A DNA stretch of 64,000 bases, taken from positions 32,001 through 96,000 of the forward strand of contig CAXXHO010000007.1 of NCBI GenBank assembly GCA_963667725.2. Reading direction: 5' to 3'. Origin of the DNA: Treponemataceae bacterium (GTDB lineage Bacteria > Spirochaetota > Spirochaetia > Treponematales > Rectinemataceae). The stretch's first letter is position 1, and the number at the start of each line of letters is the position of its first letter. Below, in pieces: positions 1 through 64,000 of this stretch. A program made the translations under genes and the position numbers. The notes beneath the pieces are model-generated. The model saw only the letters and a list, made by a program, of their open reading frames with translations, did not search any database and was not told where the DNA came from.

Positions 1-1182
1 CAGGGCCTCCCCGACGGCTGCTGGTACGGCTGCACCCTCGCCTGCGCCCACGCCGTGGACAAGTTCGAGCTCAAGACCGGCCCCTACGCCGGCCAGAAAG
101 TCTGCGTGGACGGCCCCGAGTACGAGACCGCCGCCGGCTGCGGCTCCAACCTCGCCGTCTGGGATCCCGAGGGCGTACTCGAGATCAACTTCTATTGCGA
201 CACCTACGGCATCGACACGATCAGCGTCGGCACCATCTCCAGCTTCCTCATGGAGTGCTGGGAGTACGGCATCCTCAACGACGCCCGCACCGGCGGCATC
301 GACCTCGGCTGGGGCAACTGGAGATCCGTCTGCGAGCTCATGCACCAGATGGCGGAAGGGCGCGGCTTCGGCATGCTCGTCGGCCGCGGCGTGCGGTTCC
401 TGGCCGACTACTTCGTCCAGCAGTACGGCGCCGATCCCCGGCTGATGAAGGACATCGCCCTCCACGGCAAGGGCCTCGAGCAGAGCGAGTACATCTCCAA
501 GGAATCCCTCGCGCAGCAGGGCGGCTACTACCTCACCAACAAGGGCCCCCAGCACGACGAAGCCTGGCTCATCTTCATGGACATGGTGAACAACCGCATC
601 CCCACCTTCGAGGACAAGGCCGAGGCGCTGCACTACTTCCCGATGTTCCGCACCTGGTTCGGGCTCCAGGGCATCTGCAAGCTGCCCTGGAACGACATCG
701 AGCCCTCCGACAACGCCCGCTGGTCCGAGCCCAACAAGGTGCCCGAGCACGTGGACAACTATCGCCAGCTCTACACGGCCATCACCGGCGAGACCCTCTC
801 CTGGCCCGAGCTCATCGTCCAGTCGGAACGGGTCTACAACTTCCAGCGCGTCTTCAACCTGCGCTGCGGTCACGGCAAGCGCGTCGACGACTATCCGCCC
901 TACCGCGCCATGGGCCCCGTCACCGAAAAGGAATACCTCTCCCGCCAGGAGCGCTACGACAAGCAGCTCCGCGAGAAGGCCGGGCTCGATCCGGCATCGA
1001 TGACGCTGGAGGCCAAGGTGGCGGCCACGCGCGAATACCGCGAGGCTCAGTACGAAAGCCTCGTGGATGCCGTCTTCAAGCGCCGCGGCTGGACGAACGA
1101 CGGCGTGCCGACTCCCGAACACCTCGCGGCCATCGGCATCGACCTCCCCGAGGTCCTCGAGGTCGTCCGCCAGCACCTGTAG
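1..1182 (+). CDS. Aldehyde:ferredoxin oxidoreductase (AOR family), 5'-truncated by window edge
   Basis: Frame open from base 1 (QGLPDGCWYGCTLACAH...); CxxxCxxxC, GPEYET and CDxYGIDTIS motifs, C-terminal RGWxxxGVPT. Confidence 0.9.
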   Translation, partial: QGLPDGCWYGCTLACAHAVDKFELKTGPYAGQKVCVDGPEYETAAGCGSNLAVWDPEGVLEINFYCDTYGIDTISVGTISSFLMECWEYGILNDARTGGIDLGWGNWRSVCELMHQMAEGRGFGMLVGRGVRFLADYFVQQYGADPRLMKDIALHGKGLEQSEYISKESLAQQGGYYLTNKGPQHDEAWLIFMDMVNNRIPTFEDKAEALHYFPMFRTWFGLQGICKLPWNDIEPSDNARWSEPNKVPEHVDNYRQLYTAITGETLSWPELIVQSERVYNFQRVFNLRCGHGKRVDDYPPYRAMGPVTEKEYLSRQERYDKQLREKAGLDPASMTLEAKVAATREYREAQYESLVDAVFKRRGWTNDGVPTPEHLAAIGIDLPEVLEVVRQHL

Positions 1183-1245
1183 GCGCCGCGGCGGGCCGTG
1201 GCGCGCTGTCCCCCGCGCACCACGGCCCTGTTCCTCCGACCTCGC

Positions 1246-1307
1246 GGCAAAGGAGTGGGCGCGGCCTGCCGGCCGCGCCCACTCCTTTGCCCCTCCACTT
1301 TTTTTGT
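1246..1307 (+). terminator. Probable intrinsic terminator or long hairpin after AOR
   Basis: Perfect 21-bp inverted repeat GGCAAAGGAGTGGGCGCGGCC-TGCC-GGCCGCGCCCACTCCTTTGCC followed within 10 nt by a T7 run. Confidence 0.6.
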
Positions 1308-1375
1308 ATTTTTTACCGCAGCCTCCGTCCAGCTTTCTTGAGCATCGCCGGCCTATCTCGGTATAGTGGAAGCAC

Positions 1376-2740
1376 ATGAAGCTCAGCCCCCTGTATCGCA
1401 ACGTCCTGGTCATCGCCGCGCCCGCCGTCGTCGAACTCGTCCTCACCTCGGCCACCGCCCTCGCGGACACGATCATGGTGGGCCAGCTCGGCGCCTACGC
1501 CATCTCGGCGGTCGGACTCACCAACCAGCCCCGCCTGATCATGCTCGCCACCTTCGTCGCCCTCAACGTCGGCACCACCGCCCTCGTCGCCCGCTTCAAG
1601 GGCCAGAAAAACAAGGAAGAAGCGGGCATCGTCACCACCCAGTCGATCCTCCTCACCCTCCTCCTGGGCTTTCTCCTCACTATCCCCGGCGTCATCTTCG
1701 CCCGGCCGATGGTCAAGTTCATGGGCGCCGGCCCCGACACCGTCGAGGCGGGCACCATCTATTTCCAGATACTGATGCTCGGCTTCATTCCAACCGTCCT
1801 GCCGATCTCCATCTCGGCCCTCCTGCGGGGCGTCGGCGACACCAAGCTCTCCATGCGCTACAACCTCACCGCCAACCTCGTGAACATCTTCTTCAACTAT
1901 CTCCTCATCTACGGCAAGTTCGGTTTCCCGCGCCTCGGAGTCGCCGGCGCCGCCATCGCCACCGTCATCGGCAATACCGTCGGGTGCGCCATGGCCTTCT
2001 GGGCCATCCTCGGCAGGCCATTCCGCAAGCCGGGCAAGGCGGCCTCCGAATTCATCGAGCTCCACTTCAGCCGCGCCAACGTCAAGCCGGATTTCGCGAT
2101 GCTCAAGCGGATATTCCGGATCGGCCTCCCCTCGGCGGGCGAACAAGTGGCCCTCCGCCTCGGGCTCCTGCTCTACACGCTCTCCGTGACCGCGCTCGGC
2201 ACCGACGTGTTTGCCGCGCACCAGATCGTGCTCACGATCCTCAACCTATCCTTCGTGAACGGCCAAGCCTTCGGCATCGCCGCCACCAGCCTCACCGGCC
2301 AGGCTCTCGGCCGCGGCGACCCCCATGGGGCCAAGACCGCATCCGCCGCCTGCCAGCGCGTGGGCGCCCTCATCTCGACGCTGATGGGCCTCGTCATGTT
2401 CGTATTCCGCCGCCAGCTGATCGGCTCCTTCACCCAGGAAGCGATCATCATCGAACTCGGGGCGAGCGTGATGATCCTCGCCGCGATCAACCAGCCCTTC
2501 TCGTCCTCCTTCCAGATCTACTCGGGCGCGCTCCGCGGCGCCGGCGACTCCCTCTATCCGGCCCTGTCCATGGCGATCGGCACGCTCGGCATCAGGCCCT
2601 TCCTGGCCGTCATCCTCATCAAGTTCTTCTCGCTCGGGCTCTTCGGCGCCTGGCTCGCCCTCATGACGGACGTCATCGCGCGCTTCTTCCTCATCGCCAT
2701 CCGGTACCGGAGAGGACGCTGGGTGCACATCACCGTCTAG
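1376..2740 (+). CDS. MATE family efflux transporter
   Basis: 454 aa, about 12 hydrophobic segments, DTIMVGQLG, LRGVGDTK, NIFFNYLLI, GVAGAAIAT motifs. Confidence 0.92.
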   Translation: MKLSPLYRNVLVIAAPAVVELVLTSATALADTIMVGQLGAYAISAVGLTNQPRLIMLATFVALNVGTTALVARFKGQKNKEEAGIVTTQSILLTLLLGFLLTIPGVIFARPMVKFMGAGPDTVEAGTIYFQILMLGFIPTVLPISISALLRGVGDTKLSMRYNLTANLVNIFFNYLLIYGKFGFPRLGVAGAAIATVIGNTVGCAMAFWAILGRPFRKPGKAASEFIELHFSRANVKPDFAMLKRIFRIGLPSAGEQVALRLGLLLYTLSVTALGTDVFAAHQIVLTILNLSFVNGQAFGIAATSLTGQALGRGDPHGAKTASAACQRVGALISTLMGLVMFVFRRQLIGSFTQEAIIIELGASVMILAAINQPFSSSFQIYSGALRGAGDSLYPALSMAIGTLGIRPFLAVILIKFFSLGLFGAWLALMTDVIARFFLIAIRYRRGRWVHITV

Positions 2741-2850
2741 CGCCCCCGCATCAGGGCGCGGTCTCCCGCCGCCCGTCGACCATCCCAAAGCCCCGCCCGC
2801 GGCGAAAACGAACGCTTGCGCCGCCCTCCGCCAACAGGTATCATTCAGCC

Positions 2851-3201
2851 ATGAAACGGAAGCTTAGCGAGGATGACTGCAGGACGGCGATGCGCGACGG
2901 GGAGTTCCCCTCCGCGCTGCGCGGTTCCGCGCCATGCGTCGCGGTCGTTCTCACGCAGAGCTGGTGCCCGCAATGGCTTTGGATGAAGTCCTACCTGGGA
3001 TCCATCGCCGAGGAAGAAGGCGTCGACGTTTATTGGATCGAATACGACCGCGAGGCCTTCTTCGACGAGTTTCGCGCCTTCAAGGAAGACTCCTTCGGAA
3101 ACTATGAAATTCCTTACGTGCGCTACTACCGCGACGGGATATTGGCTCGAGAGAGCAACTATATCGACAAGGGTGGCTTTCTCCGCTGCCTGAAACGCTA
3201 G
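2851..3201 (+). CDS. Small thioredoxin-fold-like protein (TQSWCPQW)
   Basis: C-terminal 116 aa of the 1366..3201 ORF; ATG at 2851 follows TTGCGC-17-TATCAT; WCP and IPYVRYYRDG resemble the thioredoxin fold. Confidence 0.7.
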   Translation: MKRKLSEDDCRTAMRDGEFPSALRGSAPCVAVVLTQSWCPQWLWMKSYLGSIAEEEGVDVYWIEYDREAFFDEFRAFKEDSFGNYEIPYVRYYRDGILARESNYIDKGGFLRCLKR

Positions 3202-3265
3202 CGGACCGGGGCGAAGCCTGTCGGGACGGCGTACCCAGCCAGGCTCCGCCGCCTTAGGAGGGACA

Positions 3266-4453
3266 ATGAAGCATGCAGGAAAGCGGATCTGGTTCAATAT
3301 CGCAGCCCGGGCGCTCACCATCCTGCCGCAGAAAGTCCCGACCCTGCTGACGGGCGCGGGCAGCCTCAAGCTAATCCCCTCCGAGCTCGAAGTGCTCGGC
3401 GCCAAAAAGCCCCTCATCGTCACCGACGCCGTCCTCGTAAAAACCGGGGTCGCCGCACGCGTGGCCGAGATACTCTCCGGAGCTGGCATTCCCTTTGCCG
3501 TATTTGACCAAATCCTTCCCGATCCCACCTACGAAATCTGCTCGCAGGGCCTCGCGGCCCTGCGAGCGAACGCCTGCGACGCGGTGATCGCCCTAGGCGG
3601 CGGCTCCGTGATCGACGCTGCCAAGCTCATCCGCATGGGCGCCACGCATCGCAAGAGCGTCGCCAAATTCGTCGGCCTGCTTCCCTTCCGCAACGGCGGG
3701 CTCCCCTTCATCTGCGTCCCCTCCACGGCGGGCACCGGCAGCGAGGCTACGGCCGCCGCCGTCATCACCGACGCGGCGCGCCACCGCAAGCAGACCATCC
3801 TCGACCCGCGGCTGCCCCCCAACACCGCGATCCTCGATCCCCTCATCACCACAGGCCTGCCGCCCGCCATGACCGCCGCCACCGGCATGGACGCCCTCAC
3901 GCACGCCGTCGAAGCGTATACGAACACCCTCCATTACTCCGACGTCGACGTCCAGGCGATCGAGGCGGTGCGGCTCATCTTCTCCAACCTGCGCGCCGCC
4001 TGTGCCGACGGCGGCAAGATCGAGGCCCGCGAAGCCATGCTCAGGGCCTCACACCTAGCCGGGCGCGCCTTCACCCGCGGATTCGTCGGCTACGTCCACG
4101 CGGTCGCGCATCGCTTCGGCGAACGCTACCACGTGCCGCACGGCCTCGCGAACGCCATCGCCCTGCCGTATTTCCTCGACCTCTACCGCGAGGCCTGCCC
4201 CGAACGCCTCGCCGACCTGGCCGCCGCCGCCGGCCTTCGCGACCGCGCCTCGGCCGCTCAAGCCTTCGTCGACGCGGTCCGCTCGCTCGCCGCGGACATC
4301 GGCATCCCCGCAAAGGCGACATTCCTCGCCGCGGGCGACATCCCCGCCATCGCCGCCGCCGCGCTCAAGGAGGCTCACGGCACGCCCTATCCCGTGCCCA
4401 TCGTCCTCGACGCCCCCGCGATCGAAGCCGTCATTCGCGCAATGCTGGCCTGA
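3266..4453 (+). CDS. Iron-containing alcohol dehydrogenase
   Basis: GGGSVIDAAK, PSTAGTGSE, GMDALTHAVEAY, HAVAH and HGLANAI motifs; AGGAGG RBS. Confidence 0.92.
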   Translation: MKHAGKRIWFNIAARALTILPQKVPTLLTGAGSLKLIPSELEVLGAKKPLIVTDAVLVKTGVAARVAEILSGAGIPFAVFDQILPDPTYEICSQGLAALRANACDAVIALGGGSVIDAAKLIRMGATHRKSVAKFVGLLPFRNGGLPFICVPSTAGTGSEATAAAVITDAARHRKQTILDPRLPPNTAILDPLITTGLPPAMTAATGMDALTHAVEAYTNTLHYSDVDVQAIEAVRLIFSNLRAACADGGKIEAREAMLRASHLAGRAFTRGFVGYVHAVAHRFGERYHVPHGLANAIALPYFLDLYREACPERLADLAAAAGLRDRASAAQAFVDAVRSLAADIGIPAKATFLAAGDIPAIAAAALKEAHGTPYPVPIVLDAPAIEAVIRAMLA

Positions 4454-4497
4454 AGCGCCGCCGTCGCGATGGCCGCTATAGCTAATCCAATTCGCAA

Positions 4498-4525
4498 TTG
4501 ACTTCCCCATCAATGAGGGTATGAT
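4498..4525 (+). promoter_or_regulatory. Candidate sigma70 promoter for intI
   Basis: TTGACT-16 bp-TATGAT; the spacer holds an imperfect palindrome CCCCAT..ATGAGGG; GAGGAG RBS at 4686-4691. Confidence 0.55.
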
Positions 4526-4699
4526 AAACACTGCGTTCAGAATGATCACAAAAGGTACGATCCGGCCCTTTTATTCTGTTTCGGCGAAGAAAGGAGCCGC
4601 GCACCGCCATACTCCCCGCTGAAGCCGACGCGCGCATTCCTCGCGTAATAGTCATATCCTTGTCCTTCCCCTGCAGGACCTCGCTGAGGAGATTGACCT

Positions 4700-5992
4700 A
4701 TGAATGTGTCCGTGTCGGCAGATGGAGACCTGTGGTTCGCCATATCGATGGAATATGACGAAGACATCGTCGCAGCCTTCAAGCGGATTCCCTGGCATCG
4801 ATGGGATCCCGATCGGAAGCTGTGGCTCTTCCCCAAAACGAAAGCCTCCCTCGACTTGGCGCGCGCGGCGCTGGACGACTCTGGACACCATATCTCTTCG
4901 CAGATCGATGCGCTGATGCCGGCTGGAGGCAAGCCGCCCGCCTTGATGCAGCCTCCCAGGAAGCTGGGTCCCGCGGACTTCTTTGAGGACGATTCGCAGC
5001 CTCTTGAGCCCTATAAGCCCGCGGCGCCCGATCAAAGCTCTCCATACATGCGGCGCTACCTGACTGCCCTGTGCGCTCGGCATTACAGCGATAGGACGAA
5101 GGAATCCTACTCGAAATGGCTGGCGCGGTTCATCGCCGCCAATAAAGGAAAAAACCCCGCCGCGATGGGCGGCCCCGATATAAACGCTTTTCTCAGCCAC
5201 CTGGCTGCCTGCGAAAACGTCAGCGCGTCGACGCAGAACCAAGCCCTTGCGGCGCTGCTATTCTTCTTTCGCAACATAATGAACAACCCCGTCGGCGACG
5301 TCGGCGAGGTTATCCGCGCTAAAAAGCCGAAGCGGCTCCCGGTCGTCATGAGCCGTCAGGAAGTCCGCGCAGTTCTTTCGGCGCTTTCGAGCGATAAATG
5401 GCTCATCGCATCGCTCATGTATGGCACAGGCCTTCGGCTCATGGAGTGCCTCGACCTTCGCGTACAGGATATCGACTTTGCGCAGAACGAAATCATTGTG
5501 CGCAACGGAAAAGGCGGCAAGGATCGGCGCACCATGCTTCCCGGGACGCTAAAGACCTCGCTGCAGGAACACCTCATCGCCGTAAAAGCCATTCACAACA
5601 AAGACCTCGCCGAAGGCTGGGGCCGCGTTCCCGTTCCGGAGGCTCTCGGGAAAAAATATCCCAACGCCGCATCCGAATGGGCATGGCAGTGGATATTCCC
5701 GCAGGAGCGGCGATGGAAGGATCCCCGCACCGGCAATCAAGGCCGCCATCACATGGACCCGAGCATCCTTCAAACAGCGGTTCATGAGGCGGTTATCAAA
5801 TCAGGCATCGCAAAGCGCGCGAGCTGCCACACGTTCCGGCATTCCTTCGCCACGCACCTGCTTGAAAATGGTTACGATATTCGCACGGTGCAAGAGCTTC
5901 TCGGCCACAGCGACGTAAAGACGACAATGATCTACACACATGTTCTGAACCGAGGCCCCAACGGCGTCCGCAGCCCCGCCGACGGCCTCTAG
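4700..5992 (+). CDS. intI: Integron integrase (tyrosine recombinase) with ~110-aa N-terminal extension
   Basis: SAM-like domain ([21 protein letters not shown]), YGTGLR, KGGKDR, IntI-specific insert ([25 protein letters not shown]...RHH), [27 protein letters not shown]. Confidence 0.97.
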
Positions 5993-6109
5993 TTTGTCAA
6001 AAATTTACAGCGTCCCTGTCGAAAATCCTTACTAGTTGTATATGGTAATTTATATTTGTATGCCCCAAAAATACTTAACAATTCATCTCCATTTATCCTC
6101 GCTCTTATG

Positions 6110-6167
6110 TGGTTCAGTCTTCAATTAAACCTCTTCTCTTTATTGAACTGTCCAATAAATGTTAGAA
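6110..6167 (+). other. attI recombination site (crossover G/TT at 6161-6162); 5' limit approximate
   Basis: First GTTAGAA core not preceded by an attC hairpin, matching TTCTAAC at 6580; inverted repeat TTTATTG..CAATAAA at 6139-6159. Confidence 0.8.
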
Positions 6168-6579
6168 CGACCTCATTCTATTGACTAGAGCCTTGCATAA
6201 TCTTGTTGCAGAATACTAAGCAACATTGCATGGCCATCATAAGAAAGATCATTTTTACATTACTGGACGGAAAAAAGTCTTGAGATGCCGCTCCAAGAAG
6301 CGCGCATTGGGCTTCTTGGAAAGTGGCGGCTAAGAGCTTCGCTGTAGGCAGTTCATCGGTCCCACCGCAGAAGCCTTATTGCTGTGAATAAAGATCAGTG
6401 ATTCGCAGAGAGCTGCCCACAGCGAAACGAAGAGGCCGCAAAGATCAAATAAGTAATAGCGCGCGAAGAGGAGCGGCAGAAGAGCGACTTTTTTCGCATT
6501 CAGAGTTGGCGAAGAGGCTCGCCAAGATTCAATATTGTGATGTTATCTTAGTGGCAGTTAGTAGCGCTAAAGTTGGCGA
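6168..6579 (+). ncRNA. ORF-less structured cassette, copy 1 (candidate ncRNA; strand uncertain)
   Basis: No ORF conserved across the 3 copies; nested helices 6270-6279/6486-6495, 6287-6301/6311-6327, 6336-6354/6410-6428, 6506-6512/6519-6525. Confidence 0.55.
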
Positions 6580-6704
6580 TTCTAACAACTGCTTCAACCT
6601 TATAAATCCTTTGTCATGGTTTGTGCAGGAACAACAATGCACAAACCACGCCAAGCCTTCACTAGCGCTCAGGCGCGGATTTAAAGGTTAAGCTAATGTT
6701 AGAA
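6580..6704 (+). repeat. attC 1 (family A)
   Basis: TTCTAAC-N4-GCTTCAAC...GTTAAGC-N4-GTTAGAA with an extra base in the L'' box. Confidence 0.95.
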
Positions 6705-7116
6705 CGGCCTCATTCTATTGACCAGAGCCTTGCACGATCTTGTTGTAGAATACTAAACGAAATTGCACGGTCATCATAAGAAAGATTATTTTTACATTAC
6801 TGGACGGAAAAAAGTCTAGAGATGCCGCTCCAAGAAACGCGCATTGGGCTTCTTGGTAAGTGGCGGCTAAGAGCTTCGCTGTAGGCAGTTCATCGGTCCC
6901 ACCGCAGAAGCCTTATTGCTGGGAATAAAAACCAGTGATTCGCAGAGAGCTGCCCACAGCGAAGCGAAGAGGCCGCAAAGGGAAAAAGTAAAATAGCGCG
7001 CGAAGAGGAGCGGCAGAAGAGCGACTTTTTTCGCATTCCGAGTTGGCGAAGAGGCTCGCCACGATTACATAATGTGATTATATCTTTGTGGCGGTTAATA
7101 GCGCTAAAGCTGGCGA
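6705..7116 (+). ncRNA. ORF-less structured cassette, copy 2
   Basis: Diverged copy of 6168-6579 with the same helices. Confidence 0.55.
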
Positions 7117-7241
7117 TTCTAACAAAAGCTTCAACCTTGTAAATCCTTTGGCATGGTTTGTGCAAGAACAACAATGCACAAACCACGCCAAGCCTGAGCT
7201 AGCGCTCAGGCGCGGATTTAAAGGTTAAGCAAATGTTAGAT
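7117..7241 (+). repeat. attC 2 (family A)
   Basis: TTCTAAC...GTTAGAT. Confidence 0.95.
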
Positions 7242-7269
7242 TGACGCTTCGCGCAGAGGAGAAGAACAT

Positions 7270-7965
7270 ATGTTGAGTGACATTTCTAGCTTAAAATTGA
7301 ACCCGATTAGCAAATATGAGTTCGAGCGCCTACTTAAAGTTAATATGCCAGAATTATTGGATAGGTTTTCACAATCAAAAGATCTAATAATTAAAATGGC
7401 AGATATCGTGCTTGAGACTGTTGCGCATGCAGAATTTCAGGTTAAAAAAGAGGAACATGTTAATGAATGGTCAAGTATAATCAAAATATGGAATGTAATT
7501 GGATTCGTATTATTAGCATCGCTTGATCTGAAAATATATTTAGAGTTAATGTGTATGTCAAAAGATAATATGCAAAAGATAGCTATAACTAGAATGGTTT
7601 ATACTCAACTATATGAAATTGCCAAAAATTTAGACGATTTAACTAATATCAGGTTTGTTGAAGAAATGAAAAAAATAAATGCTAATCAATATATAGCTGA
7701 ACTATATGAAAAAAGAAAAATGCTTTCTGATTTAAAAAGGAGATATGAAAAAGACTTATTTAGTGTAAGAGTCAACATAGGAGCACATAGAGAAAAAAAC
7801 TATCAAGTTTTTCATCAGTATTTATGTAGTATGGACTATACTGCTTCAATTCAACTAGTATTTATGTTTAATGAAGTAATCGATGCATTAGGAGAGACTC
7901 TTCAAAAAATAATGAATCAATCAGTGGGATTTATTAAAGATACATATAATGGAAAAGAAATCTAA
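7270..7965 (+). CDS. Hypothetical helical protein (cassette 3)
   Basis: GAGGAG RBS; stop codon inside the inverse core; fills the cassette. Confidence 0.85.
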   Translation: MLSDISSLKLNPISKYEFERLLKVNMPELLDRFSQSKDLIIKMADIVLETVAHAEFQVKKEEHVNEWSSIIKIWNVIGFVLLASLDLKIYLELMCMSKDNMQKIAITRMVYTQLYEIAKNLDDLTNIRFVEEMKKINANQYIAELYEKRKMLSDLKRRYEKDLFSVRVNIGAHREKNYQVFHQYLCSMDYTASIQLVFMFNEVIDALGETLQKIMNQSVGFIKDTYNGKEI

Positions 7966-8083
7966 CAAATGCTTCAACCTTGTAAATCCTTTGTCATGGT
8001 TTGTGCAAGAACTCCCTTGCACAAACCATGACAAGCCTTCGCTTTGCTCAGGCGCGGATTTAAAGGTTAAGCTAATGTTAGGC
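7960..8083 (+). repeat. attC 3 (family A)
   Basis: ATCTAAC...GTTAGGC. Confidence 0.95.
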
Positions 8084-8141
8084 AGACGCCTTCGGCGCCC
8101 GGGGCAAAGTTGAAATCGTATAAGTACCAAGGTCAAAAAAA

Positions 8142-8942
8142 ATGTGCCTTGTATTTATAGAGTGCATAAGTAGCGAGAATAGAATGAAACCAGTAAACGT
8201 AGTCAGAAAAGGAGAAGACAATAATAGCGTTTTTATTGCTTCAAATATAGGAGAATTGCTTTTGGATACTGGTGCAACATCATCACAAATTACTGAAAAA
8301 AGTGTACCATTGAATACAAAAATAGTTGGGGATATAAAATCTCACGGTTTCTTTGGCAAAAGCAGAACTATGAGAAATTCTACTGTTCCGATTTTATCTA
8401 TAGGCGATATAGTAAAGCAAAATGTACCAATGCAAATTGATATGTCGCTTAATGCCCATGGGATATTGGGAATGGATATTTTATCAGAGTATAAAGTATT
8501 CCTTGATATAAAAAATGGTATTGTATGCTTTGATTCAGAAAAAATATGCTCACAAGAAATGTATAAAGGTAATCGTAAAATGTATTGCCTTCCCATAGTA
8601 CTAAATGGCATTTCGTTATGGGGGCTATTAGATACAGGTGCAAGCGGAACAATAGTGAGCAAAACACTATTCAAAAAGTATCCTGAGTTTTTTGAATATG
8701 CAGGAAAAGATACAGCAAAAGATTGGACAGGAGCAGGTTTTTCGTGTGATTTAGTGACAATAAAGAATCTTATTGTAGGAGATTATAAGATTCCTGATCA
8801 TAAGGGAGCTATTCTAAATCTTTGGCCTTACAGATTCCTCATTGGGAAAGCTATTGAGTTTATAATTGGTGTAACAACATTAGAGAAGGGTAATTGGATT
8901 TTTGATTTTCCTAACTCGAAATGGGAATATATTGCGTATTGA
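8142..8942 (+). CDS. Retropepsin-like aspartyl protease with two tandem domains (cassette 4)
   Basis: LLDTGATSS...GILGMDIL and LLDTGASGT...FIIG; start could be the later ATG (MKPV). Confidence 0.85.
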   Translation: MCLVFIECISSENRMKPVNVVRKGEDNNSVFIASNIGELLLDTGATSSQITEKSVPLNTKIVGDIKSHGFFGKSRTMRNSTVPILSIGDIVKQNVPMQIDMSLNAHGILGMDILSEYKVFLDIKNGIVCFDSEKICSQEMYKGNRKMYCLPIVLNGISLWGLLDTGASGTIVSKTLFKKYPEFFEYAGKDTAKDWTGAGFSCDLVTIKNLIVGDYKIPDHKGAILNLWPYRFLIGKAIEFIIGVTTLEKGNWIFDFPNSKWEYIAY

Positions 8943-8963
8943 ATAAGGGCATAGGATAATTTT

Positions 8964-9087
8964 GCCTAACACCTGCTTCAACCTTATAAATCCTTTGGCA
9001 TGGTTCTAGCGAAAAGATCGCGCAAGAACCATGCCAAGCCTTCGCAGTAGCTCAGGCGCGGATTTACAGGTTAAGCTAATGTTCTAC
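8964..9087 (+). repeat. attC 4
   Basis: GCCTAAC...GTTCTAC (non-canonical core). Confidence 0.93.
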
Positions 9088-9140
9088 GGACCCTCCGGGC
9101 GGGAAGAATATATATACCTAATCATAGATGATTAGAGTAA

Positions 9141-9626
9141 ATGAGGGATTTTATGGGAAGTATTTTTACAGTTGACAATTTCAAACTCGCAAGTTCTATT
9201 GTTTCTCCCTTTTTAGCTGCATATCTAGCATCGCATTGGGCATTAAAAAAACACTACAAAGAAAAATGGTGGGAAAGAAAAGAAATTGCATATAAAGACA
9301 TTATTGACTCATTATATGATCTTCTACAGTATTGTGAAATTGAAAAAGAAGACTATGAGCATAGATCAACAATACAGATAGATAAATTTAATGAACTTCA
9401 GGGGAAATACAATAATGCATATTGGAATATTAAGAAAAATACCATTATAGCTGAATATCTAGTTTCAAAAGATGCAGCAGCTGCTTTAAAAATATTGCAA
9501 AATCGCGAAAAGTTGAAATGGGACGAAAATCCTCCATGGGAAATATTCGAAGCAGAATATAATGCTTATCAGAAAGCACTTATGGAAATAATCCGTACTT
9601 CAAATATTGATTTGAAAAAGAAATAA
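9141..9626 (+). CDS. Hypothetical protein with N-terminal TM segment (cassette 5)
   Basis: 161 aa; TM followed by KEKWWERKEIAY. Confidence 0.8.
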   Translation: MRDFMGSIFTVDNFKLASSIVSPFLAAYLASHWALKKHYKEKWWERKEIAYKDIIDSLYDLLQYCEIEKEDYEHRSTIQIDKFNELQGKYNNAYWNIKKNTIIAEYLVSKDAAAALKILQNREKLKWDENPPWEIFEAEYNAYQKALMEIIRTSNIDLKKK

Positions 9627-9729
9627 GTCAAATATATCAATATTGTGATTAGATTTAAGAACTTACAATAGCAAGAAGATATATATTGTGTGGTAAGGTT
9701 TAGAGTTAAATATTTTTTAAGGGGGAGAA

Positions 9730-9933
9730 ATGAATATCAAGGAAGGTTTTAGGAGATTATCGATTTTGATTGGTATTATTAGTACATTAGTTTTCTTTTT
9801 AGCTTTTGCTTCAAATAATGGAGAACAAATAGGTTTAGTAATTCTTGTTTCACTAGTGGTAGGGTTAGTTGCATCTGGAATCACTTTACTGATTGGTTAT
9901 GTCCTAGAAGGCTTTAAAAATAAAAATGCGTAG
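9730..9933 (+). CDS. Small two-TM membrane protein (cassette 5, second gene)
   Basis: GGGGAG RBS, two hydrophobic helices, stop inside the inverse core. Confidence 0.75.
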   Translation: MNIKEGFRRLSILIGIISTLVFFLAFASNNGEQIGLVILVSLVVGLVASGITLLIGYVLEGFKNKNA

Positions 9934-10053
9934 AACACATGCTTCAACCTTATAAATCCTTTGGCATGGTTTGTGCAGGAACAAAAATGCACAAACCACG
10001 CCAAGCCTTCACTTTGTTCAGGCACGGATTTAAAGGTTAAGCAAATGTTAGAT
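9930..10053 (+). repeat. attC 5 (family A)
   Basis: GTAGAAC (complement of GTTCTAC at 9081)...GTTAGAT. Confidence 0.95.
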
Positions 10054-10110
10054 GGACGCCTTCGGCGCATATAAAATAAAAAAGTAAAAGCTGCCATTTT
10101 AAGGGTTACT

Positions 10111-10638
10111 ATGAAAATATTTACAAATAGATTGGAATTAAGAGAGTATTGTGAAAATGATCTAGAGCTGTTGCATAACTTTAGGATTGATAAAAATATT
10201 TCAAAGTATATTCATTGGAATGACCTAAGCCTTGAAGGTACGAGAAGTATTCTAAAAGAGGGGCTTGATGATCAAAAAGAAGAAAATAGAAAGTATTATC
10301 ATTTTGTAGTTTGCTTAATGCCGGATAATATCCCAATTGGAGAGATAGGTGTCAATATAAAAATTAGCAATATATATGGCGGCATTGGTATATTAGGCTA
10401 TTTTATGTTTAAAGAATATTGGCATAATGGGTATATGTCTGAAGCAGCGCATGGAATTATAGAATATATGTTTATTGAGCTTAAGTTACATAAAATAGAG
10501 GCATATGTTGATTATAAGAATAAAAGATCAATAAAGGTGTTAAAAAGATTAGGAATGAAGAAAGAAGCACAATTTAAAAAAGAAGTATTCGTTAACAATA
10601 GATGGGAAGATGTTGTTTATTATGCATTAGTAAAGTGA
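10111..10638 (+). CDS. GNAT acetyltransferase, RimJ/RimL type (cassette 6)
   Basis: TNRLELR, LGY..YWHNGYMSEA, NKRSIKVLKRLGM. Confidence 0.9.
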   Translation: MKIFTNRLELREYCENDLELLHNFRIDKNISKYIHWNDLSLEGTRSILKEGLDDQKEENRKYYHFVVCLMPDNIPIGEIGVNIKISNIYGGIGILGYFMFKEYWHNGYMSEAAHGIIEYMFIELKLHKIEAYVDYKNKRSIKVLKRLGMKKEAQFKKEVFVNNRWEDVVYYALVK

Positions 10639-10667
10639 AATTGAGAAAATGAGATTGGGAAGCATTC

Positions 10668-10790
10668 ATCTAACAACTGCTTCAACCTTATAAATCCTTT
10701 GTCATGGTTTGTGCAAGAAAAAAGAGCACAAACCACGCCAAGCCTTCGCTTTGCTCAGGCGCGGATTTAAAGGTTAAGCTAATGTTAGAA
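10668..10790 (+). repeat. attC 6 (family A)
   Basis: ATCTAAC...GTTAGAA. Confidence 0.95.
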
Positions 10791-11201
10791 CGACCTCATT
10801 CTATTGACTAGAGCCTTGCATGATCTTGTTGCAGAATACTAAGCAGAATTGCATGATTATCATAAGAAAGATCATTTTTACATTACTGGACGGAAAAAAG
10901 TCTTGAGATGCCGCTCCAAGAAGCGCGCATTGGGCTTCTTGGAAAGTGGCGGCTAAGAGCTTCGCTGTAGGCAGTTCATCGGTCCCACCGCAGAAGATTT
11001 CTCTCTGGGAATGAAACCAGTGATTCGCAGAGAGCTGCCCACAGCGAAGCGAAGAGGCCGCAAAGGGAAAAAGTAAAATAGCGCGCGAAGAGGAGCGGCA
11101 GAAGAGCGACTTTTTTCGCATTCAGAGTTGGCGAAGAGGCTCGCCAAGATTACGTAATGTGATTATATCTTTGTGGCGGTTGGTAGCGCTAAAGTTGGCG
11201 A
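10791..11201 (+). ncRNA. ORF-less structured cassette, copy 3
   Basis: Third diverged copy, 1 nt shorter, same helices. Confidence 0.55.
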
Positions 11202-11325
11202 TTCTAACAAAAGCTTCAACCTTATAAATCCTTTGTCATGGTTTGTGCAGAAATCCCATGCACAAACCACGCCAAGCCTTCGCAGTAGCTCAGGCGCGGA
11301 TTTAAAGGTTAAGCTAATGTTAGAT
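11202..11325 (+). repeat. attC 7 (family A)
   Basis: TTCTAAC...GTTAGAT. Confidence 0.95.
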
Positions 11326-11382
11326 TGACGCTCCCGCGCAGGAAGAAAACAATATAGGCTGCTATTTGAGTAAACGGGTTCT

Positions 11383-11943
11383 ATGATGGACAAATCGTAT
11401 AAAGCAATTACCGACTTCATATTTCTTGAAGATCAACCTCAGAAAGCAGATATAATACTTATTCCTGGTGGCAGCAAACCACAACTAATGGAAAGAGCGT
11501 GTTCATTATTTTTTGATGGGTATTCATCATTGTTACTTCCATCTGGGGGAAAGAATAAAGCATTAGTAAACTATGAAACAGAATGGGACTATTTTTTTGA
11601 AATAGCAAAGAAAATGAGTATTCCAGAAGAGGTTGTACTTAAAGAAGATAAAGCGACTAATACATATGAGAATGCACTTTATTCGAAAAGAATAATTGAA
11701 GATAAGGGAATACTAATAAAGAAAGCATTGTTAGTATGTAAAGCATTTCATGCTAGAAGAGCCTTATTAACATATCAGACATGGTTTATGAATGATATAG
11801 AATACATTATTTGTCCAATTGTGGATGATAGAGGAATAAGTAGAGATAATTGGTATCTAGATCAAAATAAAATTGTAAAAGTAATGAGTGAAGTAGAAAA
11901 GGTAGGGAAGTATTTTAAAGATAATTTGAGTTGGATCATTTAA
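11383..11943 (+). CDS. YdcF/DUF218 family protein (cassette 8)
   Basis: ADIILIPGG, SGG, EDKATNTYENALYS, FHARRA. Confidence 0.88.
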   Translation: MMDKSYKAITDFIFLEDQPQKADIILIPGGSKPQLMERACSLFFDGYSSLLLPSGGKNKALVNYETEWDYFFEIAKKMSIPEEVVLKEDKATNTYENALYSKRIIEDKGILIKKALLVCKAFHARRALLTYQTWFMNDIEYIICPIVDDRGISRDNWYLDQNKIVKVMSEVEKVGKYFKDNLSWII

Positions 11944-11956
11944 GAACTGAAAAGAA

Positions 11957-12096
11957 ATCTAACACATGCTTCAACCTGATAAAAACTTTGTCACGGTTTG
12001 TGCGATCGCGCGCCACTTCGTGGCTTCGCTCTTCACGCACAAACCGCGCCAAGCGCGAGTACGCGCCTGTTTTTACAGGTTAAGCCAATGTTAGCC
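11957..12096 (+). repeat. attC 8 (distinct 140-bp variant)
   Basis: ATCTAAC...GTTAGCC. Confidence 0.93.
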
Positions 12097-12117
12097 ATAT
12101 TAAGTTAAAATCAAGGC

Positions 12118-12960
12118 GTGAACATGCAATTTGAACAATTATACAAATTATCAAGAAGGCCGAAGCTTTACGAGTTAGGCAACTCAATTATGTGGACGGA
12201 TCCGTATATATCAAAACAGCTTCTTGAATGTCATCTCAATCCAAATAATGATATGGCGAGTAGAAGTAATGATAAAATCAACCTTGTAATAGATTGGATT
12301 GAGCAACATACAAATAAAGAAAAAATGGATATTCTTGATCTTGGATGTGGTCCCGGACTTTATGCAGAAAAGTTCGCAAGCCATGGCCATAAAGTTTCTG
12401 GTGTAGACTTTTCAAGCAACTCTATAGCGTATGCGAAAAAAGCTACATTGCTGAACAAGACAAATATTAGCTATTACTGTAAGAACTACTTGGATATCGA
12501 TTTCAAAGAGGCTTTTGATCTAGTTATACTGATCTACCTTGATTTTTGTGTTCTTAATGTTCATGAACGTAAAGTAGTAATAGAAAATGTATATAGATCA
12601 CTAAGAGATGGCGGAGTCTTTATATTTGATGTAGTGAATAGCAACAACATAGAAGATAAAGTACTAAAACAATCATGGGATATAAGTAAAAAAGGCTTTT
12701 GGAGTGATAAGCCATATATTGTCATGAATAATGGCTATAATTATAAAGATGATAAAGTATTGCTAAACCAGCATATTGTCATTACGGAAGATGAGGCTGT
12801 AAAGACATATCATTTCTGGAGCATATATTATGATTATGAAGATATCGTTCCATCACTAAAAGACAGTCGTTATAAAAGTATTGAAAGTTATAATAACGTG
12901 CTTCCAAAGACTGATGCTTGGACAGGAGATAACATTTCATTCTATATAGCAAGGAAATAG
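12118..12960 (+). CDS. Class I SAM-dependent methyltransferase (cassette 9)
   Basis: ILDLGCGPG, GVDFS, FDLV, LRDGGVFIFDV. Confidence 0.92.
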   Translation: MNMQFEQLYKLSRRPKLYELGNSIMWTDPYISKQLLECHLNPNNDMASRSNDKINLVIDWIEQHTNKEKMDILDLGCGPGLYAEKFASHGHKVSGVDFSSNSIAYAKKATLLNKTNISYYCKNYLDIDFKEAFDLVILIYLDFCVLNVHERKVVIENVYRSLRDGGVFIFDVVNSNNIEDKVLKQSWDISKKGFWSDKPYIVMNNGYNYKDDKVLLNQHIVITEDEAVKTYHFWSIYYDYEDIVPSLKDSRYKSIESYNNVLPKTDAWTGDNISFYIARK

Positions 12961-12971
12961 TAAAAAGAAAT

Positions 12972-13097
12972 GGCTAACAAATGCTTCAACCTGATAATTG
13001 CTTTTGTCACAGTTCTTGCAGTCGCTTCGCTCGGCAAGAACTGCGCCAATCCTTCGCTTCGCTCAGGCCGCAATTACAGGTTAAGCCAATGTTATGC
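12972..13097 (+). repeat. attC 9 (family B)
   Basis: GGCTAAC...GTTATGC. Confidence 0.95.
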
Positions 13098-13162
13098 GGA
13101 CTCGCGCATTCGCGCGAGCTAAGTTGTTATATTAGCGAAATATATAATTAGCTATATTGCCC

Positions 13163-13191
13163 TTGACATTACACATACAGATGTGTAAACT
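13163..13191 (+). promoter_or_regulatory. vapBC cassette promoter with operator palindrome
   Basis: TTGACA-17-TAAACT overlapping TTACACAT-N4-ATGTGTAA. Confidence 0.8.
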
Positions 13192-13211
13192 ATAAGGGTA
13201 TGGAGGACATC

Positions 13212-13409
13212 ATGGCTACAAACCTCGCTATAGATGATAGATTACTCACAAAAGCGCTTGAAATTGGCGGTTATAAATCAAAAAAGGACACTGTTAATGC
13301 TGCACTCGATGAATTTATCAAAAGAAGAAAAGCGAAAGAGCTTATAGATATTTTTGGTACAATTGAATATGAGGCTTCTTATGATTATAAAAAAATGAGA
13401 TCACGATGA
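13212..13409 (+). CDS. vapB: VapB-type antitoxin (cassette 10)
   Basis: MATNLAIDDRLL..SKKDTVNAAL; GGAGG RBS; overlaps the PIN toxin. Confidence 0.88.
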   Translation: MATNLAIDDRLLTKALEIGGYKSKKDTVNAALDEFIKRRKAKELIDIFGTIEYEASYDYKKMRSR

Positions 13410-13819
13410 AACGAGTATTAGTAGATACTTCAGTATGGTCTCTTGCATTAAGAAAAAAGGAAAGAACGGAGGAAGAACAAAAGATTGTAAGCCATCTATC
13501 TAAACTAATAAGTAATCTTACTATTGTTCTTATAGGTCCAATACGGCAAGAGATTCTATCGGGAATTCCAACGAAAGAACGATTTGAAGCACTTAAAGAA
13601 AAAATATCAATATTCGAAGATCATAAAATACATACAAATGATTATGAGCTTGCCGCAGAATACTTCAATGAATGTAGAAAACATGGGATACAAGGATCTC
13701 ATATAGATTACTTAATATGTTCCGTTGCTACAAATAATGATATGTCAATATTTACATTGGATAATGATTTTCAACTCTATAAAAAACATATAAGAATTAA
13801 GTTAGAAAAATTCGCATAA
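13406..13819 (+). CDS. vapC: VapC PIN-domain toxin
   Basis: VLVDTSVW, QEILSG, IDYLI, TLDNDF. Confidence 0.92.
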   Translation: MKRVLVDTSVWSLALRKKERTEEEQKIVSHLSKLISNLTIVLIGPIRQEILSGIPTKERFEALKEKISIFEDHKIHTNDYELAAEYFNECRKHGIQGSHIDYLICSVATNNDMSIFTLDNDFQLYKKHIRIKLEKFA

Positions 13820-13938
13820 CAACCGTTTCAACCTTATAAATCCTTTGTCATGGTTTGTGCAGGAACAACAGTGCACAAACCACGCCAAGCCTGAGCTAGC
13901 GCTCAGGCGCGGATTTAAAGGTTAAACGAATGTTCGAT
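13814..13938 (+). repeat. attC 10 (family A, compensated L boxes)
   Basis: GCATAAC..CGTTTCAAC/GTTAAACG..GTTCGAT. Confidence 0.93.
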
Positions 13939-14063
13939 GGACGCCTGCGGCGCAGCGTAAATAATGTATAGAGTATCATTAGGTTTCTACGATCTATTAA
14001 GCATTATAGAGTACTATTTGGTGTGTACAATCAAATAATACTAATCCTAAAATATTTACTTAT

Positions 14064-14555
14064 TTGGAGATTCAATTGTTTTCTGGAAAAGAAAAAATCA
14101 AAGTAAAAGCTTTAGGGCTATTTCAGCAAGAGGATTTCATATTTGTTTCGAAATCATATGATACAGTTAAGAAAGATTACTTCTTTAGGCCGATTGGTGG
14201 GACTGTTGAGTTTGGAGAATATGCACTTGATACGTTACGAAGAGAAATACTTGAAGAAATGAAGGCAGAGATTGTTAATATTAGGTTAGAGAAAATATGG
14301 GAGAATATATTTGTATGTGATGGAATAGATGGGCATGAGATAGTATTTCTGTATACGGCAGACTTCAAAGATGTAAAGTATTATGAGAAAAAAGAATACA
14401 CAATTGTTGAATCAAATGGAGAAGAAGTGCCAGCCTTATGGGTTAAGAAAGAAGAGTTTCTAGAGAAAAGATTACGATTGGTTCCTGAGGCATTAGTTGA
14501 GTATTTGAAAAATGATAGTCATGGAAGACATCGAACACATGCTTCAACCTTGTAA
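14064..14555 (+). CDS. NUDIX hydrolase (cassette 11); ORF runs into attC
   Basis: GGTVEFGE..LRREILEEM Nudix box; start codon uncertain. Confidence 0.85.
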   Translation: MEIQLFSGKEKIKVKALGLFQQEDFIFVSKSYDTVKKDYFFRPIGGTVEFGEYALDTLRREILEEMKAEIVNIRLEKIWENIFVCDGIDGHEIVFLYTADFKDVKYYEKKEYTIVESNGEEVPALWVKKEEFLEKRLRLVPEALVEYLKNDSHGRHRTHASTL

Positions 14556-14653
14556 ATCCTTTGTCATGGTTTGTGCAAGAACAACAATGCACAAACCACG
14601 CCAAGCCTTCGCTGCGCTCAGGCGCGGATTTAAAGGTTAAGCTAATGTTAGAC
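14530..14653 (+). repeat. attC 11 (family A)
   Basis: ATCGAAC (complement of GTTCGAT)...GTTAGAC. Confidence 0.95.
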
Positions 14654-14730
14654 GGACGCGCTTAACGCGCGCGCATAGGAATTTGATGTAGCCTGAGTCT
14701 TAAGAGTAGATGTTTTGAGTATATTACGGC

Positions 14731-14955
14731 CTAGCCCCAAATGACTTCTGGTTTCTTCTTCTCTTTAGCACATTGAGATAGAAAGTAGTTGATCAACGTC
14801 TGATAGGGTATGCCTGATTCTTTAGCCAAATCCTTAAAGTAGGAAATTGTATCTTCATCAAGCCTAATCGTAATAGACTTCTTGAGCCTATTGAGATAAG
14901 GATTCTTAACCGATTTAGAAAAGTCGTAGTTATCACGCATTTCGGTATTCTTCAT
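14731..14955 (-). CDS. brnA: BrnA/CopG-type antitoxin (cassette 12, inverted)
   Basis: YDFSKSVKNPY..ITIRLD..YF..GIPYQTLIN. Confidence 0.88.
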   Translation of the reverse strand: MKNTEMRDNYDFSKSVKNPYLNRLKKSITIRLDEDTISYFKDLAKESGIPYQTLINYFLSQCAKEKKKPEVIWG

Positions 14956-15232
14956 AGGAGGCTTCCTCCTTTCCCGTGGCTTTTCTTGCCGAAATTAACC
15001 GGATAATAGAATCCGATTCACGATAGCAATGGCAAACGACTAAAAGCCTGAGCTTGATACTTAATCCCAAGATAATAAAACGGTCTTCTTCGTCTGAATG
15101 ATCCGGGTCATAGATCACTCGAGCGTATTCATCATAGAAGACGGTTTTAGCTTCATCAAAATCAACACCATCATGTTTGGTTTGATTGATGAGATTCTTT
15201 CTTGGGTTCCAAACGAAGGATATGTCCTTCAT
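14933..15232 (-). CDS. brnT: BrnT toxin
   Basis: FVWNPRKNLINQTKHDGVDFDEAKTVF..EDRFIILG..IRLISARKAT. Confidence 0.92.
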   Translation of the reverse strand: MKDISFVWNPRKNLINQTKHDGVDFDEAKTVFYDEYARVIYDPDHSDEEDRFIILGLSIKLRLLVVCHCYRESDSIIRLISARKATGKEEASYEEYRNA

Positions 15233-15326
15233 GCCTACAAAGTATGTACATTATTCATGAAAAGTCAAGAGTTGTTTATGCAGCAGAGTAAAAAGGTAAG
15301 TAACTATAGTTATAGAAAAGAAAAGC

Positions 15327-15451
15327 GTCTAACACCTGCTTCAACCTTATAAATCCTTTGTCATGGTTTGTGCAGGAACAACAATGCACAAACCACGCCA
15401 AGCCTGAGCTAACGCTCAGGCGCGGATTTAAAGGTTAAGCTAATGTTAGCT
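15327..15451 (+). repeat. attC 12 (family A)
   Basis: GTCTAAC...GTTAGCT. Confidence 0.95.
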
Positions 15452-15506
15452 GGACGCCTTCGGCGCTTGGGCATTTTTAATTTGAAATAATAGTAGAGTT
15501 GAGATC

Positions 15507-16064
15507 ATGCAGTTTGAAGATATTAAAACAAATAGATTGCTGATTCGTGAATACTCTGATGTGTATCTAGAACAACTATTCGAGTATCGATCAGATCCAA
15601 AAGTCTACACATGGTATACGAAGAAACAAAACTCTGTTGAAGATCTTAGTGAGTATTTAAAGAGCAATATTACCGAGTTTGATAAGGATAATGGATATTC
15701 GGTATTTGTAATACTTTTCGAAGGTAAAGTTATAGGAGATATAGCTATAAGCTATTGGGATTATAACAATGAAAGAAGTGCACTAGGGTATGCGATACGG
15801 CCAGAGTATCAAAGACTTGGGTATGGATATGAAGCAGTAAATGCCCTAATAGGCTTTATGTTTGAGGTAATGAAGCGAAACAGAATACAAGCAGGAGTTG
15901 ATTACAATAATAAAGCATCAATAGGGTTGCTCAAGAAATTAGGGTTTAGAAGAGAAGGATACTTTCGACAGACTGAGTATAAGAATGGTGTATGGAAAGA
16001 TTCATGTTTGTATGCAATCTTGAGAGAAGATTGGGTTAAGAACAGAAATAGCATAATTCATTAA
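15507..16064 (+). CDS. GNAT acetyltransferase, RimJ/RimL type (cassette 13)
   Basis: TNRLLIR, LGYAIRPEYQRLGYGYEA, NKASIGLLKKLGFRREG. Confidence 0.9.
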   Translation: MQFEDIKTNRLLIREYSDVYLEQLFEYRSDPKVYTWYTKKQNSVEDLSEYLKSNITEFDKDNGYSVFVILFEGKVIGDIAISYWDYNNERSALGYAIRPEYQRLGYGYEAVNALIGFMFEVMKRNRIQAGVDYNNKASIGLLKKLGFRREGYFRQTEYKNGVWKDSCLYAILREDWVKNRNSIIH

Positions 16065-16092
16065 GGTAGATGTTGATAAGTAAAGTACTGGC

Positions 16093-16203
16093 AGCTAACA
16101 ATCGCTTCAACCTGACTCGGCTATTGTCACAGTTTGTGCTTTCAGGCTTCGCCCGGCACAAACTGCGCTAATGTACGCCTCGCAGGTTAAGCGTATGTTA
16201 GAC
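16093..16203 (+). repeat. attC 13 (family C)
   Basis: AGCTAAC...GTTAGAC. Confidence 0.95.
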
Positions 16204-16241
16204 GGACGCGCTTAACGCGCGCAAGAATAAAGGGACTGTTA

Positions 16242-16586
16242 ATGACTGATATTGAGGCGATTCGAAGCATTCTTGATCACAAATACAAATCTCTAGATGA
16301 ATCTGATATCTTTTCAGAAATTAACAACGATGATGAAGTGATTATGTTAAGACTTGAAAGGTTAGTATTAGATTTGCTTGATGAAGGAAATGAAAGAGTA
16401 ATTTATTCAAGGTGTGCAATTTGGGCGTCTTCAGTCCGTAATAGACTAAAGCAGTACATTAAGGATAATACTACTCTTGCTAATAAAGAAGAGTTAATAA
16501 AGATATGTAATCATATTTCTATGTTTATTGAAGAGTTGGCAGTATTAGATGGTATTAAAGGCATGAAGTTTAATCAAAACAGATGA
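16242..16586 (+). CDS. Hypothetical protein (cassette 14, gene 1)
   Basis: 114-aa ORF at the cassette start with AAGGG RBS. Confidence 0.75.
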   Translation: MTDIEAIRSILDHKYKSLDESDIFSEINNDDEVIMLRLERLVLDLLDEGNERVIYSRCAIWASSVRNRLKQYIKDNTTLANKEELIKICNHISMFIEELAVLDGIKGMKFNQNR

Positions 16587-16612
16587 TTTTTATTTGAAAA
16601 GGTACATACAAT

Positions 16613-17020
16613 ATGGATTCACAAGTATCTGCAATGGCTGGTGAGTTTTTAACGACAGGGAAGTTGTTTAAGCTTGGGCTACAAGCATCAATTACTTTGG
16701 GGAATGCTAAGTATATAGATATTATGGTATATAATGAAAAGATCAATAAGCACTATAATGTGCAAGTAAAGACGTTAAGAAAGAGGAATTGCTTTCCAAT
16801 AAAACGCGAAAGAATTATTGATGATGATATTTATATTTTTATAGTATTGAATGAGAAAGGGTTTGAAGAGGAATACTATATTATTAAAGGGAACACAATA
16901 TTGAATGATATAGATCATTTTTTTGGATCTTCATATAAAAACAATAAAGTTTCTAGAGTACCTGCAATAAATTATGGAGCAGTTAAGCAGTATAAAAACA
17001 ATTGGGACTTGTTCTTTTAA
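16613..17020 (+). CDS. Putative PD-(D/E)XK nuclease-fold protein (cassette 14, gene 2)
   Basis: AGE helix, IDI strand, VQVKT motif. Confidence 0.65.
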   Translation: MDSQVSAMAGEFLTTGKLFKLGLQASITLGNAKYIDIMVYNEKINKHYNVQVKTLRKRNCFPIKRERIIDDDIYIFIVLNEKGFEEEYYIIKGNTILNDIDHFFGSSYKNNKVSRVPAINYGAVKQYKNNWDLFF

Positions 17021-17026
17021 TAATTC

Positions 17027-17152
17027 GTCTAACACCTGCTTCAACCTGATAATTGCTCTTGGCACAGTTCTTGCAGTCGCTACGCTCGGCAAGAACTGTG
17101 CCAATCCTTCGCTTCGCTCAGGCCGCAATTACAGGTTAAGCCAATGTTAGAT
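17027..17152 (+). repeat. attC 14 (family B)
   Basis: GTCTAAC...GTTAGAT. Confidence 0.95.
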
Positions 17153-17209
17153 GGACGCCTTCGGCGCATATAAAATAAAAAAGTAAAAGCTGCCATTTTA
17201 AGGGTTACT

Positions 17210-17737
17210 ATGAAAATATTTACAAATAGATTGGAATTAAGAGAGTATTGTGAAAATGATCTAGAGCTGTTGCATAGCTTTAGGATTGATAAAAATATTT
17301 CAAAGTATATTCATTGGAATGACCTAAGCCTTGAAGGTACGAGAAGTATTCTAAAAGAGGGGCTTGATGATCAAAAAGAAGAAAATAGAAAGTATTATCA
17401 TTTTGTAGTTTGCTTAATGCCGGATAATATCCCAATTGGAGAGATAGGTGTCAATATAAAAATTAGCAATATATATGGCGGCATTGGTATATTAGGCTAT
17501 TTTATGTTTAAAGAATATTGGCATAATGGGTATATGTCTGAAGCAGCGCATGGAATTATAGAATATATGTTTATTGAGCTTAAGTTACATAAAATAGAAG
17601 CATATGTTGATTGTAAGAATAAAAGATCAATAAAGGTGTTAAAAAGATTAGGAATGAAGAAAGAAGCACAATTTAAAAAAGAAGTATTCGTTAACAATAG
17701 ATGGGAAGATGTTGTTTATTATGCATTAGTAAAGTGA
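17210..17737 (+). CDS. GNAT acetyltransferase, near-identical copy of 10111..10638 (cassette 15)
   Basis: Two amino-acid differences (N/S, Y/C). Confidence 0.9.
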   Translation: MKIFTNRLELREYCENDLELLHSFRIDKNISKYIHWNDLSLEGTRSILKEGLDDQKEENRKYYHFVVCLMPDNIPIGEIGVNIKISNIYGGIGILGYFMFKEYWHNGYMSEAAHGIIEYMFIELKLHKIEAYVDCKNKRSIKVLKRLGMKKEAQFKKEVFVNNRWEDVVYYALVK

Positions 17738-17766
17738 AATTGAGAAAATAAGATCGGGAAGCATTC

Positions 17767-17890
17767 ATCTAACACCTGCTTCAACCTTATAAATCCTTTG
17801 TCATGGTTTGTGCAAGATAGAAAAGCACAAACCATGCCAAGCCTGAGCTAACGCTCAGGCGCGGATTTACAGGTTAAGCTAATGTTAGGC
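17767..17890 (+). repeat. attC 15 (family A)
   Basis: ATCTAAC...GTTAGGC. Confidence 0.95.
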
Positions 17891-17899
17891 AGGTAAAAC

Positions 17900-18702
17900 A
17901 TGAGTTTATATAAATATCGAGCGGTTGGGGACTTGGCTTCTGGAGACATTGATCCGCATTAGCTACCTTACTTTCAAAAGGTGAAATATATTTTTCTAGT
18001 CCTAAAGAATTTAATGATCCGTTTGATTGTTTATTTTCTTTTTACAAAAATGTAACTAATATTGAAATAATTAAACACTTAAGGAGTATTTTAGTACCAG
18101 AGTCTGAAATACAATATTTATTAACTAATCATGGTCTAGCAAAACTAAAAGATAAAGTAATTGAGAAGAATGAAAATGCTGATCTTTTACGAATATTTAG
18201 TCTGGCTAAAAATTGCTTAAATACTTTACTTTGGTCTCATTACTCACAAAATCATTATGGTATATGTATAGGCTTTAAGACTTATAACTATAATAATACA
18301 GAGCATTTATATATAACACGTAATCAAATAGATGTTAATTTACCTGAATATCCAAATAACCTAGTACCCGCAGTTAAGGTAAATTACACTAGTGAAAGAC
18401 CTGAAGCATTTAGTATTATTTTAAAAGAATCCGATGATCTTAAGAAAGTATTTTTAACAAAAGATATATGTTGGGAATATGAAGAAGAAAGAAGAATTAT
18501 TGTTCCAAGTAAATATATTAAGAGAAATCCTATTCATATAAATCGATCTCAAATTGAAGAAATTATCTTTGGATTGAGAACACCAAAAATATTTGAGGAC
18601 AAAATCATAAGTATAGTAAGCGATATTAAGGATATAAAGATATATAAAGTTAAAATAAAGAATGGATCATTTAAATTAATTAAGCAAAAATATACTGCCT
18701 AA
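17900..18702 (+). pseudogene. DUF2971-family gene with a frameshift near 17959 (cassette 16; absent from the ORF track)
   Basis: MSLYKYR.. stops at TAG 17960; the -1 frame continues FSSPKEFNDPFDC..LWSHYSQNHYGICIGF..TKDICWEYEEERRII..EIIFG to TAA 18700-18702. Confidence 0.85.
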
Positions 18703-18820
18703 CACATGCTTCAACCTTATAAATCCTTTGTCATGGTTTGTGCAAGAAAAGAAGAGCACAAACCACGCCAATCCTTCGCTTCGCTCAGGCGCGGATTTAA
18801 AGGTTAAGCTAATGTTAGAA
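18697..18820 (+). repeat. attC 16 (family A)
   Basis: GCCTAAC...GTTAGAA. Confidence 0.95.
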
Positions 18821-18978
18821 AGGCTAGGAATAATATCAATATTTAAGTACCTAAAGTAAAGCAGCAATACGCTTTGGCATAATTGCGAAAGCAGAATTAG
18901 AATTGTTTCGCATTACGTTTTGACGGTATCATACTATTGGGTAGTAATACGGTAGAATAATCGTGGTGGAGGATAAAT

Positions 18979-19350
18979 ATGAAGTTTTGTTGGGTAACAA
19001 TCAATGTCAAGAATATGCAGGAATCTTTAGAATTTTATAAGGAAGTAGTTGGCCTTAAGGTTTATAGGATGATGAATCCTACGAAAGGAACTGAAATCGT
19101 ATTTTTAGGTGAGGGTGAAACGAAAGTGGAATTAATTAAGAATGATAGAAATATGAATCCAGAATACGGAAGAGATATATCATTAGGATTTGAAGTAGAA
19201 TCTATAGAAAAAGAAATGGAAAGGATAAAGGGCAAAGGAATAATTGAGATACAGGGACCATATCAACCAAGCCCAATGATTAAGTTTATCTATATTACTG
19301 ATCCTAATGGAGTAAAGATCCAATTAGTCGAAAATATACAGAACAAGTAA
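18979..19350 (+). CDS. VOC/glyoxalase family protein (cassette 17)
   Basis: WVTINVKNMQESLEFY, ISLGFEV, YITDPNGVKIQLVE; GGAGG RBS. Confidence 0.9.
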   Translation: MKFCWVTINVKNMQESLEFYKEVVGLKVYRMMNPTKGTEIVFLGEGETKVELIKNDRNMNPEYGRDISLGFEVESIEKEMERIKGKGIIEIQGPYQPSPMIKFIYITDPNGVKIQLVENIQNK

Positions 19351-19359
19351 AAGTGAGCT

Positions 19360-19470
19360 TTCTAACACTCGCTTCAACCTGACTCGGCTATTGTCACAGT
19401 TTGTGCTATCGGGCTGCGCCCGGCACAAACTGCGCCAATGTATGCCTCGCAGGTTAAGCTAATGTTATGT
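19360..19470 (+). repeat. attC 17 (family C)
   Basis: TTCTAAC...GTTATGT. Confidence 0.95.
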
Positions 19471-19534
19471 TGACGCTTCGCGCAGAGGAAATAATAACTG
19501 AATATCAAATTCTACTACTAAAGGAATACTGCTT

Positions 19535-20071
19535 ATGAAAAGTATAAGAATACTATGGGGATTAGTAATATCCCTAATCCTTTTTGGGTGTGAAGTGCCA
19601 ACAGGACTTATCTTAGGAAGTACAAACAATTATGGTAGTGGAGTAGCACAAGATACATTGATTATGAAAGCAGATTCTACAGAAACAAGGATTTCATCAA
19701 TAACGAATGATGAATGCGTACTTAGTAATAATAAAGTAGGCAAACAAGTAAGAAGCATATATATAGGGACCGAGAAGAGTCTTATATTAATAAAAACTAA
19801 TACTAGTAAGAGCCTACTTATTGGAGGGGATCAACCTATAAAAACAACATTTGGGTGGATTCCGGTAAAAGAACTAGAAGTAGGTGCGCTTGTATACTGT
19901 ATAAATGGTCTTGAAATGGTCGTGCAAATAAATGTACAGACATATAATTCTAGAACGTATAATGTAGCATTTGATGAAGAAATAGGGATATATGGGAATG
20001 GGATACTGATAGGGGATTATACTATGATGCGGCGCATGAAATATGACCAAGTAATTTATACTGATCGATAG
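19535..20071 (+). CDS. Lipoprotein with a degenerate Hint (intein-like) domain (cassette 18)
   Basis: Lipobox LFGC; GVAQDTLIMKADS..ISSI..VLS, QPIKT.FGW..VKELEVG, TYNV...YGNGILIGD align by eye with Hint blocks. Confidence 0.65.
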   Translation: MKSIRILWGLVISLILFGCEVPTGLILGSTNNYGSGVAQDTLIMKADSTETRISSITNDECVLSNNKVGKQVRSIYIGTEKSLILIKTNTSKSLLIGGDQPIKTTFGWIPVKELEVGALVYCINGLEMVVQINVQTYNSRTYNVAFDEEIGIYGNGILIGDYTMMRRMKYDQVIYTDR

Positions 20072-20129
20072 GGAAAAAGTAATTAAATATATAAAATACT
20101 TATAGATCAAAGAAAGGAAAGTAGAAGAA

Positions 20130-20243
20130 ACATAACACTCGCTTCAACCCGACTCGGCTACTGTCACGGTTTGTGCAGCTCACTACGTTCGCAAGCCACA
20201 AACCGCGCCAGTTGACGCCTCGCAGGTTAAGCAAATGTTAGAA
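20130..20243 (+). repeat. attC 18 (family C)
   Basis: ACATAAC...GTTAGAA. Confidence 0.95.
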
Positions 20244-20289
20244 GGACGCCTCCGGCGCCGGACCTTAAGAATCTATATTGGAGCGTGTT

Positions 20290-20823
20290 ATGCATATCAA
20301 GAAAATTGTTGGCGACAAATGCTACCTTTCTCCAATTGATCTCGAAGACACTAATCTCTATCTCGAATGGCTCAACTGTGAGGATGTTTATAAATACCTC
20401 CTTGTAGGAACAAGCGTACTTACTTATGAAACCGAGAAAGAAGCCTTGATTAGGCTTTCAAAAGAGCATGTGTATGGCATTATAGATAAAGAAACTGCTA
20501 CTTTAATCGGCAATGTTGGGCTAATGAGTGTCAATCACATTCATAAAACGGCAGAAGTAGGAATCTTCATTGGGAATCAAGACTATTGGGGCAAAGGGTA
20601 TGGGACTGAAGCATTAAGACTTCTTGTAGATTTTGCCTTTAGAATACTAGGGCTCGAGAACATAATGTTGAAGACGTATGATTATAATGTGAGAGCACAA
20701 AAGAGCTATAAGAAAGTAGGGTTTAAAGTGATGGGTGTAAGAAGGAGCTCACACTATTATAATAATGAAAGGCATGATGATATTTATATGGATATAGTAA
20801 AAGAAGACTTTTATAGGCAATAA
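20290..20823 (+). CDS. GNAT acetyltransferase, RimJ/RimL type (cassette 19)
   Basis: AEVGIFIG..YWGKGYGTEA, NVRAQKSYKKVGF. Confidence 0.9.
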   Translation: MHIKKIVGDKCYLSPIDLEDTNLYLEWLNCEDVYKYLLVGTSVLTYETEKEALIRLSKEHVYGIIDKETATLIGNVGLMSVNHIHKTAEVGIFIGNQDYWGKGYGTEALRLLVDFAFRILGLENIMLKTYDYNVRAQKSYKKVGFKVMGVRRSSHYYNNERHDDIYMDIVKEDFYRQ

Positions 20824-20835
20824 GGAAGAGGAAGC

Positions 20836-20949
20836 TTCTAACACTCGCTTCAACCTGACTCGGCTACTGTCACGGTTTGTGCAGCTCACTACGTTCGCAA
20901 GCCACAAACCGCGCCAGTTGACGCCTCGCAGGTTAAGCAAATGTTAGCC
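20836..20949 (+). repeat. attC 19 (family C, internally 1 nt different from attC 18)
   Basis: TTCTAAC...GTTAGCC. Confidence 0.95.
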
Positions 20950-20970
20950 ATATTAAGTTAAAATCAAGGC

Positions 20971-21813
20971 GTGAACATGCAATTTGAACAATTATACAAA
21001 TTATCAAGAAGGCCGAAGCTTTACGAGTTAGGCAACTCAATTATGTGGACGGATCCGTATATATCAAAACAGCTTCTTGAATGTCATCTCAATCCAAATA
21101 ATGATATGGCGAGTAGAAGTAATGATAAAATCAACCTTGTAATAGATTGGATTGAGCAACATACAAATAAAGAAAAAATGGATATTCTTGATCTTGGATG
21201 TGGTCCCGGACTTTATGCAGAAAAGTTCGCAAGCCATGGCCATAAAGTTTCTGGTGTAGACTTTTCAAGCAACTCTATAGCGTATGCGAAAAAAGCTACA
21301 TTGCTGAACAAGACAAATATTAGCTATTACTGTAAGAACTACTTGGATATCGATTTCAAAGAGGCTTTTGATCTAGTTATACTGATCTACCTTGATTTTT
21401 GTGTTCTTAATGTTCATGAACGTAAAGTAGTAATAGAAAATGTATATAGATCACTAAGAGATGGCGGAGTCTTTATATTTGATGTAGTGAATAGCAACAA
21501 CATAGAAGATAAAGTACTAAAACAATCATGGGATATAAGTAAAAAAGGCTTTTGGAGTGATAAGCCATATATTGTCATGAATAATGGCTATAATTATAAA
21601 GATGATAAAGTATTGCTAAACCAGCATATTGTCATTACGGAAGATGAGGCTGTAAAGACATATCATTTCTGGAGCACATATTATGATTATGAAGATATCG
21701 TTCCATCACTAAAAGACAGTCGTTATAAAAGTATTGAAAGTTATAATAACGTGCTTCCAAAGACTGATGCTTGGACAGGAGATAACATTTCATTCTATAT
21801 AGCAAGGAAATAG
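20971..21813 (+). CDS. SAM-dependent methyltransferase, copy of 12118..12960 (cassette 20)
   Basis: One amino-acid difference (I/T). Confidence 0.92.
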   Translation: MNMQFEQLYKLSRRPKLYELGNSIMWTDPYISKQLLECHLNPNNDMASRSNDKINLVIDWIEQHTNKEKMDILDLGCGPGLYAEKFASHGHKVSGVDFSSNSIAYAKKATLLNKTNISYYCKNYLDIDFKEAFDLVILIYLDFCVLNVHERKVVIENVYRSLRDGGVFIFDVVNSNNIEDKVLKQSWDISKKGFWSDKPYIVMNNGYNYKDDKVLLNQHIVITEDEAVKTYHFWSTYYDYEDIVPSLKDSRYKSIESYNNVLPKTDAWTGDNISFYIARK

Positions 21814-21824
21814 TAAAAAGAAAT

Positions 21825-21950
21825 GGCTAACAAATGCTTCAACCTGATAATTGCTTTTGTCACAGTTCTTGCAGTCGCTTCGCTCGGCAAGAACTGCGCC
21901 AATCCTTCGCTTCGCTCAGGCCGCAATTACAGGTTAAGCCAATGTTAGAC
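21825..21950 (+). repeat. attC 20 (family B)
   Basis: GGCTAAC...GTTAGAC. Confidence 0.95.
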
Positions 21951-22026
21951 AGACGCGCTTCGCGCGCGCAAAATAAAGTCATATAGTTTAATAAGTTAAG
22001 TTGAAATAGTAAGTTTTTTAACTTTC

Positions 22027-22063
22027 TTGACAATTTGCTTCAATATGAATACAATTGAAGCAA
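22027..22063 (+). promoter_or_regulatory. TA cassette promoter with operator palindrome
   Basis: TTGACA-17-TACAAT overlapping TTGCTTCAAT-N9-ATTGAAGCAA. Confidence 0.8.
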
Positions 22064-22074
22064 GAGGTGTTTGT

Positions 22075-22308
22075 ATGGCAAAAACTATTACTGTACGGCT
22101 AGAGGAAGCTACTTACGATATATTCAAAAAAGCTGCTGAAGGCCAAAAGAGGACTATATCTAACTATCTCGAGTATGCCGCTCTTAACTTCACTGTTAAT
22201 GAATCCATAGTTGATGATGAAGAAATGAAAGAGATACTTTCCTTTGAGAAAGATCTTAAGAAAGGCCTTAAAGACATTTCCGCAGGAAGGTATAAAGTAA
22301 TTGCCTAA
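22075..22308 (+). CDS. Ribbon-helix-helix (CopG-like) antitoxin (cassette 21)
   Basis: MAKTITVRL..IFKKAAEGQKRTISNYLE; GAGGTG RBS. Confidence 0.82.
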   Translation: MAKTITVRLEEATYDIFKKAAEGQKRTISNYLEYAALNFTVNESIVDDEEMKEILSFEKDLKKGLKDISAGRYKVIA

Positions 22309-22570
22309 ATATAAAATTGCTGAGACTGAGACTTTTGAGAAAAAGATCAATACTCAGAAGTACAAGTTCTTATATAAGAAAATTAGGGAATACATTTATC
22401 CTATATTGAGAGAGAATCCGTACTTTGGGCCAAATATTAAGAAGCTTAAGAGTGAATATAAAGAATTGTATCGGTATAGAATTGGAGACTATAGGCTATT
22501 TTATAAAGTATCTGAAGAAACAGTAATAATATTTATAATTGATATAGAGAATAGAAAAGACGCTTATTAG
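22301..22570 (+). CDS. relE: RelE/ParE family toxin
   Basis: IKKLK..LYRYRIGDYRLFY..I..RKDAY. Confidence 0.88.
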   Translation: MPKYKIAETETFEKKINTQKYKFLYKKIREYIYPILRENPYFGPNIKKLKSEYKELYRYRIGDYRLFYKVSEETVIIFIIDIENRKDAY

Positions 22571-22580
22571 TGAAAAAATT

Positions 22581-22712
22581 GTCTAACAAATGCTTCAACC
22601 TGATAATTGCTTTTGTCACACTTTTTGCAGTCGTCGCTTCGCTCCTTGGCAAAAAGTGCGCCAATCCTTCGCTTCGCTCAAGCCGCAATTACAGGTTAAG
22701 CTAATGTTAGCT
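22581..22712 (+). repeat. attC 21 (family B)
   Basis: GTCTAAC...GTTAGCT. Confidence 0.95.
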
Positions 22713-22743
22713 GGACGCCTCCGGCGCCCCGGAATCGAAGAAT

Positions 22744-22772
22744 TTGACAATCCTTATCGATAGTGTTATAGT
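22744..22772 (+). promoter_or_regulatory. TA cassette promoter
   Basis: TTGACA-17-TATAGT with extended -10 TG. Confidence 0.8.
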
Positions 22773-22790
22773 AAGACATGGGGGCTATCG

Positions 22791-22997
22791 ATGAAAACTA
22801 TCACTATATCAAGCAAATATCAAGTTGTTATACCTAAAGAAATAAGAGAAACTATAGGGCTGCATGTAGGTGCAAAACTTGAGATCATTACCTATGGATC
22901 AAGAATTGAACTTGTCCCTATTCAATCTATGAAGAAACTCAAAGGGGCTTTCAAGGGAATCGATACTAATGTTCAAAGAGAAGAAGACAGAATATGA
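22791..22997 (+). CDS. AbrB/MazE-type antitoxin (cassette 22)
   Basis: ISSKYQVVIPKEIRE..G.KL. Confidence 0.9.
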   Translation: MKTITISSKYQVVIPKEIRETIGLHVGAKLEIITYGSRIELVPIQSMKKLKGAFKGIDTNVQREEDRI

Positions 22998-23368
22998 ACA
23001 TTGTAGATTCATCATGTTGGCTAGAGTATTTTGCAGGAAGCCGTGTAGGAGATGAAGTATCATCAGTTATAGAAGATACGGATCATCTCCTGGTTCCTTC
23101 AATCATTGTCTATGAAGTGTTCAAAAAGCTCATACTTGAATTGGATGAAGATAAGGCAATATATGCAGTAGCCCATATGAAACAAGGGCATATAGTGAAT
23201 CTTGATACTGACTTAGCAATCTACGCAGCAAAAATTGGCAAAGACAATAAGCTTGCTATGGCAGATAGTATAATCTACGCGATAACAAAAAAGTATAATG
23301 CTTTATTATGGACACAAGACAAACACTTCAAGGATTTGAAGTCAATCAAGTATTTTGAAAAGAAATAG
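22994..23368 (+). CDS. vapC: VapC PIN-domain toxin
   Basis: IVDSSCWLEY, YEV, MADSIIYA, WTQDKHF. Confidence 0.92.
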   Translation: MNIVDSSCWLEYFAGSRVGDEVSSVIEDTDHLLVPSIIVYEVFKKLILELDEDKAIYAVAHMKQGHIVNLDTDLAIYAAKIGKDNKLAMADSIIYAITKKYNALLWTQDKHFKDLKSIKYFEKK

Positions 23369-23479
23369 CTAACACCTGCTTCAACCCTATAACGCTATTG
23401 TCACGGTTTGTGCAATTCGCTTCGCTCGCAAGCACAAACCGCGCCAGCTTACGCCTCGCAGGTTAAGCTAATGTTAGGT
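23367..23479 (+). repeat. attC 22 (chimeric arms)
   Basis: AGCTAAC...GTTAGGT. Confidence 0.93.
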
Positions 23480-23520
23480 GGACGCGCTAACGCGCGCGCA
23501 AAATCGCGATCCTGTAAAGC

Positions 23521-23568
23521 TTTACAAATGCTTCAGTGGTGTGTATACTATTACTAGATAGTACACAT
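23521..23568 (+). promoter_or_regulatory. vapBC promoter with operator-like inverted repeat
   Basis: TTTACA-17-TATACT overlapping TGTGTA...TACACA. Confidence 0.72.
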
Positions 23569-23582
23569 TGTGGAGGTTCTGT

Positions 23583-23774
23583 ATGAGAACTAATGTTGTA
23601 ATTGATGATAAATTAATGAATAAGGCAAAGAAGGTCTCTGGCTTGAAAACCAAAAAGGAAACTATTGAAGAGGCTCTTAAGCTTTTGGTAGCTCAAAAGG
23701 AGCAATCAGAGATCAGAAAGCTTCGTGGAAAGCTCAAATGGGAAGGTAACCTTGAAGAGATGAGGCTAGACTGA
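23583..23774 (+). CDS. vapB: VapB-type antitoxin (cassette 23)
   Basis: MRTNVVIDDKLM..TKKETIEEAL..WEGNLEEMR; GGAGG RBS. Confidence 0.9.
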   Translation: MRTNVVIDDKLMNKAKKVSGLKTKKETIEEALKLLVAQKEQSEIRKLRGKLKWEGNLEEMRLD

Positions 23775-24166
23775 TGATAATAGCAGATACTTCAGTCTGG
23801 ATTGATTACGTTCGAGGCATTAAGTCAGAACAGACAGATTTACTCGATTATGAGTTGCTCAATGATAGGGTAGCGACAGGAGATATTATAATTGTTGAGT
23901 TTCTTCAAGGATTTCGAGAAGATAAAGATCTAAAAATAGCAAAAGGGATAATGGATCGACTTGAATACTATGACTTTCTTGGGAGAGAGATGGCTTTTAT
24001 AGTGTCAGAAAACTATAGAAAGTTAAGGAGACATGGAGTAACTGTAAGAAAGACCATAGATGTAATAATCGCAAGCTTTTGTATCGAGAAGGGATTTGAG
24101 CTATTACATAATGATCGAGACTTTGATCCAATGGAAAAGTACTTAGGTTTAAAAGTAAAAAGATAA
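23774..24166 (+). CDS. vapC: VapC PIN-domain toxin
   Basis: IADTSVWIDY, EFLQG, TIDVIIA, HNDRDF. Confidence 0.92.
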   Translation: MIIADTSVWIDYVRGIKSEQTDLLDYELLNDRVATGDIIIVEFLQGFREDKDLKIAKGIMDRLEYYDFLGREMAFIVSENYRKLRRHGVTVRKTIDVIIASFCIEKGFELLHNDRDFDPMEKYLGLKVKR

Positions 24167-24170
24167 AATC

Positions 24171-24292
24171 AGCTAACACCTGCTTCAACCATATAAACCC
24201 TTTGTCATGGTTTGTGCAAGAAAGAAGAGCACAAACCACGCCAAGCCTTCGCTTCGCTCAGGCCGCAATTACAGGTTAAGCTAATGTTAGAT
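24171..24292 (+). repeat. attC 23 (chimeric: family A left, family B right)
   Basis: AGCTAAC...GTTAGAT. Confidence 0.92.
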
Positions 24293-24416
24293 TCACGCTG
24301 CGCGAGCGGAAAAAGATACATGTTAATCTTTTTATTGCCAATGTTAAGTTGATCCTTCAAAAAATAATATCAAGACTAAAAGTTTTTAGAGTCTTTATTT
24401 TAAATAAGGGACAATT

Positions 24417-24914
24417 ATGGAATATTGGGATGTATTGGATTCAAATAGAAATAAAACTGGAAAAGTTATTCTTCGTGGTGAAGCATTCAAAGAGAATGAA
24501 TATCATCTAATTGTACATGTATGGATAAAGAATTCAAAGAATGAATTTGTAATTTCAAAAAGAAAGAAAGATAAATATCCGTACCCTGGGTTATGGGAAT
24601 GTACAGGTGGTTCGGCTGTATCAGGAGATGATAGCTTAGAAACTGCTTTGAAAGAAGTAAAAGAAGAATTAGGAATTGATTTGGATAAAGAAAGAGGAAA
24701 GATCATATATCAATATAAAGGTGATAATGGCTTTAGTCCGCATTTTGTAGATGTATGGGTCTTTAATCAAGAAGTAGATAAAATGGCAATACAATGTCAA
24801 GAATCTGAAGTTGAAGAAGCAAGAATAGCATCACGAGAAGAAGTACTAGAACTTATAAAGGATAATAAGTTCGTACCTGATTGTAGACTATATATAGATA
24901 AGGTAGTTAATTAA
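24417..24914 (+). CDS. NUDIX hydrolase, IDI-like (cassette 24)
   Basis: YHLIVHVWI, PGLWECTGGSAVSGD..ALKEVKEELG. Confidence 0.9.
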   Translation: MEYWDVLDSNRNKTGKVILRGEAFKENEYHLIVHVWIKNSKNEFVISKRKKDKYPYPGLWECTGGSAVSGDDSLETALKEVKEELGIDLDKERGKIIYQYKGDNGFSPHFVDVWVFNQEVDKMAIQCQESEVEEARIASREEVLELIKDNKFVPDCRLYIDKVVN

Positions 24915-24921
24915 AGAGGAA

Positions 24922-25034
24922 ATCTAACACATGCTTCAACCCTATAACGTTATTGTCACGGTTTGTGCAACTCGCTTTGCTCGCAAGCACAAACCGCGCC
25001 AATGTACGCGTTAATGGTTAAGCTAATGTTGGAC
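24922..25034 (+). repeat. attC 24 (family D)
   Basis: ATCTAAC...GTTGGAC. Confidence 0.95.
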
Positions 25035-25067
25035 GGACGCGCTTAACGCGCGCCCTAGGAGCTTGAA

Positions 25068-25616
25068 ATGATCATTAAAGAGTTAAGCCTAATTACAATG
25101 TCTGATTGGTTTGATTTCTTTGATAATCGGGCATTTTTAGATCATGAAGATTGGAATGGCTGCTATTGTACTGCTTTCTATTACCCAAAACCAAAGGAGT
25201 ATGTAAATCTATCAGATAGAAGAAAAGAATATGCCAAATGGCTAATAGAAACGGGCAGGATGAAGGGATACTTGGCATATGATGAAGAGAAAGTAATAGG
25301 CTGGGTAAATGCTAATGAAAAGAAGAACTATCCAAGGCTAGAAGATATCTATGATGCTTCCGAGAAAGTACTATCGATCGTTTGCTTTATAGTTCAAAAA
25401 GAGTACAGAAGAAAAGGTATAGCAAAGCAACTACTAAGTAGAATTGATGAAGATGCAAAAGGAAAAGGATATCTAGTTATAGAGGCATATCCAAAGAAGA
25501 GATCAAAATCAGAATTCGGAATCTGGAATGGTCCCTATGAAATGTATGTTAAGGCAGGATTTAGTGATTATAAAATTGGGAAAGTTAATGTAGTTAGGAA
25601 GTACATAGGCAGTTAA
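25068..25616 (+). CDS. GNAT acetyltransferase (cassette 25)
   Basis: GCYC, IVCFIVQKEYRRKGIA, IEAYP, MYVKAGF. Confidence 0.9.
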   Translation: MIIKELSLITMSDWFDFFDNRAFLDHEDWNGCYCTAFYYPKPKEYVNLSDRRKEYAKWLIETGRMKGYLAYDEEKVIGWVNANEKKNYPRLEDIYDASEKVLSIVCFIVQKEYRRKGIAKQLLSRIDEDAKGKGYLVIEAYPKKRSKSEFGIWNGPYEMYVKAGFSDYKIGKVNVVRKYIGS

Positions 25617-25624
25617 ATAGGGTC

Positions 25625-25758
25625 GTCCAACAACTGCTTCAACCTGATAGTTGCTTTTGAAACACTTTTTGCAGTCGTCGCTTCGCTCCTTGGCAAAAAG
25701 TGCGCCAATCATTCGCTTCGCTCAGGCGCGGATTTAAAAGTTTAAGCTAATGTTAGGC
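25625..25758 (+). repeat. attC 25 (chimeric: family B left, family A right)
   Basis: GTCCAAC...GTTAGGC. Confidence 0.9.
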
Positions 25759-25796
25759 GGACCCTGCTATCGCAGGGCAATCTATAGAGAGTTCAT

Positions 25797-25961
25797 ATGG
25801 GTAAGATAAATAAAGAGTGGCATGAAAAGAATAAGATGCCTCAGAATGCTTCAGATGAGCAAAGAATAGCATGGCATTTAGCTCATTCGCAGAATTGTGC
25901 TTGTAGAAAAATTCCTAAAGGTATAATTAACCTTATGAAAGAAAAGCATTTATCAGTTTAG
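25797..25961 (+). CDS. 54-aa His/Cys-rich small protein (cassette 26, gene 1; below the ORF-track cutoff)
   Basis: MGKINKEWHEKNKMPQNASDEQRIAWHLAHSQNCACRKIPKGIINLMKEKHLSV; fills the gap between attC and the kinase gene. Confidence 0.75.
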   Translation: MGKINKEWHEKNKMPQNASDEQRIAWHLAHSQNCACRKIPKGIINLMKEKHLSV

Positions 25962-25974
25962 AAAGATAATAGAC

Positions 25975-26502
25975 ATGAATAGAAAACCATTATTCTTTAT
26001 CTTCTCTGGATTGCCTGGAGTAGGGAAGACAACGCTTTCTAAAGCTCTTGCTATTCAGTATCATGCAGCTTTCTTTAGAATTGATACCATAGAACATGGT
26101 ATCAAAGAGTTGTGTAACTTTTCTGTACAAAGTGAAGGCTATAGATTAACTGAAAAGATAGTTAAGGATAATCTTCTTATTGGGAGTAATGTTGTTATTG
26201 ATTGCTGTAATCCTTATGAGTTCATACGAAAAGAGTGGAGCGATCTAGGGTTAGAATGTAATGCAGAAAATATAAGAATTGAAATAGTATGTACTGATAA
26301 GAAAGAACATAAAGAGCGAGTAGGGAAACGAGAGAGTGATATACAAGGGTTTGAAGTACCATCATGGGAAGAAGTAGAAGCTAGGGAGTACGAGGCATGG
26401 GAGATTGATGTAATAAGGGTTGAGACATCAGGGAGAAGTGAAGAAGAGAGCATTAAAGAGCTTATAAATATGGTTAAAATGAAGGTAAAAGATTTCGCCT
26501 AA
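25975..26502 (+). CDS. P-loop kinase / AAA_33 family protein (cassette 26)
   Basis: SGLPGVGKTT, VVIDCCNP. Confidence 0.9.
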   Translation: MNRKPLFFIFSGLPGVGKTTLSKALAIQYHAAFFRIDTIEHGIKELCNFSVQSEGYRLTEKIVKDNLLIGSNVVIDCCNPYEFIRKEWSDLGLECNAENIRIEIVCTDKKEHKERVGKRESDIQGFEVPSWEEVEAREYEAWEIDVIRVETSGRSEEESIKELINMVKMKVKDFA

Positions 26503-26603
26503 CAAAAGCTTCAACCTTAAAAATCCTTTGGCATGGTTTGTGCAAGAACTCCCATGCACAAACCGCGCCAATGTACGCGTTAATGGTTAAGCTAATGTTA
26601 GAT
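26497..26603 (+). repeat. attC 26 (chimeric: family A left, family D right)
   Basis: GCCTAAC...GTTAGAT. Confidence 0.92.
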
Positions 26604-26619
26604 TTATTTAGGAGAACAT

Positions 26620-27285
26620 GTGAAGCAAGATGATATATTAGCTCGTGTGAAAGAATTTACGGAAGTGTCTTTTCTCGATCATAGATATTCTTCATTTGAT
26701 TATTGTTACAATTATTTTAGAGAAAATGAAAATAATAAAATTCTTGAAGATATGGAAAAATCATGTGCGATTTTAGGATTCTATTTAGCTAGTTGGGGTA
26801 TGTACCGTGGTTCTAGTTTCCTATTGCAGAAGAGCTATAGATATTTTATTGATTTAGTAAATTATATAGCTAGTGTTGATAGAGCAATATGGAAAATTAA
26901 GCCTGATAAATTCATAGATAAAGAAAGTCAAGAATTGATATTGGAAATATATAAAAAGGTTAAAGAGAATATAATTAAAGATGAAAATCAAGAAAGGGTA
27001 CTTATAACAAAAATAATGCTTGGAGTGTTTGGAGTAATTCCTGCATTTGATACCTATTTTTGTAAAGCTTTTAAAGAGATAGAGCCTAAAACTTCTCGAT
27101 TTACTAAAGTAAATGAAGATTCTCTTAGTGTAATCGGAAGATTCTATATTGAAAATGAATATGATATAGTTAGTTTATCTAAAGAGATAAAAACAAATGA
27201 CTTTATTACCGGAAAAGAAAGATATCAATATACAAATGCAAAAATTATAGATATGTATGGATTTGTAAAAGGAACAAAAATCTAA
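26620..27285 (+). CDS. Conserved hypothetical protein (cassette 27)
   Basis: AGGAG RBS; FYLASWGMYRGSSFLLQK and ITKIMLGVFGVIPAFDTYF blocks; stop in the inverse core. Confidence 0.85.
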   Translation: MKQDDILARVKEFTEVSFLDHRYSSFDYCYNYFRENENNKILEDMEKSCAILGFYLASWGMYRGSSFLLQKSYRYFIDLVNYIASVDRAIWKIKPDKFIDKESQELILEIYKKVKENIIKDENQERVLITKIMLGVFGVIPAFDTYFCKAFKEIEPKTSRFTKVNEDSLSVIGRFYIENEYDIVSLSKEIKTNDFITGKERYQYTNAKIIDMYGFVKGTKI

Positions 27286-27389
27286 CAACTGCTTCAACCT
27301 GATAATATGGCCTATCACGGTTCTTGCAGCGCTCCGCGCTTGGCAAGAACTACGCCAGTCTCATTTTAAAGGTTAAGCGTATGTTAGCC
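27280..27389 (+). repeat. attC 27
   Basis: ATCTAAC...GTTAGCC. Confidence 0.93.
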
Positions 27390-27417
27390 GGACGCAGCTT
27401 CGCTGCGCGGGATCAAA

Positions 27418-27726
27418 TTATAGAATCTGAAGATAGTTGCGCTTACCGTAAATGAATCGATGGATCTGGACTTCGTTTTCAACAATCACATAGAAAAGGA
27501 GAAAGTTATCTATCGGGATCATGTGGTACCCTAGTTGATTCAAGTATGGATCCTTTACTAATGGGTAAATCAAAAGATTGTTTTCTAATCGATCAATGGC
27601 TTCAGAGAACTTGTTGAATAAAGAAGCTGGAGAGGTTTTTAGTATTTGTTCAAAGTATTCTTTAATGTCATAGAGATCATGTTCAGCTGTCGGATAGATG
27701 AGAACAGAATACCTCTGCTTACTCAT
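27418..27726 (-). CDS. ParE/RelE family toxin (cassette 28, inverted)
   Basis: AEHDLYDIKEY..NFLLFYVI..VQIHRFIYGKRNY. Confidence 0.88.
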   Translation of the reverse strand: MSKQRYSVLIYPTAEHDLYDIKEYFEQILKTSPASLFNKFSEAIDRLENNLLIYPLVKDPYLNQLGYHMIPIDNFLLFYVIVENEVQIHRFIYGKRNYLQIL

Positions 27727-27980
27727 GATACTAAGAGCCCATTTATGACATCATGAGCATTTTTCCCTTTAGCATCTTTCTTGATCTCCTCGCGGGCTTC
27801 ATTAAGCTTTTGGTAGAGCTCAAGTTTTGCGAGCTGTTGATCATAGTACTCGAGAGACATTACAACGAGATCACCAATACCGTTTTTAGTGAGAAATACT
27901 GGTTCACTATCCGAATGTGCAATCTCGGAGATAGATGTGAAGTTGTTTCGAAGATCGGAAATCGGACGAATAATGGGCAT
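27723..27980 (-). CDS. Phd/YefM family antitoxin
   Basis: MPIIRPISDLRNNF..EPVFLTKNG..LVVMS; AGGAGG RBS. Confidence 0.92.
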   Translation of the reverse strand: MPIIRPISDLRNNFTSISEIAHSDSEPVFLTKNGIGDLVVMSLEYYDQQLAKLELYQKLNEAREEIKKDAKGKNAHDVINGLLVS

Positions 27981-27998
27981 GGGATCCTCCTAAAAGAT

Positions 27999-28027
27999 AG
28001 TATAATGATACTATAATGATAAGTCAA
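27999..28027 (-). promoter_or_regulatory. Promoter of the inverted Phd-ParE cassette
   Basis: Minus strand TTGACT-17-TATACT with tandem TATCATTATA repeats. Confidence 0.8.
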
Positions 28028-28094
28028 GAAGATAAAGCCAGTAGATAGTATTGATATATAGTTACTTCTAAAAGAATTAGCTGTTAAAAGATAC

Positions 28095-28227
28095 GGCTAA
28101 CACATGCTTCAGCCTGATAATTGCTTTTATCACACTTTTTGCAGTCGTCGCTTCGCTCCTTAGCAAAAAGTGCGCCAATCCTTCGCTTCGCTCAGGCATG
28201 GATTTAAAGCTTAAGCTAATGTTAGGT
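28095..28227 (+). repeat. attC 28 (chimeric, L boxes mutated)
   Basis: GGCTAAC..GCTTCAGC/CTTAAGC..GTTAGGT. Confidence 0.88.
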
Positions 28228-28256
28228 GGACGCGCTTAACGCGCGCTACAAGGAAA

Positions 28257-28916
28257 GTGAGTATGATCAAGAATAAGGCAATTATACTAGCAACTAGAAT
28301 ATCCTCATTCATTGTTGTCTTATTGGGCATCATCTCCATAGGTGGCGGGTTCAAAGGAAAATGGAACTGGTCATTATTCATGTACTATACCGTGCAAAGC
28401 AATACTCTCGTGCTGCTGATGTTTGGCTATTTGATTGTTAGGACGATTATAAGCATTAAGAACAAATCTGATCTCATAACCAAAACCAAAGACTTCGAAA
28501 TGGTCTGCATGGTAGACATATTTTTGACCTTCTTTGTGTATTGGACAATGTTGGCGCCGAAAATGACCTCACTGTGGGAGTTTTCAAACATTACCGTTCA
28601 TGGCGTAACGCCATTACTATGCATTATTGACTACATTCTTTATTATCAAAATAGTAGGTTAAAGTATCGAACTGTTTATTATGCCCTTATCTATCCGTTG
28701 CTCTATATAGTTTCCAATTCAATCGTGGGTTTACTTGGATATATCTATTACTATGATAGAACAGGTAGGCCTGTACATTTCCCTTACTTTTTTATGGATT
28801 ATGACAGGTTGGGGATCAAAACCATACCTTATATAGCTGGGTTAGTCGTGTTCATGGTTTGCATGAGTCATATAGTCTATGGTATTGATAAACGTATACT
28901 GAAGAAAAAGAGATAA
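28257..28916 (+). CDS. Pr6Pr-family membrane protein (cassette 29)
   Basis: YYTVQSN, TFFVYWTMLAP, HGVTPLL..D, YPLLY, FPYFFMD. Confidence 0.82.
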   Translation: MSMIKNKAIILATRISSFIVVLLGIISIGGGFKGKWNWSLFMYYTVQSNTLVLLMFGYLIVRTIISIKNKSDLITKTKDFEMVCMVDIFLTFFVYWTMLAPKMTSLWEFSNITVHGVTPLLCIIDYILYYQNSRLKYRTVYYALIYPLLYIVSNSIVGLLGYIYYYDRTGRPVHFPYFFMDYDRLGIKTIPYIAGLVVFMVCMSHIVYGIDKRILKKKR

Positions 28917-28931
28917 TGAAGTAATAGTAGC

Positions 28932-29058
28932 ATCTAGCACCTGCTTCAACCCGATAATTGCTTTTGGCGCAATTCTTGCAGTCGCTGCGCTCGGCAAGAA
29001 CTGCGCCAAGCCTTTGCTTCGCTCAGGCGCGGATTTAAAGGTTAAGCCAATGTTAGGT
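28932..29058 (+). repeat. attC 29 (inverse core mutated AAC to AGC)
   Basis: ATCTAGC...GTTAGGT. Confidence 0.88.
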
Positions 29059-29124
29059 GGACGCGCTAAGGCGCGCCAAGCAAGATACTGAATAGTTGAG
29101 CTATTGATGCATAGGAGTATAATC

Positions 29125-29766
29125 ATGTCGGATTACTCAAAAAGTGCATTGGAGATCTTGCGCAATCCTCAGAAGACAATGCAATGGTACATTATCCCGA
29201 TCTTTGTAATTGTCTTATACATATATTATAAAGAGTTACATGATAAGCACTACAATGTAGTATTAGGGGCATTTGCTTTATGGGGAATGGACCTCTTTAA
29301 CGAGATATGGAATAGCATTGTTTTTCATGCAACGGGGTTTGCTCCAGTGTGGGGCACTCCTGGCGGAGTAGGGAATACTTCATTATTGCTCTTGATTGGC
29401 TACAATATAGAAATATCGCTTATGTTCGCTGTTATGGGGATCGCCGTATGCTTAAGCTTGCCTAAAGACAAGACAAAGAAGATATTGGGGATCAATAATA
29501 GAATATTTTTAGGAATAGGGTTTACTACCGTAGCGGTGCTTGTCGAATGCTTTTTAAATTATGCTGGTTTATTGACGTGGGAATATCCTTGGTGGAGCAG
29601 GCAGGCGCCATGGCTTGTATGGCTTATAGGGTATGCTCCATTCTTTACGATGGCATTTATTGTCCATGATATGAAGAAACGCAAGAATCAAATACTTACT
29701 TTAGGTATAATACTGGGCATTGATATCATTGCATTAATTGTATTTGGAAGTATTGGTTGGATGTAA
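29125..29766 (+). CDS. Multi-pass membrane protein (cassette 30), paralogue of 53929..54558
   Basis: AGGAG RBS; ALEILR..MQWYIIP, EIWN, VWGTP, EISLMFAVMG, KILGINNR. Confidence 0.85.
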   Translation: MSDYSKSALEILRNPQKTMQWYIIPIFVIVLYIYYKELHDKHYNVVLGAFALWGMDLFNEIWNSIVFHATGFAPVWGTPGGVGNTSLLLLIGYNIEISLMFAVMGIAVCLSLPKDKTKKILGINNRIFLGIGFTTVAVLVECFLNYAGLLTWEYPWWSRQAPWLVWLIGYAPFFTMAFIVHDMKKRKNQILTLGIILGIDIIALIVFGSIGWM

Positions 29767-29778
29767 TAGAGAAGAAGC

Positions 29779-29908
29779 TTCTATCAATCGCTTCAATCCA
29801 ACTCGGCTACTGTCACGGTTTGTGCAAGGCCGCTTGGCTCCCAGCACAAACCACGCCAAGTTTTCGCTTCGCGCAGGCTCGGATTTAAAGGTTAAGCTAA
29901 TGATAGAC
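29779..29908 (+). repeat. attC 30 (both cores changed: ATC/GAT)
   Basis: TTCTATC...GATAGAC; family C left arm, family A right arm. Confidence 0.85.
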
Positions 29909-29940
29909 AAACGCGCTTCGCGCAGAGGAAAGATCTTCAC

Positions 29941-30384
29941 ATGAGAGTATGGTCATTGCACCCCAAATACCTAGATGCAAAAGGCATCGTCGCGGCGTGG
30001 AGAGAAGGGCTATTGGCAAAAAAGGTGCTAGAGGGAAGAACAAACGGATACAGAAACCATCCTCAGCTATGCCGATTCAAAGAGTGTAAAGACCCTGTTG
30101 AAGCAATAACTGCATATCTGCAGCATGTGTATAGTGAATCCCTTGTACGGGGCTATCGATTCAATGGAGACAAAATAGGTCCACATAGAGAATGTACGGA
30201 AATGATGATAGAAGTGACAGACGGGCAAATTGCATATGAGTATCGCTTGTTGCTGCATAAACTGAAGGCAAGAGATCCAACTAAATATAATCGGATAAAG
30301 AACATAAAGGACATTGAAGTAAACGGGATATTCAAGGTGATTGAAGGTGGGATTTGTGAATGGGAGAAAATGAAAGAACTATAG
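29941..30384 (+). CDS. Pyrimidine dimer DNA glycosylase / endonuclease V-like protein
   Basis: MRVWSLHPKYLDAKGIVAAWREGLLAKKVL.G.T.GY.NHPQL. Confidence 0.85.
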   Translation: MRVWSLHPKYLDAKGIVAAWREGLLAKKVLEGRTNGYRNHPQLCRFKECKDPVEAITAYLQHVYSESLVRGYRFNGDKIGPHRECTEMMIEVTDGQIAYEYRLLLHKLKARDPTKYNRIKNIKDIEVNGIFKVIEGGICEWEKMKEL

Positions 30385-30449
30385 GTTCACTATCCGAATG
30401 GGCAATCTCGGAGATAGTTGTGAAGTTGTTTCGAAGATCAGAAATCGGA
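30384..30449 (-). pseudogene. Fragment of a second Phd antitoxin gene
   Basis: Nearly identical to 27901-27966 (encodes PISDLRNNFTTISEIAHSDSEP). Confidence 0.85.
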
Positions 30450-30463
30450 TAAAAAAGAAGAAC

Positions 30464-30536
30464 GGCCAACTCCTGCTTCAGCTTGATAATTGCTTTTGTC
30501 ACAGTTCTTGCAGTCGCTGAGCTCGAGAAGAATTGC
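30464..30536 (+). repeat. Truncated attC (left half of family B only)
   Basis: GGCCAAC-TCCT-GCTTCAGCTTGATAATTGCTTTTGTCACAGTTCTTGCAG; no L'/R'. Confidence 0.8.
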
Positions 30537-30554
30537 CTACCTAAAGGATAAGCG

Positions 30555-31070
30555 ATGAATGTATCATTCCAGCTACTTAAGAAACCTACAAACGAAATAA
30601 TTGAAAAAATGGTTATATGGAATAATGATCCAAGCCTAAGGCCTCTTATTAGACCGAATAAATGTGAAGCAGATCTAGAAAAAATAATGACCACTTCTGA
30701 AATTGAATCGGGAATGAAGCACAGTATTACGCATATAATAAAAATTGACAAAGAAGTGGTTGGAGAAATAGGATATCAGATAGAACCACCTCAGTTGTTT
30801 AAGAAAGAAAAAGGAACCGTATGGATATCTATCATAATAGGAGAACAAGCAGCCCATGGCAAAGGTATTGGAACTGAAGCGATGGAGTATATAGAAAAAG
30901 TAATAAAAAAAGAAGGCTTTAGTAGGATTGAACTAGGAGTATTTGAGTTTAACAAGGTAGCACTAGGACTCTATCAAAAGATGGGATATAAGGAGATAGG
31001 AAGAGTGAAAGAATTCACCTATTGGAATGGAAAGATGTGGCAAGATATAAGAATGGAAAAGAACATTTGA
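30555..31070 (+). CDS. GNAT acetyltransferase
   Basis: IIIGEQAAHGKGIG, LGVFEFNKVA..LYQKMGY. Confidence 0.9.
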   Translation: MNVSFQLLKKPTNEIIEKMVIWNNDPSLRPLIRPNKCEADLEKIMTTSEIESGMKHSITHIIKIDKEVVGEIGYQIEPPQLFKKEKGTVWISIIIGEQAAHGKGIGTEAMEYIEKVIKKEGFSRIELGVFEFNKVALGLYQKMGYKEIGRVKEFTYWNGKMWQDIRMEKNI

Positions 31071-31085
31071 ACGAGGAATGAATAT

Positions 31086-31199
31086 TTCTAACACTCGTTT
31101 CAACCTGACTCGGCCACTGTCAAGGTTTGTGCTGCTCACTTCGTTCGCAAGCCACGAATCGCGCCTATTGACGCCTCGCAGGTTAGACGTATGTTAGAA
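31086..31199 (+). repeat. Last full-length attC (family C, eroding)
   Basis: TTCTAAC...GTTAGAA. Confidence 0.88.
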
Positions 31200-31245
31200 C
31201 GGCGCCTCCGGCGCCGGATCTTAAGAATCTATATTGGAGTGCAAT

Positions 31246-31779
31246 ATGCATATCAAGAAAATTATTGGCGACAAATGCTATCTTTCTCCCATCGATCTCG
31301 AAGACATCAATCTCTATCTAGAATGGCTCAACTCAGAGGATGTTTACAAATACCTCCTTGTAGGAACAAGCGTGCTTACGTATGAGACTGAAAAAGAAGT
31401 GTTGCTTAAGCTTTCTAAAGAACATGTGTATGGCATTATTGATAAGGAGACTGATAAACTACTAGGCAATGTTGGGCTAATGAGTGTCAATCACATTCAT
31501 AAAACGGCAGAAGTAGGAATATTTATTGGGAATCAAGAGTATTGGGGCAAAGGCTATGGAACTGAAGCTTTGAAGCTTCTTGTAGATTATGCCTTTCGAA
31601 TATTAGGGCTAGAGAACATTATGTTGAAGACCTATGATTATAATGTGAGAGCACAAAAGAGTTATAAGAAAGTAGGTTTTAAGGTTATGGGTGTGAGAAG
31701 AAGCTCTCATTACTATAATAATGAACGACATGATGATATTTATATGGATGTAGTAAAAGAAGACTTTTATCGTCAATAA
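31246..31779 (+). CDS. GNAT acetyltransferase, diverged copy of 20290..20823; its own attC is lost
   Basis: Same length and leader, about a dozen amino-acid changes. Confidence 0.9.
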   Translation: MHIKKIIGDKCYLSPIDLEDINLYLEWLNSEDVYKYLLVGTSVLTYETEKEVLLKLSKEHVYGIIDKETDKLLGNVGLMSVNHIHKTAEVGIFIGNQEYWGKGYGTEALKLLVDYAFRILGLENIMLKTYDYNVRAQKSYKKVGFKVMGVRRSSHYYNNERHDDIYMDVVKEDFYRQ

Positions 31780-31878
31780 GAAGCGGCAATGCAGTATAGA
31801 CCTTAGCTGCAAGGTAATTGATGAAGAGAATTATTTATGTTTAATAGCGCATTAAGCTTAAACGTGTGTTGAAAGGGG

Positions 31879-32124
31879 GTGAATATGCTAATTACATTGA
31901 TAATTGTCGGCGGAATCACAATAATATCTATAGCAGGTATTATTGGAGAAAGTTTAAGCAAGTCGAAAAAATCTACGTCATCAATAGATGCTAAAGAGAT
32001 GAAAGATTTAAAGGATAGAATCGCAGAACTAGAGAGAGTAATAGTTGAGCAAGATAAAAAAATTGAACATTTAGAAACGGATATCTCATTTACAAATAAG
32101 TTGCTAGAAGATAAGACAAAATAG
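31879..32124 (+). CDS. Small TM plus coiled-coil protein
   Basis: N-terminal hydrophobic helix followed by a heptad-like charged helix. Confidence 0.75.
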   Translation: MNMLITLIIVGGITIISIAGIIGESLSKSKKSTSSIDAKEMKDLKDRIAELERVIVEQDKKIEHLETDISFTNKLLEDKTK

Positions 32125-32146
32125 ATGTTTAGGCGGTAATAGAGAA

Positions 32147-32271
32147 ATTTAGCGCCTGCTTAAGCCTGGTGATTGCTTTCATCACAGTTCTTGCAGTTGC
32201 CACACACTGAAAGAAGTGCCCAAATCTTCGCTGCGCTCAGGACGCAATTATAAGTCAAGCTAGTGTTTTAC
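32147..32271 (+). repeat. Degenerate attC relic (family B)
   Basis: ATTGCTTTCATCACAGTTCTTGCAG..CTTCGCTGCGCTCAGGACGCAATTATAAGTCAAGCTAGTGTT aligns end to end with attC 9. Confidence 0.8.
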
Positions 32272-32356
32272 GGAAAATGCACGCATCATTATCGGTTTTC
32301 TTCTCTATGGCGAAATTTTGAAGTGTTAGGCAAACAGGCTTTTGGAGATTGAAGAT

Positions 32357-32644
32357 ATGATAATTCTTGTTATTACTCACGAAATGCCAAATATCAAATG
32401 GAATGAATACGGGACCATTTTAAAAGAAGAAGCTAAGGCAATATGGAACTTACAGAAGAAAGGGAAGATAAGGAATATTTGGTTTAGGAAAGATACAAGA
32501 GAAGCAATAATAATGTTTGAAGATATAAATGTTGAAAGCGTAAGGCAGATGATGGCTCAACTTCCTTTAGCTAAAGGGAGCCTAATGACCTATGAGATAA
32601 TGCCTTTAGAAGCCTACGATGGATATGAAAGGCTATTTTGTTGA
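32357..32644 (+). CDS. Muconolactone isomerase-like dimeric alpha/beta barrel protein
   Basis: LKEEAKAIWNLQKKGKIRNIWFR..LPL..YEIMPL. Confidence 0.7.
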   Translation: MIILVITHEMPNIKWNEYGTILKEEAKAIWNLQKKGKIRNIWFRKDTREAIIMFEDINVESVRQMMAQLPLAKGSLMTYEIMPLEAYDGYERLFC

Positions 32645-32657
32645 AGAAAGAGAAAAC

Positions 32658-32771
32658 TTCTAGCACTAGCTTCAGTCTGACTCAGCTACTATCACAGTCT
32701 GTGCGAGGTCGCTTCGCTCCCTAGCACAAACTGCGCCAGCAGCCATTTCACAAGTTAATCGAATTTTCAAT
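32658..32771 (+). repeat. Degenerate attC relic (family C-like)
   Basis: TTCTAGC-ACTA-GCTTCAGTCTGACTCAGCTACT..GCACAAACTGCGCCAG..GTTAATC. Confidence 0.78.
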
Positions 32772-32812
32772 AGACAGAACGATTCCAAATTTTTCTGCCA
32801 AATAGAGGCACT

Positions 32813-33373
32813 ATGGGTAAACTCATTTATACTGCTTTAATATCACTTGATGGCTACATATCTGATGATTTAGGCAATTTTGATTGGGCAGAGCCGCAGG
32901 AAGATGTTCACAGATATATTAATAATATTGAAGATAGGATAAGCCTTGTACTGTATGGCAGGAAAATGTATGAAATTTTGTCAGTTTGGGAAAATATTCT
33001 TGATATGGGAAACCAGCCAGATTATATTAAAGAATACGCGATAGCTTGGAAAAAGCAAAGAAAGATAGTATTTAGTACAAAATTGCAAGCTGTATCGATA
33101 TCTAATACCAAGCTCATGAAAAAATTTGATCGAGATGAAATAGAGAGAATGAAAATAGATGAATTGGGTGATATGGGAATTGGAGGAGCAAATCTTGCTT
33201 CACAAGCATTTGATTTATGCTTGGTTGATGAGATAATGATATTTATCTATCCCATAGTAATAGGGAATGGAACTAAATGGCTTGGTTCGATTAGGAATGT
33301 ACAGCTTGAAATGATGGAAGTAAGAGAATTTAATAATGGAATTGTGATGATTCATTATTCAGTGAAAAAATAA
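32813..33373 (+). CDS. Dihydrofolate reductase / RibD C-terminal family protein
   Basis: ISLDGYI, LYGRKMYE, KIVFS, GGANLA, VDEI..PIVIGNG. Confidence 0.9.
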   Translation: MGKLIYTALISLDGYISDDLGNFDWAEPQEDVHRYINNIEDRISLVLYGRKMYEILSVWENILDMGNQPDYIKEYAIAWKKQRKIVFSTKLQAVSISNTKLMKKFDRDEIERMKIDELGDMGIGGANLASQAFDLCLVDEIMIFIYPIVIGNGTKWLGSIRNVQLEMMEVREFNNGIVMIHYSVKK

Positions 33374-33391
33374 GAAGCGGAGAGAATTGCT

Positions 33392-33437
33392 GCCTGGCGA
33401 TTGCTTCAGCCTTATAAATCATTTGTAAAGATTGTGC
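33392..33437 (+). repeat. Partial attC relic (family A left arm)
   Basis: GCTTCAGCCTTATAAATCATTTGT versus GCTTCAACCTTATAAATCCTTTGT. Confidence 0.65.
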
Positions 33438-33449
33438 TAGGATTGAAGA

Positions 33450-33986
33450 GTGAAGCTACGCCTTATAAAAGCTGATATTGCATTTATGATAGAGAAAAAG
33501 TACGAGAATGAAATAATTCCATCAAAATGTATAATTAGTGGAGCAAATTTGAAGGATCTAAAAACAGTGCACAATGAAATAGAAAACTTTATTGCGCTTA
33601 AAATGGAGTCTGATTCGCCGTTTGCAAATAGGAAAGGCGAGAAGGTGTTCGATATTATCCGTATTTGCCCAAACCACTTAGGATACAGGCGTTTTACGTA
33701 ATAGGGCGGAAGCCAAAATGTATAAAAAATAGGTGGAACAACATTAATAACCTCATTATCTAGCTTCGGGAATATCTCGTCTTTGGCAATTCCTTTAGGG
33801 AGTTATCCATTGGCAATGGCTATAGGTTCGATTAAAGAATAGGCTTGGACGGTTAATGGAAAAATTGAGGTTAGGGAAATACAGAATATAACCATGCAGT
33901 TCAGTCATGACTTTGTAGATGGTGGAGACGAAGCGTGATTTATTAAAGTACTTAATGATGAACTCGATAAATTAGCTAAAGAAATA
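33450..33986 (+). pseudogene. 2-oxoacid dehydrogenase acyltransferase (E2 catalytic domain-like) pseudogene
   Basis: DIAFMIE..IISGAN.K then GGTTLITSLSSFG..AIGSIKE*AW.VNGKIEVRE..ITMQFSHDFVDGG.EA*F with in-frame stops. Confidence 0.75.
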
Positions 33987-34015
33987 TGCCGAGCGGCTCT
34001 TAAGCGCAGGAAGAA

Positions 34016-34579
34016 ATGGAAAACATCAAATTGGATCGTTCATCAAAGATTCTCGTGATCGGGACAAGCGGCTCTGGAAAAACAACACTTGCCGAAAAGT
34101 TGAGCAAAATGTTGGGCATTAAGAATATCGAACTGGATGCTCTCTTTTGGAAAGAGAACTGGACACAATCAAGTACCGAAGAGTTTCGGGAAAAAATTGT
34201 GAGTTCAATTAAAACGGCAGAAGGGTATGTACTTCATGGGAACTATAATAAGGTTAAAGACTTAACATGGGGCAATGTGGATACTGTAATATGGCTTGAT
34301 TATGGTAGGGTAGTAGTAATGTGGAGGGTGCTTAAGAGGACTATTGGCAGGATTATAACGCAAGAAGAATTATGGGCAGGAAACAAAGAGACTTTCAAGA
34401 AATCATTTTTAGAAAAAGATTCAATAGTTCTCTGGGCTTGGAATACTTATAAAAAGAGAAAGGAGCAATATTCTATAATGGTGAAAGATAATCCTTATAG
34501 GATTAAGGAAATTGTTGTATTGAAAAGTCCTAAAGAGGCAAAGTCATTGTTGAAGATGATTGAAGAACTAAAATGTTGA
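34016..34579 (+). CDS. Adenylate-kinase-like / topology modulation (FlaR-like) protein
   Basis: IGTSGSGKTTLA, ELDALFW, GNY, IWLD. Confidence 0.85.
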   Translation: MENIKLDRSSKILVIGTSGSGKTTLAEKLSKMLGIKNIELDALFWKENWTQSSTEEFREKIVSSIKTAEGYVLHGNYNKVKDLTWGNVDTVIWLDYGRVVVMWRVLKRTIGRIITQEELWAGNKETFKKSFLEKDSIVLWAWNTYKKRKEQYSIMVKDNPYRIKEIVVLKSPKEAKSLLKMIEELKC

Positions 34580-34635
34580 ATCACCTGTCGTTCTTTGAAT
34601 ATAAGATTTTTAAGTGTGCAGGGTAGGGTGGAAAA

Positions 34636-35109
34636 GTGGAGTATGCAGTCTGGCTGGACTATTTGGAGCGTCAAAAGAACATGGGGAACCATCATTCTCC
34701 GCAATATGTGTTTGCTGAACACTTTTGCAATGACAAACAATCGGCAGACAAATTGTATCAATTGGTGATGGATGGAAAGAAAAGGGCAACTACAGGAAGT
34801 ATATGGGCATATGAACATGATAACGAACCGATATTAAATTCTGGAGACCTTACAATCTTGACGAACTATGATGAATCACGGGCATGTGTAATAAGAACAA
34901 AAAGTGTAGTCATAAAGAAATTCAAAGAGATCACTGAAGACGAGGCGGGAAAAGAAGGAGAGGGGGATTTGAGTTTGGGATATTGGCGAAAAGTCCATAA
35001 AGAATACTTCGAAGAGGAATGTAGGAGGATTGGAAGAGAATTTTCCGAAGAAATGCCTGTAGCATATGAAGAGTTTGAGATTGAGTATGAGAATGAGCGT
35101 GGTCATTGA
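34636..35109 (+). CDS. ASCH domain protein
   Basis: ADKLYQLVMDGKKRATT, EGEGDLSLGYWRKVH. Confidence 0.9.
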   Translation: MEYAVWLDYLERQKNMGNHHSPQYVFAEHFCNDKQSADKLYQLVMDGKKRATTGSIWAYEHDNEPILNSGDLTILTNYDESRACVIRTKSVVIKKFKEITEDEAGKEGEGDLSLGYWRKVHKEYFEEECRRIGREFSEEMPVAYEEFEIEYENERGH

Positions 35110-35163
35110 TGTTCAAAGGGAAGCATTCAGAGAGTGCGTTGCGCGGATGTTTAGCTCGGAGGA

Positions 35164-35742
35164 TTGAAAAATATGAACGATGAATTGGAATTCCAATCTA
35201 GGCAACATTTTAGGCTTTGGTTAACTGAACATTCACAAGATGGGAAAGGTGTTTGGGTCATCTTTTGTAAAGGCAAGGAAGCAACCACATTGAAATCTAG
35301 TGAGGCGCTGGAGGAAGCATTGTGCTTTGGCTGGATTGATGGGCAGATCAAGCCAATAGATGATGTAAGGTATATGAAATACTTTGCTCCACGAGGAGCA
35401 AAAAGTAATTGGTCGGAGAAAAATAAGAGGCTTGCAGAGGAACTCATTAAGGCTGGTTTGTTCTCAGAGTATGGGTTCTCTGCGATTGAAAAATCAAAGA
35501 AAAATGGGTTATGGGATCAGGAAAAGAAAAACATCGATCCCGATGCCATAGTGAAAACACTTGCCGATGAGCTGAAAGTGAATAGCATAAAGGCGCATGG
35601 GATATTCAGCTCTTCATCGGAATCGAAACAGAGGCAGTTGGCTAGGTTCTATGCCGATGTCAAGAGTGAAGAAGTCAGGAAAAAAAGAATGATAAAAATC
35701 GTAGAGGCATTAATAGAGCGCAAAAAAGGTATGTTGTATTAA
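35164..35742 (+). CDS. YdeI/OmpD-associated family protein
   Basis: FRLWL..H, EEALCFGWIDG, FAPR..KSNWSEKNK. Confidence 0.88.
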   Translation: MKNMNDELEFQSRQHFRLWLTEHSQDGKGVWVIFCKGKEATTLKSSEALEEALCFGWIDGQIKPIDDVRYMKYFAPRGAKSNWSEKNKRLAEELIKAGLFSEYGFSAIEKSKKNGLWDQEKKNIDPDAIVKTLADELKVNSIKAHGIFSSSSESKQRQLARFYADVKSEEVRKKRMIKIVEALIERKKGMLY

Positions 35743-35850
35743 GCGGAGACACATAAGGGTACTGGAGTATGCGCTTATGCGAGCGAGTGGGAGAATGGCA
35801 TACAGACTTATTCATATAAGTTTGATAAAAATATTGTCAGGAGATGCCGT

Positions 35851-36513
35851 ATGATGATTGATATTAAAAATATCAGTTTAGAACTGGATAAGGCGCATAA
35901 AAATGTCCGTGAACTCATTGAAATATGCAGATCGGAAAAGCTTGAGGATAGTACATATCAAGATTGGAGTTATAAGGACGTTGTCGCGCATTTGACGCGT
36001 TGGATATCATTCTCTGCAAATAGACTTAATTGTATTGCTAATAAAATTCGTTTTAATGATGTTGAGGACTTTAGAAAGGCGAATAAAGAATGGTATGAAG
36101 AAGACAAGGGGAAGGGTCTTGGAGAAGTTGAAGACAAGTTTGATCAAGCCGTTGCACGATATAAAGAGGTTATACAGGACTATGGAAACGAAGACCTTAT
36201 TAGGGAAGATTTTCCCTTAGGATTCAAGATAGAGCTCTGGCGATATATGATAATGGATGGATCAATTCACCCTAATGGGCATTTGCTCTATCATTACTTG
36301 AAGCGAAGGAACTATTGGTACTTCTTGAAAGTGCTGGAAGATACGGAGGATATATATTCCCTGTACTCGAATAGGAACAACAAGGTTTATAGCTTTAAAG
36401 AATATGAAGATACGAATGGAATGGTAAAAGCAAGGATGGAAGAGTTGCGTAATATACATAGCGACATGGGAATACTAAAAAAAGTGATGGATGCCAATAG
36501 CTCAAATGCATAG
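35851..36513 (+). CDS. DinB/ClbS-like four-helix-bundle protein
   Basis: WSYKDVVAHLTRW..H..GH. Confidence 0.7.
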   Translation: MMIDIKNISLELDKAHKNVRELIEICRSEKLEDSTYQDWSYKDVVAHLTRWISFSANRLNCIANKIRFNDVEDFRKANKEWYEEDKGKGLGEVEDKFDQAVARYKEVIQDYGNEDLIREDFPLGFKIELWRYMIMDGSIHPNGHLLYHYLKRRNYWYFLKVLEDTEDIYSLYSNRNNKVYSFKEYEDTNGMVKARMEELRNIHSDMGILKKVMDANSSNA

Positions 36514-36604
36514 ATTGGGCACGATCCATGGATAGACTCTTTGGGAAAATGATCGATAATGATAAATCGATGCAGCTAAGAGAGAATTGAAGTGAGGCAG
36601 TATT

Positions 36605-37120
36605 TTGGACGTTAGTTTGGCATTAGTCGCAGAAAGCAAAAAGTACGTGTTGCGAAATTTAGTCAAGATGTACTGTCATGAGTGGTCGCAGTATAATGGA
36701 ATTGAAATAGATCAAAATGGCGATTACGCTTTTGAATACGACCTTGATAAATTCTTCGTTGATGAGAATTGCCATGCATATTTTATAATGCTTGAAGAGA
36801 GAATCGTTGGATTTGTGCTTGTTGATACGGATATTGATTTCTATAAGGAAAGCAACTATGCGATCTCAGAATTTTTTATCCTAAATAAATATAGAAAACT
36901 TGGCATAGGGAAAGAGGCGGCAGAGAAAGTATTTAATCGGCATAAAGGGAAATGGGAAATAAAGATGCATCCAAAGAATATAGGATCGATAGCGTTTTGG
37001 AAAAAAGTGGTCGAAGAAATGTCAAAAGGGAAAAAGTACGAGATAGAGGAAGGCTGCAAAGAATCGAAATATGGCGATGGATCATTGGGAACGGTAATAG
37101 GTTTCGAAACAATCGACTGA
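36605..37120 (+). CDS. GNAT acetyltransferase
   Basis: ISEFFILNKYRKLGIG, N..SIAFWKKV. Confidence 0.88.
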   Translation: MDVSLALVAESKKYVLRNLVKMYCHEWSQYNGIEIDQNGDYAFEYDLDKFFVDENCHAYFIMLEERIVGFVLVDTDIDFYKESNYAISEFFILNKYRKLGIGKEAAEKVFNRHKGKWEIKMHPKNIGSIAFWKKVVEEMSKGKKYEIEEGCKESKYGDGSLGTVIGFETID

Positions 37121-37241
37121 AAAAAAGTACAAGCGCCCGACGCTTGCGGCTGTCTGATGCGCGCTTTGCCGGATGATCCGCTGGTCTTGGGCGCGGGGAT
37201 ATGGGGTGTGCAAGGTTTTGTAATTGAAGCGAGGAGCAATT

Positions 37242-37784
37242 GTGGAAATAGAAATGATATCATCTAGAATTGTCTATGAAAACAGATGGATGCGGGTACG
37301 TGAAGATCAAATACGAAGAGCAAATGGAGCAAAGGGGCTTTATGGAGTAGTAGAAAAGCCTGACTTTGTAGTTGTCGTGCCAATAGAGGATGATTCAGTA
37401 TATCTTGTTGAGCAATATAGATATCCAGTAAGTGGAAGGTATTGGGAGTTTCCGCAGGGATCATGGGAAAGGGAAAAGATAGAACCGCAGGAATTGGCAA
37501 ACGCAGAACTAAAGGAAGAAACCGGACTGCGTGCAGAAGCGATGCAGGAGATCGGGACTCTCTATGAAGCATATGGGCATTCAAATCAGCAATATCATGT
37601 GTTTATAGCGCGAGGATTACGGCAAGAGAATGCGGACCTGGATGAAGAAGAACAAGGACTAGTATCAAAAAAGTTCAAGATAAGCGAGTTTGTAAAAATG
37701 ATAAGGGACAATGAAATAAGGGATTCAACGACAATAGCGGTATATGGATTAATGATGGCGATGAAGATAAGGGAATTCGTATGA
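37242..37784 (+). CDS. NUDIX hydrolase (ADP-ribose pyrophosphatase-like)
   Basis: GAGGAG RBS; VEQYRYPV..WEFPQG..ELKEETG. Confidence 0.9.
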   Translation: MEIEMISSRIVYENRWMRVREDQIRRANGAKGLYGVVEKPDFVVVVPIEDDSVYLVEQYRYPVSGRYWEFPQGSWEREKIEPQELANAELKEETGLRAEAMQEIGTLYEAYGHSNQQYHVFIARGLRQENADLDEEEQGLVSKKFKISEFVKMIRDNEIRDSTTIAVYGLMMAMKIREFV

Positions 37785-38356
37785 CGCCGAAGGAGAAACG
37801 ATTAATGGACATTTCATTTTCATATGAAGTCAGTTGGGATGATTACATTGACTCACAGTTGACCTATGATAGGAATTCGAATAGCGTAAAAGCAAACATA
37901 AAAAAGACAAGGATTGGCTTAATAAGCTTTTACATCTTTTTGATATTAATCCTATATCATGCAGTAAATGGAATAGGAAGGATCGCGGTAGTATTGGGGC
38001 TGCTCCTAATTGGAGCAGTACATATTAGCCTGGTGCGGAAGCTGCTAGAGATAAGAGTAAAGAGAGTATCAAAAAAATTAATAAGGGAAACAAAATCTGA
38101 TAAGATAATTGGAAAAAAGAAACTGAAAATAAAAGATGAAGAGTTGTTGTATGTGGAGAAAGAAAAAAACACGAAGGTTAAGGTCAAGGATGTCAAGAGA
38201 ATCCTCGAATCGGGAAAGAACTACTACATTTATCTCGATGAAGTGTCGGCGATAATACTTCCCAAGAATCTAGAAGGGGAGACAGATGCACAAAAAGAGA
38301 TGATAGAGTATATCAAAGAGAGAATGGGGGGAAGCCCCGATGAGAGAGCGGTATAG
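37781..38356 (+). CDS. YcxB-like membrane protein
   Basis: Two TM helices, C-terminal YIYL..AIILPK. Confidence 0.7.
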   Translation: MTPKEKRLMDISFSYEVSWDDYIDSQLTYDRNSNSVKANIKKTRIGLISFYIFLILILYHAVNGIGRIAVVLGLLLIGAVHISLVRKLLEIRVKRVSKKLIRETKSDKIIGKKKLKIKDEELLYVEKEKNTKVKVKDVKRILESGKNYYIYLDEVSAIILPKNLEGETDAQKEMIEYIKERMGGSPDERAV

Positions 38357-38362
38357 AACTTA

Positions 38363-38418
38363 GCCAATGTGTGCGTATGGGCTTAACCTAGTATTAGTCA
38401 GATGCGCTGCGCGCGCCG
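38363..38418 (+). repeat. attC right-arm plus leader-hairpin relic
   Basis: GCCAATGTGTGCGT..CTTAACCTAGTATTAGTCAGATGCGCTGCGCGCGCC resembles the end of attC 24 and its leader. Confidence 0.6.
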
Positions 38419-38433
38419 ATGGGAAGGAATTGT

Positions 38434-38937
38434 ATGGGAAATACGATAAGTATAGTCTTTGAGCCATTAATGGAGCGGCATAGGAAGAATGTAATTGATA
38501 TTTTGAACTATTACATTCAATCTACGACTGCCGCGTTTCGGGACAAAACCGTAGATTATGGCCACTTTGACAATTTTCTTGACAAAGAAAGCGTTTATCA
38601 GGGCTATGCCATCAAAAATGAGAGCGATGCTGTTGTTGGGTTTTGCACCTTGGAACCTTTTAAGAATATCGTGCCGTTCCAAACGACCGCAGAAGTAATG
38701 TATTTCATTGAAAGAGAGTACATTGGGAAAGGTATCGGAACTAAAACGTTAAGAAAACTTGAAGATGAAGCAAAACGATTAGGAATACGCAAGCTTATTG
38801 TAGATATTACCGATGACAATGAGACGAGCCTTGACTTTCATACGAGGAACGGCTTTAGGGAATATGGAAGATTGAAAAAGTGCTGGAAGAAGTTTGGGAA
38901 AGATTTGGGAATAGTTTATATGGAGAAAGACATTTAG
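38434..38937 (+). CDS. GNAT acetyltransferase (Pat-like)
   Basis: ILNYYI..TAAF, YFI..YIGKGIG, NETSLDFH..NGF. Confidence 0.88.
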   Translation: MGNTISIVFEPLMERHRKNVIDILNYYIQSTTAAFRDKTVDYGHFDNFLDKESVYQGYAIKNESDAVVGFCTLEPFKNIVPFQTTAEVMYFIEREYIGKGIGTKTLRKLEDEAKRLGIRKLIVDITDDNETSLDFHTRNGFREYGRLKKCWKKFGKDLGIVYMEKDI

Positions 38938-39020
38938 CTATTTTGAGAAACGACTAAACTATGCCGCATGTCAAGCCAATGCTGGATGAATTAGTATAAA
39001 ATGCGATAAGGGGCTCGCAA

Positions 39021-39806
39021 ATGAAGTGTCAACGGAAAACCTTCGCGCTCATTTTATTGGGGTTGACTTTGCTCCCTGTGTTTGGACTGGAAACGGTTTC
39101 CGTGGAAGTGAATGGCATTATTCGGAATTCAGAAATTTATTTCCCACCCAATATGAATAGTGAGGCGCTTCCTGTGGTATTTGCTTTTCATGGCCACGGC
39201 GGTACGACGGAATCGGCGGCTTCGCGCTTCCATATAGAAAAGTTCTGGCCGGAAGCAATAGTTGTTTATCCCCAAGGGCTGAATACTCCTACCAACTTAG
39301 TCGACCCTGAAGGCAAACGCTCCGGCTGGCAGAGTTCTATAGACGATCAAGGGGGAAGGGATATCGAGTTCTTCGATATACTATTTCAATATCTTAATAG
39401 CAAGTGCTTGATAGATAAAACTAGAGTGTACTCTATTGGGTTTTCCAATGGAGCGGTTTTTACCTATGTATTGTGGGCGGCGCGAGGCGATGCGCTCGCC
39501 GCGGTGGCTCCCATAGCTGGATTGCTGCCTTCAAAAAATGATAGGGACAAACTCGAACCAAAGCCAGTATTTCTTGTTGCAGGGGAAAACGATCCACTTG
39601 TAAGATTTTCCTGGCAAATTGAGATGGCAAATATGGTGCTGAAAATAAATCGATGTGGAACGGGAAGATCAATCACGAAGAATGTAACTGTGTATGATTC
39701 AATAATCGATGTGCCAGTTGAAACTTATATCGACAAATCGGGGCATGAGATACCGGAAGAAGCCTTGCCGTACATCGTAGGGTTTTTTAGGGAACATAAA
39801 AAATAG
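39021..39806 (+). CDS. Secreted alpha/beta hydrolase (PHB depolymerase/esterase-like)
   Basis: Signal peptide, FHGHGG, VVYPQG, GFSNG, GENDPLV, GHEIP. Confidence 0.88.
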   Translation: MKCQRKTFALILLGLTLLPVFGLETVSVEVNGIIRNSEIYFPPNMNSEALPVVFAFHGHGGTTESAASRFHIEKFWPEAIVVYPQGLNTPTNLVDPEGKRSGWQSSIDDQGGRDIEFFDILFQYLNSKCLIDKTRVYSIGFSNGAVFTYVLWAARGDALAAVAPIAGLLPSKNDRDKLEPKPVFLVAGENDPLVRFSWQIEMANMVLKINRCGTGRSITKNVTVYDSIIDVPVETYIDKSGHEIPEEALPYIVGFFREHKK

Positions 39807-39849
39807 ATAGCAAGAATCAAAAGCATAAATAGTAGGCGAAAAGGAGGCC

Positions 39850-40470
39850 TTGCCCATGAAGCGCATAAAGCTCTTCTCTCTGGCAACTTTGTTTTTTCTA
39901 TGTGTATTTTGCGCATACTCTCAAGTTGAAATCACTGAGTATCAAGGGGAGAAACTTTCTCCATTTGATCGCGGATACGATAATTCCATAAAAGGACCGC
40001 AAAAGGTAGATATCAACATTTATAGACTGATTATTGATGGAAAGATCAAAAAGAATTTGTTGCTAAGCTACAATGAAATCCTGTCGCTCCCCTCGACAAC
40101 GCGAGCGGTAACGCTGAACTGCATAGAAGGGTGGAGCGAGCATTTGCTGTTCAAAGGTGTTCGAATGGCTGAAATAATCAAACAGGTGAACGTGAGCAAA
40201 GATGTACAAACGGTAATATTCTATGCCATCGATGGATATTCGTCGTCCTTGACCTATAAATACGTACTCGATAATGACATTATGCTCGCCTACGAAATTA
40301 ATGGGAAAAAGCTCAATAGTGAAAGAGGATTCCCCCTGCAAGTAGTAGCAGAATCAAAGTATGGGTATAAATGGGTGAAGTGGGTTGCCCGGATAGAATT
40401 CTCCGATAAACCGTATGAAGGGTATTGGGAGAAGCGAGGATATGACAACGATGCGGCTATTCAAAATTGA
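39850..40470 (+). CDS. Molybdopterin-dependent oxidoreductase (sulfite oxidase/MsrP-like)
   Basis: LNCIEGWS, GFPLQVV..KYGYKWVKW, GYWEKRGY. Confidence 0.9.
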   Translation: MPMKRIKLFSLATLFFLCVFCAYSQVEITEYQGEKLSPFDRGYDNSIKGPQKVDINIYRLIIDGKIKKNLLLSYNEILSLPSTTRAVTLNCIEGWSEHLLFKGVRMAEIIKQVNVSKDVQTVIFYAIDGYSSSLTYKYVLDNDIMLAYEINGKKLNSERGFPLQVVAESKYGYKWVKWVARIEFSDKPYEGYWEKRGYDNDAAIQN

Positions 40471-40551
40471 GGATGATATAAATGGGCTGGCTAAGAAGAT
40501 AAAACGAACTGTTGACTGGACATCTTTGGCGTAAAGCCTTTTGGATCATGT

Positions 40552-41130
40552 ATGTACTACTTCAGATACCATAATACCAACTGTTTTTTCATCAAGAATC
40601 GTAATAACGATACCTACCTTGCTATCGACGCAGGGTGGCCGTGCACATTGCGCGAATATCAACGGGCTCTAAAAAGTATTGGGATCGCTTTTAACAAAAT
40701 AAGTGCCTGTATTGTTACACACTTGCATATGGACCATGCCGGGCTGCTGGGTGAATTCCTTGAGCATGGGATAGAGTGTTTTCTGGTTGGAATGCAATCT
40801 GATAAAGAAATCGATGAGATGGAAAGGATCATAAAGAAAAATTATGAAAACTATAGAGCAATAGACAAAAGTAAAATGAAGAGGGCTTCAATAGAAAGAA
40901 TAAATGAAATACTTGAGAAAGAAGGTTTTTCGGGAGAAGTAATCATAACAAATGGGCATTCCCCCGATAGTATTAGCTACATAACAGAAGGAAAAGAAGC
41001 AATCATAGGCGATTTGACGCCGTTAGCGCAGATCATGGATGACAAAAAGAGTGAAGAAAGTTGGGCCATAATTGAGCGAAAGCATGTCAAGAAAATTTAT
41101 CCAAGTCACGCGAGTGTATTTGAGATCTAG
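40552..41130 (+). CDS. Metallo-beta-lactamase fold hydrolase
   Basis: IDAG, THLHMDHAG, GHSPDS, GD, PSH. Confidence 0.9.
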   Translation: MYYFRYHNTNCFFIKNRNNDTYLAIDAGWPCTLREYQRALKSIGIAFNKISACIVTHLHMDHAGLLGEFLEHGIECFLVGMQSDKEIDEMERIIKKNYENYRAIDKSKMKRASIERINEILEKEGFSGEVIITNGHSPDSISYITEGKEAIIGDLTPLAQIMDDKKSEESWAIIERKHVKKIYPSHASVFEI

Positions 41131-41222
41131 AGGGGATTAAGGCAACCCCTGGTTTCATCTTGCGATTGCAGGACATGCCCAGAGGCTGATCGTACGTCAA
41201 GTCGCCCACTTTTGGCGACGAA

Positions 41223-41780
41223 GTGATCAATAAAGCGATAATGGACGCCAGTATGACATATTATGTTTTCCTTAGGGCAGTAAATGTCGGTCCTGCCACA
41301 AAAGTGGATATGGCGCTGCTTAAAAAGCATATCTTTGATAAGTATCGTATTACTATAGAAACCTATAAGAATAGCGGCAACATAATCGTAAAAGAGCCAG
41401 ATGATCGGGAAGGAATACTCAACGTTATCAAAGAATCAATAAAGAATTTGTCTGCGATAAGCGTTGCCGTACTGGGAAGAGATAAAGGCCAGCTAATTCA
41501 TTATCTGGATATGAATCCATTTAAAGAATCTAAATATGAGAAATCTAAAACGATACTTTATATAGTTGAGGATGAGGTTGATAAAGGTAAAATAGCGGAA
41601 ATTGCGAAAAAGAATGGAATCATAGAAGAGTATTGGTATAATGAGGAAGTTCTCTATGTTTACTATCAAAATGGCATTGGAAGATCAAAGCTTACAACAA
41701 CATTGCTGGAAAAAGTGTTTGACTGTAAGGTTACGGGAAGAAATGTCAACACAGTTGAAGAGTTGATCAGCAAATGGTAG
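41223..41780 (+). CDS. DUF1697 family protein
   Basis: FLRAVNVG..VDMA.LK, TY.NSGNI, TGRNVNTV; true start probably at MTYY. Confidence 0.85.
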   Translation: MINKAIMDASMTYYVFLRAVNVGPATKVDMALLKKHIFDKYRITIETYKNSGNIIVKEPDDREGILNVIKESIKNLSAISVAVLGRDKGQLIHYLDMNPFKESKYEKSKTILYIVEDEVDKGKIAEIAKKNGIIEEYWYNEEVLYVYYQNGIGRSKLTTTLLEKVFDCKVTGRNVNTVEELISKW

Positions 41781-41863
41781 GAATCGCTTGATAACCGTTT
41801 ATTCAGCGATGCTGTCGCCGCGGAAGCGAGCGACGTGAAACGAGTGCTTTCTTAGGAGGATGT

Positions 41864-42271
41864 ATGAGAATAACTGTTGAAACAAAGATCAAAGCACCGA
41901 TTGAAAAAGTTTGGGAAGAATATGTCACGCCTGCTGCAATCGTTCAATGGAATACCGCATCTGATGATTGGCATACGATCAATTCTCGAGTTGACTTAAG
42001 GACTGGCGGAGAGTTCAGTTCTAGAATGGAAGCGAAGGATGGAAGCGCTGGATTTGATTTTGCAGGCACCTACACAAAAATCGTACCGATGGAACTGATT
42101 GAATATTCATTTGGCGAAAGAACGGGGAAAGTAGAGTTTATTGATGAAGGGGGAGCCATCACGGTAAAGGTTACTTTCGACGCTGAAACTGAGAATTCAA
42201 TTGAACGGCAGCGCGAAGGTTGGCAGGCAATATTGGACAATTTCAAGAAACATGTGCTAAACTTAAAATAG
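41864..42271 (+). CDS. SRPBCC/AHSA1 family protein
   Basis: APIEKVW, WNTASDDWH, DLRTGG, MEAKDGS.GFDF, QREGWQAILDNFK. Confidence 0.9.
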   Translation: MRITVETKIKAPIEKVWEEYVTPAAIVQWNTASDDWHTINSRVDLRTGGEFSSRMEAKDGSAGFDFAGTYTKIVPMELIEYSFGERTGKVEFIDEGGAITVKVTFDAETENSIERQREGWQAILDNFKKHVLNLK

Positions 42272-42379
42272 GAAGACGGATTGACGGCAAAAATGTTCAT
42301 CACCAATGATTATCTAGGGGTTTCGCGATAGCTTTTATTGCGAACACCAGGTATAAAGTAAAAACTGGCAAAACTTAAC

Positions 42380-42907
42380 ATGGCGGGGGAATTTGTGAAG
42401 AAAAAAGCAATAAAGTATTTATTTCTTATTATGGTATCATTATTTATTTGCGGTTGTAGCGTGGAAAACGGCAGAACCTATCAAAAATATTATTGGGCAT
42501 ATTCTCCGAAATATATCTATGATACGAATCCCTATACGCCATCCATCATATACAATGATGAGTATTTTGCCGCTGGAGAAGGATCATATTATATGGAGTA
42601 TACCGCATGGGATGGCTCATCCTGGTATATGTACTATTCGATTGAAGTCGATAAAGGATTTTTGTTCGATAGGGGCGATGACTTCTATTATGAGATTGAT
42701 CTATACGCAGCGGGCCCGACATTATATCGATATCGCGATTCCAAAGACATCAATAGTGGAAAAAATGCGGATGCGAAAACTTTTAATAGTGGCAAGGAGC
42801 TAGTAAAGACTAAAGTCGAAGGGCTGGAGAGAGGACCGATAGTTGGATCCGAGGAAAGAATCTACGAGAAGGGAAAAGTAAGAATTGAATACGGCAGGTT
42901 GTATTAA
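42380..42907 (+). CDS. Putative lipoprotein
   Basis: Basic N-region, hydrophobic core, ICGC lipobox. Confidence 0.7.
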   Translation: MAGEFVKKKAIKYLFLIMVSLFICGCSVENGRTYQKYYWAYSPKYIYDTNPYTPSIIYNDEYFAAGEGSYYMEYTAWDGSSWYMYYSIEVDKGFLFDRGDDFYYEIDLYAAGPTLYRYRDSKDINSGKNADAKTFNSGKELVKTKVEGLERGPIVGSEERIYEKGKVRIEYGRLY

Positions 42908-42911
42908 AAAA

Positions 42912-42990
42912 ACTTAATGCCGTTTCAATCCGATAAGCTTTATTATTTCAATTCTTGCAGCCTATGCCGGAGTGATCTCCCTGGCAAGCA
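42912..42990 (+). repeat. attC relic (family B left arm)
   Basis: GTTTCAATCCGATAA..ATTCTTGCAG..GGCAAG versus GCTTCAACCTGATAA..GTTCTTGCAG..GGCAAG. Confidence 0.5.
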
Positions 42991-43032
42991 ATAATGGCGG
43001 GGACAAGCGCTGCGGCAACAGAGGATAGGTGA

Positions 43033-43524
43033 ATGCGGTGTTTTCGAAATGCAACGGCAGAAGAAATCGATTATATCAATGCCATGTTCGATGCCGTGAA
43101 GGCCAAGGGAAAGGTCGACGGCTCTTCGGATTGGGACGAGGATTATCCAAATAAAGATATAATTGAAGATGATATAAAGAATAAAAATCTGTATGTGCTT
43201 GAGGATCGAGATAAGGTAATAGCCTCGATATCGGTGCTGGATGAAGAGCCGGCAGAATTGAATGTCATTGATTGGGAAGATGGGAAAGCATGCTTTCTCG
43301 TGAGGTTGTGTGTCGCCCCTGAATGCCAAGGGAAGGGTATTGGGGAAGAAATGATGAAGAACATCAGCGGCATTGCAAAAAAGAAGGGATATAAGGCGAC
43401 GCATCATCTTGCCGCGGAAGCAAACAAAGCGGCGAATAGGTTGTATCAAAGAATGGGATATAAAGACCTAGGCAAGATACATGTCTATGATACGGATTTC
43501 ATAGCATACGAGAAAATGCTGTAA
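43033..43524 (+). CDS. GNAT acetyltransferase
   Basis: WDEDYP, RLCVAPECQGKGIG, NKAANRLYQRMGY. Confidence 0.9.
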   Translation: MRCFRNATAEEIDYINAMFDAVKAKGKVDGSSDWDEDYPNKDIIEDDIKNKNLYVLEDRDKVIASISVLDEEPAELNVIDWEDGKACFLVRLCVAPECQGKGIGEEMMKNISGIAKKKGYKATHHLAAEANKAANRLYQRMGYKDLGKIHVYDTDFIAYEKML

Positions 43525-43543
43525 GGAATTGGGAAAGCAGGGA

Positions 43544-43637
43544 CCGGACAGTCGCTTCGGTTAGACAACCACACTAGCACGGTTCGATCAGCTCGTTTCG
43601 TTCGCGAAACGAGGGAAGGCGCCAGTTGCGCCTTCAG
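43544..43637 (+). repeat. attC relic (family C)
   Basis: TCGCTTC..CACGGTT..CAGCTC..CGTTCGC..GCGCCAGTTG.CGCCT matches attC 18/19 in order and spacing. Confidence 0.55.
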
Positions 43638-43691
43638 AGCGCAAGATAGAAAATATGCCGTCAAAATACATAGCAGTTCCAGGAGGCAATT

Positions 43692-44036
43692 ATGGAGAAG
43701 TTCGTTAAGTCGAGCATAGGCGTAATTGCGCTTTTTGAGGAACTGACCTCGCCCATACAATGTGACCACAAGAAAATGTTCGGCTATCCTTGCCTGTTCG
43801 TCAATGGGAACATGTTTTGCGGCACGTTCGCCGATAGGATATTCGTAAGAATAAGCGGTGAACGACAAAAAGAATGGAAAACCCGATACAGCAGAATAAA
43901 GGATTTCGAGCCGATGCAGGGCAAAAGGATGAAAGAATATTTGGAAATTGATGGTTTGGAAGATAATAGGGGAATCATAAGCGCTTTGATCGCCGAATCC
44001 ATCGAATATATGAAGACGCTGAAGCCCAAGACTTAA
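43692..44036 (+). CDS. TfoX/Sxy N-terminal domain protein
   Basis: KKMFGYPCLFVNGNMF, FEPM..MKEY. Confidence 0.88.
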   Translation: MEKFVKSSIGVIALFEELTSPIQCDHKKMFGYPCLFVNGNMFCGTFADRIFVRISGERQKEWKTRYSRIKDFEPMQGKRMKEYLEIDGLEDNRGIISALIAESIEYMKTLKPKT

Positions 44037-44045
44037 TAAGGGAGG

Positions 44046-44321
44046 TTGTCCATGGAGTTCATACCGATACCTTATTTCGGAATGATCATGTTTTTCTTTG
44101 TCGCGCCAGCATTAACATTTGGTTTCATCACGATCACCAAAAAGATAAAGGCTGATGTGGATAAGTTGAAATATCAAAAAGAGATCATTGAATTGGAAAT
44201 CAAGAAAGAGGAACTTCACCTAAAGATGATGACGGAAGAGAACAAGAAGTATGACAAGATGATTGAAGGGGCCACGAAGAGTACGCAAGAAGACCGACAG
44301 ATAGAGGGACGGAATCTCTAG
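44046..44321 (+). CDS. Small TM plus coiled-coil protein
   Basis: GGAGG RBS, one TM helix, charged helix. Confidence 0.72.
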   Translation: MSMEFIPIPYFGMIMFFFVAPALTFGFITITKKIKADVDKLKYQKEIIELEIKKEELHLKMMTEENKKYDKMIEGATKSTQEDRQIEGRNL

Positions 44322-44352
44322 AACGTCCATGCGCGCGATACAGGAGGAGTAG

Positions 44353-45120
44353 ATGAAACATCATCCTAAAGAAAACCAGTATTTCATCTTGAGAGTCGTT
44401 TTCTCTGTAATTGGACTCTTTATAGTCTTTTCTATTGTGTACTCGTCAAGAAAAGACGTTTCGATCGCTGCCGGAAGCGTTCTTTCAACGATGATAATAT
44501 ATGTCGCTGTCATAATAATCTACCTAAGGTTCTTCAACATGTTGATGATTGGTTACCTTAGGGGCAACGGCATACTCATCAATGAAAATCAGTTTCCAGA
44601 AGTATACGCGATGGTTCAAGAGATAAAAACCATTTACCGGATGGAAACGGAACCAAAAGTTTTCCTCATACAAGAGGGAGGAGTGCTGAACGCGTACGCC
44701 GCCCGTTTTGTCGGGAGGAACTATATAGCAATCTATGCAGATGTGTTTGAGCAAGTAGAGAGGGATCCAGAAGTATTAAAGTTCATTCTTGCCCATGAGA
44801 TGGCGCATGTAAAAGAGCACCATGTGCAAAAGATGTTCTGGACAGGGCTATCGTTCTATGTTCCTTTTCTGGCGCAGGCATATTCGCGAGCATGTGAATA
44901 TACGTGTGATATGAACGGCTATGTGGCGTCGAAGACCGGCGCGAGGAATGGATTAGTGATGCTTGCGGCGGGAAAGCACCTCTACAATAAAGTCAATATT
45001 GGACAATATGTTAAAGACTGCCAGGAGAATAGTTCATTTGCCGTGAAGCTGGTGGAAAAGTTTAATAGCCATCCGAACCTTCCCAAAAGGATAGAATATC
45101 TAGAAAAAGAGACATTCTGA
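44353..45120 (+). CDS. M48 family metallopeptidase
   Basis: QFPE, LNAYA, AHEMAH, YSRACEYTCD, SHP...RI. Confidence 0.9.
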   Translation: MKHHPKENQYFILRVVFSVIGLFIVFSIVYSSRKDVSIAAGSVLSTMIIYVAVIIIYLRFFNMLMIGYLRGNGILINENQFPEVYAMVQEIKTIYRMETEPKVFLIQEGGVLNAYAARFVGRNYIAIYADVFEQVERDPEVLKFILAHEMAHVKEHHVQKMFWTGLSFYVPFLAQAYSRACEYTCDMNGYVASKTGARNGLVMLAAGKHLYNKVNIGQYVKDCQENSSFAVKLVEKFNSHPNLPKRIEYLEKETF

Positions 45121-45153
45121 CAGTCGGCGGGCAAATAAAGCGAGGGGAGATCT

Positions 45154-45738
45154 ATGAGAGAAATCGATCCTGCAATCAAGGCCTATATAGAGAATTATGA
45201 TGTGGGCGTTCAAAAAAGGCTTTTACTCATAAGGGATATAATCTTTTCTTTGATGCCCGCCGCGGAAGAAACAATCAAGTACCAAATGCCGACGGTAGTG
45301 TATCACGGGAACCTCATCCATTATGCGGCTTTCACGAACCATATCGGGATTTATCCTTTGCCGAAAGTGATAGAAGCCTTGAAAGAAGAGTTGAAGGTTT
45401 ATAAGCAAGGGAAGGGATCCATCCAGTTCCAAAATAATGAAGAATTTCCAATAGAAGTCATAAAGAAGATAGTCAAGACAAGAGTTGAAGAAAAGGAAAT
45501 TGAGATAAATGCAAAAAAGGCAAAAGCAAATAAGGGGAGCATTGCAATACCTGAAGAATTGAAGAGAGTATTGGGAGAGGATGCGGAGGCCAAAGATTTT
45601 TTCGAAAAACTTTCGGATGGCTATAAGCGAGGATACTGCGATTGGGTCGGAGGCGCAAAGCAGGCTGCGACGCGGGAAGTTCGCGCCGGGAAAGCCCTGT
45701 CAATGCTCAGGAATAAACAGAAGACATTGAAGACATAA
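45154..45738 (+). CDS. DUF1801 (YdhG-like) fused to a YdeI/OmpD-associated domain
   Basis: EETIKYQMPT, YAAFTNHIGIYP, KGSIQF; C-terminal IPEEL..FFEKLS.GYKR.Y..W...AKQ..TR. Confidence 0.85.
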   Translation: MREIDPAIKAYIENYDVGVQKRLLLIRDIIFSLMPAAEETIKYQMPTVVYHGNLIHYAAFTNHIGIYPLPKVIEALKEELKVYKQGKGSIQFQNNEEFPIEVIKKIVKTRVEEKEIEINAKKAKANKGSIAIPEELKRVLGEDAEAKDFFEKLSDGYKRGYCDWVGGAKQAATREVRAGKALSMLRNKQKTLKT

Positions 45739-45806
45739 CATGAAACGCGATCATTCATACGACAGTTTTCATCGGATGTGTTTTGCATGGGGCGCATGGG
45801 AGGCCT

Positions 45807-46322
45807 ATGATATTGCCATCGAAACGCGATCAAAGGTTTATTACAATACGAAGAGGCGGCACCCTGACTGATTCTGACCACTATCTCTTGGCGGCATGGG
45901 CGGCGAAGTGCGCCGAACATGTTCTGCGGTTTTATGAAGAAGAATATCCATCGGACAATCGGCCGCGGAGGGCCATAGAAGCGGCGAGAGCTTGGGCAGG
46001 GAAAAAGATAAATCTTGATACAGCAAAAGCTTCAGCATATAATTCAAACGCGGCCGCGAAGGACAAGGTCGGAGCCGCAAAGTATGCGGCACTATCGGCC
46101 GGCCAAGCGGCGGTGGTGGGGCATGTGGCAGCCCATGAGTTGGGCGCGGCCGCATATGCGATCCGGGCGGTAATGGCGGCGAGCGGAGAAGATGAGAGGA
46201 GCAGCAACGGCAGGAAAGAATGCGAGTGGCAAATAGAGCAATTGCCTGAGGAGATTAAGGAACTGGTGATCGATGATGAGAAAAATAGGAATGGCATCTG
46301 CTGGAATGTTTTCTTGCTTTAA
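45807..46322 (+). CDS. Imm5-like putative immunity protein
   Basis: LAAWAAKCAEHVL..DNRPRRAIEAARAW, AGQAA..HVAAHELGAAAYA. Confidence 0.8.
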   Translation: MILPSKRDQRFITIRRGGTLTDSDHYLLAAWAAKCAEHVLRFYEEEYPSDNRPRRAIEAARAWAGKKINLDTAKASAYNSNAAAKDKVGAAKYAALSAGQAAVVGHVAAHELGAAAYAIRAVMAASGEDERSSNGRKECEWQIEQLPEEIKELVIDDEKNRNGICWNVFLL

Positions 46323-46426
46323 GATGCTGCAAGGGGACAATCCGGCGATTCCTCGGTCGCGCCAAACGTTCCCCTTTGCGTTGGACGCAACGGCTGCAAG
46401 AAGAAGAGGAGCTAAAGAATAAAACG

Positions 46427-47065
46427 ATGGACATTATTCTGCGAAAAGAAACCATATCGGATTACAGGACCGTAGAAGAATTGACCCGCGAGGCGTTTTG
46501 GAACCTTTATATTCCCGGTTGTTCGGAACACTACCTCGCGCATGTCATGCGGCAGCATGAGGATTTTATTCCTGATCTTGATTATTTGGCTTCAGTCGAT
46601 GGAAAGATCGTCGGGAATATTATGTATACACGATCCTGCGTGGTTGACGAAAATCGAGAAACGATGGCTACCCTTACTTTTGGTCCTGTCAGCGTACTTC
46701 CTGATTACCAAAGAATGGGCATAGGGTCGCGATTGATAGAAAAAACGGTAGGCGACGCGAAAGCGAGAAAAGAGAAGGCGATAATTATTTATGGAAGTCC
46801 GAAGAATTATTGCAAATTCGGCTTTAAAAGTTCGAAGGATTTCAATATTTCGACAATGGATGGCAAGTATCCCTATGGCTTGTTGGTATTGGAGCTTGAA
46901 GAAGGAGCATTCAAAGGTCATAAATGGAAGTATCGGGAAAGCGAAGTCTATAATGTGAAAACGAGCGAAGCTGAAGAGTTCGATAAGGGATTTATGTACA
47001 AGGGAAAAGGGTATCGCTACACCCAAGAAGAATTCAGCATTTCATGCAGGGCGATAGTGGAGTAA
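46427..47065 (+). CDS. GNAT acetyltransferase (YhbS-like)
   Basis: TREAFWN..PGCSEHY, FGPVSVLPDYQRMGIG, YCKFGF. Confidence 0.9.
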   Translation: MDIILRKETISDYRTVEELTREAFWNLYIPGCSEHYLAHVMRQHEDFIPDLDYLASVDGKIVGNIMYTRSCVVDENRETMATLTFGPVSVLPDYQRMGIGSRLIEKTVGDAKARKEKAIIIYGSPKNYCKFGFKSSKDFNISTMDGKYPYGLLVLELEEGAFKGHKWKYRESEVYNVKTSEAEEFDKGFMYKGKGYRYTQEEFSISCRAIVE

Positions 47066-47124
47066 AATAAAACGGAGCGGGCGCCATGCGATTTCAGTTG
47101 CCAAACCGTACAGGAGAGTGAACG

Positions 47125-47607
47125 ATGCAGTATCATCCTAAACGTGTTCGAAATGAGATAATCGATGCCAATGAAATTGAGCGAATCTTGACATCAGGCA
47201 ATCACATCACGCTCGCCTTGTGCGATGGCGGCATCCCTTATATTGTTACCATGAGTTATGGATACGATGCGGATAGGAAGAGTCTGTACTTTCACTGCGC
47301 AAACAGGGGAGACAAGCTGGATTTTATTGAGAAAAATGGCAATACCTGCGGGACAATAATAAAAGACAATGGATATCTCAAGACAAAATGCGATCATGAT
47401 TACGAATCGTTGATCATCCGCGGCAAGATGAAAAAAGTCGAAGACCTTGAAGAAAAGAAGCATGGGCTTCAAATCCTGTTGAATCATCTGGAGGACGATC
47501 CCAAGCCGATATTTGACCGGAATATAAAGGATGATGGGTCATACGACAAGGTGACGATCTTGCGACTTGACATGGAAACGGTGATAGGAAAGAAATATAT
47601 TGGATAG
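47125..47607 (+). CDS. Pyridoxamine 5'-phosphate oxidase / Nim-like flavin-binding protein
   Basis: PYIVTMSYG, LYFHCA..GDKLD, YESLIIRG. Confidence 0.88.
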   Translation: MQYHPKRVRNEIIDANEIERILTSGNHITLALCDGGIPYIVTMSYGYDADRKSLYFHCANRGDKLDFIEKNGNTCGTIIKDNGYLKTKCDHDYESLIIRGKMKKVEDLEEKKHGLQILLNHLEDDPKPIFDRNIKDDGSYDKVTILRLDMETVIGKKYIG

Positions 47608-47619
47608 GATGTCGAGAAT

Positions 47620-47982
47620 ATGAGAACATGGAGACAAGGGATCATCGGAGCGATCAATTTGCCTCGCTCAGCCTGTCTATATGTGCATTGCCTCAAGTAT
47701 CCTTTGGTCAAGGTTTACGATGAATATGAATCGGAACATGAAAAACTCGCTGGGTATCTCTTCAGCGTACTGGTCGACAAATCGGTGTTGAGAAGAATCG
47801 ATAGGCTTGGCGAGTTGAAACTGTCAAAAGAAGAGAAGGACGAGGGCGACTCGTTTCTGTTTGATTCTAAAGAAAATAAAATATATCTACGGAAGCTTAT
47901 TGACGGAGAGGACGCTTTGATGGAAAAACTGTATGCGACGGAAGAGATTGTAGAAAAGTACTATGCGGTGAAAGGGGAATGA
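47620..47982 (+). CDS. Hypothetical protein
   Basis: 120-aa ORF packed between neighbours, with RBS. Confidence 0.65.
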   Translation: MRTWRQGIIGAINLPRSACLYVHCLKYPLVKVYDEYESEHEKLAGYLFSVLVDKSVLRRIDRLGELKLSKEEKDEGDSFLFDSKENKIYLRKLIDGEDALMEKLYATEEIVEKYYAVKGE

Positions 47983-48018
47983 GCTTTTTCCCTTATGTCG
48001 AGCTGGGAAGGATGGTCA

Positions 48019-48444
48019 ATGGAACAGATCAACGCAATTGAACTCAATGATGAGGGGGTTTATCCTGACAATTCCGTCCTCGAGAAAGTGTTGGGTGAAG
48101 CCTATCCCGCATACGTCGCCCTGATTGAGTTGTTCAATGAAAATGAAATGACGTACGAGTGGAGATACTATAGGGACGGCAATGCCTGGCTGTGCAAGGT
48201 GCAGAAGAAAAAACGAACGATAGTATGGATGTCGGCATGGAAAGGCTTTATGAAGGCAACAATATACTTTCCCGAGAAGCATGCCGCAGGCATTGAGGGG
48301 CTGGAGCTTGCCGATGAAACGAAGAGAAGAATATCTGCCGCAAAAAATGTGGGAACCTCAAAGCCGTGCATGTTTGAAATTAGGGGCAAAGACGCGATAG
48401 AAGATATGAAAGTCGTCATGGCATATAAGCTAAACACGAAATAG
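48019..48444 (+). CDS. DUF3788 family protein
   Basis: EWRYYRDGNAWLCK..KKRTIVW. Confidence 0.78.
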   Translation: MEQINAIELNDEGVYPDNSVLEKVLGEAYPAYVALIELFNENEMTYEWRYYRDGNAWLCKVQKKKRTIVWMSAWKGFMKATIYFPEKHAAGIEGLELADETKRRISAAKNVGTSKPCMFEIRGKDAIEDMKVVMAYKLNTK

Positions 48445-48480
48445 CGGGGAATTCCCCGATACTTCGAAAAGGAAGGTAAT

Positions 48481-48942
48481 ATGGCAGACATCACTCCATT
48501 TCTCTGGTTTGACAACTGTGCGCTGGCGGCCGCGAAATATTATTGCGGCATTTTCAAAAATTCCAGCATTCAGGAAATATCATACAAAGGCGACCAGAAG
48601 GAAGACATCGATTCCAACATCCTTACAGTCAGTTTCATGCTTGCTGGCAGGAATTTTGTGGGGCTCAACGGCGGCGATGTCTTCAAGTTCAATGAGGCGG
48701 TGTCATTTTCCATCGCGTGCAAGAATCAGGAAGAAATTGATTATTATTGGGGAAAGCTCACCTTGGACGGAGAAGAAGTACAATGCGGATGGCTGAAGGA
48801 TAAATATGGGTTATCGTGGCAAGTTGTTCCTGAAAACATGGGCAAGCTGCTGTATGATCCTGACCCAATAAAAGCGAAGCGCAAAATGGAAAAGATGCTT
48901 GCGATGAAGAAAATCAATATGCAGGAATTGGCGACCGTGTGA
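48481..48942 (+). CDS. VOC family protein (PhnB / 3-demethylubiquinone-9 MTase-like)
   Basis: ITPFLWFD, LNGG..FKFNEAVSF, QCGWLKDKYGLSWQVVP. Confidence 0.92.
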   Translation: MADITPFLWFDNCALAAAKYYCGIFKNSSIQEISYKGDQKEDIDSNILTVSFMLAGRNFVGLNGGDVFKFNEAVSFSIACKNQEEIDYYWGKLTLDGEEVQCGWLKDKYGLSWQVVPENMGKLLYDPDPIKAKRKMEKMLAMKKINMQELATV

Positions 48943-49012
48943 CATGGGCAAGTCCGACAGGCCCTGTCCAAGGGTTGCTGCATTCCTGGATCCAAGAGAT
49001 TAAGGAGCCGCC

Positions 49013-49375
49013 ATGACCGATGCAAGCAAGGATAAAAGGATTCGCGAGATGGAGTTCGGGAGCGTCTACCCTCTGTACGTTCAAAAGGCGACAAGAAAGG
49101 GAAGGACCAAGGAAGAGGTGGATGAGATCATATTTTGGCTGACGGGATATGATAGACGGACACTTCAGGAACAGATGGATAATAAAAGCAGCTTTGAAAC
49201 TTTTTTCGCTGAGGCGCCAAAGATCAACCCCAACGCTTCAAAAATTACAGGATCGATATGCGGGATTCGCGTTGAAGAAATTGAAGATGGAGTAGTACGG
49301 AAGGTTCGATATCTGGACAAGCTGATAGATGAACTGGCCAAGGGAAGAGCAATCGACAAGATCCTCAGGAAATGA
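49013..49375 (+). CDS. DUF2200 family protein
   Basis: [40 protein letters not shown]. Confidence 0.9.
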
Positions 49376-49512
49376 CTGCGGTCACAGCGCATCAATATGA
49401 GGCATGTATTGGCTGGACGCCATCCTGCGAAAAGTTTCGCAATTTGTATTGCATCTCATTCATAAGTAAAGCAATATAGCCGCACATCACGGAATGGGGA
49501 GAATTCGACATA

Positions 49513-50169
49513 ATGCTTAAAGTAGCGCTGCGCTTTGGCAAATTGATATTGGGGCTTTTCCTATATGCTTTGGGAATAGTCCTTACAATAAAAGCAAATA
49601 TTGGATATGGACCCTGGGAAGTCTTTCATGTGGGGCTCGGCAAAACAGTAGGCATCACGATTGGAAACGCAAGCATAATCGTGGGGCTTGTCATCATAGT
49701 CATTACATTGCTGATGGGGGAAAAAGTAGGGATCGGGACAATCCTCAACATGGTTCTGATAGGGGTATTCCTCGATATGATACTGGCGGGCAATGTCATC
49801 CCAACGATGAATACGATGCTCTCAGGAGTCTTGGCGCTCATAGTCGGCTTGTACACAATATCATTGGGATCATATTTCTATATCGGCTCCGGTTTTGGCG
49901 CCGGGCCGCGCGATGGCTTGATGGTGGCGTTGACGCGGAAGATAAAACTGCCGATAGGCGTTGTTCGCAGCAGCATCGAGCTGGTTGCGACGATATTGGG
50001 ATGGCTCCTGGGAGGCATGGTCGGGATTGGGACGTTGATATCTGGCTTTGCAATAGGCTTTTGCATCCAGAGCACCTTTAAGCTTTTGCGATTTGATCCC
50101 ACAAAAATAGTCCACTCGACGATCAGGGAAAGCTATAGAGAAATAAAGCTGGTCCTCGCGGGAAAGTAG
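49513..50169 (+). CDS. YczE/YyaS/YitT-like membrane protein
   Basis: ANIGYGPWEVFH, GIGTILN, GAGPRDGLM. Confidence 0.88.
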   Translation: MLKVALRFGKLILGLFLYALGIVLTIKANIGYGPWEVFHVGLGKTVGITIGNASIIVGLVIIVITLLMGEKVGIGTILNMVLIGVFLDMILAGNVIPTMNTMLSGVLALIVGLYTISLGSYFYIGSGFGAGPRDGLMVALTRKIKLPIGVVRSSIELVATILGWLLGGMVGIGTLISGFAIGFCIQSTFKLLRFDPTKIVHSTIRESYREIKLVLAGK

Positions 50170-50305
50170 AAAAGACGCCGATAGCGAGTCCAATCCGGCG
50201 AGGTCAATGTCCTGGTTCGCCCGCCTCGCCTTGCCCGCGAGGCATAGGCATGCCAATATACGCATTGTCGAATTGGCCAATGTCAGGAGAAAGGGGCTGC
50301 GCTTT

Positions 50306-50803
50306 ATGGATGAGCATATTCGCTTCGTCTGCAAGGAAGATGCTGCAAATATCGTTGAGATATACAACTACTATGTGCTGAATACGGAAATATCCTTTGA
50401 GGAAGATGCGGTCTCCGTGGAAGAGATGGGCGGGCGAATTGAGGAGAAGATAAAAAAGTTCCCTTGGATCGCATATGTGGAAGGTGGGGAACTTCTGGGA
50501 TATGCCTATGCCGGCCAATGGAAAGAACGATCGGCGTATAGGCATACCGTCGAAGACACGATCTACGTGAGAGCGGGCGAGGTGGGCAGAGGCATAGGAC
50601 GAAAGCTCTTCGAGGGCTTGCTGGAAGAACTGGCGAAAGACAAAGAAGTGCACGCAATCATGGGAGTGATCGCGCTGCCCAACGAGAAGAGCGTGCTAAT
50701 GCATGAAAGGAATGGGTTCATAAAAGCGGCCCATTTTAGGGAAGTTGGATTCAAGAACAACAAGTGGATAGATGTTGGATATTGGGAAAAGGTGATGGGC
50801 TAG
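50306..50803 (+). CDS. GNAT acetyltransferase (phosphinothricin/YncA-like)
   Basis: IYNYYV.NT.ISFE, GYAYA..W.ERSAY, IALPNEKSV.MHE..GF, EVGFK..KWIDVGYW. Confidence 0.92.
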   Translation: MDEHIRFVCKEDAANIVEIYNYYVLNTEISFEEDAVSVEEMGGRIEEKIKKFPWIAYVEGGELLGYAYAGQWKERSAYRHTVEDTIYVRAGEVGRGIGRKLFEGLLEELAKDKEVHAIMGVIALPNEKSVLMHERNGFIKAAHFREVGFKNNKWIDVGYWEKVMG

Positions 50804-50830
50804 TCGCCGCGGGGCGAGCCGGGAGACAAC

Positions 50831-51733
50831 GTGAAATCGTATATAGTATATCAGGTAGACTCGTTTACGGATACAATATTCTGCGGGAATCCCGCCGGGG
50901 TCGTCCTCAACGCGGATGGCTTGTCCGATGAGGATATGCTGAGCATAGCCAGGGAATTGAACAACTCGGAAACATCATTTTTCTTTTCCCCTAAAGACGG
51001 GAGCTGCGACGGCGAGCTGCGTTATTTTACACCCAAAGTTGAAGTTCCGACCTGCGGACATGCGACGATAGCGGCGCTCTATGCGAAGGCTGTAGAGGAG
51101 AAAATGGGGAGCCGCTTGCTGAATATCCGGACTAGGGTCGGGGTACTCCCCATGGAAATAGCGAAAAAGGGAGATGATTACTCCGTTTGCATGACGCAGG
51201 GCAGGGTGGAAATCTCGGATTCCCTGGATGGCCCGTTGGCCGATGAACTGTTGACGGCCCTGGGGCTGAAAAAGGATGATCTTGACGCGAGGTGCCCCAT
51301 GCAAATAGCCTCGACGGGACATTCCAAAGTGATGATAGGCATCAAAAGCAGGACTGCCTTGAATGGGATTGTTCCCGATTTCGCCGGACTTGCGGAATTG
51401 AGCAAGAAAATAAAATGCAATGGCTACTTTGTCTTCACCTTTGACACGAGCGAAGGGCGCGCCTTGACTGAGGGACGGATGTTCGCGCCGGCGATCGGAG
51501 TCAATGAGGATCCCGTGACTGGAAACGCGAACGGGCCATTGGGCGCCTACTTGATTCACAACAAGATCGTGCGGGAAGAAAATGGGAAATTTGAGTTTAT
51601 CGGGTATCAAGGGGAGCAGATGCATCGGCCTGGAAGAATAATGGTGGAAGTGACAGTGCGCGATGGAAAACCAGAGAAGGTAAAGATCGCCGGGCAAGCA
51701 AGGATTGTTTTTAGGACTGAAATTACTTTGTAA
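50831..51733 (+). CDS. PhzF family isomerase
   Basis: QVDSFT..F.GNPAGVV, NNSETSF, FTP..EVPTCGHAT, EDPVTGNANG. Confidence 0.92.
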   Translation: MKSYIVYQVDSFTDTIFCGNPAGVVLNADGLSDEDMLSIARELNNSETSFFFSPKDGSCDGELRYFTPKVEVPTCGHATIAALYAKAVEEKMGSRLLNIRTRVGVLPMEIAKKGDDYSVCMTQGRVEISDSLDGPLADELLTALGLKKDDLDARCPMQIASTGHSKVMIGIKSRTALNGIVPDFAGLAELSKKIKCNGYFVFTFDTSEGRALTEGRMFAPAIGVNEDPVTGNANGPLGAYLIHNKIVREENGKFEFIGYQGEQMHRPGRIMVEVTVRDGKPEKVKIAGQARIVFRTEITL

Positions 51734-51792
51734 AGCGGGAATTGTTCCGCATAAATGCTGGGCGACAATATGTTTGGAGATGCGAAGAGATT

Positions 51793-52575
51793 ATGGTAGG
51801 GATATTCTCATGGTATGGAATCCGGCAGGTGTTTGAAAAGCGCATAAAGGCGATAAAATGCGCGGGATTCGATGCGACTGCGATATGGATCGACGAGGAC
51901 GGACAATGGGAGACCGATCCTGAAGATATGCCCAAAATCATAAGGGACAATGGCCTCATTCTCGAATATGCGCATGCGCCGTATAGCCGCTGCAATAGCT
52001 TGTGGGACCAGACTAAACATTGGGAGCTCGAGGAAGAGATTAAAAAGCACATCAATTATTGTTCAAGACATGGAATACCAATTCTGGTGACGCATCTCAC
52101 CAAGGGATACAGGGTCAAGGAAGCAAATGAGCACGGCCTCAACGCCCTAAAGAGGATTGTGTCCTACGCCAAGGACAACAACGTGAGCATCGCCGCAGAG
52201 AATACAAAGCAGAATGCAGTCGTTGAAAAGGTTTTTGCGGAGATAGGGGACAGGGCACTGGGCCTATGTTTCGATACGTCGCATGACAATTTATATAGCG
52301 ACAGGAAATTTTCGCTTTTGGAAAAATACCACGACAGATTGCTCTGCCTCCATATATCCGACAACGATGGGCGCATGGACGACCATTGGATACCCTACCA
52401 GGGCATGATCGACTGGAATGAATTTGTCAGGAAATTCCCCAAAGAATACGGGGGAATACTTAATCTGGAAATACTCTCCAGGAACAAGGATGACGACGAA
52501 ATGTCCGTATTGGGAGAGGCGTACGGTACTATTAGGGGCATTGAGGAGAAAATCGCATCGCGGCGCCAATGCTGA
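51793..52575 (+). CDS. Sugar phosphate isomerase/epimerase (AP endonuclease 2-type TIM barrel)
   Basis: HAPY, IAAEN, CFDTSH, LHISDNDG..DDH..P, LEI. Confidence 0.88.
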   Translation: MVGIFSWYGIRQVFEKRIKAIKCAGFDATAIWIDEDGQWETDPEDMPKIIRDNGLILEYAHAPYSRCNSLWDQTKHWELEEEIKKHINYCSRHGIPILVTHLTKGYRVKEANEHGLNALKRIVSYAKDNNVSIAAENTKQNAVVEKVFAEIGDRALGLCFDTSHDNLYSDRKFSLLEKYHDRLLCLHISDNDGRMDDHWIPYQGMIDWNEFVRKFPKEYGGILNLEILSRNKDDDEMSVLGEAYGTIRGIEEKIASRRQC

Positions 52576-52639
52576 CGAGGCCGGACAAGCCTTGGAACGC
52601 CAATGTTCCCGCTGCGATAGGTTCGAAGGAGACTAAGCG

Positions 52640-53209
52640 ATGAATTTGGCCATTACCATAATTAACTTGCTGAATCAGTTCCAAGCTGGATATTACGCCC
52701 GAGAGGCAAGCCGCCTCGACGAGTTCATGGAGCTGTTCACGCACGATGTGGAAATAATCGGAACGAATGGATCATATCCCGGAAAAGATGAATGGTACCT
52801 CGATCAGGTTGGCGCGCGAGCGCTCGTGTCGGGAGACTGGGAAGACTGGGGGGATTTGAAGATCGATTTTGACGCGGTGAGGATTCACGAAAGAGGAAAT
52901 GTCGGCTGGGTGTCGATCCCCGCGACCGTGACAAAAATCATAGGCGATGACAACTATCAATCATATCTGGATTATGTAAAAAGCTACATGGATCTTCCAA
53001 ATATTCCCGCCAAAAACAAGCTGCTCAACATACTTCGGGGAGGTACCAACACCGTATTTGAGCTGAACCGAGGGGAGAAATTTGTCTGGCCCATCAGGAT
53101 AACGGCCGTTGTATTAAATGAAGACAATGGCTGGAAATTCGCGCAGATGTGCTTCTCGTTTTCCACGATTTATTTTCCTGACGTTAGGGAATTCGAGAAG
53201 CTCGCATAA
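52640..53209 (+). CDS. NTF2/SnoaL-like protein
   Basis: FQAGY..R..FMELF..IIGT, RITAVVL..WKFAQM.FS. Confidence 0.78.
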   Translation: MNLAITIINLLNQFQAGYYAREASRLDEFMELFTHDVEIIGTNGSYPGKDEWYLDQVGARALVSGDWEDWGDLKIDFDAVRIHERGNVGWVSIPATVTKIIGDDNYQSYLDYVKSYMDLPNIPAKNKLLNILRGGTNTVFELNRGEKFVWPIRITAVVLNEDNGWKFAQMCFSFSTIYFPDVREFEKLA

Positions 53210-53283
53210 TGAAGGCAAGCGCCGCAACAAGTTTGACACCAAGGTCGGCAAGTTGTATAAGGCATTAAGGCCAGGAGGATGTC

Positions 53284-53865
53284 ATGAATCCTGAAGTCGA
53301 TGATTTTCTTCGCAGCGAAAAAAGGTGGAAGGCGGAGTTTTCGAAGTTGAGGACGATAATCCTCGATTGCCGGCTTGAGGAAGGGGTGAAGTGGGGACAG
53401 CCCTGCTACTCGCTGGATGGCAAGAATATCGTCTTGATTCACGGATTCAAAGAATACTGCGCGATGCTTTTTTTCAAAGGCGCTCTGCTGAAAGACCCGA
53501 AACATGTTTTGATCACGCAAACGGAAAACGTCCAGGCGAGCAGGCAAATCCGATTTACGAACGCTGACGAAATAGCGGCGCTCGAGCCGACCCTGAAAGA
53601 GTACATCGCTGAGGCTATCGAGGTGGAAAAGTCGGGACTGAAGATAGCTTTTAGGGAAACGAAAGAGTTCAAAATGCCCGAAGAGCTGCAGGAGAAAATG
53701 GATGCGGTCCCCGGCTTGAGGGATTCGTTCAATGCCCTGACGCCGGGACGGCAGAGGGCGTACATTCTGTTCTTTTCCGAGCCAAAGCAGGCGAAGACAA
53801 GGGTATCCCGGATAGAGAAGTATGTGGAGCATATCATGGCCGGAAAGGGATTGCAGGATATTTGA
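53284..53865 (+). CDS. YdeI family protein (DUF1801 plus OmpD-associated domain)
   Basis: KWGQPCY, IHGFKEYCA.LFFKGALLKDP, FNALTPGRQRAY. Confidence 0.92.
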   Translation: MNPEVDDFLRSEKRWKAEFSKLRTIILDCRLEEGVKWGQPCYSLDGKNIVLIHGFKEYCAMLFFKGALLKDPKHVLITQTENVQASRQIRFTNADEIAALEPTLKEYIAEAIEVEKSGLKIAFRETKEFKMPEELQEKMDAVPGLRDSFNALTPGRQRAYILFFSEPKQAKTRVSRIEKYVEHIMAGKGLQDI

Positions 53866-53928
53866 GGGGGCGGGTCTGCAAGCCTTGCGCGGCTTTTCGG
53901 AAAAGCGTGCTTTCCATAGGAGGAAGAT

Positions 53929-54558
53929 ATGGAGCTCAATCATCCAGAGTTGACGCAAACGGCGCTCGGCATCCTGAGGAGCGGCAGCACCTTCCAATGG
54001 TACTTCATCCCGCTTATGGCCTTCGCCGTCTACGTGTATTTCTGTGAGATCGAAAAGAAGAATTGGAAAGGGATAGCTTCCGGCCTAGCCTTGTATTCCA
54101 CGCATTGGGCCTACGAAATAGCCAACGCGCTGATACAGCATTTTTCCGGACATGCGCTGTGGACCGTTCCCTCCGGGACCTCATTCTTGCTGCTCGTCGG
54201 CGTTGGCTGGGAATTGTCGATGATGTTCGCGGTGGCGGGCGTGATTTTCTCAAAAATACTTCCGGCGGATCCGAAGGCGGAAATATTGGGGATCAACAAT
54301 AGGATCGCAATCGCGGTAGGCAATGCCGCGTTATTCTCCATCATAGAGATTTTTCTCGCGAAGACGCCGGCATTTCACTGGGTGTACGGTTGGTGGGGTG
54401 CCCTGCCGGTGTTCATCACCGTGTACATTCCGTTCTTTTTGATGGCCAACTTCGCGTACGATTGGAAGCCCAGGACCCAGAAAATCGTGATAGGGTCGTT
54501 GGCTGCGGTCGACCTGCTCGCGATGGTCGTTTTTGCCGGCCTGCTGAAGTGGATTTAG
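53929..54558 (+). CDS. Multi-pass membrane protein, paralogue of the cassette gene 29125..29766
   Basis: ALGILR..FQWYFIP, EIAN, LWTVP, ELSMMFAVAG, ILGINNR. Confidence 0.85.
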   Translation: MELNHPELTQTALGILRSGSTFQWYFIPLMAFAVYVYFCEIEKKNWKGIASGLALYSTHWAYEIANALIQHFSGHALWTVPSGTSFLLLVGVGWELSMMFAVAGVIFSKILPADPKAEILGINNRIAIAVGNAALFSIIEIFLAKTPAFHWVYGWWGALPVFITVYIPFFLMANFAYDWKPRTQKIVIGSLAAVDLLAMVVFAGLLKWI

Positions 54559-54584
54559 CGAAATCCGTCGACACGCGAGGCTTT

Positions 54585-55133
54585 ATGATACCGTATTCCC
54601 GAAAAAGACCGGAATTCTCGCTCTGCGGTCTCAACTGTTCCTTGTGCCCCCGATTCCACACCGAGGGGACATCCCGGTGCCCCGGCTGCGGCGGATCTGG
54701 GTTTAGCCTGAAGCATCCTTCCTGCGGCGTGATTTCATGCGCGAGGAAGAACGGCGATGTGGAGTATTGCTTTGAATGCGCCAAGTATCCCTGCGAGAAA
54801 TACGCGCGGGATGGCGGGAAAGACTCGTTCATCACGTACAAAAAGGTCGCCGAGGATATCGCCGCCGCGAAAGCCGACATCGAGGCTTATTTGGCTGCCC
54901 TTGGGAAAAAAGAAGCCATTCTCCGAGAGCTGATCGCCCGATTCGACAACGGCAGGATGAAAGGATACTACTGCCTGGCGGTGAACTTGCTGCCCCTGGA
55001 CGATCTCGCCGCGCTCGTCGATGGCGCGCGGGCGATGGAGGTCGACGATAAAGATTCGATCGCCTCCGCGCTGAAGGAAGGCCTTCGGGAAATCGCGGCC
55101 CGGCGCGGTATCGACGTGGCCTTGAGGCGGTGA
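54585..55133 (+). CDS. DUF3795 cysteine-cluster protein
   Basis: CGLNCSLCP, CPGCG, C.VISCA, YCFEC..YPC. Confidence 0.85.
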   Translation: MIPYSRKRPEFSLCGLNCSLCPRFHTEGTSRCPGCGGSGFSLKHPSCGVISCARKNGDVEYCFECAKYPCEKYARDGGKDSFITYKKVAEDIAAAKADIEAYLAALGKKEAILRELIARFDNGRMKGYYCLAVNLLPLDDLAALVDGARAMEVDDKDSIASALKEGLREIAARRGIDVALRR

Positions 55134-55187
55134 AGACGCCGCTGACGCCGGCATAGGCTGCGGCGCGGAATAATTGAGAGGGGATTT

Positions 55188-55646
55188 ATGGATATCAGGA
55201 CTATGACCATGGAGGATTACGGCGAGGTCTATGCCTTGTGGGCGTCGACGCCCGGCATGGGGCTCAACAGCCTCGACGACAGCCGGGAGGGTATTCAAAA
55301 GTATCTAAATCGCAATCCGGGCACCTGCTTCGTCGCGACAAACCAGGGACACATCGCCGGGGTGATCCTGAGCGGCCACGATGGCCGGAGGGGGTTCATC
55401 TACCACACGGCGGTCGCGATCAGCGAGCGCGGAAAAGGCTGCGGCAAGGCGCTGGTGGAGCGCGCGCTGGACGCGCTTCGCGCCGAGGGAATCAACAAGG
55501 TGGCGCTCGTGGTCTATGAGAACAACGATATCGGAAATGGCTTCTGGGAAGCCTTGGGATTCGATCGCCGACCGGATTTGACCTATAGGAACAAGGTGAT
55601 CGCTGAGCGCCCCATGAAAGTACTGGACCCGATCGCGGGACGCTGA
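55188..55646 (+). CDS. GNAT acetyltransferase (YpeA-like)
   Basis: GHDGRRGFIYHTAV..RGKG.G, KVALVV..N..GN.FW. Confidence 0.92.
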   Translation: MDIRTMTMEDYGEVYALWASTPGMGLNSLDDSREGIQKYLNRNPGTCFVATNQGHIAGVILSGHDGRRGFIYHTAVAISERGKGCGKALVERALDALRAEGINKVALVVYENNDIGNGFWEALGFDRRPDLTYRNKVIAERPMKVLDPIAGR

Positions 55647-55677
55647 GCGGTTGTCGCCCCGGTGATGGAAAACTATA

Positions 55678-55947
55678 ATGGAATGTAGGCCCGGCTGCGC
55701 AGGATGCTGCATTTATATTTCCATTTCCTCGCCGATCCCGGGGATGCCTGGGGGAAAGCCGGCCGGGATGCGCTGCGCGAACCTCGATGCGGCCAACCGC
55801 TGCAGGATTCATGGAAGCGGCGACTACCCCGCGGTATGCAGAGCCTTTTCGCCGTCGGAAGAGATGTGCGGAACCGACGACGAGCAGGCGCGCGATTATC
55901 TGATTTCCCTGGAAGCGCTGACAATGCCGCCCGAGCGAGCACATTGA
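55678..55947 (+). CDS. YkgJ family cysteine-cluster protein
   Basis: CRPGCAGCC..SISSPIPGMP.GKPAG.RC..L..C.I..P.VC. Confidence 0.9.
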   Translation: MECRPGCAGCCIYISISSPIPGMPGGKPAGMRCANLDAANRCRIHGSGDYPAVCRAFSPSEEMCGTDDEQARDYLISLEALTMPPERAH

Positions 55948-55962
55948 GGAGAGAATTCATCC

Positions 55963-56466
55963 ATGAACACATTCATTGACGTTTTGATGTCGCGGCGCAG
56001 CGTTCGGCAGTTTTCCGGAGCCCAGGTAAGGCAGGAGGACCTTGAGCTGTTGACGAGGGCGGGCATGGCGGCTCCCACGGGGATGAACCTGCAGCCATGG
56101 TCTTTCATCGTCGTTACTGACAGGCGCAAAATGGATGCCCTGCGCGAGGGGCTGCCTTATGCGAAAATGCTGGACAAGGCGGGGGCGGCCATCGTCGTTT
56201 GCGGCGACCGGAGCGCGCATCATTGGGTTGAGGACTGCTCCGCCGCGGCGGAGAATATCCTGCTCGCGGCCCATGCCCTGGGCTATGGGGCGGTATGGAC
56301 GGCGGCGTATCCTTACGAGGACAGGATCGCGATAGTCGGGAAGGAATGCGAGATTCCGCCCGAGTTCATCCCGCTCTGCGTCATTCCGGTAGGCGTTCCC
56401 CGCGGCGGGGCCGGCGCCGCGAAAGACAAGTATCGGCCGGCGAGTGTCCATAAGGATGTCTGGTGA
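55963..56466 (+). CDS. Nitroreductase family protein
   Basis: RRSVR, AAPTG.N.QPW.F, DCSAA.ENILLAA.ALG.G.VW. Confidence 0.92.
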   Translation: MNTFIDVLMSRRSVRQFSGAQVRQEDLELLTRAGMAAPTGMNLQPWSFIVVTDRRKMDALREGLPYAKMLDKAGAAIVVCGDRSAHHWVEDCSAAAENILLAAHALGYGAVWTAAYPYEDRIAIVGKECEIPPEFIPLCVIPVGVPRGGAGAAKDKYRPASVHKDVW

Positions 56467-56506
56467 CCGGGGAGCAATCTGAAAAGACCGTGGACTCGAA
56501 TTCATC

Positions 56507-57043
56507 GTGCTGTCAAAGGGGGACATCGTGAAAGAAGTTATGCGATACTATGCGCGGTGCAACAGGGAAATCAACGCGAACATGGCGAAGATCATCGGCG
56601 AGAAGGTTGAAAGCCCGATGAGTCTTGCCCTGAGGGGTTATTTCTTTCCGACGCTGGGGAAGCTGCTGGAGCATATTTTCATAGCCGATATGGTATGGAT
56701 CAAGGCTTTCGGCACCGTCGACAGCTGCGGGCTCGATTTCGAAAAAGAGCTCGGGCCGACGCCGGACTATAAAGACGCCCTCTTCGCCGACTTCGATTCG
56801 TACCGGAAAAGGCGGGAGGCGTTGGACGCTTTCATTGAGCGCTACGCCGAAAGAGTCGACGAGGGTTTCTTTGCAAAAAAGGTCGTGAGGGTGAACAGAA
56901 AGGGCGAGCGGACCGAAAAGGACGTGTGGAAGGCGGTGCTGCACTGCTTCAACCACCAGACGCATCACCGGGGACAGGTCAGCTGCATACTGGACGAACT
57001 CGGGATCGAGAACGATTATTCCAACATGATTCGGATAGAGTGA
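56507..57043 (+). CDS. DinB family protein
   Basis: LLEHIFIAD..W, HCFNHQTHHRGQ. Confidence 0.9.
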   Translation: MLSKGDIVKEVMRYYARCNREINANMAKIIGEKVESPMSLALRGYFFPTLGKLLEHIFIADMVWIKAFGTVDSCGLDFEKELGPTPDYKDALFADFDSYRKRREALDAFIERYAERVDEGFFAKKVVRVNRKGERTEKDVWKAVLHCFNHQTHHRGQVSCILDELGIENDYSNMIRIE

Positions 57044-57654
57044 TGCGGAGAGATGGCTTGAAGGTGAAGACAGCTTCGGTTATTTTGGCGCATCCATATG
57101 AGAAGAGCTTCAACCATGCGATTTTCGCGACTGCGTCGGCGGCGTTGAGCGCGCGCGGAATTTCGGTTTTCGCCCACGATCTCTACGCGGAACGCTTCGA
57201 TCCGGTGCTCACGCGCGCCGAACTCGGCAAGGAAGCGACGGCCGATCCTCTCGCGGCGAGGTACATAGAGGAGCTCGTCGCGTCGGACCTGCTGGTGTTC
57301 ATCCATCCGAACTGGTGGGGACAGCCTCCCGCCATGATGAAGGGCTACATCGACCGCGTTTTCAGGCCTCCCTACGCCTACGACTACGAGGAAAGCGCGG
57401 CGGGCCTGGCCGAGACGATACAAAAACTGGGCGGCAAGATAGGTGTCGTCTTCAATACGTCGAACACCGAGGAGCGCCGCGAGCTCGAGTATTTCCACGA
57501 TCCGCTGGAATATGAGTGGATGAGATGCGTTTTCGGCTTTTGCGGGATCGAGCGCGGCTCGAGGCGGATGTTCCGGGTCGTGGCGGAGAGCAGCGCGGAA
57601 GAGCGGACCGCGTGGCTCGAGCAGGTGAAGGGCGATATCGAAAGATATCTGTAG
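57043..57654 (+). CDS. NAD(P)H-dependent oxidoreductase (flavodoxin-2 fold)
   Basis: AHP..SFNHAI, DLY.E.FDPVL, HPNWWGQPPAMMKGYIDRV. Confidence 0.92.
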   Translation: MRRDGLKVKTASVILAHPYEKSFNHAIFATASAALSARGISVFAHDLYAERFDPVLTRAELGKEATADPLAARYIEELVASDLLVFIHPNWWGQPPAMMKGYIDRVFRPPYAYDYEESAAGLAETIQKLGGKIGVVFNTSNTEERRELEYFHDPLEYEWMRCVFGFCGIERGSRRMFRVVAESSAEERTAWLEQVKGDIERYL

Positions 57655-57676
57655 CGTTCCAAGCGCGGACGCTGCG

Positions 57677-58054
57677 ATGGGGGTGGCAATGGCGGCGGTA
57701 CGGATGGAAAAGATTGAATCGACGCTGCGCCTCGCCATTGAATTCCGCGCCAGGCTGGCGCGGGAGGATTTCGACGGAGCCGTCGCATTGTTGAGCGACC
57801 AGTGCCGCATCGACGCGCCGGAAGGGGTTTTCGCGGGCAGGGAAGAGGCGAGACGATATTTTGCGCGCCGCGCGGGCGAGCTGCGCGGAACGGCTCAAGA
57901 GGTCGAGGAAATTTTCGGGATGGGATTCCGGTGCATCGTGCGACTCAGGGACGGGAATCGACGGAGCCTTGAACTATTCAAGGAAGAGCGCGGCGCGTTG
58001 AGCGAGATCCTGATTTACGCAAAGGACGCGCCGGCGGACACAATTCGGGGGTGA
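57677..58054 (+). CDS. NTF2/SnoaL-like protein
   Basis: DFDGAVALLSD.C..GVFAGREE.RRYF. Confidence 0.7.
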   Translation: MGVAMAAVRMEKIESTLRLAIEFRARLAREDFDGAVALLSDQCRIDAPEGVFAGREEARRYFARRAGELRGTAQEVEEIFGMGFRCIVRLRDGNRRSLELFKEERGALSEILIYAKDAPADTIRG

Positions 58055-58057
58055 GGA

Positions 58058-58264
58058 TTGGAATTCTTGTGGACATTCGAGAGCAACGAAAAAGCGGAGC
58101 CGCTCATCATAAGCCTGCAGAACAAGGCCATAGCTTTCGAGCTGCAGTCGAAAGGCAAACAGGGGAAGGGTGGCGGCGACGTGTCCATCTACGTGGCGGA
58201 AGAAGATTACGTAGTCGCCAAGAAACTGTTGATGAAGCATCGCAAGCGGAAGCCGAGCGCTTGA
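58058..58264 (+). CDS. Small DUF2007-like protein
   Basis: GAGG RBS; A..I...LQ..AI, IYV.EEDY..AKKLL. Confidence 0.6.
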   Translation: MEFLWTFESNEKAEPLIISLQNKAIAFELQSKGKQGKGGGDVSIYVAEEDYVVAKKLLMKHRKRKPSA

Positions 58265-58327
58265 GGCCGGTCCCGCGGGGCTCGGTTCGGGCGCCCGGCA
58301 TTCCGCCGGAAAGGGGACATCCGGGGA

Positions 58328-58978
58328 CTAGTCGCGCGGTTTGCCGGCCGCGCCGAGTTTTTCGCGATCGATGAGCGCCCCTTTGAGCGCGGAGCCCCAG
58401 CGGTAACCTCCCAAGGTTCCAGACGCCGCGACGACGCGATGGCAGGGCACGAAGATCGCGATCGGATTGGCGCCGACGGCGGAGCCCACCGCTCTCGCGG
58501 CTTTCGGACGGCCGAGCGATGCGGCGAGTTCGCCGTAGGTGACGAGGCTGCCCGAGGGAATCGCCAGGAGTTTTTGCCACACCGCGATCTGGAACGCGGT
58601 GCCGCGGAGATGAAGGGGCAGGGAACCGCGGCCGCCGGCCGGCGGGAGGCCCGAGACGGCTGCCTTGAAAGCGGCCGCCAGCGGGGCGGCAACGGACGAG
58701 GCAGGCCCGTCGGCGATAAGGTTCGCGTCGCTCCATCGGACGGCGAGAGCCGCGAGAAGAGCTTCAATTCTGGGGGTGTGGGAAGCTCCCGCCTCGCCGA
58801 GAAATTCCAGGGCGCAGAGGCCGAACGGCGTGGTGGCGGCAAGCGCCGCTCCGAAAGGGGTTTCCTGGATGGACCAGCGGATATCGAAACCGCGCGCGGG
58901 GCTGACTGGTTCCGCCGGCGCGGAGACTCCGGTCGTCGCAACGACGTCGGAAAAACGAATGCGTTTCATCGAAGCCAT
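58328..58978 (-). CDS. ogt: Methylated-DNA-protein-cysteine methyltransferase (Ogt/Ada C-terminal)
   Basis: GTAFQIAVW..L..IP.G..TYGELA..P.AARAVG..NPI..VPCHRV; start uncertain. Confidence 0.9.
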   Translation of the reverse strand: MASMKRIRFSDVVATTGVSAPAEPVSPARGFDIRWSIQETPFGAALAATTPFGLCALEFLGEAGASHTPRIEALLAALAVRWSDANLIADGPASSVAAPLAAAFKAAVSGLPPAGGRGSLPLHLRGTAFQIAVWQKLLAIPSGSLVTYGELAASLGRPKAARAVGSAVGANPIAIFVPCHRVVAASGTLGGYRWGSALKGALIDREKLGAAGKPRD

Positions 58979-59073
58979 CGGCAGCCTCCTGATTCCATAA
59001 CAATATTCCAGCCTGGGGAAAATTTCCACCGGGCGTTGCCGAAGCGGGGGATGGAGAGTAGGATGTTCGGCAA

Positions 59074-59952
59074 GTGAGGGTTCCGATGCCATCGAGAGAG
59101 CGAAGCCGCGCGGCCGCCGTGGCGGCGGTGCTCGTCGCGACCGTGCTGGGCGCTTCGAGCGGACTGTACATAAAGGGGCTGGCCTTTTCCGGGCTCGCGC
59201 TCAGCGGACTGCGGATGGCGGTGCCTTTCGTCTTCGCCATGCCTTTCGCGGCGCGCCACAAGCTTCTGCTAGGTCGCCCCGGCATGCGGAAGAACCTTTT
59301 CCTGGTGAGCGCGATGAACGCGGTCCGCCTCTATCTGTATATCCTCGCGTACAAGCTGACCGCCATCGGGAACGCCGTGGTGCTGCTCTACCTTTGGCCC
59401 GTATTCGCCCTTCTGATCGAGAGCGCGCGCGGGAAGAAGAGGCTGAGCGCCGCGAAGCTCGGGATACTCGCCCTGGCCACGGGCGGGGTGATCGCGATGA
59501 ATATCGACAAGCGCTTTTCCCTGTCGGAGAGCGATATCGCGGGCAGCCTCTGCATGATCGCCTCGGCCCTCATCTTCGCCTGGAGCACGATCATCTTCAA
59601 AGGCGCGCTGGCGGAAATCGACGAGATCGATGCGGTGTACTTCCAGAACGGTGTCGGCGCGATCGTATTCCTGCCCTTCCTCCTCGCGGAGATTTCCGGC
59701 GCGCCGCCGGTCCATCTCGGCATCGGGATCGTCTACGGCCTGGCGGTGGGACTTGTGGGCTTTGGCCTCTATTTCGTGGGCATGAAACGGCTTCCGCTGT
59801 TCCAGTACAGCGCGCTCTCCTATTTCGAGATTCCATCCGGCCTGCTGATGGGGATGATCTTCAGGGGAGAGGCCATGACGGTCGGCCGCGCCGTCGGCGT
59901 AGCGCTGATCTTCGCCGGAAGTTTCATGGCCATGCGGCTTCGGCTTTCTTGA
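59074..59952 (+). CDS. DMT/EamA family transporter
   Basis: About 10 TM helices, AIGNAVVLLYLWPVF, YSALSYFE. Confidence 0.88.
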   Translation: MRVPMPSRERSRAAAVAAVLVATVLGASSGLYIKGLAFSGLALSGLRMAVPFVFAMPFAARHKLLLGRPGMRKNLFLVSAMNAVRLYLYILAYKLTAIGNAVVLLYLWPVFALLIESARGKKRLSAAKLGILALATGGVIAMNIDKRFSLSESDIAGSLCMIASALIFAWSTIIFKGALAEIDEIDAVYFQNGVGAIVFLPFLLAEISGAPPVHLGIGIVYGLAVGLVGFGLYFVGMKRLPLFQYSALSYFEIPSGLLMGMIFRGEAMTVGRAVGVALIFAGSFMAMRLRLS

Positions 59953-59962
59953 GGGCGAGATC

Positions 59963-60340
59963 ATGAATTTTACGCTGCTGAGGGAGAGATATTCGGTCTG
60001 CCGATATGGTCCGGAGGAGCTGCCGGCCCTCGATTTCAGCGGGCAGGAATTGATCTGCGTGGCGAAGACGGCGGATGAAACCTCGGTAGTCTGCCGCTCC
60101 GGCATGGCGGCGGGCGCGGCGCGCGTCGAGGACGGGTGGCGGGCTCTGCGGATCGACGGCCCCCTCGATTTCGGACTCGTGGGGATCCTCGCGGAAGCGA
60201 GCGGGCGCCTCGCCTCGGCGGGCGTCAGCATCTTCGCGCTGTCCACTTTCGATACGGATTATATCCTCGTGAAGGAAGCGCGCCTGGGGGAGGCGCTCGC
60301 CGCATTGAAGGCGGGCGGCCACGCCGTGGCGTCGCCGTGA
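59963..60340 (+). CDS. ACT domain protein (CASTOR/ACT_7-like)
   Basis: T.DETSVVC, GWRALRIDGPLDFGLVGILA, SIFALSTFDTDYILVK. Confidence 0.92.
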   Translation: MNFTLLRERYSVCRYGPEELPALDFSGQELICVAKTADETSVVCRSGMAAGAARVEDGWRALRIDGPLDFGLVGILAEASGRLASAGVSIFALSTFDTDYILVKEARLGEALAALKAGGHAVASP

Positions 60341-60414
60341 GCGGGCGGGGACGCGGGAGGAACCGAGCGTCCCGCCTAGCAGAATTTTGCGCCATGAGGT
60401 ATGATTGACTCGCG

Positions 60415-61803
60415 ATGCATCTGAAGTTTCTCCATCAATCGACGCAGGAGCGGAGAGAGCTCATCCTGAACGGCTCAATCTGGCGCAGCGTCATATTCCT
60501 CTCCATCCCCAGCCTCATGCTCGGCATCGTGCAGTCGCTCATGCCGCTCATGGACGGGCTTTTCGTCAACAATATCGCGGGGACGCTGGTGGCTTCCGCC
60601 GTGACGTTCTCGGAACCCGTGATCAACATGATGACGGCGCTCGCCCAGGGCCTGAGCGTCGCGGCCATGGCGATCATCGGCCAGCTGAACGGCAGGGGGG
60701 ACTTCGTCCAGTCGAAGCGGACCTCGACGCAGATCGTCGTCGCGGGGTCGGTGCTCGGGTGCGCGTCGGCGCCCCTGCTGATAGGGGCGGGGGCGATAAT
60801 CTCGCGATCCGTCAACGCGCAGATATCGCACAACGTTTTTCTCTACCTGTCCCTGTACGCGCTCGTGCTGCCGTTCTCCTTCATGGAATCCATCTACAAC
60901 GGCATAAAGAACGCCAACGGGCAGCCGGAGGCCCCCTTCATCCGCATGATCATCATGCTGATGCTGAAAATCGTCTTCAACGTGATTTTCATCTACTGGT
61001 TCCGGCTTGGAATCGTCGGATGCGCGCTTTCCTCGCTGCTGGCGAACTTCTCGGTGACGCTCTGGATGTTCCACGAGCTTTTTGTCAAGAAAGGTCCGGA
61101 TCGGCTCGAGCTGAGGGGCTTCGGGTTCGATCCGGAGATATTGATGCAGCTCGCGCGGATCGGCGCGCCGGCGATGCTGAATTCCTTCCTCCTCAACCTG
61201 GGCTTCTTCCTGATAAACAGCGAGACGCAGAAATACGGGCCTGTGGTGCTGAACGGGCAGGGGATAGCGGGCAACATTTCGGCCGTGTGCTTCAACCTGC
61301 CGGGAGCCTTCAGCGCGGCGGCCACGACCATGGTGAGCATGAATGTCGGCGCGGGGAATTCGGCGAAGGCGAAGCGATCCTGCCTCTATGCCTGCGCGGT
61401 GAGCGCGATCACCGCTGTGTCGGTCATCGCGGTGGTGGTGCCGCTGTCCTCGCGGCTGACGATCCTCTTCACGAGGCAGGCAGACGTCCTCGAGATCGCG
61501 AACCGGGCGCTGCACATCTACACCTATTCGGTAGTGGGCTTCGGGCTGTGCATGACCGTGCAGGGAGCCTTCATCGGGCTTGGAAAGACGAGGGTCCCGC
61601 TGATGCTCGGCATCCTCCGCATCTGGCTGTTCCGCTATATCTTCATCCTGGCGACCGAGCACTACCTGAAGTTTTACGCCGTGTTCTGGGGGAACCTCTT
61701 TTCCAATTACGCGGCGGCGCTGCTGGCGTTGGCGCTGATCTCGCGGGTGAAGTGGGTGTCGACCATTTCGGTGCGCGGCGCGGAACTCATTCATCATCCA
61801 TGA
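60415..61803 (+). CDS. MATE family efflux transporter
   Basis: ILNGSIWR..SIPS, DGLFV, about 12 TM helices, GLGKTRVP..LRIWLFR. Confidence 0.88.
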   Translation: MHLKFLHQSTQERRELILNGSIWRSVIFLSIPSLMLGIVQSLMPLMDGLFVNNIAGTLVASAVTFSEPVINMMTALAQGLSVAAMAIIGQLNGRGDFVQSKRTSTQIVVAGSVLGCASAPLLIGAGAIISRSVNAQISHNVFLYLSLYALVLPFSFMESIYNGIKNANGQPEAPFIRMIIMLMLKIVFNVIFIYWFRLGIVGCALSSLLANFSVTLWMFHELFVKKGPDRLELRGFGFDPEILMQLARIGAPAMLNSFLLNLGFFLINSETQKYGPVVLNGQGIAGNISAVCFNLPGAFSAAATTMVSMNVGAGNSAKAKRSCLYACAVSAITAVSVIAVVVPLSSRLTILFTRQADVLEIANRALHIYTYSVVGFGLCMTVQGAFIGLGKTRVPLMLGILRIWLFRYIFILATEHYLKFYAVFWGNLFSNYAAALLALALISRVKWVSTISVRGAELIHHP

Positions 61804-62770
61804 TGACGCGGGCTTGATCCCGGAAATCTTCGAGTTCGCCGATCCAGAAGGCGCGGCCGCCCCAATCGGGGTAGTCGCGCTTGAACCATTGGTCATCGCG
61901 CTGGAGCGATCGCCAGGCGAGGAAATGCAGCATGCGGTAGAATCGCAGCGTCTCGATGGCGCGCACGCTGCCCGCCTCGAGTTCGGCGAATTCCGCGTAT
62001 CCTTCGAGGAGGAGGGAGCGCTCCCGCGAGGCTTCGTCGCCGCGGTCCGGCAGGAGGAGCCAGAGGTCCTGGACGGGCGGGCCGACCATCATGTCGTCGA
62101 AGTCGAGGAGGAGGAGGCCTTCGCCGGGGCGTGACAGGATGTTGCCGCGGTGAAGGTCCCCGTGGATCCGCCTCGTGCCGAGCGAGGCGACTTCGTCGGC
62201 GGTCAGGGCGATGGTGTCGCGGCAGAGTTCCGCGAACTCCGACCTGAATTCGGGATGGACGAGGGGCTCGACGACGTCGAGGTTGGAGAGCGCGAGCCTT
62301 GGGCCGAGGGTCGGCCGCGCCGCGGCGCCCCGCTTGGCGCCGACGACGTGCAGCCTGCCGGCGAGGGCGCCGAGGCGGAGCCAGTCGTCGTCCGATTCGG
62401 CGTCGAAGCTGCGGCCGCCCCGTTTTGGAAAGAGCGCGAAGAAAAAAACGGTGTCGTCGTCATCGTTGAGGGCAATAGCGGGGAGGGTGTCGCCGTCGAG
62501 GCCGGGCAGCGGCGCCACGACGGGAAGCTCGGCCTCCGCGCAGTCGGCGAGGAAGCGATGCTCCTCGAGGATGGCTTCCTCCGACCAGCGCCCCGGCCTG
62601 TAGAATTTTACGACATAATCCTTCTCGTCCTCGCCGCGGAAGCCGTAGACTCGGTTCACGTAGCTCGAATAGGGCCAGAGGCCGCCCTCCGGCCTGATGC
62701 CGTAGGCCACCTCGACGGACTCGAAGACGGCTTCGGGAGAGAGGGCGTCGAAGGCGCCGGCGCGGCTCAC
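61787..62770 (-). CDS. srkA: SrkA/RdoA-like Ser/Thr kinase (APH family)
   Basis: SYVNRVY, VVKFYRPGRWS..ILEEH, RIHGDLHRGN, LDFDD, GPPVQDLW; GTG start coupled to the upstream stop. Confidence 0.9.
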   Translation of the reverse strand: MSRAGAFDALSPEAVFESVEVAYGIRPEGGLWPYSSYVNRVYGFRGEDEKDYVVKFYRPGRWSEEAILEEHRFLADCAEAELPVVAPLPGLDGDTLPAIALNDDDDTVFFFALFPKRGGRSFDAESDDDWLRLGALAGRLHVVGAKRGAAARPTLGPRLALSNLDVVEPLVHPEFRSEFAELCRDTIALTADEVASLGTRRIHGDLHRGNILSRPGEGLLLLDFDDMMVGPPVQDLWLLLPDRGDEASRERSLLLEGYAEFAELEAGSVRAIETLRFYRMLHFLAWRSLQRDDQWFKRDYPDWGGRAFWIGELEDFRDQARVIMDDE

Positions 62771-64000
62771 GAATCGGCCTCCCGCTGGGCGAGCAGCTCC
62801 CAGCGCGACGTCTTGGCGTCGATGAGCGAGACGACTTCGTCGTAGCGCTCGTGGGCTTTTCGGATTTCCGCGGGCGCGGAGCCAGGTTTGGCGAAGAGGG
62901 ATTCGAGGGTGGCCTTTTCCGTTTCGAGCGCGTCGATTTCCGGGAGGATGGCGTCGAATTCCCGCCTCTCGGCGTAGCTGAGCTTCTTTTTCCTGGGTGT
63001 GGCGGCGATGTCCGCGGGGGCGGACGAGCCGGGAGCGTCCGCCGAGGAGGAGGGCTTGTCTTTCGCCTGCGCTTTCTTCCTGCCATCCTGTCCGGTTTTG
63101 CCCTCGGCTTCGGCGGCGGCCGCGGCGTCGAGGCTGGCCTTCCACTCGAGATAGGAGCCGTTGAAGGGCCGCACCTTCCCGCTGCCGTCCAGGACGAGGA
63201 GGAAGCGCGCGATGCGGTCCAGGAAGGCGCGATCGTGGGAGACGGCGACGATGCAGCCCTGGAAACCTTCGAGAAAGTCTTCAAGCGCCTCGATCGTATC
63301 GATGTCGAGATCGTTGGTGGGCTCGTCGAGGAGGAGGACGTTGGGCGCCTCGGCCAGCACGCGCACGAGCTGCAGACGTCGGCGTTCGCCTCCCGAAAGG
63401 CGCCCTATGGGCATGGCCTGGAAGTCGCGGTTGAAGCCGAAGCGCTCGAGGAGGAGGACGGCGTCCTGCGCCGCGCCGTCCGACATGCGCACGCGCTCGG
63501 CGTGGACGCGTATGTAATCGATCACCGAGACCGCGGGATCGGCGTCGTCTGCTGTCTGTTCGAAGCAGGAGACGCGGACCGTGTCGCCGCGCTCGACCGA
63601 GCCGGACGAGGGGGAGATCTCGCCGGTGATCAGCTTGAGCAGGCTCGTCTTGCCCGATCCGTTGGGGCCGACGATGCCGAGCCGCGCCCCGGGGGCGATG
63701 ACGTATTCCGCCTGATCGAGGACGGTCCGATCCCCATAGCGCACGGACGCTTTCTTGAGGAGTACGGCTTTTTTCCCCAGCCGGCTCTCGGCGGAGGAGA
63801 AAACGAAGCTCGAGGGAGGGCGCTCGAGGCCGGCCGCCTGCATGGCGCGTATCTCGTCCTTCCGGCGCTCGCTCTTGGTCGCCCGGGCGCGGGCGCCGCG
63901 CATGAGCCAGGCGAGTTCGATCTTCAGGTTGGCCAATCGCCGATTCTCGGCGGCTTCCGCTGCCGCCCAACGCTCAGCCTTGCGCCCGAGATAGGCGCTG
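62767..64000 (-). CDS. ABC-F family ATPase (Uup-like), 5'-truncated by window edge
   Basis: ELAWLMRGARARATK linker, GPNGSGKT, LSGGERRRL, LLDEPTNDLD, VSHDRAFLD, KKKLSY.E.RE C-terminal domain. Confidence 0.92.
   Translation of the reverse strand, partial: SAYLGRKAERWAAAEAAENRRLANLKIELAWLMRGARARATKSERRKDEIRAMQAAGLERPPSSFVFSSAESRLGKKAVLLKKASVRYGDRTVLDQAEYVIAPGARLGIVGPNGSGKTSLLKLITGEISPSSGSVERGDTVRVSCFEQTADDADPAVSVIDYIRVHAERVRMSDGAAQDAVLLLERFGFNRDFQAMPIGRLSGGERRRLQLVRVLAEAPNVLLLDEPTNDLDIDTIEALEDFLEGFQGCIVAVSHDRAFLDRIARFLLVLDGSGKVRPFNGSYLEWKASLDAAAAAEAEGKTGQDGRKKAQAKDKPSSSADAPGSSAPADIAATPRKKKLSYAERREFDAILPEIDALETEKATLESLFAKPGSAPAEIRKAHERYDEVVSLIDAKTSRWELLAQREADS

Follow-up and report, generated by a model that had tools for sequence, protein, structure and literature searches.

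The role of gene-less integron cassettes has been an open question since 2006, and in the parts of the literature drawn on here the functions demonstrated to date are promoters and one cited sRNA. The array analysed here lies in a 64,000-nucleotide stretch of a Treponemataceae genome (the window), and it raises the question of what such a cassette might carry if not a protein, with three copies of one gene-less cassette among its leading members. Comparison of the sequences indicates that these cassettes carry a covariation-backed structured nucleic-acid family from anaerobic spirochaetes, previously undescribed.

Organisation of the array

The integron integrase gene intI (4700..5992, plus strand; PF00589, E 1e-35, and PF13495) is of the Treponema type and co-oriented with the array. 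It is followed by an attI region (6086..6165, plus strand) with the crossover at G6161/T6162, which resembles the stretches preceding the first cassette in this genome's two other integrons and in G020. The initial annotation delimited cassette 1 (copy c1, 6162..6698), cassette 2 (c2, 6699..7235) and cassette 7 (c7, 10785..11319), all on the plus strand, as diverged, GC-rich copies of one sequence without a common ORF, and each part of this description is borne out. Every copy runs from GTTAGAA to TTCTAAC with its own attC (that of c1 at 6580..6704, plus strand, from R'' TTCTAAC to R' GTTAGAA, with one promoter-like site per strand), the copies are 91.6–92.5% identical, the GC fraction of their bodies is 0.47, where 204 parsed cassettes have a median of 0.32 (5–95% range 0.26–0.38), and no ORF is common to the three. 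With R' and R'' bounds, an attC, an array behind intI and attI, and no conserved frame, these are gene-less integron cassettes. The three copies look mosaic, with a block common to c1 and the homologue G091 that is absent from c2 and c7. The top strands of cassettes in this genome are A-rich generally (median A 0.39, T 0.29).

These are the sole copies in the 4.2-Mb genome, and they occupy three of the first seven cassettes in an array of about 30, an arrangement with a probability of about 1% by chance (hand calculation). A rod cassette, named for the fold described below, lies directly after attI in this array and in G020/L129, and tandem pairs occur in this array, L061 and L073. The cassettes neighbouring the rod copies differ in every array, so that, judged from sequence, the cassette appears to move as a unit. 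The genome's 215 parsed cassettes form 155 clusters, the highest-copy families of which are all gene-less (11, 6, 4 and 3 copies), with gene-less families filling four of the six first-two positions across its three integrons. Front placement is thus not special to the rod fold, because the other gene-less families are also multi-copy and front-loaded.

Homologues and distribution

Twelve further copies bring the total to 15, in three lineages (A, B and C) from about seven independent sources, with cores 56–71% identical between lineages. All 12 outside copies sit in an integron cassette of the same attC type, and 13 of the 15 are complete, the other two being truncated or changed where a contig ends. 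Most homologues were recovered by a pattern derived from the rod, with G002 and L073b recovered independently of it; a scan of the genome collection gave 4 real loci of 54, and a metagenome scan 8 of 72, three of those redundant. Two weak matches (G015 and G010) were unconfirmed as family members. A MITE or IS was rejected as the source of the repeats, as all 15 copies start at a cassette junction and none lies elsewhere in the genome.

Outside the host family, BLAST with the lineage-C copy against 400 genomes of the order gave none, the weak matches not being upheld, a model search of 150 genomes of the order gave three partial matches only (E 0.006–0.03), and 150 genomes of the class gave none. 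A phylum-wide pattern missed this genome's own copies, and the 30 loci from it that were scanned were all negative. Plasmids gave just 11 chance matches of 23 nt and phages none, while viral contigs held no real copy, with scans yielding 0, 1 (false) and 0, and then none among 80 tested of 120 matches. The reach of the family is limited by this narrow distribution, and its function is one that we infer.

Structure of the conserved fold

The fold common to all three lineages is a 226-base rod of five helices with purine-rich RAGA loops and a central bubble, which spans 6270..6495 of c1 (plus strand, P1 to P1'), 6807-7032 of c2 and about 10893-11117 of c7. In c1, where all parts are given on the plus strand, the rod is closed by P1 (5' strand 6270..6279, partner 6486-6495), in which 7 of 10 pairs have changed on both sides and all 150 cells are Watson-Crick, with no wobble. 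P2 (6287..6294, partner 6470-6477) has C-G, U-G or U-A at its third pair and C-G or U-A at its eighth, and P3 (6300..6304, partner 6460-6464) is a nearly invariant GC clamp. The central bubble follows (6305..6325 and 6440..6459), and across six representatives of all lineages its strands measure 19–21 and 19–20 nt, fixed in size and variable in sequence. Beyond it lie P4 (6326..6330, partner 6435-6439), a RAAGA x RAAGA internal loop that is the best kept (6331-35/6429-34), P5 (6336..6351, partner 6412-6428), and a variable apical domain (6352..6411; 55–77 nt plus a RAGA loop strand) with no fold common to the lineages. Because the search pattern was taken from the rod, some of the constancy of P4, P2' and their loops was predetermined.

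Two inverted copies of one module, consisting of a GCNGC helix, a RAAGA x RAAGA loop and an A/U-tract helix, flank the bubble. The motif RAGA(D)GC occurs 4–6 times per core against 0.35–0.47 in shuffles, and the rod loops are 86–95% purine against 51–65% in the flanks. A side hairpin 3' of P1 (6506..6525, plus strand) and a predicted helix (6255-62/6533-40) would form a three-way junction, with a like topology in lineage B, a prediction made per lineage and resting on few changes. The consensus folds of all three lineages also pair the cassette ends, with a further 2-bp extension.

This differs in its centre from the branched fold first proposed, in which three hairpins met in a multiloop. The closing stem 6270-79/6486-95, the helix 6336-6428 and the hairpin 6506-6525 are all real, and the inner CGGT/ACCG hairpin is present in lineage A and absent from the others. 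The hairpin drawn at 6287-6327 has 14–15 of 15 pairs in this genome's copies, yet 8–11 of 15 in the 12 outside homologues, and the helix drawn at 6435-39/6473-77 has a pairing probability of 0.00 in nine of nine folded copies. The rod register (6287-94/6470-77, 6300-04/6460-64 and 6326-30/6435-39) makes 17–18 of 18 pairs in all 15 copies. When nine copies were folded as RNA, P2 and P3 paired on the plus strand with probabilities of 0.73–1.00 in all nine, and P4 with 0.88–0.99 in seven.

In a sequence-only MAFFT alignment of the 15 copies, 97.4% of 613 cells are paired, with compensatory two-sided change in 13 of 41 pairs, whereas slid registers pair just 36–51%. The covariation score is 0.210 against 0.085 in shuffles, none of 500 scoring as high. 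On each strand the cassette folds more stably than every one of 100 dinucleotide shuffles (z -4.6 plus, -6.2 minus), and the fold is equally stable on both strands, under RNA or DNA parameters.

It is very improbable that such pairing reflects a quasi-palindrome whose arms are kept matched by template switching, with no selection on function. The changes in P1 are always two-sided, with no intermediates, as template switching would leave them, and the freedom of P1 from wobbles suits either template-switch repair or a DNA fold on both strands. The loops and bubble should, however, have been perfected too, yet they are unpaired and of fixed size across lineages only 56–71% identical. The proposal of a functional non-coding cassette stands in part: a selected single-stranded fold with no Rfam family is supported by compensatory changes across three lineages, and the central structure as drawn is not. 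No Rfam match, no lack of covariation and no conserved minus-strand ORF was found, and none of these checks refuted the initial reading.

Strand and coding potential

A small protein on the minus strand (MRKKSLFCRSS...) is hardly credible as the product of the cassette. Its frame runs without a stop for 34 codons in c1, 48 in c2 and 106 in c7, and lineage B has it partly open, but the ATG is absent from G091 and lineage B, L061a and G002 have in-frame stops right past the shared stretch, and in L073b the frame is broken, with lengths and ends unrelated. Given these sequences, the protein reading appears largely refuted, and no start, stop or frame is common across lineages.

The working strand, at first called unresolved, is now weakly resolved, with the top strand modestly favoured. 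Wobbles common to several copies number four G.U against one A.C on the top strand, and seven against five when single-copy changes are included. Purine loops of the RAGA type fit tandem sheared G.A pairs, a known motif, and integrons recombine the bottom strand. As the kept loops are 86–95% purine and fit such pairs, while it is the bottom strand that recombines, the top strand may be the working strand, and because the array transcribes this strand, the working molecule may be RNA. The general A-richness of cassette top strands in this genome weighs against this. The rod is covered in just two of four RNA-labelled runs. Across the four, intI and a neighbouring dehydrogenase gene are covered at least as well as the rod, the cover being DNA-like and limited to contigs, and the small shares involved are no guide to habitat.

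An RNA could instead arise from the bottom strand, at a promoter-like site spanning attC and R'' and reading back towards attI and intI, although we consider this improbable. The site (TTTATA/TTTACA-16-TGnTAGAAT, minus strand, 6606-6579 and 7143-7116) has an R'' context preserved in all 13 complete copies, and the minus strand folds with the stronger z-score. The site is, however, a by-product of the attC consensus, the same terminal octamer occurring in 15 of 215 cassettes, the loops would become pyrimidine mismatches, and the shared wobbles run four to one for the top strand.

Possible functions

The bodies of c1, c2 and c7 lack a sigma70-like site, no such site recurs at one position across the 15 copies, and an extended -10 directly before P1 appears in only three of them. 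We tentatively favour the rod cassette as a promoterless RNA gene, which may be read from the array's upstream promoter near attI to give an RNA decoy for a nucleic-acid-binding protein. No such promoter was identified in the sequence near attI. A cassette near attI would have its rod RNA transcribed from the top strand by the upstream promoter, and a rod with a bubble of kept length and variable sequence between GC clamps could, like 6S RNA, imitate duplex DNA that holds a bubble. The two-fold module would suit a dimeric or two-site binder, for which the RNA polymerase of the host, or a phage or host protein that binds DNA or RNA, would be candidates, and the decoy dose might be raised by re-integration at attI and by tandem copies. 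Distinctly less likely is the specific form of this idea, in which the cassettes would be mobile open-promoter mimics, 6S-like decoys sequestering either RNA polymerase or a DNA-binding protein of a phage, with the dose tuned by moving and doubling at attI. If true, gene-less cassettes would gain a trans-acting, possibly anti-phage, role, and a decoy of the transcription machinery could be a shuffled accessory gene. A two-strand guide was also considered, as guide RNAs of the box C/D and bridge-RNA-like types have two guide strands, with loop strands that match the target. For both the bubble strands and the apical strands of c1, c2 and c7, matches within the genome itself did not exceed those of shuffled controls (10 each), and for targets in this genome the guide reading was rejected.

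A selfish single-stranded DNA cassette is a possibility, if a doubtful one. Here the fold would collapse the cassette and join its ends to increase excision, or the excised single-stranded circle would pair almost completely into a rod, survive in that form and re-integrate at attI. The equal stability of both strands with DNA parameters, the strictly Watson-Crick P1, the paired cassette ends in all three lineages, and the copy number and front positions of gene-less families all agree with this. The integrase also has a weak HARP-like match at its N-terminus (within 4700..5992, plus strand; E 1.5e-4, below the Pfam cut-off), a domain that could read single-strand/double-strand junctions. Selfishness has likewise been proposed for Vibrio non-coding cassettes (PMC1382264, in the part cited). 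Stability alone, however, leaves the motif repeated four to six times and the unpaired bubble of fixed length unexplained, the kept loops suit the top strand, whereas it is the bottom strand that recombines, and c1, c2 and c7, with 8–9% divergence and a mosaic look, do not resemble fresh duplicates. As the rod has defined, mutable parts (clamps, GA loops and bubble), an RNA decoy and selfish DNA are separable by compensatory mutants.

It is unlikely that the cassette acts in cis, either as a spacer whose fold makes an untranslated cassette non-polar or stabilises the array transcript, or as a promoter for its neighbours. Front-of-array placement fits such a role, promoter-bearing gene-less cassettes are shown in Vibrionaceae (10.1101/2023.11.21.568050) and oral Treponema (PMC6557892), and poorly translated cassettes are polar (PMC11511950), as far as the cited sections of these sources extend. 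The missing sigma70-like sites speak against it, however, covariation over a range of 220 nt is unneeded for a promoter, and the neighbouring cassettes differ in every array.

Comparison with known systems

Paralogous non-coding cassettes of Vibrio integrons, for which Boucher et al. 2006 (PMC1382264) left selfishness and RNA or promoter function open, resemble the rod cassette in being gene-less, multi-copy in the array, conserved within the species of one clade and absent outside it. In contrast to these, for which the cited part of that paper describes no structure, the rod covaries across lineages 56–71% identical. The promoter cassettes (10.1101/2023.11.21.568050; PMC6557892) are also gene-less, with one first in a Treponema-type integron, but, going by the sections cited, differ from the rod body, which has a conserved long-range fold in place of a conserved promoter-like site. 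That an RNA gene can travel in a cassette has a precedent in the integron-cassette-encoded sRNA-Xcc1 of Xanthomonas campestris, regulated by HrpG/HrpX (as cited in PMC6557892 and PMC8876359); unlike it, the rod has no Rfam match to sRNA-Xcc1, another host and size, and no visible promoter of its own. The DUF1874 (PMC5737381) and OTH-22-1 (PMC8632094) motifs, as the excerpts cited present them, are likewise structured, found in integron-like arrays and hard to assign to RNA or single-stranded DNA. They are, however, intergenic repeats resembling recombination sites, whereas the rod is cargo between ordinary attC sites. In the open-access literature no description of the rod family was found, one supplement of PMC8632094 containing no relevant term, and motifs absent from Rfam may sit in other supplements.

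Rfam gave no matches in the window at the gathering threshold, and at E<=10 only chance-level matches for lineages A, B and C, with no meaningful alignment to the rod. The closest architecture is that of 6S RNA (RF00013; PMC8876501, in the part cited), a rod of about 200 nt whose two discontinuous helical arms carry short internal loops and whose centre is a bubble. 6S RNA binds the RNA polymerase holoenzyme and templates pRNA, and the RNA-polymerase-binding Ms1 RNA is related to it. RF00013 itself has no match at E<=10 in the three lineages, although the model finds just 7 of 14 controls and nothing in this genome, where a host 6S RNA was found neither by the model nor by zapA/ygfA synteny. 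The cassette rod shares the central bubble and two discontinuous arms, but is larger (226–250 nt), with a variable apical domain and GA-loop modules in two-fold repeat, has a 20 x 20 bubble whose 3' side lacks any -10-like hexamer conserved across lineages (by eye), and is mobile, multi-copy and narrowly distributed. By the tests run, our best reading is that the cassette rod would be 6S-like in architecture rather than a 6S member.

Results

The initial annotation, made from the sequence alone, described three diverged copies of one GC-rich, strongly folding cassette with no common ORF and no assignable RNA family, and each of these points holds. The three cassettes, here called rod cassettes after their fold (6162-6698, 6699-7235, and 10785-11319), are all complete and share a mutual identity of 91.6–92.5%, with a GC content of 47% in the body against a cassette median of 32%; both strands outfold 100 of 100 shuffles, and an Rfam search returned no match. 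No start, stop, or frame is common to the copies, and an encoded small protein is exceedingly unlikely. The host genome (4.2 Mb in 8 contigs, the window being part of it) holds no fourth rod cassette and no copy outside cassettes. No sigma70-like promoter occurs at a position common to the copies, nor was a terminator-like site found, and a role in cis, as spacer or promoter, is considered unlikely.

The ~30 cassettes of this array share their strand with the integrase gene that precedes them at 4700-5992 (PF00589 and PF13495 in Pfam), an arrangement also described for Treponema (PMC6557892). Three integrons of this Treponema-like arrangement are present in the host genome, from which an incomplete set of 215 cassettes was parsed. 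The integrase N-terminus (4700-4830) contains a HARP-like stretch that falls below the cut-off (E 1.5e-4), and the attC sites carry, at 6579-6638 and 7116-7175, sigma70-like sites on both strands, one pointing into the next cassette and the other back into its own. Coding cassettes for a GNAT acetyltransferase (10111-10638 and 17210-17737) and a methyltransferase-like protein (12118-12960 and 20971-21813) are each duplicated at 99–100% identity, whereas the rod copies are only 92% identical. An 820-bp cassette at 17950-18700, with broken reading frames and a longest ORF of 42 aa, is probably a decayed gene.

BLAST of relatives identified one homologous genome among 60 (G020), and BLAST of 68 genomes of the host family identified G091 and a weak match in G002; a covariance model confirmed all three and detected nothing further in that family. 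Of the loci picked out by pattern scans, 4 of 54 in genomes and 8 of 72 in metagenomes proved to be copies, and nhmmer revealed a diverged copy adjoining one such locus, giving, once identical loci (L075, L114, L115, L021, and L060) were left out, 15 copies in three lineages from ~7 independent sources, with a core identity of 56–71% between lineages. All copies start at the cassette junction and share one attC family, and the close homologues come from records labelled Treponemataceae or Treponema. The rod cassette occupies the first place after attI in G020 and the near-identical L129, and tandem pairs occur at L061 and L073, the latter joining two different lineages. Large assembled arrays were found in 2 of 69 family genomes (195 and 44 matches to the exact attC pattern), both with a rod cassette, and a third genome with 7 such matches has none. 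No homologues were detected in other families among the genomes searched, in plasmids or phages, or in viral contigs among the matches listed.

In the G020 copy (L002 1-70), unrelated sequence at the contig end, from misassembly or insertion, replaces R'' and attC, which are complete in L129. A transposase-like element splits the attC directly behind the rod cassette of L106 (~1870-2135; L114 is the same). Contigs L056 and L061 of G401, labelled Bacteroidales, carry a spirochaete-type attC array, reflecting misbinning or cross-phylum transfer, with toxin-antitoxin cassettes nearly identical to those at 13200-13819 and 22791-23368.

Covariation among homologues supports a conserved fold, with 97.4% of 613 cells paired and two-sided changes in 13 of 41 pairs of a sequence-only alignment; none of 500 shuffles scored as high, and slid registers paired at 36–51%. 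Because the shuffle ignores relatedness and only three lineages are available, these figures give strong support without amounting to a formal p-value. The common fold is a rod (6270-6495 in the first copy) instead of the branched multiloop originally proposed: the hairpin at 6287-6327 keeps 8–11 of 15 pairs outside the host genome, the rod register keeps 17–18 of 18 everywhere, and the competing helix 6435-39/6473-77 has a pairing probability of 0.00. Five helices make up the rod, numbered from P1 (10–13 bp) at its base: purine loops separate P1 from P2, P2 from P3, and P4 from P5, a central bubble (19–21 x 19–20 nt) separates P3 from P4, and a variable apical domain (55–77 nt) caps P5. The 5' arm at P4-P5 recurs as the 3' arm at P2-P1, and the rod therefore contains one module in two copies, inverted about the bubble. 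Neutral template switching is a highly improbable explanation of this symmetry. The loops are 86–95% purine, and the motif RAGA(D)GC, defined after inspection of the data, occurs 4–6 times per core against <0.5 in shuffles. Consensus folds computed lineage by lineage lend weak support to a side hairpin, an additional helix, and pairing between the cassette ends. The two strands of the bubble show no better matches to the host genome than shuffles do.

Counting only wobbles common to several copies gives 4 to 1 in favour of the top strand, but all wobbles together give just 7 to 5, with none in 150 P1 cells, and folding energies separate neither the strands nor RNA from DNA. On the top strand the purine loops oppose RAAGA to RAAGA, which we take to be compatible with tandem sheared G.A pairs. 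In integrons, recombination uses the bottom strand and the top strand is transcribed; a top-strand fold therefore points to RNA, and the working molecule is somewhat more likely than not a top-strand RNA. In RNA-labelled runs, contigs cover intI just as they cover a housekeeping gene, a DNA-like pattern. An antisense RNA arising at the attC junction is very unlikely.

Other gene-less families occur in the host genome (G000). A 163-bp family (G000:C5 496-544 kb, minus strand) has 11 copies of mean 90% identity, twice in tandem, its bottom strand folding better (z -2.7 and -4.1) than its top. Members of the 227-229-bp family (G000:C5 470-488 kb, minus strand; 6 copies) form a long stem (z -4 to -9), and the base of this stem carries the R'/R'' pair a second time within the cassette, resembling one cassette nested in another. 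Families of 562 and 491 bp share a similar long hairpin and occupy one of the two positions nearest attI in the host's other two integrons (G000:C1, first cassette at attI, and also 29811, 26150, 16799, and 9239; G000:C5, 549883 and 535055).

Discussion

Against a decoy RNA stands, as the main rival, a selfish cassette that would be excised and re-integrated more readily because of its ssDNA fold; we regard this as rather doubtful. The highest-copy families of the host genome are gene-less, and such families fill 4 of the 6 places that stand first or second in its three integrons; front placement is therefore not peculiar to the rod fold. We tentatively prefer, by analogy, a promoterless RNA that may act as a decoy and whose dose would be set by cassette position and copy number.

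This decoy reading derives from an architecture like that of 6S RNA combined with failed 6S sequence tests. 6S RNA has been described as a mimic of an open promoter, shaped as a ~200-nt rod whose arms are discontinuous and whose centre is a bubble (PMC8876501), and the rod cassettes share the rod, bubble, and discontinuous arms. They have no RF00013 match and no -10-like hexamer common to the copies. The RF00013 model also finds no 6S in the host genome, where synteny revealed none either.

Cassettes bearing promoters have been shown (10.1101/2023.11.21.568050; PMC6557892), and one integron cassette sRNA is cited (PMC8876359). In Vibrio, PMC1382264 reports multi-copy, clade-restricted non-coding cassettes and leaves both selfish and RNA explanations standing. 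No published description of the rod cassettes was found in the open-access literature; they are a real, undescribed structured family within this known kind of cassette.

Follow-up and report, generated by a model that had tools for sequence, protein, structure and literature searches.

Comparison with described integrons and mini-hairpins

Integron attC sites with extrahelical bases of the T-N6-G type, such as attCaadA7 (G16 and T23) and the VCR (G16, T20 and T24), offer the closest comparison for the sites considered here, with which they share the order R''-L''-L'-R', 5-nt spacers, extrahelical bases G16 and T23 and recombination of the bottom strand (PMC5027507, PMC3053210). Modelled attC sites stop at R', and the published extrahelical bases all lie on the R''-L'' arm beside the L box, whereas the sites of the window (the whole 64-kb stretch of spirochaete DNA that was analysed) add an unpaired T in the R arm. 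Unlike the published bases, this T is on the strand with the scissile AAC, and a separate hairpin helps to build it. Extended self-pairing of R' and R'' over 9–11 consecutive nt has also been reported (PMC2727003), and here too pairing of the cassette ends reaches past the 7-nt core, to about 11 bp. The difference is that in the present cassettes the pairing is either interrupted by a bulge at position 10 or stops at position 8 and is followed by a hairpin which forms independently of the neighbouring cassette.

The Treponema-type reverse integrons, for which a Spirochaetes attC model exists (PMC3607928, PMC8352920), resemble the window in having an intI that points towards the array and attC sites of the same family. 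This model spans R'' to R', and the available parts of both papers mention neither a flanking hairpin nor an R-arm bulge. The preliminary description had allowed that an existing attC model might already include the hairpin; none of the published attC descriptions examined does so, in the parts that were available. Mini-hairpins of the type d(GCGNAGC)/d(GCGNNAGC) have C-G closed G..A loops of 3–5 nt, as do those found here, and occur at sites of ssDNA-binding proteins such as the G4 origin and the N4 promoters (PMC13037366). The word 'integron' has 0 occurrences in that review, and the hairpins of the window differ in being coupled to a bulge at the recombinase register.

The window was found to possess an intI gene (4700–5992, plus strand, same direction as the cassettes), an adjacent putative attI region (6141–6172, plus strand, crossover G at 6161) placed from the first cassette start and its resemblance to the corresponding regions of C1 and C5, and cassettes separated by repeated R''-L''-L'-R' sites, which identifies the array as an integron. 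Within it, the mini-hairpin appears to extend the recombination site, exposing an unpaired base where the other arm exposes the base gripped by the integrase. With a conserved and covarying structure past R' that can arise in two ways, what counts as an integron integrase substrate would widen, and the first 25 bases of a cassette would shape a site common to the cassette and its neighbour.

Occurrence of the mini-hairpin in the window

Between 6161 and 32265 the window has 33 cassette starts that can be recognised, and 24 of them carry the hairpin (24 of 32 when the degenerate start at 32265 is excluded), with the stem starting at position 11 when the G of GTT is counted as 1. The proportion first reported, about 24 of some 32 cassettes, was thus borne out, and the seven examples quoted with it were correctly located, each 10 nt past the crossover G. 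By comparison, only 1 of 398 other GTT triplets in 6001–33000 has a GC stem at the same offset.

All of the modules are placed on the minus strand. Stem CGCC occurs with bottom-strand loop GAA (8085–8098, 10055–10068, 15453–15466 and 17154–17167), GCA (13940–13953) or GGA (20245–20258, 22714–22727 and 31201–31214, the last with G at position 10). Stem CGCGC has loop GTTAA (14655–14672, 16205–16222, 25036–25053 and 28229–28246), GAA (21952–21967), GTTA (23481–23497) or a degenerate loop, CTTA (29060–29076). Loop GAA also caps the module G-A-CGC-TTC-GCG-C at 7243–7254, stem CGC at 19472–19483 and stem CGCAGC at 27391–27408. The others are CCC with GGA (9089–9100), CGC with GGGA (11327–11339), CTCGCGC with GAAT (13099–13119) and CCCTGC with GATA (25760–25778), together with a module with C at position 9 (24294–24309), for which two parses are possible and whose paralogues are closed by G, a compensatory pair, and a decaying module (29910–29923) adjoining a mutated R' (GAT).

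The cassettes listed earlier as exceptions do lack the hairpin. On the plus strand, these are the ORF-less starts at 6161–6172 (A10 kept; pairing with its own end requires an extra bulge on the other arm), 6698–6709 (G at 10) and 10784–10795 (A10 kept), the two methyltransferase cassettes at 12090–12101 and, as a second copy, 20943–20954, and the starts at 17884–17895, 18814–18825 and 26597–26608. The candidate −35 box TTGACG is present in some cassette starts. The distal window (33–58 kb) contained no recognisable attC or module.

Structure of the module

The start had been described as GA followed by a stem. The position of the stem stands, but GA belongs to the hairpin instead of linking to it from outside: G9 pairs with the base right after the stem and closes the hairpin, while A10, which is T on the recombining strand, is left as an unpaired bulge. 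Pair 9 is Watson-Crick in 164 of the 171 hairpin starts of the discovery set, including 6 C:G pairs, and in 100 of 103 held-out hairpins, where each of the 13 cases without G has a compensating partner (11 C:G, 1 T:A and 1 A:T), spread over several different stems. The claim that the stem varies while its pairing is kept is therefore supported by covariation that extends to swaps of pair 9. Position 10 is A in 167/171 hairpin starts and in 65/72 hairpin-less starts. A further pair, between position 8 and the second base past the stem, was considered and rejected, its frequency being 0.25 where 0.22 is expected; pair 9 is therefore the last of the hairpin.

The bottom-strand GNA-type loops were also confirmed, G..A loops being found on the bottom strand in 144/171 cases and on the top strand in 0/171. 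The loop-closing base is C in 167/171 (discovery set), and 95/103 held-out hairpins have a G..A loop closed by C-G; the covariation and loop-strand bias proposed as a check hold in the held-out data as well. Hairpins within the attCs themselves are capped by the same loop type, on the bottom strand in 169 cases and on the top strand in 5.

It is extremely improbable that the hairpin is an RNA element of the 5' leader, controlling translation or protecting the transcript, or a neutral palindrome that template switching maintains. It does lie upstream of start codons, and its top strand folds in an RNA model (mean −5.2 kcal/mol); however, its position is tied to the crossover rather than to the start codon, the distance to which varies from 35 to 223 nt (19 window cassettes), the loops of the transcribed strand are pyrimidine-closed (0/171 G..A), hairpins are lost while ORFs persist, and there is no Rfam match at gathering level (a scan of 4400–34000 gave a single match of 28 bits, with a gathering score of 50). 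Template switching would not yield a bulge common to hairpin-less cassettes. On inspection, a terminator was rejected because neither strand has a U-run following the stem.

In a nearest-neighbour DNA model, a G.T closure that leaves base 9 unpaired is preferred to the bulge, and the model gives no bottom-strand advantage (mean −4.03 vs. −4.03 kcal/mol; top lower in 117/171), from which the bulged form would need protein or stacking for stability. The DNA parameters used include no bottom-strand bonus for GNA mini-hairpins, whose exceptional stability is taken from PMC13037366. Such hairpins are poorly bound by SSB and nuclease-resistant (PMC13037366), and SSB is described, in the available part of PMC5737091, as opening attC hairpins. 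Together with the shared loops inside attC, this is in keeping with a guard beside R' that, whatever its register, keeps SSB or nucleases away or starts the folding. As the sole role, which had been among the earlier suggestions, this is improbable, since it accounts neither for the one-base register and pair 9 nor for the conserved bulge and its presence in the hairpin-less class; it may be a second role of the hairpin.

Pairing of the cassette ends

R' complements its own R'' at frequencies of 0.95–1.00 at positions 4–8 (133 families), of which position 8 alone is independent, the cassettes having been pre-filtered for at least 6/7 core matches. Hairpin cassettes match their own R'' side through position 8 in 155/171 cases and at position 9 in 0/171 (2/103 held out), although the 0/171 is partly compositional, G being rare on the R'' side. 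Expressed as frequencies among the cassette families, matching has a sharp edge, with 0.96 at position 8 and 0.00 at position 9.

Hairpin-less cassettes form 9 bp, a bulge and 2 bp from their own ends in 42/72 cases, compared with a permutation mean of 5.2 and a maximum of 16 in 20000; the bulge position was picked after inspecting the data, and the cassettes are related, which overstates P values. With the bulge at 8, 9, 11 or 12, or omitted, perfect matches number 0, 4, 1, 0 and 0 of 72. The rule is missed by 30/72 starts. Among held-out hairpin-less starts 9/19 fit, with several misses being imperfect hairpins and two hits being near-duplicates. In the window, the partner 3' ends are 12968–12978 for the start at 12090 (bulged A10, circular form only), 18693–18703 for 17884 (bulged G10), 19356–19366 for 18814 (bulged G10), 21821–21831 for 20943 (bulged A10) and 27276–27286 for 26597 (bulged A10).

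Extended R'/R'' pairing was reproduced in 58 proteobacterial-class and 14 class 1 cassettes. In the 58, contiguous end-pairing fades at positions 11–12 (0.48, 0.29), a length equal to 9 + 2, the duplex length of the hairpin-less class. An origin from gene-less palindromic cassettes was rejected because the position-9 base of these never appears on the R'' side of hairpin cassettes.

These matched ends bear on the possibility that the feature is a scar of cassette genesis, in which, within a folded circle, the 5' end of a new cassette serves as the template for its 3' end and the feature has little later role in recombination. Copying would halt at the stable hairpin after 8 bases and, where no hairpin exists, would continue, skipping a protein-held base 10. 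The sharp edge is what such copying would leave, as are the 5 to 8 variable bases that agree between the two ends of cassettes with unrelated genes (78 protein families with the hairpin and 35 without; 133 cassettes), and the feature tracks the attC family rather than the integrase type. Against this, a maintained structure is suggested by compensation at pair 9, seen in several stems, and by agreement with the register of the L arm, ends matched over 9–11 nt occur in other integrons that have no hairpin at all (also PMC2727003), and a base skipped at a fixed place still requires a protein to hold it. A scar is thus considered unlikely. The structure beyond R' would give a handle on how cassettes gain their matched ends.

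The L arm and the integrase

In the attCs, the L arm carries its own bulge, the extrahelical T23, at register 10 in 178/198 cases. In an example attC (8964–9087, minus strand), bottom-strand G 8979 and T 8986 are extrahelical, the latter being the L-arm bulge mirrored by the module. Like T23 or T24, bulge 10 is a single unpaired base, mostly T, that follows 9 bp on the arm's potential scissile strand; it differs from the canonical location, on the R''-L'' arm near L'' (PMC2727003), in sitting in the R arm outside R'. Judged from its sequence context, it would work like an extrahelical base of a non-canonical kind.

The hairpin is probably best read as an extension of the R arm that presents a mirror extrahelical T to IntI. 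In the folded bottom strand, R' and R'' would pair over 8 bp, after which the mini-hairpin would provide pair 9, leave base 10 as an unpaired T and resume the helix from position 11 under a GNA-type cap. Hairpin-less cassettes would obtain the same geometry from their own two ends, in a form existing only in the excised circle. Since the L arm has 9 bp, T23 and further duplex on the symmetry-equivalent strand, both integrase half-sites would show a T at the same register. T10 may be flipped out and accepted in the same cis pocket by the R-bound IntI monomer, which would register that monomer and favour the bottom strand. Residues P342, H350 and H351 of the window IntI align with the T-binding pocket residues of VchIntIA, which the comparison from PMC3053210 indicates are conserved, and this P232/H240/H241-type pocket is a candidate contact for the T in cis. 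The structure model of IntI (mean pLDDT 61, pTM 0.32), with only recombinases among the fold matches listed, has no bearing on DNA contacts.

Binding of a T in cis silences the monomer on L (PMC2727003), an awkward property for a monomer that has to attack. In VchIntIA such a T disrupts the order of the active site, and the hairpin class could therefore act as a brake on excision. A tentative and rather doubtful extension is that the mirror T, always shown in one class of cassettes (hairpin; array and circle) and only after excision in the other (paired ends), constitutes a cassette-encoded switch between excision and integration, with 8 against 9 + 2 matching as the footprint of the cassette-building machinery. 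The structure beyond R' would also give a handle on why single cassettes of a large array differ in how mobile they are.

The description of the hairpin as a bottom-strand ssDNA element beside R' is supported by the loop-strand bias, fixed register, covariation and decay together with attC, which, like the pairing pattern, its two realisations and the mirror register, can be read directly in the DNA. Its placing outside attC is correct for the canonical definition, but it is otherwise best read as distal R arm. Cassettes of other integrons function without the hairpin.

Distribution of the hairpin and of the integrase N-terminus

Throughout the genome, the hairpin accompanies 140/213 attC calls and 106/156 cassette families, compared with a mean of 3.1 and a maximum of 9 families in 300 shuffles. 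The outermost stem starts at the fixed offset in 102 families and at any other offset in at most 9. Within the genome, its presence is independent of the attC subtype of the cassette itself. Hairpins are intact in 6/18 cases without an adjacent integrase and in 146/155 others, while long ORFs persist; a neutral scar would likewise decay without an integrase. Contig GC skew was too weak for orienting the arrays relative to replication.

Related spirochaete arrays also have the hairpin. A total of 80 integrase loci were surveyed, with contigs mostly stopping short of the array. The hairpin was found in 0/67 proteobacterial-class and planctomycete-phylum cassettes, but its absence outside spirochaetes rests on small samples, with 20 planctomycete and cyanobacterial stretches giving only 9 cassettes in 3 arrays and Nitrospirota giving 6 validated cassettes.

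The N-terminal domain of the window IntI is HARP-like (HARP E 1.5e-4, below the cut-off). As the Pfam HARP model misses known IntI N-termini, a custom N-terminal profile was used. A link between the hairpin and this domain had been suggested, and one reading is that the domain of the spirochaete integrase binds the hairpin or the adjoining junction as an accessory site. The domain exists, and most hairpin-bearing arrays examined adjoin such an integrase, but the complete genome G047 has the hairpin at 24/38 attC calls with a divergent integrase of another N-terminus and no profile match genome-wide, G507 has it in 2/2 cassettes with no profile match, and it is missing from three starts next to HARP-type integrases of Nitrospirota. 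The link did not hold up in these cases and is very unlikely, the counter-examples being few in number.

Among class 1 cassettes, the hairpin was found in 3/3 with spirochaete-type attC and in 0/11 others. One cassette that carries it, aacA1:gcuG, is assigned to the Spirochaetes attC type in PMC8352920. The hairpin is thus a mark of provenance at the 5' end of class 1 resistance cassettes.

Integron of the window and of the host genome

The integrase gene intI (4700-5992) points towards its own array. The attI crossover G is at 6161, and the attC sites, 107-140 nt long, recur up to about 32.3 kb. The attC family is here termed spirochaete-type, since the best full-length relatives of the integrase carry spirochaete labels and the orientation of intI is the one described for Treponema in the text of PMC3607928. 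More arrays of this family exist elsewhere in the same genome (G000). Its contigs C1, C5 and C7 hold three complete integrons, whose integrases are of the HARP type and whose attC sites together number about 236; C3 carries decaying attC clusters and gave no integrase match. At C5:449000-490000 there is an attC subtype (about 25 copies) with an L'-R' spacer of 7 nt rather than 5, and its hairpins are normal.

An ORF-less cassette of ~535 bp is present in three copies in the window (6158-7234 and 10784-11318), the first one at attI, and C5 carries 12 copies of a second ORF-less family. An inverted repeat with 6-base arms and a 7-base spacer lies immediately left of the attI crossover (6141-6159) and is not conserved on C1 or C5. 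Short cassette-like genes without recognisable attC extend over about 24 kb (32813-57000), and this region is a fossil distal array.

Occurrence of the hairpin

The preliminary description reported a position-fixed GC mini-hairpin at the start of most cassettes, and this was borne out: counting the crossover G of GTT as position 1, a GC stem begins at position 11 in 24/33 cassette starts of the window vs 1/398 other GTT. Genome-wide, excluding the 7-nt-spacer subtype and degenerate sites, it was found at 140/213 attC calls and in 106/156 cassette families (shuffled mean 3.1). Conservation in related arrays, proposed as a check, was also found: allowing for a few spurious attC calls, the hairpin accompanies 21/38 calls in G002, 10/11 in G019, 24/38 in G047, 19/32 in G038, 9/14 in G042, 14/18 in G057 and 5/6 in G049. 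In three of these relatives the attCs are 66 nt long and the stems more varied; 26 stems were seen in total. One exact hairpin pattern occurs in 15/301 genomes of the phylum, and a metagenome scan gave at least 130 stretches with the pattern, 85 of the 132 analysed matches being preceded by a called attC.

Among class 1 cassettes, aphA16, aac(6')-F72 and aacA1:gcuG have both a spirochaete-type attC and the hairpin, and 11 further ones have neither. No hairpin was detected in 58 cassettes (14 arrays) of the proteobacterial class of G061 or in nine cassettes (three arrays) of the planctomycete phylum of G753. In Nitrospirota a stem was called in 1/6 validated starts, at a doubtful GC-rich site. 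All toxin-antitoxin cassettes of the PIN, ParE and Phd families in the window (13406-13819, 22027-24166, 27418-27980) start with the hairpin.

Pairing of the cassette ends

The 5' end of each cassette was compared with its own R'' side, as juxtaposed in the excised circle, and this comparison divides the cassettes into two classes. Hairpin cassettes match their own R'' up to position 8 and not at all at position 9, a zero that is partly compositional. Base 9 pairs instead with the first base past the stem (G:C 158, C:G 6, other 7; n=171), and base 10, an A in 167/171, is bulged, giving a T on the bottom strand. A G.T closure replacing pair 9 was ruled out by the C:G variants. The covariation claimed earlier stood up in validation data (G519, G050, G507 and metagenome cassettes outside the search pattern, fetched or set aside), where base 9 was paired in 100/103 starts and all 13 non-G cases were compensated.

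In the hairpin-less class A10 is retained in 65/72 starts, and the cassette's own ends pair by 9 bp, a bulge and 2 bp in 42/72, against 5.2 under permutation. Ten different dinucleotides make up the 2-bp part, and the pattern fails with the bulge placed anywhere else. This rule was formulated after inspecting the data, on cassettes that share kinship, and it held in 9/19 held-out starts, several misses being imperfect hairpins. The window cassettes named as hairpin-less (methyltransferase, 17884, 18814 and 26597) do lack the hairpin and all obey the rule. The pairing pattern as such is regarded as nearly certain. The bulge was found in 0/58 proteobacterial-class cassettes, where base 10 is variable. 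At the non-spirochaete locus L063:10900-16400, with an array downstream of intI, all five clear cassette starts have A at position 10, and the bulge rule may extend beyond spirochaetes.

Symmetry with the L arm

Because the site of a tyrosine recombinase has two-fold symmetry, the strand of T23, the known extrahelical L-arm base, is equivalent to that of T10. The L-arm duplex is 9 bp (G16 not counted) followed by one bulged base, at register 10 in 178/198 distinct attCs and an A on the top strand in 192/198. This bulge is T23 of the T-N6-G type treated in the texts of PMC5027507 and PMC3053210. According to these authors' text, VchIntIA takes the L-arm T in cis into a pocket of P232, H240 and H241 (PMC3053210), and the bound T disorganises the active site of the same monomer (text of PMC2727003); the window integrase has P342, H350 and H351 at these positions. 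Consecutive end-pairing of 9-11 bases is already known (text of PMC2727003), and the 9 + 2 pairing has the same duplex length; in the proteobacterial-class control cassettes end-pairing tails off at position 11-12. As the neighbour's R'' in the array matches positions 8-12 at just 0.40-0.15, the distal duplex is kept in the array by hairpin cassettes only.

Relation to recombination

Hairpin-derived starts are intact in 146/155 cases in the three integrase-linked arrays vs 6/18 in the C3 clusters, where L'/GTT boxes decay with them (11/26 vs 10/236). ORFs after decaying C3 starts still have 93-476 codons. In 19 window cassettes the distance from crossover to start codon is 35-223 nt.

The suggested loop-strand bias was confirmed, loops of the G..A type at cassette starts being found on the bottom strand only; in GC-loop-GC motifs inside attCs they lie on the bottom strand in 169 cases and on the top in 5. 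In many window attCs (e.g., 13046-13067, 18768-18789) the side hairpin, read on the bottom strand, also shows tandem G.A pairs, which are stable, capped by a GAA triloop. The text of PMC13037366 describes G..A loops as forming very stable DNA hairpins, less stable RNA ones, and as binding SSB poorly. An energy model reproduced no strand bias and favoured G.T closure.

The hairpin genuinely extends a known site, and it covaries. Full-text literature searches turned up no hairpin or bulge beyond R', the material covered being main text of PMC2727003, PMC5027507, PMC3053210, PMC7439510, PMC2095811, PMC8352920, PMC5737381, PMC7691350, PMC4909258, PMC13037366, PMC3607928, 10.1101/2024.04.09.588808 and 10.1101/2022.02.06.479319 and the abstract of PMC5737091; attC alignments in supplements could show the flank. 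Within these texts attC itself is known and the extension beyond R' appears to be new. Engagement of the extension by the integrase would be the best mechanism and is considered somewhat probable. A scar of cassette genesis accounts for the sharp matching edges just as well, and is thought rather unlikely. For integrase engagement, it is odd that the attacking arm should present a monomer-silencing T, so the effect of T10 could be of either sign.

Gene-less cassettes in which the same mini-hairpin, here a perfect palindrome of 29 nt, is all that lies between R' and R'' occur at L101:8600-8630 (G038) and in the Nitrospira locus L027 (1857, 2763, 5139). After it comes an attC-like stem whose spacer is paired; one of the three Nitrospira copies directly follows intI. 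The HARP-like N-terminal domain of IntI is real, and the link proposed between it and the hairpin was not upheld, as the two do not strictly co-occur. At L097 (G047:C1:1926823-1928100) a divergent integrase serves a spirochaete-type array; judged from its sequence, the additional N-terminal part of this integrase resembles a second SAM-type domain.

Follow-up and report, generated by a model that had tools for sequence, protein, structure and literature searches.

The window, by which we mean the whole stretch of 64,000 nucleotides analysed, carries what its sequence identifies as a complete chromosomal integron, with intI, an attC array, a fixed core-gene location and a predicted integrase activity. 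The IntI integron integrase (4700-5992, + strand) is an open frame of 430 aa (TIGR02249, 461.6 bits against a cut-off of 265) transcribed towards the array, the Treponema-type layout. The probable attI core, a GTTRRRY-like heptamer whose function is predicted from sequence, lies directly before cassette 1 (6161-6167, +). The intact array (6582-27389, +) contains 27 attC sites of 105-138 nt each, with the AAC/GTT core in 27/27 and near-invariant L boxes; the R''/L''/L'/R' boxes of the 27 sites fold on the bottom strand (dG -20 to -46 kcal/mol). GC3 is flat across these cassettes, at 0.27. A reverse-oriented Phd/ParE toxin-antitoxin (TA) cassette (27418-27980, - strand; Pfam) is the final TA module ahead of the decay. 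A Rfam scan of the window gave 0 matches.

The chromosomal site is fixed: the MatE/Fe-ADH flank beside intI is common to C1, C5, G001, G005 and G017, and the distal EamA/MatE flank is also present in C5. Short-read contigs of run X1, which is possibly the source sample itself, tile 32.5-60 kb with zero differences, which argues against a mis-join; run X5 gave short scattered pieces only. C7 and C1 share 83-94% identity, and both are collinear with C5 at about 70-87%; given these identities and an assembly contamination of 6.26%, three integron copies in one cell are less likely than a mixed assembly. The assembly most likely mixes related spirochaetes, so C7 core genes were taken as the host reference.

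The tail behind the array

Behind the array lies a tail of 49 intact short genes (28257-58264, +; Pfam). The unbroken + strand run to 58264 had been proposed with about 45 genes; the run stands and the count is somewhat higher, a de novo gene caller giving 46 + and 1 - as an alternative. Pfam confirmed the cassette-type families named at that time, and the tail comprises GNAT, NUDIX, ASCH, AHSA1, TfoX, YdeI/OmdA, DinB, SnoaL, PhzF, nitroreductase, flavodoxin and others. The distal boundary is an Ogt-like DNA-repair gene (58328-59092, -; TIGR00589, 107 bits against a cut-off of 46.4), after which come core EamA and MatE genes. TA toxin genes number 6 in 28 cassettes and 0 in the 49 tail genes. 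Intergenic gaps shrink along the tail as anticipated (medians 170, 83, 40 and 47.5 nt; rho -0.54); the start/stop coupling that had been expected distally is an exception, since just 6/48 gaps are 12 nt or less. Promoter-like (19 versus 13.2 shuffled) and terminator-like (20 versus 14.8) counts at 44-58.4 kb are near shuffle levels.

Tail GC3 rises by zone through 0.36, 0.41, 0.46, 0.55, 0.66 and 0.75, from 0.27 in the array towards 0.85 in the host core (rho 0.91 with position). On the proximal side of the integron the change in GC3 is abrupt (0.86 and 0.71, then 0.23); on the distal side it is gradual. The GC gradient of the original prediction is present, its spot counts having somewhat exaggerated it: measured in 1-kb intervals, GC climbs from 0.34 at 7 kb through 0.37-0.41 (35-36 kb), 0.45 (45 kb), 0.51 (51 kb) and 0.60 (57 kb) to 0.62-0.68 in the flank. 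Fourfold-site GC runs ahead of GC1 and GC2 in the tail.

Decay of attC sites

Beyond the 27 canonical sites come damaged ones as far as 33.5 kb and then scattered relics, as expected from the predicted fall in attC quality beyond ~27.4 kb. All the mutated boxes, the half site and the end-to-end relics described earlier were recovered on the + strand: an attC with both L boxes mutated (28097-28227), an attC with a mutated AAC core (28934-29058), one in which AAC and GTT are both changed, the triplets still being complementary to each other (29781-29908), a 5' half attC (30464-30536), and end-to-end relics at 32149-32271 (50 bits with the covariance model, CM) and 32660-32771 (CM 42.5 bits). A 73-nt Phd antitoxin gene fragment at 30384-30456, about 90% identical to the Phd gene near 27.9 kb, is what remains of a deleted TA cassette. 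The decay does not progress evenly at every step, since a nearly intact attC with its core kept and L' altered (31088-31199, +; CM 58 bits), overlooked earlier, lies beyond dead ones.

The CM, built from attC sites 1-27, last saw a 5' attC fragment, expected at 33392 and found at 33394-33466 (+; E 0.003); its signal was lost after 33.5 kb, as was that of an HMM, and it was blind to the fragments at 38363, 38970, 42920 and 43548. The low-threshold covariance scan that had been suggested therefore reaches 33394 only, while local alignment to the 216 attC+leader sequences of the assembly reaches 49409. Two of the fragments reported earlier, at 38363 and 43544, were confirmed by alignment on the + strand: a 3' attC half with a cassette-leader relic (38363-38418; score 60, control maximum 38) and an attC relic aligned in register with its counterpart in the cognate C1 cassette (43548-43633; score 50). 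Those reported at ~38965 and 42912 are borderline: a weak 3' attC/leader relic (38970-39020, +; score 38), whose best match is the site upstream of the cognate cassette of the same gene in C5, and a weak 5' attC relic (42920-42958, +; score 38, profile p 0.005). Newly found were another borderline 3' attC/leader relic (40496-40535, +; score 36) and the cassette leader of a YczE-like gene (49409-49512, +; score 40), which overturns the view that nothing is recognisable after 43544.

Spacers scoring at least 36 in these alignments amount to 7/8 at 28.9-33.4 kb and 6/27 at 33.6-49.5 kb. Of the 330 real low-GC spacers used as controls, 5 score at least 36, 2 at least 38 and none as much as 40, so 38970, 40496 and 42920 are borderline taken singly; overall, relics outscore shuffled and real control spacers as far as 49.4 kb. 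Ungapped attC-end profiles were weak (3' block combined p by zone 0.08, 0.61 and 0.59; 0/9 spacers with p <=0.05 beyond 49.6 kb). A short leader pattern was dropped because of chance matches in core DNA. A cassette is defined by its own downstream attC; in the tail these sites are damaged, partial or absent, and the tail genes would be former, not present, cassettes.

Probable descent of tail genes from cassettes

Homologues bearing attC, at a level of at least 40% aa, were found for 12/28 mid-tail genes, 9/24 genes of the true array and 0/40 core controls (Fisher test for the mid-tail, p 4e-6 versus core and 0.78 versus array), as had been predicted. Gene 43033, its spacer and its attC relic are collinear with a C1 cassette, and the 104-nt leader of gene 49513 is homologous to cassette C5:466619 from the crossover heptamer onward. 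In 13 tail/cassette pairs, 426 synonymous third positions combine AT on the cassette side with GC on the tail side, and 124 show the reverse; this AT-to-GC bias increases with distance (rho 0.73). Tail/cassette dN is 0.04-0.34 and dS goes from 0.6 to saturated, and the tail genes are evidently under purifying selection. The test for a shared AT-rich past was positive for 49513 (18/21 fourfold sites versus 11.1 expected) and negative for 53929, 55963, 51787 and 50309. Protein trees of four families were mostly without resolution, and no supported clade in them joins 49513 or 53929 to cassettes; by tree path, both are nearest to attC cassettes. A cassette origin of the tail to about 49.5 kb is well supported.

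Other spirochaete loci

Three further spirochaete loci have the same GC3 gradient: G063:C8, where 89 genes span 73 kb, G024:C245 with 19 genes and G000:C5 with 10, the magnitudes of rho being 0.66, 0.87 and 0.93 respectively. In genus g17, synteny is higher distally, as had been expected: near-collinear homologues of G063 genes were found in G058 for 10/12 distal genes and for 0/23 and 3/55 nearer the array, and in G067 for 6/12 distal genes and for 3/23 and 3/55 nearer the array. Whole-genome DNA searches agree with this pattern from the stretches compared, indicating that in this one genus distal genes have been inherited in order; G067 retains an ordered remnant, with no IntI above the cut-off. 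The mid-tail of the window has no counterpart in any close relative, the match to G017 beginning only at 57333 (a 1.8-kb contig in a 76% complete genome). Relatives' genes came from a simple in-house caller with some errors, and distant integrases (46-72% in the best segment, contig scan) were used for broad taxonomy only.

The sister array C5 has 160 full-length attC sites without decay with distance, and GC3 shows no trend across 123 of its cassettes; none of the 10 spacers in its short tail holds a detectable relic. A conveyor belt is therefore not a universal steady state. The YczE-like family, present in genus g20, is the sole tail family found at this locus in relatives with no intI there; the g20 gene is not the source of the window copy, whose leader and synonymous sites have a history in common with an attC cassette.

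A proposed successive fixation of former cassettes

The most probable explanation, to which we give a probability of about 70%, is that the tail consists of former cassettes fixed in the chromosome successively from the far end, behind a complete integron. It is built on the relics, the homology to cognate cassettes, the GC3 gradient, the purifying selection, the replicate loci and the distal synteny of g17, and it would make the tail a ratchet with its genes in order of age. New AT-rich cassettes would enter at attI, displacing older ones outward; in V. cholerae, the available text of PMC8191803 reports that cassette insertion favours attI. Excision would require a working attC on each side of a gene. 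A mutation killing the outermost working attC would leave that gene permanently stranded, and an internal kill would merely fuse neighbours into a block still able to leave, so that locking would proceed from the distal end inward, ratchet-like. After locking, attC DNA would be eroded and deleted and TA cassettes lost, while useful genes would stay under purifying selection as their third codon positions drift to host GC. The core of the original prediction, conveyor-belt domestication, is supported; tests of the three outcomes named against it (stepwise GC change, relics no better than shuffled sequence, and vertical inheritance in relatives that never had this integron) did not refute it. 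Its estimate of a historic array about twice the attC-finder extent (52 kb from attI to 58264, versus about 27 kb as far as the final strong attC) holds if all 49 genes are ex-cassettes.

Integrase activity may instead have fallen in one or a few periods, with blocks decaying together into a staircase and not by a continuous ratchet. Two- and three-step fits of GC3 are 6-9 BIC units behind the smooth fit, yet ahead of a straight line, and C5 jumps from intact cassettes at GC3 0.22 through an IS-broken zone to a tail of 0.31-0.64. Such episodes are nevertheless rather unlikely here: the smooth quadratic curve is the best fit (BIC -287.8, against -237, -279 and -281 for one, two and three steps), hairpin stability declines already inside the intact array (dG per 100 nt versus distance, rho 0.74), the IntI frame is intact, and the array holds recent duplicate cassettes, 99-100% identical.

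The ratchet from the far end also has to account for the last 13 genes, which could be old residents or otherwise acquired, the ex-cassettes ending at about 49.5 kb. None of the 13 spacers beyond that point has an attC relic by local alignment, so for these genes we infer a cassette origin from other evidence. The last six are near core values in GC1, GC2 and amino-acid make-up, 57333-58298 is common to the window and G017 at 91% nt, and a 68-aa gene also terminates the C5 tail. The distal families are ordinary high-GC genes in many relatives (the 53929 tree includes 17 attC-less homologues), and gene traffic may therefore run both ways. Such a division is still distinctly unlikely, because GC3 has no break at 49.5 kb and cassette homologues of at least 40% exist for 3/13 distal genes against 0/40 core genes (p 0.012), a weaker result than in the mid-tail. 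An attC cassette of G057 has 87% identity to gene 53929 (GC3 0.35 in the cassette versus 0.73 in the tail gene), and attC cassettes have 56-59% identity to 55963, the synonymous sites of both tail genes being saturated against these homologues. Tails in G063, G058, G012 and G015 are made up of these families too, with the order shuffled; g9 genomes lack such genes at the corresponding locus, where those of g20 have mostly different ones.

Instead of time since capture, the gradient could record position, with mutation, recombination or gene conversion spreading inward from the core flank, or a series of donors differing in GC. This is very improbable: age is not directly measurable here, the synonymous distances between tail genes and their nearest cassettes scatter (0.21-0.76) and GC1 and GC2 rise too, but the proximal core junction is abrupt, GC3 leaps from 0.25 to 0.84 where the G019 array meets core genes, single genes of cassette families surrounded by core genes in G058:C7 retain a GC3 of 0.37-0.44, a low-GC block persists inside the G063 tail at 105-108 kb, and the nearest attC-bearing homologues have a GC3 of 0.15-0.35 at any tail position.

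Comparison with known systems

In the Treponema-type chromosomal integron, IntI is transcribed towards attI (Wu et al. 2013, PMC3607928); going by the accessible part of that paper, the window resembles it in IntI direction, in the long homogeneous attC array and in cassettes below host GC, the last being also typical of Vibrio arrays according to the available text of PMC1382264. The same part of PMC3607928 delimits arrays by attC and discusses remnants only after intI loss, whereas the intact platform of the window passes gradually into about 30 kb of probable ex-cassettes without sites. The portion consulted of Cury et al. 2016 (PMC4889954) proposes that degenerate attC clusters stand midway between the capture of a gene and its definitive stabilisation, and CALIN with very degenerate attC would share the gene fate suggested for the window tail. 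That proposal, as worded there, is a speculation on integrase-less clusters; a CALIN has no neighbouring intI, unlike the window, where an intact intI and a probable attI are directly upstream of the unbroken array, the stages follow one another in space along a GC3 gradient, and cognate cassettes are available for comparison. No account of a combined attC and GC gradient following a complete integron was found in the literature searched. Amelioration of genes gained by horizontal transfer was reportedly described by Lawrence and Ochman in 1997, and the tail resembles it in that third positions approach host GC before first and second ones. It is said to be usually inferred for scattered islands, whereas in the window 49 genes, probably from one source pool, stand in order.

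The usual picture of chromosomal integrons is one of reservoirs whose cassettes are mobile and for the most part silent. Their long-term persistence is an open question in the part of PMC11023631 available. With the stages between a working cassette and a host-like gene without a site laid out in order, the proposed stabilisation step can be tested on each gene in turn, for the time of site death, the functions retained and the pace of GC3 and amino-acid convergence. The chances are about even that the integron is a standing route for genes into a stable spirochaete genome, a distal ratchet depositing ex-cassettes in order of age, 30 kb of them in the window and >70 kb in G063, which would outlive the integrase; many long runs of small GNAT/NUDIX/DinB-type genes on one strand in relatives (G012:C4, G015:C55, G058:C6) would then be fully ameliorated fossil arrays, and gene position would serve as an amelioration clock. 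Tools based on attC would overlook about half of the DNA delivered by the locus, and part of the ordinary accessory genome may derive from integrons.

Loss of attC sites and the GC3 gradient in the tail

The AAC/GTT core was retained in 27/27 attC sites of the intact array (window 6582-27389). The array is followed by a tail (28257-58264) of 49 intact genes, all of them on the + strand, in which the decay of sites with distance was confirmed: sites with damaged boxes at 28097 and 28934 and at 29781-29908, the latter with both core triplets altered; a half site at 30464; full-length relics at 32149 and 32660; and a fragment at 33394, the most distal one detected by the covariance model. The original prediction had listed these and overlooked a nearly intact attC at 31088. 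The altered triplets of 29781-29908 are still complementary, though normally derived from different cassettes, and this change is possibly hairpin-templated.

Every tail spacer was aligned to 216 attC plus leader sequences from the assembly (score threshold 36): at least 36 was reached by 7/8 spacers up to 33.4 kb, 6/27 up to 49.5 kb and 0/13 beyond. Five of 330 control spacers reached at least 36 and none at least 40, so that some tail relics up to 49.5 kb outscore all controls; judged against these scores, the relics at 38363, 43548 and 49409 are firm, and those at 38970, 40496 and 42920 borderline.

GC3 was flat at 0.27 in the array (rho 0.26, p 0.21) and rose by zone along the tail (0.36, 0.41, 0.46, 0.55, 0.66 and 0.75; rho 0.91) toward that of the host reference, the core of the window's own contig C7 (42 genes, GC3 0.85). 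The change was gradual, as predicted: a smooth curve gave the best BIC (-287.8), compared with -268.6 for a straight line and -237, -279 and -281 for one, two and three steps. That the gradient is purely an effect of position is disfavoured: on the proximal side the junction with the core is abrupt, and cassette-type genes isolated among core genes remain AT-rich. The median intergenic gap dropped from 170 to about 45 nt along the tail, and the coupled start/stop codons proposed for its distal part were rare (only 6/48 gaps of 12 nt or less).

Setting and probable cassette origin of the tail genes

The intact integrase IntI (window 4700-5992; TIGR02249, 461.6 bits) lies on the strand of the cassettes, as reported for Treponema integrons in the passages available of PMC3607928; spirochaete MAGs were its top full-length matches among named records. 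The assembly holds three such integrases (contigs C7, C1 and C5), each with homologous MatE and Fe-ADH genes beside it. Contig C7, of which the window covers 32001-96000, is collinear with C1 (83-94% nucleotide identity) and with C5 (about 70-87%), making the assembly most likely a mixture of related spirochaetes; since regions of C5 are duplicated (about 70-87% identity) on C7, C1, C2, C4 and C6, its main genome is probably not that of the window's organism. C1 and C5 were used as natural comparison loci. Short-read contigs tiled 32.5-60 kb of the window with 0 differences.

Homologues (cut-off 40% aa) were searched in 153 fetched loci and in the assembly, excluding the array and tail of the window itself. 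attC-bearing homologues at this level were found for 9/24 true cassette genes, 0/40 similar-sized core genes and, in the tail, for 2/8 genes at 28-33.4 kb, 12/28 at 33.4-49.6 kb and 3/13 beyond, some fetched loci having been picked by tail homology, a bias in the tail's favour. For 10/12 mid-tail genes, however, the best match was in the assembly's own arrays on C1 and C5. Direct evidence comes from two genes: 43033, which together with its spacer and relic 43548 aligns over the full length with a cassette of C1 and that cassette's attC, and 49513, whose 104-nt leader matches that of cassette C5:466619 from the crossover heptamer onward. Across 13 tail/cassette pairs, 426 synonymous third positions had AT in the cassette but GC in the tail gene, versus 124 with the reverse, a bias increasing with distance (rho 0.73); dN was far lower than dS throughout, so the tail genes are maintained by selection.

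TA toxin genes occurred in 6/28 cassettes versus 0/49 tail genes; a 73-nt antitoxin gene relic lies at 30384. A GNAT cassette is duplicated (20133-20823 and 31089-31779), the copies also sharing their upstream attC (89% over 300 nt); the distal copy lacks its own downstream attC. A cassette of ~537 bp is present in three or four near-identical copies (79-97%; 6162-7241 and 10781-11325), of which two occupy positions 1 and 2, adjoining attI; it had 0 Pfam matches and is possibly non-coding.

Vertical inheritance was considered for the YczE-like gene 49513, since the Fe-ADH to EamA locus also exists in relatives of genus g20, where it has neither intI nor attC (IntI was at another site in 3/3 g20 genomes checked) but includes a YczE-like gene with 68-74% identity to 49513. 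However, 49513 is nearer to the cassette (80% identity) and has the same leader; the two also agree in synonymous states (18/21, where 11.1 would be expected; weak/strong odds ratio 2.8 and p 0.013), and nine attC-less YczE-like copies from other genomes showed no such agreement. The window's copy is therefore not the resident gene. Evidence of cassette origin is weaker for the last 13 genes: an attC cassette of genome G057 matches 53929 at 87% identity, but this gene also has 17 attC-less high-GC homologues, its tree is poorly resolved and its synonymous sites are saturated. The last three tail genes are common to the window and G017 (91% nt).

Comparable tails in related loci

Graded tails recur, in genomes that are kin and so not fully independent. 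The C5 tail has 10 genes (GC3 0.31-0.64), ends at the same 68-aa gene as the window's, and yielded no attC relic. In G024 (C245 near 14500-15300, L040), there is no intI next to an attI-like site and a pair of attC sites; the 19 genes that follow climb in GC3 from about 0.3 to 0.8 (rho 0.87). In G063 (genus g17), an array at about 160-206 kb of C8 is followed by 89 same-strand genes over 73 kb (86939-160000; L092, L091, L073, L074), an attC-less tail exceeding the window's, where GC3 climbs from about 0.4 to 0.65 and relics thin out by 155 kb, with a single borderline score at 122 kb. Distal G063 genes had near-collinear homologues in G058 of the same genus (10/12, versus 0/23 and 3/55 closer to the array); the predicted distal rise in synteny was thus seen in this genus and not at the window's own locus. 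G067, also of g17, keeps an ordered subset of the tail, with no IntI above the cut-off. The G063 tail is a better system for dating than the window's, because its distal end is common to several relatives of the genus. Identity between G063 and G067 is higher for mid-tail orthologues (93-96% nt) than for the core flank (87%), perhaps through a later exchange of DNA between the tails.

In G012 (C4:10001-30000, L106) and G015 (C55, L077), long runs of + strand genes from cassette families have near-host GC3 (0.55-0.8) and 0 attC hits; they are candidate fully ameliorated fossil arrays. Contig C3 of the window's assembly has attC clusters without integrase at 353-360, 503-529 and 1635-1654 kb; the third cluster comprises 15 sites, mixed in quality.

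Proposed fixation of cassettes from the distal end

Cassette excision requires one site on either side. Loss of the outermost working attC would therefore lock its gene, and loss of an internal one would not, so that fixation would progress from the far end inward; after locking, sites would be deleted and third positions would drift toward host GC. Amelioration of acquired genes is well known. Insertion favours attI in V. cholerae despite about 180 attC sites (PMC8191803), and Cury et al. 2016 (PMC4889954) proposed very degenerate integrase-less clusters as a step toward stabilisation. A literature search of openly accessible main texts found no paper in which attC sites and GC3 form an ordered gradient behind a complete integron, nor is one described in passages of a Xanthomonas preprint (10.1101/2025.06.18.660453), PMC11023631, PMC12690207 and PMC1382264.

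Hairpin stability declines with distance in the intact array of the window (rho 0.74) and, to a weak degree, in that of C1 (rho 0.38), but not over the 160 sites of C5 (rho -0.04). The giant C5 array (396816-549999, 173 attC hits) decays neither in site quality nor in GC3 along 140 kb; distally it is broken up and partly inverted amid IS copies. The integron tail with its ordered gradient is a real feature; the proposed locking does not operate everywhere as a steady state, and may be episodic.
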